From: Candidatus Saccharimonadota bacterium | Lineage (GTDB): Archaea > Nanohalarchaeota > Nanosalinia > Nanosalinales > Nanosalinaceae | DNA length: 32,000 nt | Direction: 5' to 3' | Assembly (NCBI RefSeq): GCF_029232205.1 | Contig: NZ_CP107255.1 | Coordinates: 510,001-542,000 of the forward strand | Shown: positions 1-32,000 of the stretch, in pieces | How positions within the stretch are numbered: position 1 is the first letter of the stretch | Layout: every line of letters starts with the position of its first letter | Position numbers and translations under genes: made by a program | Notes under the pieces: model-generated | What the model was told of the DNA's origin: nothing | Databases searched by the model: none | The model's input: the letters and a program-made list of their open reading frames with translations, nothing else

Positions 1-824
1 TGATCAACGACAGACAGCTTCTGGAGTCAATCCTTGAATCTCATGGAATTGAAAAAACAGAAGAGGCCATGAAAGTTGTCGATGACAAGGAGAAACTGGA
101 TAGAGAAGAGTTTCTCGAAGACCTAATGGACAGAGGCCTTTCACGTGAGGATGCGGAACAGGTTGACGAACTCACCGATATTTCAGGCCCTATCCTCGAT
201 CAGATAGATGATCTCAGGGAGAAAGCTCCTGAAGAAGTTCAGAAATCTGTTGACAGAATGGAATCTCTTGGAGAGACCCTGGAAAGTTACGGTGTTGAGT
301 ACATGTGCCGTATTGATCTATCAATTGTCAGAGGCCTTGCATACTACACAGGACTTGTGTTCGAGGCCTTCGATTCTGAGGGAGAGCTACGAGCTTTGTT
401 CGGCGGTGGCCGTTACGATGAACTGGTTGGCCAGTTCGGTGATCGGGATGTTCCGGCTGTTGGATTTGCTTTCGGTTACTCGCCTACGATCGAGCTTCTG
501 AAGAAGGAGGATCGGTATCCTCTGAAGGATGTTGAGACAGATGTCTACGTACTCACAGTGTCCGAATCAGTCAGAGACGTGGCCCTTGATTATGCGACCA
601 AGTTGAGGAAGAAAGGCCTATCTGTGGAGACTGACTTGGCCGGAAGAGGTTTCGGCTCACAGTTAGGATACGCTGACGACATGAATGCGAAAAGAGTCTT
701 GATTGTTGGAGAACGTGACTTGGAGAACGATGAGGTTACTATGAAGCATATGGATTCTGGTGAGGAGGAGAATCTAGGTAGGGATGAAGTGCTTGAGCAT
801 CTCAGATCAGAGGGCCTCTTCTAG
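1..824 (+). CDS. hisS: Histidyl-tRNA synthetase, C-terminal portion (5' end outside window)
   Basis: Frame is open from nt 3. Contains the class-II motif-3 region GGGRYDELVGQFG..VPAVGFAFG, followed by an anticodon-binding-type domain (DVYVLTV..AKRVLIVGERD). Confidence 0.8.
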   Translation, partial: INDRQLLESILESHGIEKTEEAMKVVDDKEKLDREEFLEDLMDRGLSREDAEQVDELTDISGPILDQIDDLREKAPEEVQKSVDRMESLGETLESYGVEYMCRIDLSIVRGLAYYTGLVFEAFDSEGELRALFGGGRYDELVGQFGDRDVPAVGFAFGYSPTIELLKKEDRYPLKDVETDVYVLTVSESVRDVALDYATKLRKKGLSVETDLAGRGFGSQLGYADDMNAKRVLIVGERDLENDEVTMKHMDSGEEENLGRDEVLEHLRSEGLF

Positions 825-1203
825 TTTCCTCTTCTTTTCTGTCAAAAATCTCTCCTTCCTCATTTATTACAAAGTTTTTTGCTGTTAGGAGTTCGAACTC
901 TCCTTCTATGCCTGATATTACTGTTTTCAGTGTTTCAGGATCATACTGATCTGATTTAGCGCCGGAGAATACGTACGTTTCCTCTCCTTCTTGAAACTCT
1001 GCCATTTTCTGTTCGGGAGAACCTCCTATCTCTCCCGGAGAAATATGTGTGGCGTAGAGGCCATCTTCATGGATTGAAACTGCGCCAACACAGTAGCAGA
1101 GTTCTTCCATAGCTACAGCTCCATCGTAGAACCCGCACTGATCGACATCCACATCATAGAAAGAGCCTGAGTAGGCCTCTAAACTTTCAGATTCCTGAAT
1201 CAT
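802..1203 (-). CDS. Hypothetical acidic protein
   Basis: ORF 802..1320 trimmed to the internal ATG at 1203 (MIQESESLEAY..), which removes overlap with the upstream gene. No motif recognised. Its 3' end overlaps the hisS stop convergently. Confidence 0.4.
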   Translation of the reverse strand: MIQESESLEAYSGSFYDVDVDQCGFYDGAVAMEELCYCVGAVSIHEDGLYATHISPGEIGGSPEQKMAEFQEGEETYVFSGAKSDQYDPETLKTVISGIEGEFELLTAKNFVINEEGEIFDRKEEETRRGPLI

Positions 1204-1249
1204 GATCCCTGTAACAGGTTCTGCTACAAAATTTAAAAATCGGCAGAAC

Positions 1250-1633
1250 TTAGGCGAACTCTCCAAGGTTCTTCTGCTGTTCTTTTCTTTCCTCCTTGAA
1301 AAAGTTGTATTCTCGTACAATCCAGCGGGTAAGAAGATTTACAACAGCATCAATCTGTTTATCACTTAGCTCTGGGCCTGCAGGAATTCTATGAGCTCTG
1401 GAAAGCTCTTTTCTGGAAGCTGAGTTGCATGCATGCATGGCCTTGTATACAGGGTTTCCGGCTGACGGCGTCTGATGGCCATCATTATCAGGCTGTTCCC
1501 TCAACTTGTTTTCTACAATTCTTCGGGCCTGATCCTTTATCTCAGGGATGCCTAGCTCTTTAATCAGCTGAATATCCTCCTCTGTCAGCCTAGGCCTTGT
1601 CTTATCTCTTCCTGGGAGTTTTAACTTTCTCAT
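1250..1633 (-). CDS. Hypothetical small basic protein
   Basis: 127-aa ORF with coding-like composition (MRKLKLPGRDKTRPRLTEEDIQLIKELGIPE..). Family not recognised with confidence. Confidence 0.45.
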   Translation of the reverse strand: MRKLKLPGRDKTRPRLTEEDIQLIKELGIPEIKDQARRIVENKLREQPDNDGHQTPSAGNPVYKAMHACNSASRKELSRAHRIPAGPELSDKQIDAVVNLLTRWIVREYNFFKEERKEQQKNLGEFA

Positions 1634-1669
1634 ATTTAAGATAGGCGTTCAAATAATTTAAGCCTGAAC

Positions 1670-2065
1670 TTAGCTAGGCCAGTAGAGATCGGAGTCGAAA
1701 CTTTTCTCCCTTGTATACCAGGTTGCCAGTGTTGAAGGGATTGAAAGAAAAACCAGTGCCACTGCTGTAAGTTTTATCCAGAGGCCTTGATCGATAATAT
1801 TGGTTAGAGGACCTACCGCGATCAGGATTCCTCCTACGGATGCAGAAATATCTATCATGTAGTGCATGTACTCTGATTCTCCCTGGAGGAATCCTCCAGA
1901 GAAAGTCGATATACCGTACAGAACAAATAGTACCGTGCTCAGAAGGCCAGGATCAGCCCGGTAGCTGTCTGAAATTGACGGTATGTAGAAGGTCAGTGAA
2001 ATTACAATTATGATAGCTCCAAGAATCATTACAGGAGGATTTATCTGGCCTTCAGAATTGCTCAT
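1670..2065 (-). CDS. Integral membrane protein (about 4 TM helices)
   Basis: Four hydrophobic stretches, e.g. PPVMILGAIIIVISLTFYIPSI and LWIKLTAVALVFLSIPSTLATWY. Confidence 0.5.
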   Translation of the reverse strand: MSNSEGQINPPVMILGAIIIVISLTFYIPSISDSYRADPGLLSTVLFVLYGISTFSGGFLQGESEYMHYMIDISASVGGILIAVGPLTNIIDQGLWIKLTAVALVFLSIPSTLATWYTREKSFDSDLYWPS

Positions 2066-2105
2066 AGTAAAAATGATGCGCGGAGATGAATAAAAACTTC
2101 TTCGC

Positions 2106-2858
2106 CTATATCTCTATTCTTATAGGCCTGTGATCTGAAAATGTCTCTTCCAGCGTTGTCACGGCCACGTCCAGATTATCTGAGCTGAAGGCCATGTCAA
2201 GAGGTTTCTCCGGGCTGTCTGCAGGAAAAGTTTTTCCATCGTGAAAATGTTTGTCGAAGATTTTTCTGGCTGTCTCTATTTCAGAGGCCTTCATGAAGTT
2301 GAAGTCTCCAGCTACTATGTATTTTTCTCGCTGTTCTGCGATATTTTTTATCTGCTTCATCTGTTTTCTTCTTACTTTTTTGCCGAATCTTGCCAGATGC
2401 ACTGAGAAAATGCTTAGAGAGTCTTTCTGGATTTCCTGTACCAGAGACTTCGTTCCTTTATCCAGGTAATGGTTCTCAACTTTTTCTGTCGCGGCCACCA
2501 TGTTTGACATGTTTCTTGAGAAAGGTGTCCTTGAGAGTACTCCGCTGTACTTTGTTCGCGAGCAACTGTCGAATTTATCTGGAAGAGAGTTCTTCAGGGC
2601 CTCGGTGTTAGAATGCCTTGAGCTTCTTATCGAGCCCTGGTCAACTTCCTGTAGAAGAACCGCGTCAGGGCCTTCTCTTTCAATCATTTCTGTGAATTCT
2701 TTCCTCGAATTTCTCTGTATCTCGGAATCTCCTATGACTGTTCTCAGTGGGTGCCTGAGATAGTTCGAAAGTCTTCCGCTGTAACCGAGGAAGTATCCTG
2801 CGTTCACAGATATTATCTTCACGTGTAACCTAGTTTCCTCCTGATTCGATAAATACAA
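2106..2858 (-). CDS. Endonuclease/exonuclease/phosphatase (EEP) family protein
   Basis: N-terminal VLLQEVD, internal GDFNF and C-terminal SDHRPIRIEI are the typical EEP catalytic motifs. Confidence 0.65.
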   Translation of the reverse strand: MYLSNQEETRLHVKIISVNAGYFLGYSGRLSNYLRHPLRTVIGDSEIQRNSRKEFTEMIEREGPDAVLLQEVDQGSIRSSRHSNTEALKNSLPDKFDSCSRTKYSGVLSRTPFSRNMSNMVAATEKVENHYLDKGTKSLVQEIQKDSLSIFSVHLARFGKKVRRKQMKQIKNIAEQREKYIVAGDFNFMKASEIETARKIFDKHFHDGKTFPADSPEKPLDMAFSSDNLDVAVTTLEETFSDHRPIRIEI

Positions 2859-2893
2859 TTTGGGTTAAAAATCTTCTTACACCAGTTTTCTCC

Positions 2894-4090
2894 ATGCCTT
2901 ACAAAATCGGTTTAGTCGGTAAACCTTCCGTAGGAAAATCCACTTTCTTCAATGCAGCCACAATGAACTCGGTCGATGAAGGAAACTATCCCTTCACAAC
3001 CATTGATCCCAGTGTTGGAGAGGCCTACGTACGGGTAGAATGTGCAGCACCTGACTTTGACGAAGAATGTGATCCAAGAGTAGGATTCTGTAATCATGGA
3101 ACCCGTTACGTACCTGTCAAACTTGTGGATGTCGCAGGATTGATTCCCGGAGCTCACGAAGGTAAAGGCCTTGGTAACAAGTTCCTGACCGATCTGAACG
3201 AGGCCGATGTACTGATTCATATTGTTGATTTCTCAGGTGAGACAGATATCGAGGGAGAGCCGACTGAGGGCCACGATCCAAGGAAAGATATCGATTTCCT
3301 TGAGGAAGAACTTGACATGTGGTACCTTGAGATCCTGGAGAAAGGGATTGAAAGATATAATTCGAAGAGCCGGCAGCAGGACATAAAACTGGAGGAGGAG
3401 CTGGCCGAACAGATGTCAGCGTTCAAGACCAACAAGAACGAAATTAAACAGTTAATTTTACAGGAAGGCCTTGAACTGGATCCTGATACATGGGATGATG
3501 AGGATAAACATGATCTGGCCCGTTCAATCAGGAAGGAGACCAAGCCAATGATTATTGCGGCCAATAAAATGGATACTGAGAAAGCTCAGAATAACTACGA
3601 TGAAATTACTTCTGATCCTGAATACGAGCATCTTGACTTTGTGCCGGCCAGTGCTCATGCAGAGAAGGCCTTGAAGAATGCTGCCGAGCAGGATGTAGTT
3701 GATTACTATCCTGGAGATGAAGAGTTTGAGATACTAACCGATGATCTTCCGGAAGAGAAGGAGAAAGGCCTTGATCAGATAAGAGAGTTTATGGAGAAGT
3801 ACGGTGGTACAGGAGTCCAGCAGGCGATGGAATCTGCCTTGTTTGATGAGCTAGGTGTTATGGCTGTCTTCCCTGGCGGTGCTGACGGCCTCGGCGATGA
3901 ACATGGTAATATCTTGCCGGACTGTTTCCTTGTGCCGGAGAATGCTACTGCAAAGGACTTTGCGTATACTATTCACAGCGATCTAGGCGATGGATTTATT
4001 CATGCGGTTGATTGTAGGGAGAACCGTCAGATAGGTGCTGATCACGAGCTTGAGCAGGGCGATGTTATAGAGATTATATCTTCGAACTAG
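2894..4090 (+). CDS. Obg-family GTPase (YchF/DRG-like) with C-terminal TGS-like domain
   Basis: P-loop GLVGKPSVGKSTFFNA, G3 DVAGLIPGAHEG and G4 AANKMD. The C-terminus (..GDVIEIISSN) is TGS-like. Confidence 0.8.
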   Translation: MPYKIGLVGKPSVGKSTFFNAATMNSVDEGNYPFTTIDPSVGEAYVRVECAAPDFDEECDPRVGFCNHGTRYVPVKLVDVAGLIPGAHEGKGLGNKFLTDLNEADVLIHIVDFSGETDIEGEPTEGHDPRKDIDFLEEELDMWYLEILEKGIERYNSKSRQQDIKLEEELAEQMSAFKTNKNEIKQLILQEGLELDPDTWDDEDKHDLARSIRKETKPMIIAANKMDTEKAQNNYDEITSDPEYEHLDFVPASAHAEKALKNAAEQDVVDYYPGDEEFEILTDDLPEEKEKGLDQIREFMEKYGGTGVQQAMESALFDELGVMAVFPGGADGLGDEHGNILPDCFLVPENATAKDFAYTIHSDLGDGFIHAVDCRENRQIGADHELEQGDVIEIISSN

Positions 4091-4114
4091 TTCGTCCTCT
4101 TTTTGTCTGTTCAT

Positions 4115-4693
4115 TTATTCGAATATCCAGTCTGTCTGGTTGATGAATTTTCCTGCGTCTTGTGTTAGCTGGTCTACTGTTTCGGTGTCTGCGTTTGGGC
4201 CTGATGTTGTGGGCATCACGAGCCATGTTGGCTCCATGAATGGTTCTGGAATATCATCTATTTCCTCGTTTACGTATACGGTTACGTTGTATGGGAAGGT
4301 GTATCCGTTTTTGATAAGTTCCTCTCCGTTCTTCCGCCAGTTTATTCCGAAGTCTCTGCTGCTGAGGTCGACTGCCAGGATTTCATCTCCAAATTCGTAG
4401 TCATCTATGTTTCCGTGGTCTTCTACAAGCCTGTATTTTCTCTGTCGGAATCCTCCGCTTTCATCTCTTTCCTGTACTGTGACCGATCCTTTGATCTGAT
4501 AGTACTTTGAGAACTGTTCCACTATGCCTTCAAGGTTGTGAAATGTGTCCCAGCTAGTGGAGTAGCCTTCATCATACTGTTGTGCCGTAAGTTCTGTGCC
4601 GTTTTTACTGAATGTTCCTACTACCCATTTGTTTCCGTAGTCATCTTCCCCCTGGTTGAAGCTGGTTAGTGATGGTATTTCTGGTTCTTCCAT
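4115..4693 (-). CDS. Hypothetical acidic protein
   Basis: 192-aa ORF with no recognisable motif. Divergent from the 4741 gene. Confidence 0.4.
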   Translation of the reverse strand: MEEPEIPSLTSFNQGEDDYGNKWVVGTFSKNGTELTAQQYDEGYSTSWDTFHNLEGIVEQFSKYYQIKGSVTVQERDESGGFRQRKYRLVEDHGNIDDYEFGDEILAVDLSSRDFGINWRKNGEELIKNGYTFPYNVTVYVNEEIDDIPEPFMEPTWLVMPTTSGPNADTETVDQLTQDAGKFINQTDWIFE

Positions 4694-4740
4694 TCAATTC
4701 AGGCTTTAATGTTGAAGTAATAAAACATTTACTCGAGTAC

Positions 4741-5211
4741 ATGGGTAGTGTGAGGCTTTCAGATATCGAGTATACTTTTGAGGGCGGCGAGCTTCTTGAC
4801 AGGCTTGATAATCTGCAGGGAGCTATTCTGACTGCTGAACAGGCCGCTGATTCTTCTGATACTCATGTTGATTATGCTCTCGGTTATCTTGAGAGTGCTG
4901 AGGAACAGATCGATCAGTTCTTTGCTGATGAAAGAATCAGGTATCCTATTCAGTGTGATATTGTGGATGCGGAGACTGATACTATTCTTGCTGAGGATAG
5001 AGAGGGCGAGATCAACATTGATCCGGAAGGTTTTGATCACATGGTTGAGGCCTTGAAGGAGATTGATCCTCACTTGGGCAGTAGAACTCCGGGCGTACTT
5101 GATTATGAAACAGCTCCTTCGCCCTGTGCAATCATTGATTTTTCCACAGAATTGATTGAGGCCTATGAGGATATGCAACAGGCCTATGATGCCCTTGAGT
5201 CAGCTAGTTAG
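4741..5211 (+). CDS. Hypothetical acidic protein
   Basis: ORF 4669..5211 trimmed to the ATG at 4741 (MGSVRLSDIEY..), because the upstream part overlaps the divergent gene's start. Confidence 0.4.
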   Translation: MGSVRLSDIEYTFEGGELLDRLDNLQGAILTAEQAADSSDTHVDYALGYLESAEEQIDQFFADERIRYPIQCDIVDAETDTILAEDREGEINIDPEGFDHMVEALKEIDPHLGSRTPGVLDYETAPSPCAIIDFSTELIEAYEDMQQAYDALESAS

Positions 5212-5213
5212 AG

Positions 5214-5227
5214 TTTTTTTTTTTTTT
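5214..5227 (+). terminator. Oligo-T tract (14 consecutive T) after the 4741..5211 gene
   Basis: T14 run begins 3 nt after the stop codon. Archaeal RNA polymerase terminates at oligo-T tracts. Confidence 0.4.
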
Positions 5228-5233
5228 GGTTTC

Positions 5234-6445
5234 CTAGTTTGTGTATCTGTAGATGGTTGCTGTGGCCATGATCAGGATTCCTGCTACTGTTAATGGCATG
5301 GCTGGTGTGAATAGTGCTGCTGCGATTCCTGAGATCATTGAGGGTATTGCGTTTGCGAGGGCTCTGACGCTCTGGTTTGTTCCGAGGGCTAGTCCCTGGT
5401 CTTTTTCGGATGCGTTGTTTGATACGAGAGTGTTTAGAGCTATCTGTGTGAGTGAGTTATTTACAGAGAATAGTGTTACTGCGGCCATGAAAGGTATGAG
5501 GCTTTGTGGTATAGGTTGTAGGAATATGAATAGGCCTGTCAGGAATAGTGTTATTGGCATTACTTTTTCTTCAGGGTATTTTGCAAATATTTTTGGTACT
5601 AGGATGGTTTGGCCGAAGATTACCAGTATTCCTATGTATAGGAAGAAGTTTCCTGTGTTGAACTGGGTGAAGTTGAATTTCTGTACCAGGTATACTGGTA
5701 TGAATGTGGTGAAGAATGCGAATCCTGAGAAGTAGAAGAAGTTGACTCCGAAGAGTTTTTTCAATCCAGGTATCTGGAATCCTTTCTTTAGCTGGGTGAG
5801 AGGTTTTTTCCAGTTAATTTTCTTTTCTTCCATGGGGCTTGTTTCGTCAAGTTTGTATCTTGAGTAGATCAGGCTTGCTGTTGAGAGTGTTGCTGCAAAG
5901 TAGAATGGTAGAGTGGCGGAGAACCATGGATGGAGATCTGAGGAGAGAAGGCCTCCGAGGAACGGTCCTAGTATGAATCCTGTTCCGAAAGCTGCTCCTA
6001 TTAGTCCGAAGTTCTTGCTTTTTTCATCTTTGCTGCTGACATCGGCGATAGTGGCCTGCGCTACTGAGATAAGCCCTCCTGTTAGTCCGTTGATTATTCT
6101 TGATAGGAAGAGTATTGGTATGCTGGCTGCTATGATTCCGTAGGCGAATATGAGTGTTGAGATTACTGTGCCGGTTATAGATAGCTGGATTACTGTTTTT
6201 CTGCCGTAGATATCGCTTACTTCTCCGAGTATAGGTGTTGCTATGAACTGTCCTAGAGGGTACAATCCGATTAGCAGGCCAAGCAGTATGTATCCCATAT
6301 TGATGGATAGGCCTTCTGGCAGCAAGAAGTATGAGGAGCTTGGTTCTGTGAAGAAAAGAGGTACGATCGGTATAAGTATTCCAAAGCTTATTACTTCAGC
6401 TATAACTGTTAAAAACAACGTTCTGAGGGTTTTAGAACTTTCCAT
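5234..6445 (-). CDS. MFS transporter (drug/H+ antiporter-like)
   Basis: About 12 hydrophobic helices. The motif-A-like loop GEVSDIYGRK between TM2 and TM3 is typical of MFS. Confidence 0.7.
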   Translation of the reverse strand: MESSKTLRTLFLTVIAEVISFGILIPIVPLFFTEPSSSYFLLPEGLSINMGYILLGLLIGLYPLGQFIATPILGEVSDIYGRKTVIQLSITGTVISTLIFAYGIIAASIPILFLSRIINGLTGGLISVAQATIADVSSKDEKSKNFGLIGAAFGTGFILGPFLGGLLSSDLHPWFSATLPFYFAATLSTASLIYSRYKLDETSPMEEKKINWKKPLTQLKKGFQIPGLKKLFGVNFFYFSGFAFFTTFIPVYLVQKFNFTQFNTGNFFLYIGILVIFGQTILVPKIFAKYPEEKVMPITLFLTGLFIFLQPIPQSLIPFMAAVTLFSVNNSLTQIALNTLVSNNASEKDQGLALGTNQSVRALANAIPSMISGIAAALFTPAMPLTVAGILIMATATIYRYTN

Positions 6446-6481
6446 AATTTGTATTGATTTAGTTATTGATTAATGTGTTTT

Positions 6482-7621
6482 TCAAAGTTCTTTTTTCTCC
6501 GTACTCTGCAATGCTTTTTCCACTAGTTCATCGATCCCTATTTCCTCTTCCAGCTGTTTGAGGCGGTGTTCTTTCAGTTCCGTGGCCGGGTTTTCTGGTG
6601 CCAGTGATCTGCAGGCGGAATTTATCTCTGAGAGCTCGAAGGTTCCTATTTCGCGGGCCTTTTCTGTTATGTCGTTTTTTGAGTCTGTTAGCAGAGGCCT
6701 CATCAACGGTTTCTTTATTTCTGAGGATGTGTTTTCCATGTTTCTGGCTGTCTGGCTTGATTTCTGGCCGAGTGATTCTCCTGTTACCAGGCCGCGGAGG
6801 CCTTCTTTTTCCGCTATTTTTTCTGCGACTTTGAACATTATTTTTCTGTGGAGTATCATGCGGCCTTTTCCTACTTCCATCAGCTTGTTGTTGACTTCTT
6901 CCATGTCGACGATGTAGTAGTTCCATTTCTTTCCTGGATGGTATTCTCTGATCTTGTCGAGCACGGCCTCAAATCTCAGTAGGTGGTCTTCGGCGGCGAT
7001 TGGTTTGTTGTAGAAGTAAATTGGTGTGATGTCTGCCCCACTTTTCATCATTTTGTAGGTGGCTACTGGTGAGTCGATTCCTCCGCTGACAAGTGAAAGA
7101 TACTCGTCCTGGGTGCCTACAGGTAGTCCTCCTGGCCCGGAAACTGTTCTGGTGAATAGGAAGGTCTCGTCTTCCTTGACCTCTATGCCCAGCCAGGTTT
7201 CAGGGTTGTCAAGATCTACTGATGAGCCTGTGAACTCTTCCACGTGGCTTCCAACTTCTCTATTTATATCCATTGAGGAAATCGGGTTGCTGGCAGTGGT
7301 CGCATCTACACCAAATGTCTCCCCGTACTCAAACTTTTCCGAAGCCTTCTTGATTGAATCAATGCTGGAGTCTGTCTTCACTGCGGGTGAGATCGATACT
7401 ATTCCTGGCAGGTTTTTGAGGGCCTCTACTGTTTCACCGGTGTTTTCTGTCTCTACTATTACCCGGCCTTTTCTCTGAGATATTTTTTCAGTCTCTATTT
7501 CTTCGTATTCGAGTTTGTCCTGCACTCTCTGCCTGAGTGTCTGCAGCATCTCTTTCTGTACAGGCCTGGACTTAGTTCCTATTTCTCCGTATCTGATGAG
7601 AACCTGGTTTTCCTCTGTCAT
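6482..7621 (-). CDS. thiI: tRNA 4-thiouridine synthase ThiI (THUMP + PP-loop, no rhodanese domain)
   Basis: N-terminal ferredoxin-like/THUMP region (LIRYGEIGTKSRP) and PP-loop SLVSGGIDSPVA. Confidence 0.8.
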   Translation of the reverse strand: MTEENQVLIRYGEIGTKSRPVQKEMLQTLRQRVQDKLEYEEIETEKISQRKGRVIVETENTGETVEALKNLPGIVSISPAVKTDSSIDSIKKASEKFEYGETFGVDATTASNPISSMDINREVGSHVEEFTGSSVDLDNPETWLGIEVKEDETFLFTRTVSGPGGLPVGTQDEYLSLVSGGIDSPVATYKMMKSGADITPIYFYNKPIAAEDHLLRFEAVLDKIREYHPGKKWNYYIVDMEEVNNKLMEVGKGRMILHRKIMFKVAEKIAEKEGLRGLVTGESLGQKSSQTARNMENTSSEIKKPLMRPLLTDSKNDITEKAREIGTFELSEINSACRSLAPENPATELKEHRLKQLEEEIGIDELVEKALQSTEKKEL

Positions 7622-7676
7622 ATTTGAAGAACTAGGTGTTGAAAGTTAAAAAGAAGAAAAAATTGAGGTCGGAGGG

Positions 7677-8261
7677 TTATCGGAAAAGTCCGGAAAGGAA
7701 GTTGAGGAAGCTTGCGATAGGGCCTCTGACTCCTCCAGTATCTCCATCCTGATTATTATTGTTGTTGCCGGAGTTCTCTGTGTAGTCTGGATGTGTGAAT
7801 GTGTCTACTGTTTCTCCGTCGTGTGTGATTGTCAGTTTGTAAGGTTGTTCTGCCTGGAAGCTGGCCTGATAGCTGTGGTATGTGATTGGCTGGATGCATG
7901 CTCCATCTTCTTCCTGTGATACGATGTCAAATGTGTACTGGTTTTCTCCAGTTTCGTTGACCGAGTGTTTGACGTTGAAGCAGGCATCATTGGTTTCGAT
8001 GCTTCCATTGAATCTGTAGGTCATGTTGTCCTGACTGGAGTTGATAACTCCTGTCTGGTTATTGTAGTTAGATCCTGTCACCGAGAAATGTGTGCTGTAC
8101 TCTGTGCCGTTAGGCCCGACAGACGTAGTGCTTGATGCTGATGATCCCGTACTTGTGATCGCGTATTCTCCATCTGATGCGTTTGGGCCTCCGACTACGG
8201 ATGTTGCGAGGCCTGTTGCGAATAGTAGTATTGTTGCCGTGAGTAGTGCTTTAGTTTTCAT
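7677..8261 (-). CDS. Secreted protein of unknown function
   Basis: Signal-peptide-like N-terminus MKTKALLTATILLFATGLATSVVG. Ser/Thr/Asn-rich mature part with an N5 run. Confidence 0.5.
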   Translation of the reverse strand: MKTKALLTATILLFATGLATSVVGGPNASDGEYAITSTGSSASSTTSVGPNGTEYSTHFSVTGSNYNNQTGVINSSQDNMTYRFNGSIETNDACFNVKHSVNETGENQYTFDIVSQEEDGACIQPITYHSYQASFQAEQPYKLTITHDGETVDTFTHPDYTENSGNNNNNQDGDTGGVRGPIASFLNFLSGLFR

Positions 8262-8322
8262 ACTTGTTGATAGGCTGCGGAACTGTTTAAAAGAATATTA
8301 TATTGTTCGATCTATTTCGAAC

Positions 8323-8661
8323 TTAAGGCCTTATGTATGCGTATCCGTCTGTCTGGAGTTTTGTGAGTTCTCCTATGCCTGATGGCACGGCCTCTACTCG
8401 CTGAAGTAGTTCTTTCTCTTTAATTTCTCTTGATTCCAGTGAGTTGTTGCAGGCCTTGATCTGTACTTCTTTGTCAAGTAGTTCTTGGAAGTATTTTTCT
8501 GCTGCCGAGTCTTTTCTGGCTGCTTTTACTGCGTCTGCGTTGAGAAGTATTGCTATTTCCGGGTCTTCTACTGTGGGGTCCTGTAATAGGTTGCGGGCGT
8601 TGGCTACTGCTTCCGCAATTTTGTCAGAATTATTGGAGGAAATGTGGATGACGGTTTTCAT
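8323..8661 (-). CDS. DsrE/DsrF-like family protein
   Basis: Trimmed to the ATG at 8661 (MKTVIHISSNN..), which gives an ATGA overlap with the upstream stop. The pattern ..ILLNADAVKAA..IKACNNSL.. is typical of DsrE-like proteins. Confidence 0.5.
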   Translation of the reverse strand: MKTVIHISSNNSDKIAEAVANARNLLQDPTVEDPEIAILLNADAVKAARKDSAAEKYFQELLDKEVQIKACNNSLESREIKEKELLQRVEAVPSGIGELTKLQTDGYAYIRP

Positions 8662-9032
8662 TGACCGCCGGCTTGTTGTGTTTCTTCGCTTCTCTGGATT
8701 TCTGCGTAGTTTGGACATACTACGATCCAGTGCTCGTCTACTCCTGCCATGTCGCCGTCGATTGATTTGACGGTTTTCTTGAGCTTTTTGACTGCTCTTT
8801 TCAGGTTGGTCATGTCAGTTTCTTTGAGCGGTGCGATGTTGACCCATACGATGTGGTCGTTGCGCAGGTGTTCCTGAACTTTCTCTGCGTCGTCGTATTC
8901 TTTCAGTGTTTCTGCCTTGATCACTACTTTACTATTGTTTTCAGACATGTTTGCGTCCAGTTCAACGAAGTCCTCGCTCATTATTTCGGTGTCTTCGTTT
9001 TCCCCTTCTTTTTTCAGAAATCCTAGCGGCAT
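8658..9032 (-). CDS. sepF: Cell division protein SepF homolog
   Basis: About 120 aa. The pattern EDFVELD..VIKAETLKEYDDAEKVQEHLRNDHIVWVNI..DGDMAGVDEHWIVVCP matches the archaeal SepF/DUF552 layout. Confidence 0.65.
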   Translation of the reverse strand: MPLGFLKKEGENEDTEIMSEDFVELDANMSENNSKVVIKAETLKEYDDAEKVQEHLRNDHIVWVNIAPLKETDMTNLKRAVKKLKKTVKSIDGDMAGVDEHWIVVCPNYAEIQRSEETQQAGGQ

Positions 9033-9120
9033 AGTTTAATTACCTCTTGGTTAAAATTTGGTTCTCTGGAACTTTTATACCTTTTCAAAAACGGCTGTAG
9101 AAAAATAGAGAATAAGGATT

Positions 9121-9369
9121 TTAATCCTCCAGGCTTTCAACCTTGGAGGCCAGGTTCCATATCTCGGTCCTGGTGTGCTGCTTGATGTTAGGATCATTGC
9201 TGATCTGATCAAGCAGTGAAGATGCAGTGTTGACCCTTACGGAAAGTTCCTTGTCTTCTTCCTGTAGGGTTTCTACTGCTTCATCCAGTAGGTCTGAAAT
9301 GTTTGATGGGACGCCATCTTTCTCGGCTAGATCCCTCATCCTGTCTGTAACTGCTTCAACTGATGGCAT
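9121..9369 (-). CDS. UPF0147-like small helical protein
   Basis: 82 aa. SNDPNIKQHTRTEIWNLASKVE resembles the conserved C-terminal segment of archaeal UPF0147 proteins (from memory). Confidence 0.45.
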   Translation of the reverse strand: MPSVEAVTDRMRDLAEKDGVPSNISDLLDEAVETLQEEDKELSVRVNTASSLLDQISNDPNIKQHTRTEIWNLASKVESLED

Positions 9370-9393
9370 TGTCTATCACCAAGTTTTCAGGCC

Positions 9394-9723
9394 TTACTGG
9401 CCCATGCTCTGTGTAATCTGGCTCTGTGCTTCCTGAAGTTTTTCTCTTAGTTCTTCTTCTTTCTTGTCCAGACTTTCTTTTCTTACGTCTAGATCTTCTT
9501 TTCTGTCTTCAAGGTCGTCCTTTAGCTGGTCTCGGTCTTTTGCGACGAGAATGTTTCCAACTTCCTGGTATACCTCTCCGTCTTCGTCTTTCTCAAGTTC
9601 TTCTAGAGATTTGTTGATTCCGTCTAGTTCGTCCTGAGTTTCTTCTTTCTGAACAGCAACCTCTTGTAGTCTTTGCTGAGTTTGCTGCATTTCCATCATC
9701 ATCTGCTGTGCGTCTTCTTCCAT
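9394..9723 (-). CDS. pfdB: Prefoldin beta subunit
   Basis: Trimmed to the ATG at 9723 (MEEDAQQMMMEMQQTQQRLQ..). Coiled-coil/beta-hairpin/coiled-coil layout (..EVYQEVGNILVAKDRD..) and the usual superoperon position. Confidence 0.75.
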   Translation of the reverse strand: MEEDAQQMMMEMQQTQQRLQEVAVQKEETQDELDGINKSLEELEKDEDGEVYQEVGNILVAKDRDQLKDDLEDRKEDLDVRKESLDKKEEELREKLQEAQSQITQSMGQ

Positions 9724-9734
9724 GAATAGTTCAC

Positions 9735-9947
9735 CTAATATAGTTTTTTTACCAGGCTTGTAAGCCTGAATACTGTATCTGTGCACCCTCTTAGAGGGCC
9801 GATGCCGTCCGCCTGTACCTCAACAATCAGTGAGTCTTTTTCAGCTTGGAGCTGGTACTGGACTTTTTGATTGCTGGTAAGGCTTTGGGCAAGTATCTGT
9901 TTGTGTTCTGAAGGCCGTTCTGTGTCTATTTCTATCGTTGATTTCAT
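9735..9947 (-). CDS. pcc1: KEOPS complex subunit Pcc1-like
   Basis: 70 aa. LIVEVQADGIGPLRGCTDTVFRLTSLV matches the Pcc1 pattern (..A.D..ALR...NS.LR). ATGA overlap with the rpoP stop. Confidence 0.55.
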   Translation of the reverse strand: MKSTIEIDTERPSEHKQILAQSLTSNQKVQYQLQAEKDSLIVEVQADGIGPLRGCTDTVFRLTSLVKKLY

Positions 9948-10084
9948 ACTGCTTCGACACGGTCGGTGTCTTCAGGCCTCATCTTGAGGAGTACGCGGTG
10001 CGAGCATTTTGGACAGATTACTTTCTCGTTTACTGGGTCGATGTCTACTTCTTCCTCGCATTTTACGCATTTGTATGCGGTCAT
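9944..10084 (-). CDS. rpoP: DNA-directed RNA polymerase subunit P (Rpb12 homolog)
   Basis: Hand translation gives MTAYKCVKCEEEVDIDPVNEKVICPKCSHRVLLKMRPEDTDRVEAV. This has a CxxC..CxxC zinc ribbon plus RVLLK.RP, with ATGA overlaps on both sides. Too short (46 codons) for the supplied ORF track. Confidence 0.8.
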   Translation of the reverse strand: MTAYKCVKCEEEVDIDPVNEKVICPKCSHRVLLKMRPEDTDRVEAV

Positions 10085-10341
10085 TCTTCGATCTCCTCTT
10101 TGGCTTCTTCGAGTTCTTCGATTCCGCCTTCGAGTTCGAGTGCTTTGTTAAGCATTTCTTTTCCGCCTGTATCTTTGCGGTATGCGCCGCCTGCGACAAT
10201 TTCTCCTGTTTCTTTGTCTTTCCAAATTCCTGCGGCTACTCTTTCGTAGTCTTCTTCTCCTTTCTCGGCCTCGTCTACGTTTTTGCGAATTCTGTTTCCG
10301 TAACGAGATCCGAATCTTTTGGATGATCTGTTTTCAGCCAT
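10081..10341 (-). CDS. rpl37ae: Ribosomal protein eL43 (L37Ae), cysteine-free variant
   Basis: KRFGSRYGNRIRKNV..GIW..IVAGGAYRKDTGGKE matches the eL43 core. All four zinc-ribbon Cys are absent. Acidic C-terminal tail. Confidence 0.75.
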   Translation of the reverse strand: MAENRSSKRFGSRYGNRIRKNVDEAEKGEEDYERVAAGIWKDKETGEIVAGGAYRKDTGGKEMLNKALELEGGIEELEEAKEEIEE

Positions 10342-10442
10342 TGTTTATCACTTTGAATAAAAGATAAAATGTGAGAAAAGCTTTTTATTCTCCTGTTGGA
10401 GAAGTAGGCTTTTCCCACTTTGAAGAGGGTTGATTTTCCTCT

Positions 10443-11228
10443 TCAGTTGCAAGCTTCTTCTAGAAGCTCGCGGATTTCTTCGGTTTTTTCTTCAGCCTTG
10501 TCGATTGTTTCTCTGATTTCCTGTTGACTGTAAGGCTGTCTTTCTCCTTTCTGCATTGCGACTACGTTTCCATCTTTCTTGATGGATACTGTTAGTCGTG
10601 CGTCAAGGGCTTCTTCTTCATCTCTGGTTGTGTCCCAGAGTAGTTTGTCCTCGATCTTGCGGCCTGTTACTGTAACTGGCTCGTACTGTAGTGGGACGTC
10701 CATTGCCTTTTCGTCTCTCTTCAGACCTTCCTCTTCGTCGTATACAGGGATGAATCCTGTTTTGAGTGCTGCCATTGCTCCAAGGCTTGATGCGTCGATC
10801 AGGTTGCCGTCGTCGTTGAGTACGTGGACGTCGATGAAGAGTGTGTAGACTTTCTCTCCTTCTTCAATACAGAGTTCTTCTAGGTCTACTGCTTCTGCTT
10901 CTCTGATTCCACGGTCTACTACTCTTGCAAGCTCGACTCCTGGTTCCTGTGGTGGGCCTGATTCGTATTCGCGTGCTGCCATTGGGGCTAGCTCTGCGTT
11001 GGTTACGATGGTTCCCTGGTCAGGTCTGTCGTCGTAAGGATCTTCTACGTCGACTGATAGGCCTACAAGTACCTGGGTGTTTCCTATTGTTACTTTTGCT
11101 GATCCTTCAGCTGTTTCGCGTACCCAGTTGGTTTCGATTTCTATGTCTCTGTATTCTTCGAGGCCTCTGCCGTCGAGTCTTTCTTCGTCTTCAATGATCT
11201 TTCTGATTGTCTTCTGGTTGATCTTCAT
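10443..11228 (-). CDS. rrp42: Exosome complex component Rrp42 (RNase PH-like)
   Basis: RNase PH fold signature GSAKVTIGNTQVLVG and position after rrp41. A one-nt TAATG overlap joins it to rrp41. Confidence 0.8.
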   Translation of the reverse strand: MKINQKTIRKIIEDEERLDGRGLEEYRDIEIETNWVRETAEGSAKVTIGNTQVLVGLSVDVEDPYDDRPDQGTIVTNAELAPMAAREYESGPPQEPGVELARVVDRGIREAEAVDLEELCIEEGEKVYTLFIDVHVLNDDGNLIDASSLGAMAALKTGFIPVYDEEEGLKRDEKAMDVPLQYEPVTVTGRKIEDKLLWDTTRDEEEALDARLTVSIKKDGNVVAMQKGERQPYSQQEIRETIDKAEEKTEEIRELLEEACN

Positions 11229-11980
11229 TATTGTTCACCTCTGATTGATTCGTAGGTTTCTAGGATGGCCTGTTTCTGTTCCTCGTAGAGGTCTCTGCAG
11301 CCTTTTTTGGCTAGTGAGATGCATTCGTCGACCTGTTCTTTTGTGAGGTCTCCGTCCATCTGTAGGAGTGTGATTTCCTGTGATTCTTCTTCGTCTTCGT
11401 AGTTGATGACTGCGATCGGGATGTCTGCGTTTCCTTCCTTGTCTTCTTTCCCGTTGACGTCGAGTACTGGTGTGTCGTCTACTACTCCTGATGCCATTGC
11501 TGATACCATTCCTTTCATTGGGATTCCTGCGTCTGCTAGTGCAAGGCTTGCTGCTGTGATTCCTGTTACTCTTGTTCCTCCGTCAGATTCGAGGATTTCC
11601 ATTGAGATGTCGATTCCTGCTTTTGGGAATCTTTCCAGTTCAAGTACTGGTTCAAGTGCTCTTTTGGCTACCAGGCCGATTTCTTTGGCTCTTCTGTTTG
11701 GTCCTGGCCTCATTCTGTCGTCTACGCTGAATGGTGCCATGTTGTACCGCATCTTGATTACTGCACGATCTGATTCCTGAAGGTGTTTTGGGTGTAGGTC
11801 CTGTGGGCCGAATACGGATGCGACTACTCGTGTGTTTCCACATTCTACCATTGCGCTTCCGTCGGCTTCGTCGAGTACTCCGATTTCCATTGTTGTTTCT
11901 CTGTACTCGTCTTTTTCTCTTCCGTCTACACGTTTTCCTTCTTCGTCAAACCATTCAATGTCTTCCTTTGATGCTGTCAT
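11228..11980 (-). CDS. rrp41: Exosome complex exonuclease Rrp41 (RNase PH-like)
   Basis: DGSAMVECGNTRVVASVFGP, RPGPNRRAKEI and SDGGTRVTGITAASLALADAGIPM. Confidence 0.85.
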   Translation of the reverse strand: MTASKEDIEWFDEEGKRVDGREKDEYRETTMEIGVLDEADGSAMVECGNTRVVASVFGPQDLHPKHLQESDRAVIKMRYNMAPFSVDDRMRPGPNRRAKEIGLVAKRALEPVLELERFPKAGIDISMEILESDGGTRVTGITAASLALADAGIPMKGMVSAMASGVVDDTPVLDVNGKEDKEGNADIPIAVINYEDEEESQEITLLQMDGDLTKEQVDECISLAKKGCRDLYEEQKQAILETYESIRGEQ

Positions 11981-12672
11981 TATTGATTCACCTTCTCTAG
12001 TTCTGAGTCAAGCCATTCTGCCATTCTGTCTGTGAGGCCCTGTGTGTGAGCCTCGCGTTCGATCTTCTTGATGGCTCTTGCTGCCAGGTTGGCGTTGTCT
12101 CCTTTGATCCATACCTGTCCGTTCTGGCCTACGATTATGTTGCAGTCTGTTTTGTCGTTGACCTGCTGTACCATTGTACCGCCTTTTCCGATTACTCGTG
12201 GTACTTTGGCTGGTGCGATCTCTATTACTCGGCCACCGTGCAACTTTTTGCATCTGCGGTCTTTCATTGATAGGTCGACGTCCATTGACTCGCTTACTGA
12301 GTCAACTTTGACGACTACTGTGTCTCCTACTGCGTAGAAGTCTGTTAGGTCGTCTTCGTCAAGATCAACGTATTCTTCTGTTGCATCGCTGATTCCAAGT
12401 GTTCCGTCGTACGGCGAGTTCAGGTCAACTGTCCATCTTGAGTAGCTGACTCGAGAAATCTCTCCGATTACTACGTCTCCTTCTTCAGGAATGTATCTTC
12501 CTGACATTGGAACAACTTCTACACCTTGGCCGCTGTAACGTACAACGCCGATGCTTTCTGCATAGATTTTATCGTTTTCTTCATACGTACCCTGGTTTGC
12601 ATAAAGGTTAGAACCTTCAAACACAACATCTCCAGGTACGACTAGATCGTTATCGTCTTTTACACGTGACAT
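11980..12672 (-). CDS. rrp4: Exosome RNA-binding subunit Rrp4 (N-terminal/S1/KH domains)
   Basis: S1-like segment (GDVVIGEISRVSYSRWTVDL) and KH motif VIGKGGTMVQQV. Confidence 0.85.
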   Translation of the reverse strand: MSRVKDDNDLVVPGDVVFEGSNLYANQGTYEENDKIYAESIGVVRYSGQGVEVVPMSGRYIPEEGDVVIGEISRVSYSRWTVDLNSPYDGTLGISDATEEYVDLDEDDLTDFYAVGDTVVVKVDSVSESMDVDLSMKDRRCKKLHGGRVIEIAPAKVPRVIGKGGTMVQQVNDKTDCNIIVGQNGQVWIKGDNANLAARAIKKIEREAHTQGLTDRMAEWLDSELEKVNQ

Positions 12673-12770
12673 AAACTTATTACCTCAATTTATTTTTCGT
12701 TCAACTTTCCACACAAAAAGAATGTGATTTTATAAAAAGAAAAGCTCCGGCAATCTTTAAATACCTGTTT

Positions 12771-13235
12771 CTAATCGAAGAAGGTCTCGATAGAGGCCTC
12801 AGAAAGAGATACAAGCCTGTCAGGGCCTATACTGAAAACGGCCTCTGGAGTACCTGCTGCAGCCCATACAGTATCGTAGTCCAGTAGAGAATCATCGATG
12901 AAAACTTCCATCTCAGAGTTGAGTGGTGGGACTCCTCCGATACTCCATCCGGTAGCTTCTTTGACGGTGTCTGGGGAGGCCATGCCTATATTTTGTGAAG
13001 AAGTTCTCATAGCCAGTTTCTCTGTATCAACGCTGTTTTCTCCACTGCATAGAACAAGGTAGAGGCCTTTTTCTGATTCGAATACCAGGCTTTTGACGAT
13101 CTGCCCTATCTCGCAATTGATGGCGTTTGCTGCGTCTTCCGCTGTCTTTGTTCCTTCTGGGAACTCCTTGATTTCCGGGCTGAAGTCGTATTCTTTCTCT
13201 GCTTTGTCCAGGAATTTTTCTGCTGTTGGGTGCAT
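12771..13235 (-). CDS. YbaK/ProX-type aminoacyl-tRNA deacylase domain protein
   Basis: IVKSLVF (conserved Lys), SIGGVPPL and a size of about 150 aa. Its start abuts the SBDS stop. Confidence 0.65.
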   Translation of the reverse strand: MHPTAEKFLDKAEKEYDFSPEIKEFPEGTKTAEDAANAINCEIGQIVKSLVFESEKGLYLVLCSGENSVDTEKLAMRTSSQNIGMASPDTVKEATGWSIGGVPPLNSEMEVFIDDSLLDYDTVWAAAGTPEAVFSIGPDRLVSLSEASIETFFD

Positions 13236-13916
13236 CTATGCTTCCTCGCTCATCTGTACCTGGCCGCCGGTCATTTCCTGTAGTTCTTCCATTAGTTCTG
13301 TTAGGGCTCCTGCCGGAAGCCTGATCTTGGCCATGAAGTATTCGTTGCCCCATTGTTCCTCTTTCATATCTGCCTTTCTTTTCAGCAAGTCGTAGGCCTT
13401 TCCTGCCTTGTCGTTCGGTATCTTTATTCCGACTGTTTTCTCTTCCAGTGAGACCGGGATGATAGGCCTTATTTTTTCTATGGCCTCGTCAAACTGTTCC
13501 TCTACATCAACCATTGCATCTACATGGAATCCTGCTTCTTCCAGTGCATTTTCTACTCTCTGCGGTGGGTGTGGGTTCCCTGTTTTCGGGTCCATAGCTC
13601 TGCGTGCGATCATGTTGATTATCTGTTTTCTCTTATCTTCCCGCATCTCTTTTTTCTGGTCTGTGGTCAGCTGCATCTCTCCTTTCTGGAATATTTCATC
13701 TGCGGCCTGCATTACCTGACGAGTATCGAAGTCGTTTTCCAGGTCTTCTGCTGACGCTCTTTCTCCTTTGTCGGCGTCCTTGAATACTTCCTGTACGAAT
13801 AGAAGTCTCTGGATTTCATGTTCTTTGCCTTCGAGTTTGGCCTCTTTAGCAAGGTCTGGGTCAACTAGAATTTCGTAATCCTGGTAACGTACTTTGATGG
13901 CGTCAGAAGTATCCAT
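13236..13916 (-). CDS. SBDS-family ribosome maturation protein (Sdo1)
   Basis: N-terminal FYSH-like segment (VRYQDYEILVDPDLA) and a size of 226 aa. Superoperon position between psmA and rrp4. Confidence 0.75.
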   Translation of the reverse strand: MDTSDAIKVRYQDYEILVDPDLAKEAKLEGKEHEIQRLLFVQEVFKDADKGERASAEDLENDFDTRQVMQAADEIFQKGEMQLTTDQKKEMREDKRKQIINMIARRAMDPKTGNPHPPQRVENALEEAGFHVDAMVDVEEQFDEAIEKIRPIIPVSLEEKTVGIKIPNDKAGKAYDLLKRKADMKEEQWGNEYFMAKIRLPAGALTELMEELQEMTGGQVQMSEEA

Positions 13917-13992
13917 AGAAAAGTTAATTGGCTGCTATTCTTAAACAGTTTTTTGAAGAGAAAAATTGATGGAAAAATGAATATGTGGGAGT

Positions 13993-14703
13993 TTACAGCT
14001 CGAAGCCTTCTTCCTCAAGATGGTCTGGAGACATTCTGTTGAACTGGTTCTCTTCGTCGACTGTTCCCATTTCAACGTTCTTCAGTTCAATGTCGTCCTC
14101 TCCTTCCTTGAGTGCTTCAAGAGCTAGTTCAATTGCGTCTTCACGGGAAAGGCCTTCCTCCCAGTTCTCCTGGAGGTATTCTCGGGCTTCGCTGCCACCT
14201 TTTCCGATTGCAATTGCGTTCCACTGGCTTAGCGTTCCGGAAGGATCTGTCTGGTAGACTTCTGCCTTGCCGTCTTTTACTCCGCCTGCGATAGTTGCCA
14301 GTCCGTAAGGCCTTACTCCTCCGTACTGTGTGAACTGCTGGCATCTGTCAGCTACAAACTTTGAGAGGTTGCTGATTGGAATGTCCTCGCTGTAGGTCAT
14401 CAAGTATTTCTGGGCCTCGTTTCTTGCCTCTTCGACAAGTGTGCGGCCGTCTGCTACAAGTCCTGAAGTTGCAACACCGATATGGTCATCGATCTTGAAT
14501 ACTTTCTCAGGATTCCTTACCTGTAGCTCTGGAGTGCTTCTTGTCGCACCCAGTACAACTCCTTCGTCGTAGACGATTCCCAGAGCTGTTGCACCTTTCT
14601 TTACTGCTTCTTTTGCGTATTCAACCTGGAAAAGCCTTCCATCTGGAGAAAAGGTTGTAATTCCACGGTCGTATTGCTGCTGATTCGGATTAGTCATCTG
14701 CAT
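13993..14703 (-). CDS. psmA: Proteasome alpha subunit
   Basis: YDRGITTFSPDGRLFQVEYA signature. A GGTGA Shine-Dalgarno-like element lies 9 nt upstream of the ATG. Confidence 0.9.
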   Translation of the reverse strand: MQMTNPNQQQYDRGITTFSPDGRLFQVEYAKEAVKKGATALGIVYDEGVVLGATRSTPELQVRNPEKVFKIDDHIGVATSGLVADGRTLVEEARNEAQKYLMTYSEDIPISNLSKFVADRCQQFTQYGGVRPYGLATIAGGVKDGKAEVYQTDPSGTLSQWNAIAIGKGGSEAREYLQENWEEGLSREDAIELALEALKEGEDDIELKNVEMGTVDEENQFNRMSPDHLEEEGFEL

Positions 14704-14929
14704 TAATTATTCTCACCTTTAGAACGTTACAACAAACCTATTCCATGGAAGATTTATTAACCTGATCCGAACCTTGAGTGCAATATCGGCCGGTCAAGAA
14801 AGCCTTTTTTAGATTACCACATCAAACACCAATATAACAGGATGAACAGGCCTCCAGAGGCCTCGACTGTAGATACTAAAATCCGATTCCCTGAATCGGT
14901 TTTAATCACTCGAACGAATTTTTTCGTTC

Positions 14930-15058
14930 GGTCCACTAGCTCAGGGGTTAGAGCACCGTCCTTATACGGACCTCATACAGAAAAACGTTGCTAGAGATGG
15001 CCTGTGTGATGGCCTCGAAGAGAGGCGGCGGTCCCGGGTTCGAATCCCGGGTGGACCA
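14930..15058 (+). tRNA. tRNA-Ile, apparent anticodon UAU, with 56-nt intron at 37/38 (14967..15022)
   Basis: Hand-folded cloverleaf. Acceptor GGTCCAC/GTGGACC and D stem GCTC/GAGC. Anticodon stem CCGTC/GGCGG, with loop C-T-TAT-A then the intron then A. T arm CCGGG-TTCGAAT-CCCGG and discriminator A. Confidence 0.7.
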
Positions 15059-17959
15059 TCCAACAACATGTTTGGTTGAATTGATTTTCTCACAGGCCTG
15101 CGAAATAAGCATTACTCCTCAGTCGCTAAGAAAATTCATGGCGGGCTTGGAGAATGTCTATAAGATGATGGAGAGTGTAGAGAGCATCTGAGGATTCTAT
15201 ACTCTGTGGTGTAGAAGTGATCGGTGAAAAGTGAGGATGTTGATGGACAACATACTGAAACTTCCTTTATTCGTTGGTAATCAGTTTCCCATCAGCTTCG
15301 AGCTCGAAATCAAGTCTCTCAAGTCGAGAACCTATTTCATTATCATTGCTATCTTTCAAGCTGTCTTGTGGCCTAATTCTGTTTTCTTCGACATCTATGA
15401 AGTCGGAAAACTCATCTTCCTTGACAGCGAGGATGAACAGTATTTTGGCGAAAAGTTCTGACCGACGTTTGAGGAAGTTTTCATGATTCCAGTATGCGTT
15501 CCAGAACTCATCTTCAGAGCCGGTAGCATCGAGCATATCCTCTGAAAAATCTGGATTCGAACCGGTAAAGTACCAGTTAGTAGGTATGTTTTCAAAGTAG
15601 TCATCTTGGTAATAGTAGTTGATCTTCTTGGAGAACGGCTTATTACCGCTCGCACTATTATCTACATCTTTTAGAAGAATCATGTTAGCCATATCTTCTA
15701 TAAACTCTTTTTTGATGAGCTGATAAGCCTCCGTACCTCTATCAACAGACTCTAGAGTTATATCAGTACTCGCAAAGAAGTTTCTACACCATACTAATGG
15801 ATCATCCGAATCTTCTCTGACGAAAGTCTGAGGTAAGATGTGTTCTAGCTCTGTATTCTTCATCACTATCTCTTCTTGGATCGGCCTACCTGCATTGTTT
15901 TTGTCTAGAAGTTGATCAGAAACCTTCTCTAGTATCAATCTTGCTGCGTTAGAACTAAGATTTGAACTTCCAATTAGGACCTCAACAAAGTCGGTTCCGA
16001 ATAATCCGCTAAGATCATCTTCAGCCTCTTCTAGAAGAACACTCACACTATTTTCCAGGTTTTCGTCCAGTTTATGTGCCGAAACCACGAAAGTGGACTC
16101 GAGAGTATTAGCTCGATATTCTGAAATTGCTAGTCGTAGGAATATCTTTTCGACAGTTTCTAACAAATTCAAGAAGTCTTTTGAACTGTCTTCATCAACA
16201 TGAGAGTATGCTTTTAAAATAAGAGGTCGCCATTGTCTAGTACCTAACTTTCCTAGCCTTCTCAAAATATCTTTTGTATTTTTCTCGTCTAAATTCTCAA
16301 ATTCAGCACTTTCATAGTCAACAAGATCTAGGTAAAGCTCTGCATGTCTTTGAAGATCTTGCAAGAACCTTTTAGCATCATCAATTGACGCTATTTTAGA
16401 ACTAATTTCATGGCTATCTCTATCCTTTAGAGAGAAAGCCTCTAAGATATTATCTTTGTCTATTTCCTCCAGCTTTGATACTCCATCTTCGTATGCGGCT
16501 AAGTAAGTCCTGATAAATCTCCGAATATCCTTATCATCAGTACCGAAGTCTCTTACTATCCGTTCCCATATTCTTACGTACTCATCTTCGTCATCATCCC
16601 TGTAAAACCTATTAACAATTCTAGCTCTGATCAAATCCACAGTAGTAAGTTCTAAGCCTCTATCATTCAAGGATTGAAAGATATTCATTCTTAATTCGGG
16701 CGAAGAATCCGACATTATTTCGACTCTCCCTACGATAAATGAGCGTAGTAGATAATTCTTCAAGTTGATTAACATCTTAGCCTTCTCTGAGTCTGAATTT
16801 GCCTCTAGAAGTCTTTCTGAAATCTTTTCTTGGTAAAATTCGAATCCTTGTAGAAGCCTCTCATTAGATTCGGGATGATATATGTGATCGGGGCTCTCAG
16901 AAGGAACATCTGTCCCTAATCTCTCTGCAAGCTTCTCAACCTTTCTAGAATCTGATTTTCTACCATCAGAACCATTTCTGCTCTTTAGCCACTCATTCTT
17001 CTCGTTTTCGTCACCTATTAGGCAAAGGAATAACTCGTTGTTATGGGCATCGGAATAGGTTATGGCTGGTTCTTTGGAGAGTTGATCATCAGGAATACGG
17101 AAGATCATCCTATCAATCTGGTCAACTGCGTTAGTTCTCATTGTTTCAAGATCGCCATTGACTTCTAGATCCTCTAATTTCTTCTTAATTAGGCTTAGAA
17201 TAAGAAATACAGTAGTTATTCTTTGTTGGCCATCTATTACTTCCAGTCTATCTCCATCTACGTCTGCAATAAATATAGACCCAAAGAATACATCAGTTAG
17301 TTTTGTAGTTGGCTGAACATTTTCCTGAGCAAAGAATACTTCCAGATCCAACATTTCTTCTATCTCATTCCATAAGTCCTTATGCTGTTCTAGTTTCCAA
17401 GAATACAATCTTTGGTAACGTGGAACTAGGAAGTCTTCACCAAGTACTTCGAGTAAAGGTTTCCTTTTGATCTTGAGAGTACTATCTTCATCAAATATAT
17501 CCATTAAATTTCTCTGCGAAACACTCTCCACTTCCGTAGAATCTATTTTGCCTGAATAATCGATCAAAAAATCTCCTATTGATCTTGTTTTGTCTGACGG
17601 CACATCAGAATATTATTGAATAAAGTTAAAATATTTCTGAATGACTGATCTTTAACTGGTTTTGGACCCAGACCTACTCAAGAAACTATCCGCTAAGCTA
17701 GATAACTTAAGGGAATTCTGGTTATAAGCTAAAATGGCATTGTTAGGAAAAGTCAACGTGTGTTATAATATCAACGAAAATCAGCGATAATTACTCTAGG
17801 TAAAAATATACTATATCGTTCTGTCTTCACAGTTCTCTTGAGTATTTTTCTCAGGTGATTAAGCAAATATCATAAAATATCTTAGCAGTTAATGCATGCC
17901 TCTCGACTCTAGAACCAAGAATATCTAATTTTTTATTCTACAAAAATTGAAACTCTGTT
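15059..17959. other. Probable horizontally acquired islet next to tRNA-Ile (single defense gene, no integrase)
   Basis: Visibly more AT-rich than its flanks. No AGGCCT between 15100 and 17978, against a background of about 1 per 400 bp. Long AT-rich non-coding flanks. Confidence 0.5.
15267..17603 (-). CDS. DUF262/DUF1524 fusion nuclease (GmrSD/BrxU-type, putative modification-dependent type IV restriction enzyme)
   Basis: N-terminal DUF262 motifs VPRYQRLYSW, IDGQQRITT and FQSLNDRGLELT. C-terminal DUF1524/His-Me-like motifs ELEHILPQ and NMILLKDVDNSASGNKPF. The annotated start is GTG, so the start is uncertain. Confidence 0.8.
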   Translation of the reverse strand: MPSDKTRSIGDFLIDYSGKIDSTEVESVSQRNLMDIFDEDSTLKIKRKPLLEVLGEDFLVPRYQRLYSWKLEQHKDLWNEIEEMLDLEVFFAQENVQPTTKLTDVFFGSIFIADVDGDRLEVIDGQQRITTVFLILSLIKKKLEDLEVNGDLETMRTNAVDQIDRMIFRIPDDQLSKEPAITYSDAHNNELFLCLIGDENEKNEWLKSRNGSDGRKSDSRKVEKLAERLGTDVPSESPDHIYHPESNERLLQGFEFYQEKISERLLEANSDSEKAKMLINLKNYLLRSFIVGRVEIMSDSSPELRMNIFQSLNDRGLELTTVDLIRARIVNRFYRDDDEDEYVRIWERIVRDFGTDDKDIRRFIRTYLAAYEDGVSKLEEIDKDNILEAFSLKDRDSHEISSKIASIDDAKRFLQDLQRHAELYLDLVDYESAEFENLDEKNTKDILRRLGKLGTRQWRPLILKAYSHVDEDSSKDFLNLLETVEKIFLRLAISEYRANTLESTFVVSAHKLDENLENSVSVLLEEAEDDLSGLFGTDFVEVLIGSSNLSSNAARLILEKVSDQLLDKNNAGRPIQEEIVMKNTELEHILPQTFVREDSDDPLVWCRNFFASTDITLESVDRGTEAYQLIKKEFIEDMANMILLKDVDNSASGNKPFSKKINYYYQDDYFENIPTNWYFTGSNPDFSEDMLDATGSEDEFWNAYWNHENFLKRRSELFAKILFILAVKEDEFSDFIDVEENRIRPQDSLKDSNDNEIGSRLERLDFELEADGKLITNE

Positions 17960-18208
17960 ATGGAAAGAAAAAAGCTGAAGGCCTATTTTGATTATTTCCT
18001 GCCGAGGGAGGTTGTTGGGCCTGTTATTATTGTTTTCTCCTTGGAGGGTGTGATCAGCGGTTTGTTTGATCTTTATGTTCCTCAGAGTTCTGCCACTATT
18101 GGCTGGGGCCTGATCTTTGTATTGTCGATTATCCTGGTTGGTTACTGGGGTAGGATTGATGAGAAAGGCCTTGAGGAGCTTGAGGAAAGAATTGAGGATA
18201 TGGATTAG
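17960..18208 (+). CDS. Small membrane protein (2 TM)
   Basis: Two hydrophobic helices followed by an acidic tail. Confidence 0.4.
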   Translation: MERKKLKAYFDYFLPREVVGPVIIVFSLEGVISGLFDLYVPQSSATIGWGLIFVLSIILVGYWGRIDEKGLEELEERIEDMD

Positions 18209-18624
18209 ATTTCAAGGTGTTCTTCTACGACCTCTTGAACCTGTTCGGCCGTATTGATTTCTGTTACCTGTTCTCCTTCTTCTACAGTGATTTCTGTGTC
18301 TCCTGCTGTTAGTTCAAGTGTTTGATCTCTGTAGTCGAGGTCGAAAGAGGGCATGTATGTCATTGGTTCATCCCAGTTTTCTTGATCTAGTTCAATGTTG
18401 AAGTGGCCCTGGTATCCTATGTTTTCGTAAGGGTCTTTTCTGTTGAATTTTCCTGTAGTAATTTCTCCCTGACTGAAAAGTGTTTCAAGGCCTATATCCT
18501 GCCACATCATGTTTTTAAGTTCCGACTTTCTCTCCTGTTCTTCTGATCCTGGTCCATAGCCGGACATAGTGAAACGGCCTTCCATCAGTTCTTCGTATTC
18601 AACCCTTTCATCTTCTGACAACAT
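18205..18624 (-). CDS. Hypothetical acidic protein
   Basis: 139-aa ORF with no recognised motif. Confidence 0.4.
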   Translation of the reverse strand: MLSEDERVEYEELMEGRFTMSGYGPGSEEQERKSELKNMMWQDIGLETLFSQGEITTGKFNRKDPYENIGYQGHFNIELDQENWDEPMTYMPSFDLDYRDQTLELTAGDTEITVEEGEQVTEINTAEQVQEVVEEHLEI

Positions 18625-18712
18625 ACATCATATGCTATACTATCATAATTGTTTTAACAGTAAAGTAGCAACGCCTCTCCAGTTTTTAACTCTGGCTTTC
18701 AAAACCAAGCTT

Positions 18713-18889
18713 ATGGATATTGACAGAGAGAAGGCCTTGACGATCGCTGGAATAGTTGCTGTCCTGGCAGGCATACTTGTAGTACCTCCGCTGGTGCAGA
18801 AATTCTATGGTTTCAGCGCTGTGAAAACTGCTTTCGTAGTTATCGTTCTCTACGCTGTCATCAATTACGCTATGCAACAGAGAAGGTAG
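18713..18889 (+). CDS. Possible small membrane protein (58 aa)
   Basis: ORF 18569..18889 trimmed to the ATG at 18713 (MDIDREKALTIAGIVAVLAGILVV..), which avoids overlap with the divergent gene. Two hydrophobic segments. Confidence 0.3.
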   Translation: MDIDREKALTIAGIVAVLAGILVVPPLVQKFYGFSAVKTAFVVIVLYAVINYAMQQRR

Positions 18890-18930
18890 CAGTATTTGAA
18901 AATTACAGTCCAATAACTGGTTGTCAACAG

Positions 18931-19005
18931 GCGGCTGTAGTGTAGTCTGGCCAATCATCACGCCCTCTCGAGGCGTAGACCCGGGTTCAAATCCCGGCAG
19001 CCGCA
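18931..19005 (+). tRNA. tRNA-Glu (anticodon CUC)
   Basis: Acceptor GCGGCTG/CAGCCGC and D region GTGTAGTCTGGCCAATCAT, typical of archaeal tRNA-Glu. Anticodon stem ACGCC/GGCGT with loop CT-CTC-GA. T arm CCGGG-TTCAAAT-CCCGG. Confidence 0.85.
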
Positions 19006-19075
19006 TCACTTCGTGCTGCTAAATCCGGAGATTTAGACGAAAAACCTGCTTTTTCGAAAATCCCGGCAGCCGCAT
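18989..19075 (+). repeat. 18-nt direct repeat of the tRNA-Glu 3' end (18989..19006 and 19058..19075) bracketing a 51-nt spacer with two hairpins
   Basis: AAATCCCGGCAGCCGCAT occurs twice. The spacer holds hairpins AAATC-CGGA-GATTT (19021..19034) and CGAAAAA-CCTGC-TTTTTCG (19038..19056). Confidence 0.8.
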
Positions 19076-19177
19076 AAAAACTATTCTAAAGGCCTTCTAC
19101 TCCAAGTTAAGCAAAAAAGAATGTTGTTTGTGACTAAAGGGTAACACATATAAAGTTGAGGGTTTTTACTGGGTTAT

Positions 19178-20368
19178 GTGACAAGTTCTCTCATAGTTCC
19201 TGCATTCAATGAACAAGATGTCATTGTGGAGGCAGTCCGACATCTAACCAGAATTGAGAGATACTTCAACGAGATCTATGTAGTGGACGATGGTTCAACG
19301 GACTACACTCCAGAGATTGTGAGAGAGTTTCTGGATGTCAAGCAGACAAAGGTAGAGTTCATTCAGCTGGAGAAAAATACCAGCAAAGTCGGCGCAATCA
19401 AAAAGGCCGTAGAAATGTCCTCGTCCGACAAAATTACTTTGATGGATGCAGATACTCGAATCAGAAACCCTGAGAAAATTACAGAGGCCGAAAAAATAAT
19501 TGAAGACGAAGGCCTTGCAGGGCTTGCATTCAAAGTCGTGCCTGACAGGCCTTCCGCACTGAAGGATAAAATCTGGTCGATGGTTCAGGATCTTGATTAT
19601 GGAGTAGGAAGGATTTCACACCTCTATACTTCAAGTGAGAGATTGAGGTTCCGAGGCCAGAAAACAGTTAGATGTGTGCCAGGAGCTGGAGGAATGTACG
19701 ATAGAGAAACACTTCTTGAGGCCTTCGAGTATCACAGCGGAAGACACTCTGGTGACGACATGGAACTGACATCTATAATACAGTTCGAGCTGGGGGAGGA
19801 GATCGATCTCTACGATGAAATTGACTTCGAGACTCATGTTCCGAAAAACTATTCTACACTGGTTTCGCAGAGAAAGAGATGGAGTAAAGGAGTCTTCCAG
19901 TCACTTGACTTCCAGAGAGAAGGATTCAAGTCAGAGATCAAGAAGATGACAAGAATGGGCCACATCGCGCTCTACGACGTATTTCTCATAATGATTGCAT
20001 TCGGATTTGTCAGCTACTTTTTCATGATGCTTGCGCAGGGCCGCTTCCTGAGAATGGCGGCACTGGCCCGAAGAGTCTACACAGCAGACATGATGCTAGT
20101 CACAGTAATGGGTATTTACACTTACTATAGAGGCCAGCAGGATCATAGAATGTCGATGGCGATGATACCTTTCATGCCGGCCTTCAGAGCAGCAATATTC
20201 TTCCCCTCAGTAATACTCTCGGCAGTAGAATACACATGGGACAGAGCAGCTGGAAAAGGCCCTACCTCAGTGGTTGAGGCACAGGCAACGGTCTACAGAG
20301 GAATGAATGAACCTGTCCGCCAGCCAATGAGACAGCCTCGTGAAGAGGTTGGAGGTGTTCCACAGTGA
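19178..20368 (+). CDS. Processive family-2 glycosyltransferase (cellulose/chitin/NodC-synthase-like) with C-terminal TM helices
   Basis: VVDDGSTDYT, LMDADT (DxD), GDDMELT (ED) and the QRKRW (QxxRW) motif. Several C-terminal hydrophobic helices. GTG start. Confidence 0.8.
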   Translation: MTSSLIVPAFNEQDVIVEAVRHLTRIERYFNEIYVVDDGSTDYTPEIVREFLDVKQTKVEFIQLEKNTSKVGAIKKAVEMSSSDKITLMDADTRIRNPEKITEAEKIIEDEGLAGLAFKVVPDRPSALKDKIWSMVQDLDYGVGRISHLYTSSERLRFRGQKTVRCVPGAGGMYDRETLLEAFEYHSGRHSGDDMELTSIIQFELGEEIDLYDEIDFETHVPKNYSTLVSQRKRWSKGVFQSLDFQREGFKSEIKKMTRMGHIALYDVFLIMIAFGFVSYFFMMLAQGRFLRMAALARRVYTADMMLVTVMGIYTYYRGQQDHRMSMAMIPFMPAFRAAIFFPSVILSAVEYTWDRAAGKGPTSVVEAQATVYRGMNEPVRQPMRQPREEVGGVPQ

Positions 20369-21069
20369 GTGAGGGAAACGGTGTCTACATTCAGGATGTT
20401 CCTTATGTAGTGGATTCTCAGGAAGAGCTTGAGGAGAACTACGACTTTGTCAGGGCCGTGCACGGTACTACAAGCAGGTTTCATGACTCAATCTCTGAAC
20501 ACGGTATTGTTCCGAGCGAGGATCTTCTTACAGTTGAGAAATCCAAAAGCGATGATCCTATAATCTTCTTTGGGCCTCGGGACAGTGAAGAAGTAGAGGA
20601 AATGGGTTCTCCATCTGTAGAGGTATATTCCGACGCCAAAAATTACGCTGAAAGAGCAACGGGACAGCACTTTGGAGGAAAAAGCATGCTTGTCTACGCA
20701 GATCTTCCTGTAGAAAATCTGGTGCCCGACGATGTATCAAAAGTAGATCATAGAGACGTCAACACACCATACGAATCGATCGTGGAATACGCAGTAGTAG
20801 GTCATGAAGGAGTAGTAGAACCAGAGATTTTGGCAGGCGCAGACTACGAAGGAAACACAAGACCTCCAGTCCACAACCAGACATGTTCAACAAGCGAAGA
20901 AGGCAGCGAATTCTTCCAGGCCCTGCAGAATGAAGATCTTGAAACAGCGGACGAAATAGCCAGCAACTACGACCCTCAAATAGATCTGATGGAGCACGCA
21001 GAAGTTCTAGGAGACGATTTAAGGCCTCATACAGTTATGGAAAGAGAGCATCCGGACGTATTCAATTAA
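20365..21069 (+). CDS. Hypothetical acidic protein, translationally coupled to the GT2 gene
   Basis: GTGA start/stop overlap with the GT2 gene. The segments AVHGTT..GIVP, IIFFGP and ESIVEYAVVG are discussed in findings. No family recognised with confidence. Confidence 0.45.
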   Translation: MSEGNGVYIQDVPYVVDSQEELEENYDFVRAVHGTTSRFHDSISEHGIVPSEDLLTVEKSKSDDPIIFFGPRDSEEVEEMGSPSVEVYSDAKNYAERATGQHFGGKSMLVYADLPVENLVPDDVSKVDHRDVNTPYESIVEYAVVGHEGVVEPEILAGADYEGNTRPPVHNQTCSTSEEGSEFFQALQNEDLETADEIASNYDPQIDLMEHAEVLGDDLRPHTVMEREHPDVFN

Positions 21070-21085
21070 ATTTCTGAAAAATGAA

Positions 21086-21205
21086 GGGTGGGCCGAAGAG
21101 CGAGTTACAGTCAAGAAAACGACTATTCAAACCCTCAGAGAGGGAGTCTTCCAAGCCCGACCCGCCCCGCATTAACGGCGGGACTATTGGTTCCGGCCCG
21201 GATTT
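21086..21205 (+). ncRNA. Candidate structured RNA (GC-rich intergenic element; strand and identity uncertain)
   Basis: No ORF here. GC is well above the surroundings. Closing helix GGGCCG (21090..21095)/CGGCCC (21194..21199). Internal hairpins CCCTC-AGA-GAGGG (21132..21144) and CCCGCC-N10-GGCGGG (21161..21182). Confidence 0.3.
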
Positions 21206-21284
21206 ACCAGGCCAATTACCGTTTAGATAGAAAATGTTAACTCTCTTTGGGTTTTTCTAAGAATCTTGATAGAAACTGTAGTGA

Positions 21285-21328
21285 GGAAGACCCGCAAAAT
21301 AGAGTAAAAGCGGATCTTCCTGCTTTTT
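21285..21328 (+). terminator. Hairpin plus T5 (possible bidirectional terminator between convergent units)
   Basis: GGAAGAcCCGC-N14-GCGGaTCTTCC (21285..21320) followed by TGCTTTTT. It lies 9 nt beyond the stop of the minus-strand gene at 21337. Confidence 0.4.
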
Positions 21329-21336
21329 ATGGCTAA

Positions 21337-22446
21337 TTACTTGGAGCAGGTTCTCAACTCCACTTCTTGACATAAATTATACTGAATCTTGTACCTATCT
21401 GAGACTTCTAACCAGTGCGAGTAATCTCCAATAATTCTATCTTGGATTCCTTCCCAATTGACCTTTTGTGCAGTTTCTCTACTTACCGCTATCTTAACAG
21501 CAGTAGAGCTTTCAGTGTTACCATACTGGTCTGTAGAGTTTGCTTTAGTGAAACTGACAACCTCATCAACCTCTTCAAAGTTCTCAAAAATAACCCTACT
21601 TATAGCGTAAGAGTTTGCCACGCCTGTTTTGAAAATATCGTTGTTATCCCAGTATGCTTCGCCCCGATTATATACTGAGATTGTTGTGAAGTTGCCAACT
21701 CCTCCGATGCTAACATCAGAGATTCTGTGAATATCTGTAGAACCAAGACCATAATCGGCTTTATCTTCTATCAAGCTTCTGGTGCTTTGATCAGTTAGGA
21801 CATACGGAACATCTATATTTTCGGAGACGGTAAATTCGCCGTCATCATTGCCTGAAAAGTCTAAATCTCCTGAAGTCGAAGACCTTAACTCGGCACTATG
21901 TGTGCCTGATTCAGTAACAGTATAGCTAAGTTCGAAGGAAGCTGTCTCATTAGGCTTGATAGTCTTGCTAACATTCTCTACCTTTCTACCTTCTCGATAA
22001 AGGCCTACAAGGTAAGTCCCTGAAGCATCTCCAGTGTTCTCCACCTGAGCTGTCCCAGATACCACAACAGTTTGAGACTCGTTATCTATCTGAAGACCTA
22101 AATCCTGAGAAACAACTTCATACTGTGGTGCTGGGTCTGAAGGAAGAAAACCTCCAGAAATTGCCATACCAACTATAACTACGGCAGGGACAGCATACTT
22201 CGGTAATTCAAACTCAAAGCTATCTAGAACAGACTCTCGGACTTTAGGAATCAGGAAAAACCCAACTGCTATAGTAATAATGCCTGAAATTATTGACTTA
22301 GCAAAGAATCCGAGTCCTGTTAACAGAAATAGAAGCCCAAAGGCCCATTGAGAATAGTAAGATAGGTTATTCGAGAGCTCGTCCGGTGATGTCATGATAG
22401 AGGTTAAGAGACTATTTATTAAATTATTTGGAGTGTTCTCGAACAT
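21337..22446 (-). CDS. Membrane-anchored surface protein with CARDB-like beta-sandwich segment
   Basis: ORF trimmed to the ATG at 22446 because the longer form overlaps tRNA-Leu. Two N-terminal TM helices. The segment VVVSGTAQVENTGDASGTYLVGLYREGRKV..ASFELSYTV is CARDB-like. Confidence 0.55.
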   Translation of the reverse strand: MFENTPNNLINSLLTSIMTSPDELSNNLSYYSQWAFGLLFLLTGLGFFAKSIISGIITIAVGFFLIPKVRESVLDSFEFELPKYAVPAVVIVGMAISGGFLPSDPAPQYEVVSQDLGLQIDNESQTVVVSGTAQVENTGDASGTYLVGLYREGRKVENVSKTIKPNETASFELSYTVTESGTHSAELRSSTSGDLDFSGNDDGEFTVSENIDVPYVLTDQSTRSLIEDKADYGLGSTDIHRISDVSIGGVGNFTTISVYNRGEAYWDNNDIFKTGVANSYAISRVIFENFEEVDEVVSFTKANSTDQYGNTESSTAVKIAVSRETAQKVNWEGIQDRIIGDYSHWLEVSDRYKIQYNLCQEVELRTCSK

Positions 22447-22468
22447 ATCCACAATAGAAATATGGGCT

Positions 22469-22551
22469 TGCGGGGGACAGGATTTGAACCTGCGAACCGC
22501 TAACGGACAGGAGCCTAAATCCTGCACCTTTGGCCACTTGGTTACCCCCGC
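22469..22551 (-). tRNA. tRNA-Leu (anticodon UAG), class II with long variable arm
   Basis: Reverse complement is GCGGGGG-TA-ACCAAGTGGCCAAAGGT-G-CAGGA-TT-TAG-GC-TCCTG-TCCGTTAGCGGTTC-GCAGG-TTCAAAT-CCTGT-CCCCCGC-A. Confidence 0.85.
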
Positions 22552-22629
22552 ATGTACTGGTAACGTGTGTAAAGAATTACTGAGGGTTAAGTCTTTTAAT
22601 AGGCACTGTAGTGTGAGGTTGAGGCCGTT

Positions 22630-23325
22630 GTGTCCAGCGGAATGGATTTAAACATAGGTCCCGGCAAGGTTTTTGAGGGGTATAAATCTTTGATAGAGGA
22701 TAACGGCCTTAGAATTTTCTGGGATGGTCATGCATCTGTTCGCGTAGAGGATAACGGTTTTACCGTGGCTGTTGATCCTTATTCCAAGGTTTCTCCTGAT
22801 TTTGAGGCCGATATTATTCTTGTAACTCATGAGGATTCAGGCCATTACGATCCTGAGGTTATTGAGGATATTTCTACTCCGAGAACGGTACTTTTGCTTC
22901 CTGAAGCGATGAGAGATGTTGATGCTCCTGTTGACGATGTCGAGTATCTTGATGTCGGTGAGAGAATTGATATCTACAATGTTGAGATTGAGGGAGTGCC
23001 GATGTGCAACGAGTATCATGAGAGAGGTAAAGGCCTTGGCTACCGTTTTGTAATGGCTGATACCAGTTTCTACGTTGCTGGTGATACCGGAATCTTTGAT
23101 GAGGTTATGGATCTTGAGGGCCGTGTTGATTATGCTTTTCTTCCGGTTGAGGGAGAGTACACTATGGATGTAGATGAAGCCTCGAGTATGGCGGTTAAGA
23201 TCAAGCCTCGTATGACTGTTCCTTATCATTATGGCAGGCCTTTCTTCGAGGATAAGGATGTTGATCTGAGAGGTTTCAAGGCTGAGCTGGAGAGAAGAAA
23301 TCTTTCGTGCGATCTCATGGAATGA
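22630..23325 (+). CDS. MBL-fold metal-dependent hydrolase (UPF0173-like)
   Basis: ILVTHEDSGHYD variant of the HxHxDH motif, ..AGDTG.. and LPV..YTMD. About 230 aa. GTG start, with an alternative ATG at 22642. Confidence 0.65.
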   Translation: MSSGMDLNIGPGKVFEGYKSLIEDNGLRIFWDGHASVRVEDNGFTVAVDPYSKVSPDFEADIILVTHEDSGHYDPEVIEDISTPRTVLLLPEAMRDVDAPVDDVEYLDVGERIDIYNVEIEGVPMCNEYHERGKGLGYRFVMADTSFYVAGDTGIFDEVMDLEGRVDYAFLPVEGEYTMDVDEASSMAVKIKPRMTVPYHYGRPFFEDKDVDLRGFKAELERRNLSCDLME

Positions 23326-23366
23326 TTAGTTTGAAGTCATTTGGACTCCAATAATTTTCTAGGTGA

Positions 23367-24053
23367 ATGAAAATGAATAATTCTACGAGTTTTGGTTCTG
23401 TGGATGTTGAGTGGCTTGGCCATGCATCTGTAAAACTTACTGATTCGGACGGCAAAACGGTCTATATCGATCCCTGGGGAGATGTAATGAGCGGCGAGTA
23501 CGAGAAGGCCGATGTGATTATCTCGACTCACGACCACTTCGATCACTTTGACAAGAAGATGATTCAATCATTGAAGAAGCGCGATACTGTTCTTGTGTGT
23601 ACTGAGGACTCTGAGGAAGAGGTGCCTGAAGATATTGAGTATAAGGTTATCAGGCCTGGTTCAAGTGTGAAGGCTAAAGGCCTCAGGATTAGAGGTGTTC
23701 ATGCCTATAACGTTGACAAGTTTAGGGAGCCTGATCAGCCGTTCCATCCGAAAGGTTTCTGCACGGGAGTAGTCTTTGAGATGGATGGCCAGAAGTTCTA
23801 CCATGCCTCGGATACTGATCCGATAGATGAGATGGAGGATCTGCCTTCAGATATTGATGTGGCATTCCTGCCTGTAGGAGGCCATTACACTATGAATCAG
23901 GATGAAGCTGTTAAAGCGGTGAAAAAATTCCATCCGAAGAAGGTTGTTCCTATCCACTTTGGAGTTGTTGATCAGACAACGGCCGATCCTGAAAGATTTA
24001 AAGAAGATGTAGAAGAGGAAACCAGCAGTGAAGTAGTTGTGCTGGAGTCCTAG
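23367..24053 (+). CDS. MBL-fold metal-dependent hydrolase (tandem paralog)
   Basis: VIISTHDHFDHFD (HxHxDH), YHASDTD and FLPVGGHYTMN. Colinear similarity to the upstream gene. Confidence 0.7.
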   Translation: MKMNNSTSFGSVDVEWLGHASVKLTDSDGKTVYIDPWGDVMSGEYEKADVIISTHDHFDHFDKKMIQSLKKRDTVLVCTEDSEEEVPEDIEYKVIRPGSSVKAKGLRIRGVHAYNVDKFREPDQPFHPKGFCTGVVFEMDGQKFYHASDTDPIDEMEDLPSDIDVAFLPVGGHYTMNQDEAVKAVKKFHPKKVVPIHFGVVDQTTADPERFKEDVEEETSSEVVVLES

Positions 24054-24511
24054 AGGTATTTGAAAAGCATCTCGGCGAAGAAAACCTTCACTTTATTCCA
24101 GGTCCCGTTGGCCTGGTAATCTATTTCTCCTTCATCTATTGCTGTCCTCATTTCATCTACTGGTTTATCAGACTCGACTACTTTCTCAATAACGTCTGTA
24201 GAGGTCCATACCTCGATGTCAGGGTTTTCAAGCGCGGAGTCGTCGATCTCATCTACCTTCATCCCGTTCATTTTGATGCTGATATTTGTCGCATCATCGC
24301 TTCCTTCATCAATGTAGATATTGATATTCTGGTCGCCGATCAAATCCTTGATCCATCCCGGAAGTTCATCGCTGTAAGTATTGATAGTGTCCTCATATTC
24401 GGAGAGATTGTACTCTTCAACGTTGAAGTCCTGAGTGGTATTTGACTGGGCCGAAACAGCTCCGATCATGAAAACAGTCATCAGAGCTGCAAATACAAGT
24501 TTCGATTTCAT
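24050..24511 (-). CDS. Secreted acidic protein of unknown function
   Basis: Signal-peptide-like MKSKLVFAALMTVFMIGAVSAQS. Confidence 0.5.
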   Translation of the reverse strand: MKSKLVFAALMTVFMIGAVSAQSNTTQDFNVEEYNLSEYEDTINTYSDELPGWIKDLIGDQNINIYIDEGSDDATNISIKMNGMKVDEIDDSALENPDIEVWTSTDVIEKVVESDKPVDEMRTAIDEGEIDYQANGTWNKVKVFFAEMLFKYL

Positions 24512-24546
24512 ACCTTACGATAATCAGCGCATCTATTTATCCTTTG

Positions 24547-26289
24547 TTACTTTACTGTCACGCTTTTCGCAAGGTTTCTCGGCTTGTCAGGGTTATGGCC
24601 TCTTTTAACCGCGGTCCTGTATGCAAGCAGCTGGAAGATTGCAACTTCCAGAATCTCTGAGTTCTCATCCTCCGGAACCTCGAAGAAGTGCTTGAAATCC
24701 CCCATATTCTTCCTGCCGACACCGATAATGTCTGCGCCACGGGATTCAGCCTCCTTCGCATTGGAGAAAATATCTTCAAGGCCCTCATCACGCATGAATG
24801 CGACTACCGGAGTTCCTTCCTCTACAAGTGCGATAGTACCGTGCTTGAACTCTCCGCCAGGGAAGGCCTCAGAGTGAATGTATGATAGCTCTTTCAACTT
24901 GAGAGAGGATTCCTTTGCGACTTCGAATCCTTTCTCTCTGCCGATAAAGTATACGTGTTCCTGTTTCTGCAGGTATTCGCTGACCTCTTCAACAGTATCC
25001 TCATTATCTTCCAGAACTTCTGGTATCTTTCCTGCTGACTTGATCAGTGATTCGCGGGCCTCTTTGAGAGAGCTCTGTGCAGTCATTCCTATCAATTTGA
25101 GAACTGCAAGCTGGGCTGTGAAGGCCTTTGTAGATGCGACCCCTATCTCTGGGCCTGCGTTGATGTACATGGTGTGGTCTGCTTTGCGTGCGAGTGTGGA
25201 ACCTACCACGTTAACGATAGATAGGACAGGTGCATCAACCCCTTCCAGCATGGAAAGAAGGTCCGCTGTCTCACCTGACTGACTGATCGCGATAATCAGA
25301 TCGTCGTCTTTGACATGGTTGTTCCAGTACTCCATTTCGTGACTCTGCTCAGATATGACATCGTAACCGGCCTCTCTAAGATATTTTGCTCCAAGATCGG
25401 CTGCGTAGCTTGAGGTTCCGCATCCTGAAAGATATACTGTATCGGCCTCTTCAATCATCTCAATTGCTTTCTTCACATCGCTGTGATCCTGGAAAACCGC
25501 CCTCTTCACTGTATCTGGCTGCTCATTTATCTCTTTCTGCATGAAGTGATCATGGCCTTCCTTGGAGGCCTCCTCTGCATCCCAGTCGATATGGTTGACC
25601 TCTCTTTCAATTATTTCTCTATTATTCTTTATCTCATAGTTTCCGCCTTCTATTCTGACTATGTCGCCGTCTTCGAGAAATACTGCTTTGTCGGTGTGTT
25701 CGAGGAAGGGAGTTACGTCGGAGGCCAGGAACAGCTCTCCATCCGAGATCCCGAGTGCCAATGGAGAACTTTCCTTGAATGCCGCCATCTCTCCGCTATC
25801 TTTTACCGCTACTACTGCGTAGGAGCCTTCAAGCATATCCACTACCTCCTCAACAGCTCTGTGGAAATCATTCAGCTCTCTGTGTTTTTCTTCGATAAGC
25901 CTTGGAATAACTTCTGTATCTGTCTCCGACCTAAAATCATGGCCTGAGAGATGCTCCTCCTTCAACTCCTCGTAGTTATTGATAATTCCGTTATGAACTA
26001 CCGCTATATCTCCCGAACGACTTCTGTGAGGATGTGCATTGTAGTCTGTTACACCACCATGTGTGGCCCAGCGAGTATGTCCGATTCCGACGTTGCCATC
26101 GATCTCAGCCTCTGAGATATCGTTGATGGCCTCGTCGATTGTACCTGTTCCTTTCTCTACCTTTACTGTAGGGTTTCCTGCCGTGGCAATACCAGCAGAA
26201 TCATATCCCCGGTACTCCAACTTCTTCAATCCTCTGTAAATTTTCTCGGCCGCTTCATCTTCACCGCTGTATCCAACAATTCCACACAT
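24547..26289 (-). CDS. glmS: Glutamine--fructose-6-phosphate aminotransferase (isomerizing)
   Basis: N-terminal MCGIVGY (Ntn Cys), GHTRWATHG, two SIS domains (ISQSGETADL) and C-terminal ..AKSVTVK. Confidence 0.9.
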   Translation of the reverse strand: MCGIVGYSGEDEAAEKIYRGLKKLEYRGYDSAGIATAGNPTVKVEKGTGTIDEAINDISEAEIDGNVGIGHTRWATHGGVTDYNAHPHRSRSGDIAVVHNGIINNYEELKEEHLSGHDFRSETDTEVIPRLIEEKHRELNDFHRAVEEVVDMLEGSYAVVAVKDSGEMAAFKESSPLALGISDGELFLASDVTPFLEHTDKAVFLEDGDIVRIEGGNYEIKNNREIIEREVNHIDWDAEEASKEGHDHFMQKEINEQPDTVKRAVFQDHSDVKKAIEMIEEADTVYLSGCGTSSYAADLGAKYLREAGYDVISEQSHEMEYWNNHVKDDDLIIAISQSGETADLLSMLEGVDAPVLSIVNVVGSTLARKADHTMYINAGPEIGVASTKAFTAQLAVLKLIGMTAQSSLKEARESLIKSAGKIPEVLEDNEDTVEEVSEYLQKQEHVYFIGREKGFEVAKESSLKLKELSYIHSEAFPGGEFKHGTIALVEEGTPVVAFMRDEGLEDIFSNAKEAESRGADIIGVGRKNMGDFKHFFEVPEDENSEILEVAIFQLLAYRTAVKRGHNPDKPRNLAKSVTVK

Positions 26290-26465
26290 GACTACAACCT
26301 TACATTACCAATCAGACTTTATAAATACTTTCTCTAAAGGCCATAAACCGGTAAAAGAGAGCTTGTAACGGAACCGGGTTGAAACTGCTCAAAACTCATC
26401 TCCTTTTAAAGAGTTGCTGTGGAAACCACCAAAAGCAGTAAAAAAGATTTTGTACCAGTAAAATA

Positions 26466-27380
26466 ATGTTTGAAATGGCTGGAGTAATTGAAGACGGAAA
26501 ATCCGTCAATGCGGAAGAAATCACACCTGAAATAATCAGGGCTCTCTCCGATGAAACCAGAAGAAAAATAGTGGGGGAAATAGCAGAGGGAGAGGCCTAC
26601 CCATCAGAAGTAGCAAAAAAACTTGAGCTCAGCAAACAGAAGGCCTACTACCACTTCAACAAACTTCAGGACGCAGGAATAATAGAGAAAACAAGAAGTG
26701 AGGAAAAATCCGGAGGAACAGCCACATACTACTCTCTGAAGTCAAAGGCCTACTACCTACTGCTGACAGATCCAGAGGAAGGCCTACCCGTACAGCAAAC
26801 AAGCCAGGGCACCGCAGATTTTCTATCACCTCTCATCGTTGACGGCGATCTGAAAGGAGATATCGTGGTTGGTTCGCCAGATCAACACGGTCCTGACCAG
26901 GTAAGAGCACGTGATGGCCATCTCGCAGGAGAAATAGGTCTCGAACTCGGAAAATACTGCGACACCGATTCCCGTAATGTTTCACTGGATACAGAAATCT
27001 TCAGGAGAGAAAGCTTTGATGAAAACATGATTCTTGTAGGCGGAGTCCTGACAAATACAGTAACGAAAAAATTCAATGAACATTTCCCGGCACATTTCTC
27101 GGGAGAAGAATTTCCATACAGAGAGCTTTCAACACCCAACTCAACCTACAGCGAGGCCTCAATCGGAGTAGTAGCCAAGACACAGCATCCGGAAAACCCT
27201 GATAACGCAGTCTACCTTATAGCCGGCATCAGAAACCAGGGTACAGAGGCCGCAGTCAGAGCCTTCAAAAACCTGGAAGACATAACAGAAGATTACAGCG
27301 GGGGAGATTACTATAAAATTGTCAGAGGCCTTGACATGGACGGTGACGGAGAAGTAGACAGCTTCGAAGTCGTAGAATAA
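26466..27380 (+). CDS. Winged-helix (ArsR-like) HTH protein with large C-terminal domain
   Basis: The HTH segment is LSDETRRKIVGEIAEGEAYPSEVAKKLELSKQKAYYHFNKLQDAGIIEK. The C-terminal roughly 200 aa (..ILVGGVLTNTVTKKF..LIAGIRNQGTEAAVRAF) resembles S-layer-like domains fused to HTH in other archaea (from memory). Confidence 0.6.
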   Translation: MFEMAGVIEDGKSVNAEEITPEIIRALSDETRRKIVGEIAEGEAYPSEVAKKLELSKQKAYYHFNKLQDAGIIEKTRSEEKSGGTATYYSLKSKAYYLLLTDPEEGLPVQQTSQGTADFLSPLIVDGDLKGDIVVGSPDQHGPDQVRARDGHLAGEIGLELGKYCDTDSRNVSLDTEIFRRESFDENMILVGGVLTNTVTKKFNEHFPAHFSGEEFPYRELSTPNSTYSEASIGVVAKTQHPENPDNAVYLIAGIRNQGTEAAVRAFKNLEDITEDYSGGDYYKIVRGLDMDGDGEVDSFEVVE

Positions 27381-27402
27381 AGGCCAATACAAACAAGTCT
27401 CC

Positions 27403-28626
27403 ATGAACAACTGGGAAGTATTTCAAACCGACGTACTCGATCTTCTAAGACAGTACCAGGGATTTTTCGACTTCTTCGAGAGAATCGGCAGTCTCAGAGA
27501 TAACTCGAGGCCTGACGCATTCGCAAGAATCTCCCGCGACGATAAAAAAGAGGTCTGGGTGATCGACGCCAAAAACAAGGCCGAAATCGACAGTGAAGAC
27601 CTTAACAGAATGGATAAATACGTTGAAATGGCGAAAAATGATCCCATAGATATAGGCCTTGAGCTTTCAGAACTTTCAGAATACAAATTCCGTGGAATCT
27701 TTGTAACAAACCGTGGAGAAATACAATTGGATAACTACGAGCAACTGAAGTTTTCTCAGCTACATCAGTTCCTGCAGAAAGAGTTAATTTACACAGATAC
27801 TGAGAAAGTGATCAGAGATATTGCCAAAATGGCGGAAAGAGAACAACTATCTCACAGCGAGGCCCGACTGCTATTCCGATCCATGAAACCTTTCGAGAAA
27901 AATATTGAGAGAGCAATGGAAGAGCTTGAAAGAATAGAGAGAAAATACGTAGGCCTCAAACTGAAGAAACCACCTCTCGACAGCTTTGACTTCCAGGTGC
28001 CGGTCGACGCAGTACTGGTACATGAAGACCGTGGAAAGGCCTTTCTCTTTGATATACCGTACACCTCTCGAGGTCTTGAGAATGTAGAGGAAAAAGTTGA
28101 GGAAGTCAAGAGCAGAATGGAGTCAGGCCTTGACAAAGAACTTTACTATGCTACGATCGACACCTCTGGCTCGGAGGAAGGCCGTTTCATCTACAGCCTG
28201 GAAGAACTTGAGTCCGAGATACAGGAGACAGCGGCTATAGTCTCGCCGGAGGATGTAGTCGATATTTTCACGCCGAAAATCCCGGTAGAAAAAGAATACA
28301 CTGATTCAGGAATCGTTGTCAGAGGGAAGAAAGGCCTTGACTTTGTGCTGCGTGTAGAAACCAGTAATGACAGAGATTACAGTGTTTCAGCCCGGCTTCC
28401 GGAGACATCGGCCTCTAGAATCAAGGATAACTCTATCAACGCCCGGAAAGAGCTTGGAGAACTTGAAGGCAGAAATTTCAGCCATGAATTCAGCGTTGAA
28501 GAGGATTTATCTATCTCCTACGATGAGAGAACTGAAAGCTGGCAAAGCTACAGAGACACGGTAAGAAGCATTTACGGCTCCGCACTGAACCCTGTGCTCA
28601 GCAAGCAGGTTCAGAGAATGGTGTAG
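27403..28626 (+). CDS. Protein with N-terminal PD-(D/E)xK (Mrr-cat-like) nuclease-fold signature and unknown C-terminal region
   Basis: WEVFQTDVLDLLRQYQGF..RPDAFARI..EVWVIDAKNK..GIFVTNRG follows the helix-D..(D/E)xK-..-beta pattern of restriction-endonuclease-like domains. The remaining roughly 270 aa are unrecognised. Confidence 0.45.
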   Translation: MNNWEVFQTDVLDLLRQYQGFFDFFERIGSLRDNSRPDAFARISRDDKKEVWVIDAKNKAEIDSEDLNRMDKYVEMAKNDPIDIGLELSELSEYKFRGIFVTNRGEIQLDNYEQLKFSQLHQFLQKELIYTDTEKVIRDIAKMAEREQLSHSEARLLFRSMKPFEKNIERAMEELERIERKYVGLKLKKPPLDSFDFQVPVDAVLVHEDRGKAFLFDIPYTSRGLENVEEKVEEVKSRMESGLDKELYYATIDTSGSEEGRFIYSLEELESEIQETAAIVSPEDVVDIFTPKIPVEKEYTDSGIVVRGKKGLDFVLRVETSNDRDYSVSARLPETSASRIKDNSINARKELGELEGRNFSHEFSVEEDLSISYDERTESWQSYRDTVRSIYGSALNPVLSKQVQRMV

Positions 28627-28670
28627 AAAGATTTTTCACAGATAAAAACTATTACGGTACCTAGAACGGT

Positions 28671-29096
28671 ATGGAAGACGAAAAATTTCTTGAAAAGAAA
28701 AGGCTGGAAGCCGAAGTCGCCAAACTTGAAAGAGACGTCGATGCAGCAATAGTAGAAGGCCTCTCCGACAAGATCGCGCTCAGGAAACTTGGATTCCGGT
28801 CAAAGATTTTTCTGTCAGCAGAAAGAACAGTGGAAGACCTGGTAGAAGACGTCGCCAGAGGCGCAGAAAGAGTAGTGGTGCTAACAGATTTCGATGAACA
28901 CGGCAAAGAACAGCACAAGAAAATATCCCGGGCCCTCAATGAAGAAATAGATGTTATGCACTCTGCCCGGAAAGACTTTGGCACACAGCTAACCTCAACA
29001 GGCAGAAGAACAGTCGAGGCCGTCCTACCGCTCTTTGAGGACAAGGAAAGAAAATTTGTTGAGGCCCAGCTTTCAGGCCTGTACATGGATCTCTAG
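28671..29096 (+). CDS. Small Toprim-domain protein (archaeal RNase M5/UPF0292-like)
   Basis: AAIVEGLSDKIALRKLG (conserved Glu) and VVVLTDFDEHGKE (DxD). 141 aa. Confidence 0.65.
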   Translation: MEDEKFLEKKRLEAEVAKLERDVDAAIVEGLSDKIALRKLGFRSKIFLSAERTVEDLVEDVARGAERVVVLTDFDEHGKEQHKKISRALNEEIDVMHSARKDFGTQLTSTGRRTVEAVLPLFEDKERKFVEAQLSGLYMDL

Positions 29097-29145
29097 ATTT
29101 TCTCTGTCAAATGTAGTTAAAAAATTATAGAGCGCGATATTTTCC

Positions 29146-29481
29146 ATGAGTGTAAGCGAGACAGGATACGATCCTTTAGAAGTAGAAAAAGTAATAGACG
29201 ATGCCTACAGATTCGCTGAAGATAACGCGGAATATCAGGAACCTCTGGAAGAAGCAATTGAAATGGTAGAGTCAATGCCGTACTCAGTAAACGAAGACGG
29301 CACGTACACCGAAGACCATATGGTTGAAACAATTGAAGGCCTCAACGAACTTGATAACCTACAGAGACAGATGACGCGTGACGGAAATGTTGAACTAGCA
29401 GACGAAGTAAGAGGCCTGGAAGACTACCTGGAGAACCATGTGCTCAGACCTGTCAGAGAAAACGGCAAACTCCAAAACTAG
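29146..29481 (+). CDS. Hypothetical small acidic protein
   Basis: 111-aa ORF on the same strand, directly after the Toprim gene. Confidence 0.4.
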   Translation: MSVSETGYDPLEVEKVIDDAYRFAEDNAEYQEPLEEAIEMVESMPYSVNEDGTYTEDHMVETIEGLNELDNLQRQMTRDGNVELADEVRGLEDYLENHVLRPVRENGKLQN

Positions 29482-30461
29482 AAATCCGTCAAAGAGGCCT
29501 GATTCTGCTTCAAGGCACGAGCATTAATCCCTTTCTCCCTCTTCAAATAAGATGCAAAGGCCTCATCAAAACCGTGATGCGTATAAACCTCTTCAGGCCC
29601 AACTTTCTCCACCAGCTGCACCAACTCATCAAAATCACAGTGATCGGAGAACGGAAAAGTCCTATCATAGCCTCCACGATGCCTGAAAGCCTCCTGAGCA
29701 GCCCAGCCAGAGAATCCAGCCTTTAAACCATCAACCTTATCCACAAACTTGTTCAGGCCATCGTTACGGGAGAAACGAGAAGGCCCGATAAAAATAGCGT
29801 TATCCTCTAGCATATCTTTGTTCTCTCCGTAAGGCTTCGCCCGGAAATCAAGGCCTGTAACCTCTTCAACTACATCATTCATCTTCTTTACAGCACCGTG
29901 TGCAACAATAGGTCTTTCAGTAGCTTCCTCTACAATATGCTGGATTTTCTGGGCCTTACCTAGCGAGTAACCAAATAGAAACAGCGGATTATTGTTATCC
30001 TGCACCCAGTCACGTATCTCGGCCTCAATCTCCTTCTGATCAGGAAACCTGTAAGCTGGAATACCGTAAGTAGATTCAACAACAAGTACATCTGCTGAGA
30101 CAGGTTGAAAACCGTTAAGATAAGCTCTATCCCTCAAGGAAACGTCGCCAGTGTAAAGATACTTCCTCTCGTCCCCGAACCTTACAGCAGTGGAGCCAAG
30201 AATATGGCCTGAAGGAATCAACTCGTAGGAAGAACTCTCAAAACTTTCAAACTCCTTGTCTGTACGGGCCTCCGCCAGCTTTCTCGTCAACTCCGATGCC
30301 ACGACAGGGTTATCTCCCTGATGAACGTGATCCATGTGAGCATGAGAAACAATATTTACATCTCCAGAGGCCTTACGAGAATCAGCTACAACTTTTTCTT
30401 CAAGATCAAAATGGATGCCGTCCTTCTCCCTGATCATCAATGTAACCAGTATAGAAGTCAA
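29478..30461 (-). CDS. MBL-fold / beta-CASP-like nuclease (small RNA/DNA-processing exonuclease type)
   Basis: VSHAHMDHV (HxHxDH), later ESTYG and C-terminal FSDHCDF..YTHHG, typical of short beta-CASP proteins. Confidence 0.6.
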   Translation of the reverse strand: MTSILVTLMIREKDGIHFDLEEKVVADSRKASGDVNIVSHAHMDHVHQGDNPVVASELTRKLAEARTDKEFESFESSSYELIPSGHILGSTAVRFGDERKYLYTGDVSLRDRAYLNGFQPVSADVLVVESTYGIPAYRFPDQKEIEAEIRDWVQDNNNPLFLFGYSLGKAQKIQHIVEEATERPIVAHGAVKKMNDVVEEVTGLDFRAKPYGENKDMLEDNAIFIGPSRFSRNDGLNKFVDKVDGLKAGFSGWAAQEAFRHRGGYDRTFPFSDHCDFDELVQLVEKVGPEEVYTHHGFDEAFASYLKREKGINARALKQNQASLTDF

Positions 30462-30548
30462 AATGTTTAAGCATGAAACAGAGACTTGGCCAAGGCCCCA
30501 CTACCAGTTTTAAAGATTCAGCATCTAAACCTTTCCTACAGATTACAA

Positions 30549-30786
30549 GGGGTCGTAGCTCAATTGGCAGAGCGTCCGCCTCCAGCGACTGCTGTAGCAG
30601 GTCGACAGTACTTGATGGTTCAATGAACCATCTCCAGCTTGTTACGGTTTCTGGAGGAATGAGGCCTTTACCAAGGCTGATGATTAAATCTTAAGGTGCA
30701 TTCTCTTCGGAATGCTCCGTGGTGATGGAACTTCCAGAAGTTCCGGAGATAGCGGAAGGTTGCAAGTTCAAGTCCTGCCGGCCCCA
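30549..30786 (+). tRNA. tRNA-Trp (anticodon CCA) with 165-nt intron at 37/38 (30586..30750)
   Basis: Acceptor GGGGTCG/CGGCCCC and D stem GCTC/GAGC. Anticodon stem TCCGC/GCGGA with loop CT-CCA-G then the intron then A. T arm GCAAG-TTCAAGT-CCTGC has one A.C mismatch. A 4-bp BHB central helix pairs C32-C35 with GGAG 30745..30748, flanked by 3-nt bulges. Confidence 0.75.
30586..30750 (+). ncRNA. tRNA-Trp intron with candidate box C/D-type guide element
   Basis: UGAUGA at 30678..30683 and UGAUGG at 30613 and 30723. CUGGAGG (30651..30657) is complementary to anticodon-loop nt 31-37. It is followed by A-AUGA, so the 5th nt upstream of the D'-like box pairs with C34. Confidence 0.4.
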
Positions 30787-30851
30787 ACACTCTACTTCTA
30801 CAGTTTTTTTCTACAGGCCTGAAATACGAGGATACAGCGGTCTTCTGTTAA

Positions 30852-30860
30852 TTTTTAAAA
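30852..30860 (+). promoter_or_regulatory. TATA-box-like element (TTTTTAAAA) about 28 nt upstream of the ATG at 30884
   Basis: AT-rich box at the spacing expected for a leaderless archaeal transcript starting at or near the ATG. Confidence 0.3.
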
Positions 30861-30883
30861 GGATGTTAAGTCAATTCTTAGGT

Positions 30884-31543
30884 ATGACAGATAACGACGA
30901 TCTTCTTGATGGCACAGTCGATGAAGTGAAGGACAAGATCGATGAAGCCACAGATCTCGATTACAGTTCTCTCCTCAGTTCAGAGGAGGAAGGTAAGGAC
31001 CGAAAAACCGTTAAAGAATACATTGAAAGTAAAATGAGCAATGACGAAGAAGACGATTCCGAAGAAGCTGAAGATGTCTCAGAGGAAGAAGTTCTCGAAG
31101 AGATAGAGAAAGAGACAGCAGGAGGAATCCTGGGAGGATACTCCAAGAACTCTATCTTTGCAGGAGGACTAATCCTAGGCCTTCTTGTAGGACTAGTAGC
31201 AATGGGCGTTTCAGGTATGGCAGGAGGACAGGATAAAGTCTCTCCTCAGACAGCACAGGATCGCGTCACACAGATTGTTGGAGAGCAAGTACAGCTCTCA
31301 AGCTTTGAGACAGAGCACGGCCTATACACATTCAACATCACAAGTTCAGGCCAGCAGGGTAATGAGACAGTTACCAGGACTCAGAGCTTCTACATGACTC
31401 TTGACGGCGATAAGATTATTCCAAAACAATCACCTCTTACAGGAAGCTCAATGGTTATCGACGTTGAGGATGCAATAAGTGCTGCTGAACAGCAGAGGAA
31501 TCAACCGACAACCAACCAGACAACAGGAAACACAACCCAGTAA
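30884..31543 (+). CDS. Single-pass membrane protein with acidic N-terminal and extracellular C-terminal domain
   Basis: ORF 30719..31543 trimmed to the ATG at 30884 because the longer form overlaps the tRNA-Trp 3' exon. TM helix IFAGGLILGLLVGLVAMGVSG. Confidence 0.5.
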   Translation: MTDNDDLLDGTVDEVKDKIDEATDLDYSSLLSSEEEGKDRKTVKEYIESKMSNDEEDDSEEAEDVSEEEVLEEIEKETAGGILGGYSKNSIFAGGLILGLLVGLVAMGVSGMAGGQDKVSPQTAQDRVTQIVGEQVQLSSFETEHGLYTFNITSSGQQGNETVTRTQSFYMTLDGDKIIPKQSPLTGSSMVIDVEDAISAAEQQRNQPTTNQTTGNTTQ

Positions 31544-31666
31544 ACCTGGGAAGTGACTTTTCCTCTTTTCCACCATATTTTCCCTCTCTTTCTTTACCCA
31601 GATTTTTAGGCCAACCAAAAAGTGCTTATAGATGAACTACAAGTAATGGTTAAAGGTGATTTTTCT

Positions 31667-32000
31667 ATGAGCAAGAAAAAAGGACTAATGAAACTACCGT
31701 ATGAATACGACGACCTAACCCCACATATCTCCAAACAGGTACTGGAATGGCACCACGACGTGCACCACCAGGGCTATGTCAACGGATGGAACAGTGCAGA
31801 AGAAAGACTTGAAGAACAGAGAGATCAAGATGATTACAGTTCAACAGGTTCAATCCTGAAAGACTTCACCCACAACCACTCAGGAACAGTACTACACAAC
31901 CTATTCTGGAAAAACATGAGCCCGAACGGCGGAGGAAGGCCTGAAGGAGCACTCATGGACAAAATAGAGGAAGACTTCGGAAGCTACGAAAACTGGAAGA
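31667..32000 (+). CDS. sod: Fe/Mn superoxide dismutase, N-terminal part (3' end outside window)
   Basis: Hand translation gives MSKKKGLMKLPYEYDDLTPHISKQVLEWHHDVHHQGYVNGWN..HNHSGTVLHNLFWKNMSP. The ORF has no stop within the window, so it is absent from the track. Confidence 0.85.
   Translation, partial: MSKKKGLMKLPYEYDDLTPHISKQVLEWHHDVHHQGYVNGWNSAEERLEEQRDQDDYSSTGSILKDFTHNHSGTVLHNLFWKNMSPNGGGRPEGALMDKIEEDFGSYENWK

Follow-up and report, generated by a model that had tools for sequence, protein, structure and literature searches.

In a subset of Nanohaloarchaeota, the hexamer AGGCCT belongs to the highly iterated palindromes (HIP-type words): a lineage-specific, context-independent bias at the DNA level favours the complete hexamer by a factor of about 20-40 over equivalent alternatives, with equal effect in non-coding DNA and in each of the three codon phases. 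This bias overrides codon choice, occupies 50-70% of the positions at which the protein sequence permits the word, alters dipeptide usage and has driven some Asp-to-Gly replacements to fixation. The word is patchy among nanohaloarchaeal lineages, and its upkeep has lapsed in some sublineages. No earlier report of a HIP-like word in archaea was found in the literature.

Abundance in the window

The window, that is, the whole 32,000-base stretch of DNA analysed here (GC 44.5%), belongs to a nanohaloarchaeon (DPANN) whose nearest relative is strain M3_22, in agreement with the archaeal host assumed in the original prediction. The exact count of AGGCCT is 80, as had been estimated by eye, while 6.0 are expected from base composition; the excess is thus ca 13-fold, where more than tenfold over about 6 had been claimed. 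Dinucleotide-preserving shuffles (n=100) give a mean of 7.26 (sd 3.03, largest 16). AGGCCT is the top over-represented hexamer, and no other palindrome is among the top 25. Markov models of order 0 to 4 predict 6.0, 7.1, 21.6, 45.2 and 73.9 sites, respectively. The maximal-order check that had been proposed gives an observed/expected ratio of 1.08, but this test is saturated, because the pentamers carry the same excess, AGGCCT accounting for 35% of all GGCC occurrences in the window and for 67% in relatives.

The predicted independence of frame and strand holds, with 16 sites in phase 0 (AGG-CCT, Arg-Pro), 24 in phase 1 (xAG-GCC-Txx) and 34 in phase 2 (xxA-GGC-CTx), 42 of them in + genes and 32 in - genes, and the excess is found in every class rather than in one phase. 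The 74 coding sites compare with 14-17 predicted by synonymous-codon shuffling, each phase being 3.5-7x above that expectation. The cause, as had been suggested, lies at the DNA level and not in the proteins. Another 6 sites fall in ~3.0 kb of non-coding DNA (~0.56 expected, Poisson p = 3e-5). All sites are listed below (strand '.' throughout; the signs are those of the genes). The coordinates given earlier were right except for 342, which is truly 332.

134..139, + gene 3-824 (HisRS), phase 2, R-G-L
332..337, same gene, phase 2, R-G-L
364..369, same gene, phase 1, E-A-F
614..619, same gene, phase 2, K-G-L
1173..1178, - ORF 802-1248, phase 1, E-A-Y
1592..1597, - gene 1250-1633 (DUF4186), phase 0, R-P
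1782..1787, - gene 1670-2065, phase 2, Q-G-L
2124..2129, - gene 2106-2858 (exo/endonuclease/phosphatase family), phase 0, R-P
2285..2290, same gene, phase 1, K-A-S
3021..3026, + gene 2894-4090 (Obg-like GTPase), phase 1, E-A-Y
3166..3171, same gene, phase 2, K-G-L
3466..3471, same gene, phase 2, E-G-L
3666..3671, same gene, phase 1, K-A-L
3766..3771, same gene, phase 2, K-G-L
5048..5053, + ORF 4669-5211, phase 1, E-A-L
5159..5164, same ORF, phase 1, E-A-Y
5180..5185, same ORF, phase 1, Q-A-Y
5532..5537, - gene 5234-6445 (MFS), phase 2, T-G-L
5949..5954, same gene, phase 2, G-G-L
6309..6314, same gene, phase 2, E-G-L
6695..6700, - gene 6482-7621 (ThiI), phase 0, R-P
6798..6803, same gene, phase 2, E-G-L
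7562..7567, same gene, phase 0, R-P
8209..8214, - gene 7677-8261, phase 2, T-G-L
8326..8331, - gene 8323-8655 (DsrE-like), phase 0, R-P
8451..8456, same gene, phase 1, K-A-C
9389..9394, intergenic
9974..9979, - gene 9944-10084 (46-aa zinc-ribbon-like ORF), phase 0, conserved R-P
11059..11064, - gene 10443-11228 (Rrp42), phase 2, V-G-L
11161..11166, same gene, phase 2, R-G-L (R-D-L in most relatives)
12794..12799, - gene 12771-13235 (tRNA-editing domain), phase 1, E-A-S
13063..13068, same gene, phase 2, K-G-L
13394..13399, - gene 13236-13916 (SBDS), phase 1, conserved K-A-Y (site in 9/10 enriched vs 4/21 non-enriched lineages)
13464..13469, same gene, phase 0, R-P
14150..14155, - gene 13993-14703 (proteasome alpha), phase 2, E-G-L (E-D-L in most relatives)
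14308..14313, same gene, phase 0, conserved R-P (site in 10/10 enriched vs 1/22 non-enriched lineages)
14848..14853, intergenic, left half of AGGCCTCCAGAGGCCT
14858..14863, intergenic, right half of AGGCCTCCAGAGGCCT
15094..15099, non-coding, at the island edge, 36 bp beyond the tRNA
17979..17984, + ORF 17960-18208, phase 1, K-A-Y
18166..18171, same ORF, phase 2, K-G-L
18488..18493, - gene 18205-18624, phase 2, I-G-L
18732..18737, counted as non-coding, the overlapping ORFs all being doubtful
19090..19095, intergenic
19510..19515, + gene 19178-20368 (GT2), phase 2, E-G-L
19547..19552, same gene, phase 0, R-P
19719..19724, same gene, phase 1, E-A-F
21022..21027, + gene 20365-21069, phase 0, R-P
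22001..22006, - ORF 21337-22467, phase 2, V-G-L
23031..23036, + gene 22630-23325 (MBL fold), phase 2, K-G-L
23236..23241, same gene, phase 0, R-P
23652..23657, + gene 23367-24053 (MBL fold), phase 0, R-P
23678..23683, same gene, phase 2, K-G-L
24864..24869, - gene 24547-26289 (GlmS), phase 1, E-A-F
25122..25127, same gene, phase 1, K-A-F
25566..25571, same gene, phase 1, E-A-S
26593..26598, + gene 26466-27380 (HTH/S-layer-like), phase 1, E-A-Y
26641..26646, same gene, phase 1, K-A-Y
26746..26751, same gene, phase 1, K-A-Y
26780..26785, same gene, phase 2, E-G-L
27154..27159, same gene, phase 1, E-A-S
27326..27331, same gene, phase 2, R-G-L
27508..27513, + gene 27403-28626, phase 0, R-P
27654..27659, same gene, phase 2, I-G-L
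27951..27956, same gene, phase 2, V-G-L
28037..28042, same gene, phase 1, K-A-F
28125..28130, same gene, phase 2, S-G-L
28332..28337, same gene, phase 2, K-G-L
28757..28762, + gene 28671-29096 (Toprim), phase 2, E-G-L
29075..29080, same gene, phase 2, S-G-L
29337..29342, + gene 29146-29481, phase 2, E-G-L
29412..29417, same gene, phase 2, R-G-L
29495..29500, - gene 29478-30461 (RMMBL domain), phase 1, Q-A-S
29558..29563, same gene, phase 1, E-A-F
29851..29856, same gene, phase 2, T-G-L
30368..30373, same gene, phase 1, K-A-S
30662..30667, + ORF 30473-30694, phase 0, R-P
30815..30820, + gene 30719-31543, phase 0, R-P
31177..31182, same gene, phase 2, L-G-L
31937..31942, + gene 31622-31999 (Fe/Mn SOD, cut by the window end), phase 0, R-P

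The sites are lone hexamers, spread roughly at random, with no longer repeat unit. The density peak that had been placed at 26.5-29.5 kb is real (18 sites vs 7.75 expected over 26.5-29.6 kb, p = 0.001). The reported R-AGGCCT-Y flank preference also exists, but it is weak (R directly precedes the word at 70% of the sites, and Y directly follows it at 69%) and reflects chiefly avoidance of T-AGGCCT-A.

The motif-poor islet

As had been noticed, AGGCCT is missing between 15,094 and 17,979. This gap corresponds to an islet adjoining a tRNA gene:

14930..15058, + strand, intron-containing tRNA gene
15059..17955, strand '.', motif-poor foreign islet, GC 38%, one AGGCCT at the edge
15267..17603, - strand, gene of a GmrSD-family type IV (modification-dependent) restriction endonuclease, cargo of the islet

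The closest complete genome (L002, M3_22) lacks the islet, whose GGCC count is ordinary (4 vs 3.6 expected). The gene content, the adjoining tRNA and this absence support the view, also taken originally, that it is foreign DNA. As an internal control, the islet shows that AGGCCT marks long-resident DNA.

Distribution and conservation among relatives

The comparison covered ~110 related loci, with ~20 kb read per genome. The excess of AGGCCT across them is bimodal, either 10-28x or near 1x: four nanohaloarchaeal groups are enriched (10-28x, up to 4.9 sites per kb), while interleaved relatives are near 1x over the same syntenic genes. Each of the four groups has a bootstrap support of 200/200, their joint monophyly is recovered in 0/200 replicates, and in 200/200 group A branches from within Nanosalina lineages that are not enriched.

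In 17 enriched loci, coding DNA has 3.11 sites per kb and non-ORF DNA 3.17, the latter being 21x the composition expectation. Arg-Pro contexts are written AGGCCT in 72% of cases in enriched lineages vs 6% elsewhere, x-Gly-Leu contexts in 52% vs 6%, and [QKE]-Ala-[FLSYCW] contexts in 58% vs 6%, with odds ratios of about 17-40 in every permissive context. At 11161 and 14150 it is an Asp-to-Gly replacement that creates the word.

Individual sites are also retained. In L003, 16/23 window sites are conserved, compared to a hexamer baseline of 28% (p = 4e-5). In M3_22 the density is reduced (7x), and the 9/25 sites shared with the window are background only. Within group D, shared positions have an occupancy of 0.50-0.79 in the dense lineages and of 0.07-0.19 in L004, L085 and L087; at the sites lost in these three, 72% of the changes at the four inner positions are GC-to-AT transitions. 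Internal one-off words are not depleted, and outer-position one-offs are 2-4x enriched.

Possible origin of the bias

Our best guess is that a StuI-type orphan methyltransferase coupled to repair bias would be the cause. The bias would be exerted by a sequence-specific DNA enzyme that is dispensable and may be transferable, the likeliest candidate being an orphan cytosine methyltransferase with the StuI target AGGCCT. Methyl-directed repair would then preferentially keep modified sites and preferentially fix new ones, which is the ratchet proposed by Elhai for cyanobacterial HIPs; it would act mainly through slower loss of existing sites and fixation of any one-step gain. The explanation as a whole, a HIP-type word driven by a ratchet of methyltransferase and repair bias, is put forward tentatively, and we consider it somewhat more likely to be wrong than right.

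The main rival is direct selection on AGGCCT as a DNA signal, the other option raised originally. It predicts site conservation and saturation equally well, and it has a precedent in HIP1, for which Xu et al. concluded that selection acts directly on the sites (PMC5861425). The originally suggested GGCC methylase with Vsr-type T:G correction at one methylated cytosine is not supported, and the process would probably not run that way, because its C-to-T one-off words (AGGTCT/AGACCT and AGGCTT/AAGCCT) are not depleted, being equally frequent in enriched and non-enriched lineages (ratios 1.02 and 0.91), and differences between relatives fall on all six positions.

Returning to the methyltransferase, the support for it is circumstantial. 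Cytosine methylation specific to AGGCCT (AgGCcT) exists in nature (PMC12128166). In a REBASE survey, an orphan type II m4C methyltransferase is the only R-M gene of M3_22, and Nanohalobium constans has one type II m5C enzyme (PMC10609329 Tables 1-2). SVXNc, with no AGGCCT in 21 kb, shows only GDGcHC in its SMRT methylome. On the other side, the search that had been proposed for such genes found neither a Vsr gene nor a methyltransferase of AGGCCT or GGCC specificity in the ~20 kb reached per genome; the sole C5 methyltransferase seen, in L087, is of a GDGCHC-type family and lies on a mobile island. A single shared enzyme is not evident, because the cytosine methyltransferases of the two enriched-clade genomes in that survey differ in chemistry (m4C, m5C), and M3_22 retains a methyltransferase yet has the reduced density and the background-level site conservation given above.

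Comparison with cyanobacterial palindromes

The closest analogues of the nanohaloarchaeal AGGCCT, which the original prediction did not name, are the cyanobacterial highly iterated palindromes, HIP1 and GGCGCC. HIP1 has, according to Elhai, the same one-off word pattern, with outer one-offs enriched and internal ones undepleted. The alternate cyanobacterial HIPs, for example GGCGCC with an O/E of ~15-20 and 500-2500 sites per Mb, co-occur with cognate methyltransferases (PMC4390886), which lends further circumstantial support to a methyltransferase behind AGGCCT.

Abundance of AGGCCT

An exact scan of the window gives 80 copies of AGGCCT in 32,000 bases at a GC content of 44.5%, corresponding to 2500 per Mb. 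From base composition 6.0 copies are expected, an observed-to-expected ratio (O/E) of 13.4, and in 100 dinucleotide-preserving shuffles the count was 7.26 ± 3.03 and never above 16. Among the 4096 hexamers it has the highest over-representation, and the words that rank next (AAGGCC, GAGGCC, GGCCTT and GGCCTC) overlap with it. No other palindrome stands out in the window: CCGG reaches 0.9x, and there is a strong, 3-4-fold depletion of GCGC and CGCG (19 and 26 copies, respectively, against 78 expected for each). GCGC is at 0.1-0.8x in all nanohaloarchaeal loci, regardless of AGGCCT enrichment. The site coordinates listed in the original prediction are correct apart from one, 342, which should be 332.

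With Markov models of order 0 to 4 the expected number of copies rises from 6.0 through 7.1, 21.6 and 45.2 to 73.9. The over-representation that had been predicted holds against base composition (80 versus 6.0); the ratio at maximal order, proposed at the same time as the measure to be used, is only 1.08. We rejected the latter as a test because the pentamers in its expectation are built from the same sites; 35% of the GGCC tetramers in the window lie inside AGGCCT (58-67% in denser relatives), and the ratio of 1.08 therefore does not dissolve the excess.

The GGCC core is itself at 2.9x in the window, compared to 1.9-2.6x in the other groups that have the AGGCCT excess (called enriched here) and 0.6x in non-enriched relatives. 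The odds ratio for the association of the two flanks around GGCC is 2.2-4.6 in the denser groups, 1.56 (weak) in the window and 0.97 in the non-enriched lineages. This positive association in the denser groups means that the unit is the hexamer and not just GGCC. In the window's own clade half-sites are in surplus at 3.2x, which is unusual.

The sites are most crowded at 26500-29600, where there are 6 per kb (18 sites compared to 7.75 expected at the window mean, p = 0.001). The parts of the window that matter for the discussion are the following.

14848-14863: near-palindrome AGGCCTCCAGAGGCCT, holding two AGGCCT sites, upstream of the proteasome alpha gene
14930-15058 (+): intron-containing tRNA gene
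15059-17955: motif-poor islet, directly 3' of the tRNA gene
15267-17603 (-): intact gene for a GmrSD-family type IV restriction enzyme, inside the islet
26500-29600: dense stretch, spanning an HTH/S-layer-like gene, a 407-aa unknown protein, the Toprim gene and a 111-aa unknown protein
Window genes (1): HisRS, Obg-like GTPase, MFS, ThiI, SepF, prefoldin, exosome Rrp42/41/4, SBDS
Window genes (2): proteasome alpha, GT2, two MBL-fold proteins, GlmS, Toprim, SOD

Distribution among Nanohaloarchaeota

The proteins of the window are very acidic. Its proteasome alpha subunit shares 95% identity with the one from 'Candidatus Nanohaloarchaea archaeon M3_22' (CP046106.1), and every close match is from Nanohaloarchaeota. 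For comparison, the syntenic proteasome/exosome locus was taken from GTDB genomes and from metagenomes; the metagenome scan gave no relative closer than 92% protein identity. The AGGCCT excess is bimodal across these loci. The high mode, at 5-28x and up to 4.9 sites per kb, consists of some nanohaloarchaea, including M3_22, SG9, Nanosalina sp. VS9-1 and two Nanohalobium MAGs. The low mode, at 0-3x, contains the others, including Nanosalina J07AB43, Nanosalinarum J07AB56 and NAR1, and the loci of all other archaea and of Nitrospira are at 0-3x as well. In the non-enriched lineages no alternate iterated palindrome exceeds about 4x.

A neighbour-joining tree was built from five concatenated proteins (1232 columns, 52 taxa, 200 bootstrap replicates). 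The enriched taxa form four groups, each present in 200/200 replicates, and are monophyletic in 0/200. In 200/200 replicates group A, with Nanosalina VS9-1 among its members, is nested among non-enriched lineages of Nanosalina, and the other three are interleaved with non-enriched lineages with moderate support. Since the enriched groups are interleaved and never monophyletic, there were several gains or losses of the trait, and the word was the same every time.

Some non-enriched lineages are almost devoid of the word. Nanohalococcus occultus SVXNc (L162, CP104395.1 438292-459434; also contig L163) has no AGGCCT in 21 kb, where 4.3 would be expected, and several others (L010, L032, L089, L106 and L109) have 0-1 copies; this may reflect avoidance in sister lineages. 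In Logan SRR26436575, one contig (L001) is 99.96% identical to window positions 2245-5005 and another (L163) carries the exact SVXNc methyltransferase, and as both come from one sequencing run the window's organism and SVXNc co-occur in that sample. The locus L032 (JBLGBK010000008.1) is titled a 'Colwellia polaris' MAG, yet its proteasome/exosome locus is of the nanohaloarchaeal type (78% identity) and groups with L010; mis-binning of the contig is the probable explanation.

Independence from coding and effect on the proteome

Genes in the window were called from ORFs, and most of them were checked against Pfam. The 80 sites are divided into 16 in phase 0 (AGG-CCT, Arg-Pro), 24 in phase 1 (xAG-GCC-Txx), 34 in phase 2 (xxA-GGC-CTx) and 6 in the approximately 3 kb of non-coding DNA; 42 of the coding sites are in plus-strand genes and 32 in minus-strand genes. 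The claim that the excess is independent of reading frame is thereby confirmed for all three phases, for the genes of both strands and for intergenic DNA. A synonymous-codon shuffle, which preserves the proteins and a codon usage already inflated by the sites, gives 14.0 ± 3.6 (pooled) or 17.0 ± 3.5 (per gene) copies, compared to the 74 coding sites observed, and each phase is 3.5-7x above this expectation. AGGCCT is used for 16 of the 26 Arg-Pro dipeptides of the window (2.1 expected), in 34 of the 77 Gly-Leu contexts and in 24 of the 42 [QKE]-Ala-[FLSYCW] contexts.

The same contexts were compared between 17 enriched loci (269 kb) and 21 non-enriched loci (301 kb). In the pooled enriched loci AGGCCT is used to write 72% of Arg-Pro, 52% of x-Gly-Leu and 58% of [QKE]-Ala-[FLSYCW], versus 6% in each case in the non-enriched ones. 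The enriched loci have 3.17 sites per kb outside ORFs (21x the composition expectation) and 3.11 per kb within them. In every context the odds ratio between enriched and non-enriched loci is about 17-40, and this uniformity points to one context-blind process.

The word also leaves its mark on the proteins. The dipeptide O/E in enriched versus non-enriched lineages is 1.58 versus 1.09 for Arg-Pro and 1.37 versus 1.00 for Gly-Leu, and the phase-1 tripeptide class is 1.85x commoner in the enriched lineages. A conserved Arg-Pro at 14308 is written AGGCCT in 10/10 enriched and 1/22 non-enriched lineages. Most relatives encode Asp at 11161 and 14150; in the window and in several further enriched lineages the residue is Gly, and the change GAC to GGC is what creates the sites there.

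One could argue that the excess is a by-product of protein composition and of codon or codon-pair usage, with no cause at the DNA level, as GGC, GCC, AGG and CCT are all in use and Gly-Leu, the commonest context, accounts for 34 sites. This explanation has practically no chance of being correct: the three phases and the non-coding DNA are equally enriched, the synonymous shuffle yields 14-17 sites and not 74, orthologues that encode identical residues have AGGCCT in enriched lineages and different codons in the rest, and the dipeptide shifts follow the word and not vice versa. The shuffle, the orthologue comparison and the pooled context counts thus refute it. The general reading of the excess as a DNA-level process, which was part of the original prediction, was right on the evidence of non-coding DNA, synonymous shuffle and orthologues, and we regard the existence of a lineage-specific DNA-level force on AGGCCT as established.

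The surroundings of the sites show a purine at -1 and a pyrimidine at +1 in about 70% of cases and are otherwise nearly free of information; beyond +/-1 the profile is flat in 80 + 381 sites. The commonest 9-mer around the sites occurs only 9 times, and the spacing is near-exponential (CV 0.93-1.1), with no regular placement at this scale. From the near-flat flanks and this spacing it follows that the sites are solitary hexamers and not pieces of a repeat element. That they would be copies of a longer dispersed repeat of MITE or REP type, or a DNA-uptake sequence, can accordingly be set aside as extremely improbable: one intergenic pair, at 14848-14863, speaks for it, while longer shared sequence is absent, coding and non-coding densities are equal, and a 6-bp palindrome is too short and too symmetric compared to the known uptake sequences (USS, DUS), which are 9-12 bp non-palindromic words, orientation-biased and often paired in terminators.

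Both halves of that pair are conserved in the relatives L003 and L011, and L012 keeps the right half and has AGGCCC at the left. A different arrangement is seen at 6700-8430 of L277 (IMGVR_UViG_2595698529_000001), where units of about 73 bp are repeated in tandem, each with two AGGCCT starts at a distance of 6 bp (AGGCCTAGGCCT). This array has nothing to do with the dispersed sites; it may be of CRISPR-like or satellite type. In a scan of viral contigs for three closely spaced sites, aimed at viruses of these hosts that might have the word too, the matches listed were only tandem arrays and chance matches.

Conservation and decay of sites

Between the window and L003, a relative at 79.6% nucleotide identity, 16 of the 23 alignable sites are conserved against a hexamer baseline of 28% (p = 4e-5). 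In the comparison with M3_22, where the density is 7x, 9 of 25 sites are conserved, which is the background level (30%). Although M3_22 is the closest complete genome, its site density is half that of the window (1.4 versus 2.5 per kb), and it may represent a lineage in early decay.

Group D, one of the four enriched groups, was examined at positions where two or more other subclades have a site. Nucleotide identity across the group is about 74%. The dense lineages occupy 50-79% of these positions, L103 36%, and L004, L085 and L087 7-19%. The latter three have a low AGGCCT density (4-5x) and a lower GC content. Close relatives thus differ in whether they maintain the sites. Where sites have been replaced in group D, GC-to-AT transitions make up 72% of the changes at the four inner positions.

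Differences between relatives at the sites involve all six positions, transversions included. The ratio of word frequencies between enriched and non-enriched lineages is 1.02 for AGGTCT/AGACCT and 0.91 for AGGCTT/AAGCCT, i.e. neither pair is depleted, and for the remaining internal one-off words it is 0.94-1.37. Only the outer one-offs, BGGCCT and AGGCCV, are shifted, being 2.0-4.2x enriched relative to the non-enriched lineages.

The islet as a control for native DNA

The islet at 15059-17955 is 2.9 kb long with a GC content of 38%. The tRNA gene that precedes it has a Rfam score of 52.4 bits, was missed by ARAGORN and is 90% identical to its copy in M3_22. In M3_22 the islet is missing and its flanks are contiguous. 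Neither an integrase nor att-like direct repeats were found in or around it. It has one AGGCCT, at its very edge, compared to about 7 expected at native density. Being motif-poor and absent from M3_22, the islet shows that AGGCCT can be used as a marker of native DNA, and the earlier suggestion to this effect is sound.

Search for the responsible enzyme

Neither a methyltransferase nor a Vsr gene is present in the window, as judged from its ORFs and Pfam, and Pfam and NCBIfam scans of the unannotated ORFs of the window gave no methyltransferase or nuclease. A search for methyltransferase motifs in the six-frame ORFs of about 75 nanohaloarchaeal loci (approximately 20 kb per genome) gave one real match, a C5 methyltransferase in L087, on an integrase-bearing island; the ORFs downstream of it have no Vsr domain. 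The enzyme is 74% identical to a Dcm-like protein of SVXNc, 64% to Halorubrum enzymes and 58% to a protein of Haloarcula virus HCTV-16. In SVXNc, SMRT sequencing found GDGcHC as the only methylated motif (PMC10266531, PMC11001535). We therefore rejected the L087 enzyme as the AGGCCT determinant, since it belongs to a mobile GDGCHC-type family. SVXNc itself has no AGGCCT in its 21-kb region, which shares only a tRNA with the window, and is thus a negative control and not a test.

The L087 island (positions 1-5100) lies in the proteasome-proximal region that in the window has the islet and, unlike the islet, consists of the C5 methyltransferase gene, three unknown ORFs and a tyrosine integrase gene. 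GGCC is missing from its 5.1 kb (5.2 expected) and occurs 17 times elsewhere on the contig, possibly because the element avoids restriction. Members of the C5 family (P0005, P0015-P0021, P0035) at 58-74% identity occur in SVXNc, in Halorubrum-type hosts and in virus HCTV-16, a pattern of sequence similarity that suggests gene flow across a triangle of symbiont, host and virus.

Some published entries can be regarded as leads, not as evidence. In Tables 1-2 of a REBASE-based survey, the sole restriction-modification (R-M) gene entered for M3_22 is one orphan type II m4C methyltransferase, and the entries for Nanohalobium constans (LC1Nh) are a type II m5C enzyme and type I, IIG and IV systems (PMC10609329). 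Another lead is the cytosine methylation of AgGCcT documented in Alcanivorax borkumensis SK2 (PMC12128166).

Possible mechanisms

The factor that maintains AGGCCT is best described as lineage-specific and losable. As to its nature, the explanation we lean towards, with a confidence somewhat short of even, is that the excess is upheld by a methyltransferase-linked repair or retention bias. By a simple flux argument that is not a fitted model, a drive on one neighbour would give at most about 4x unless that neighbour were emptied. A lower loss rate of complete sites would produce a large excess with the neighbouring words unchanged, and so would, alternatively, a fixation bias toward complete sites from any neighbour. 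The larger picture, in which AGGCCT is the first archaeal highly iterated palindrome (HIP) and a transferable and dispensable reader or modifier saturates the genomes of some ectosymbiotic nanohaloarchaea with it and thereby reshapes their proteomes, is offered as a tentative possibility.

The alternative that survives best, rather unlikely as we see it, is that AGGCCT is a functional signal kept by natural selection and read by a protein present in some lineages only. It could be the binding site of a nucleoid, segregation or chromosome-organising protein, or it could promote recombination or the exchange of DNA, a role that HIP1 has also been argued to have. The conservation above background would fit, both against L003 (16/23 versus 28%) and in group D, which retains 50-79% of shared positions at a nucleotide identity of about 74%. 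None of the one-off neighbours is depleted, which is what opposition to loss with no drive toward gain would predict, and the flank and half-site preferences are graded like a binding-energy landscape. For HIP1, Xu et al. concluded that there is selection (PMC5861425), and preprints tie it to transformation efficiency and type IV secretion. However, 50-70% of the permissive positions are filled, with the same odds ratio everywhere including non-coding DNA, which is more like a uniform bias, and selection would have to act on thousands of sites, each of them weak, in a symbiont with a small genome. In addition, the close-to-random spacing (CV 0.93-1.1) shows no regularity over the distances covered, several lineages have lost the trait with no obvious consequence, and no candidate for a reader protein was found.

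The mechanism put forward in the original prediction, a GGCC-family m5C methyltransferase coupled to a Vsr-like endonuclease that turns T:G into C:G as in Dcm/Vsr, is improbable. It would account for the enriched GGCC core (2.9x in the window, 1.9-2.6x in the remaining enriched groups and 0.6x in the non-enriched relatives) and for several gains that are A-to-G or T-to-C changes from AGACCT/AGGTCT, the Asp-to-Gly cases included, and C5 methyltransferases do circulate among nanohaloarchaea. What contradicts it is that the deamination products are not depleted (1.02 and 0.91). Gains and losses occur at all six positions, transversions included, and by the same simple, unfitted flux argument a drive at one position cannot alone yield 11-20x without draining the neighbour. 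No Vsr gene is found in the DNA reached, the ORF after the sole C5 methyltransferase found there has no Vsr domain, that methyltransferase family is of GDGCHC type in SVXNc, and the sole methyltransferase listed for M3_22 is of m4C type. To judge from what is known of the family, the intact GmrSD gene in the window would also seem an uneasy partner of dense m5C.

Significance

Until now, hyper-abundant palindromes have been looked on as a peculiarity of cyanobacteria, and repair bias versus selection as their origin has been debated for three decades. A second, independent case, in archaea, shows that the phenomenon is general. The tiny genomes, the several switches between enriched and non-enriched and the decaying lineages amount to a natural comparative experiment for the responsible gene. 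Because the trait is present, absent or decaying in interleaved lineages with genomes of about 1 Mb, a simple presence/absence profile could, in the larger picture sketched above, be enough to identify the factor and to settle the 30-year question of HIP origin.

There are practical consequences as well. AGGCCT distorts codon, dipeptide and k-mer statistics and can thereby mislead binning, codon-usage and horizontal-transfer analyses of nanohaloarchaea, and it offers an easy way of telling native DNA from DNA acquired recently. With StuI or HaeIII such genomes would be cut about once per 200-400 bp if the sites carry no modification.

Comparison with known systems

AGGCCT is the recognition word of StuI-type R-M systems. 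As a rule, the targets of active R-M systems are avoided or occur at about the expected frequency, and are not 13-28x enriched; with its 13x over-representation AGGCCT does not behave as an active type II target. The same word is the AgGCcT of Alcanivorax borkumensis SK2 (PMC12128166).

The Dcm/Vsr system of E. coli, with its CCWGG-related words, is similar in being a sequence-specific process at the DNA level for which a coding-independent change of word frequencies has been proposed. Its known effect sizes are far below 13-28x, and the depletion of T-containing neighbours that goes with it is absent for AGGCCT (1.02 and 0.91).

Full-text literature searches gave no paper in which AGGCCT, or an iterated palindrome of whatever kind, is associated with nanohaloarchaea or with any other archaeon. 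The closest counterparts are the HIPs, namely HIP1 and the alternate HIPs described by Elhai, e.g. GGCGCC in Calothrix PCC 7103 (PMC4390886). The alternate HIPs have O/E of about 15-20 and 500-2500 copies per Mb, are sporadic and have outer-biased one-offs; HIPs are associated with cognate methyltransferases, and a methyl-directed repair ratchet has been proposed (PMC4390886). Like GGCGCC (O/E about 15-20, about 500-2500+ per Mb), AGGCCT is a GC-rich 6-bp restriction-type palindrome of comparable abundance that is sporadic among relatives, has its overlaps at the top of the over-representation list and its one-offs at the outer positions. The differences are that AGGCCT is hosted by a DPANN archaeon, an ectosymbiont with a genome of about 1 Mb, that its density goes up to 4.9 per kb, that it spans whole clades, and that decay is visible. 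Moreover, Elhai's correlation is defined by a cognate methyltransferase, which for AGGCCT is a putative one.

With HIP1 (GCGATCGC) it shares the hyper-abundance of a palindrome in all gene frames and intergenic DNA, conservation beyond background, and the lack of a peptide-level or RNA-level explanation. HIP1 differs in that it is an octamer, has O/E of 15-300, is found almost throughout its phylum and is linked to methyltransferases of GATC and CGATCG (PMC5861425). A periodicity of 10-90 kb has been reported for HIP1 (PMC5861425), to be compared with the 32 kb spanned by the window. From its conservation Xu, Lawrence and Durand (2018) argued for selection and a role in chromosome structure (PMC5861425), and recent preprints link HIP1 to transformation efficiency and type IV secretion.

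In the descriptive features of HIPs that we tested (Elhai 2015, Xu 2018), AGGCCT departs from the class only in its host taxon. HIPs have O/E of about 15 or more and hundreds to thousands of copies per Mb, and AGGCCT is the top hexamer at 13.4x, with 28x in relatives. It occurs in all frames and in intergenic DNA beyond what codon usage gives (74 versus 14-17); its sites are conserved with respect to L003 (16/23) and within group D, though not with respect to M3_22 (9/25 against 30%); and its one-offs are raised at the outer positions (2.0-4.2x) and not internally (0.9-1.4x). Since the window is nanohaloarchaeal, we place AGGCCT with this kind of phenomenon without calling it HIP1 or a cyanobacterial HIP; the most fitting description is that of a new, archaeal member of the highly iterated palindrome class.
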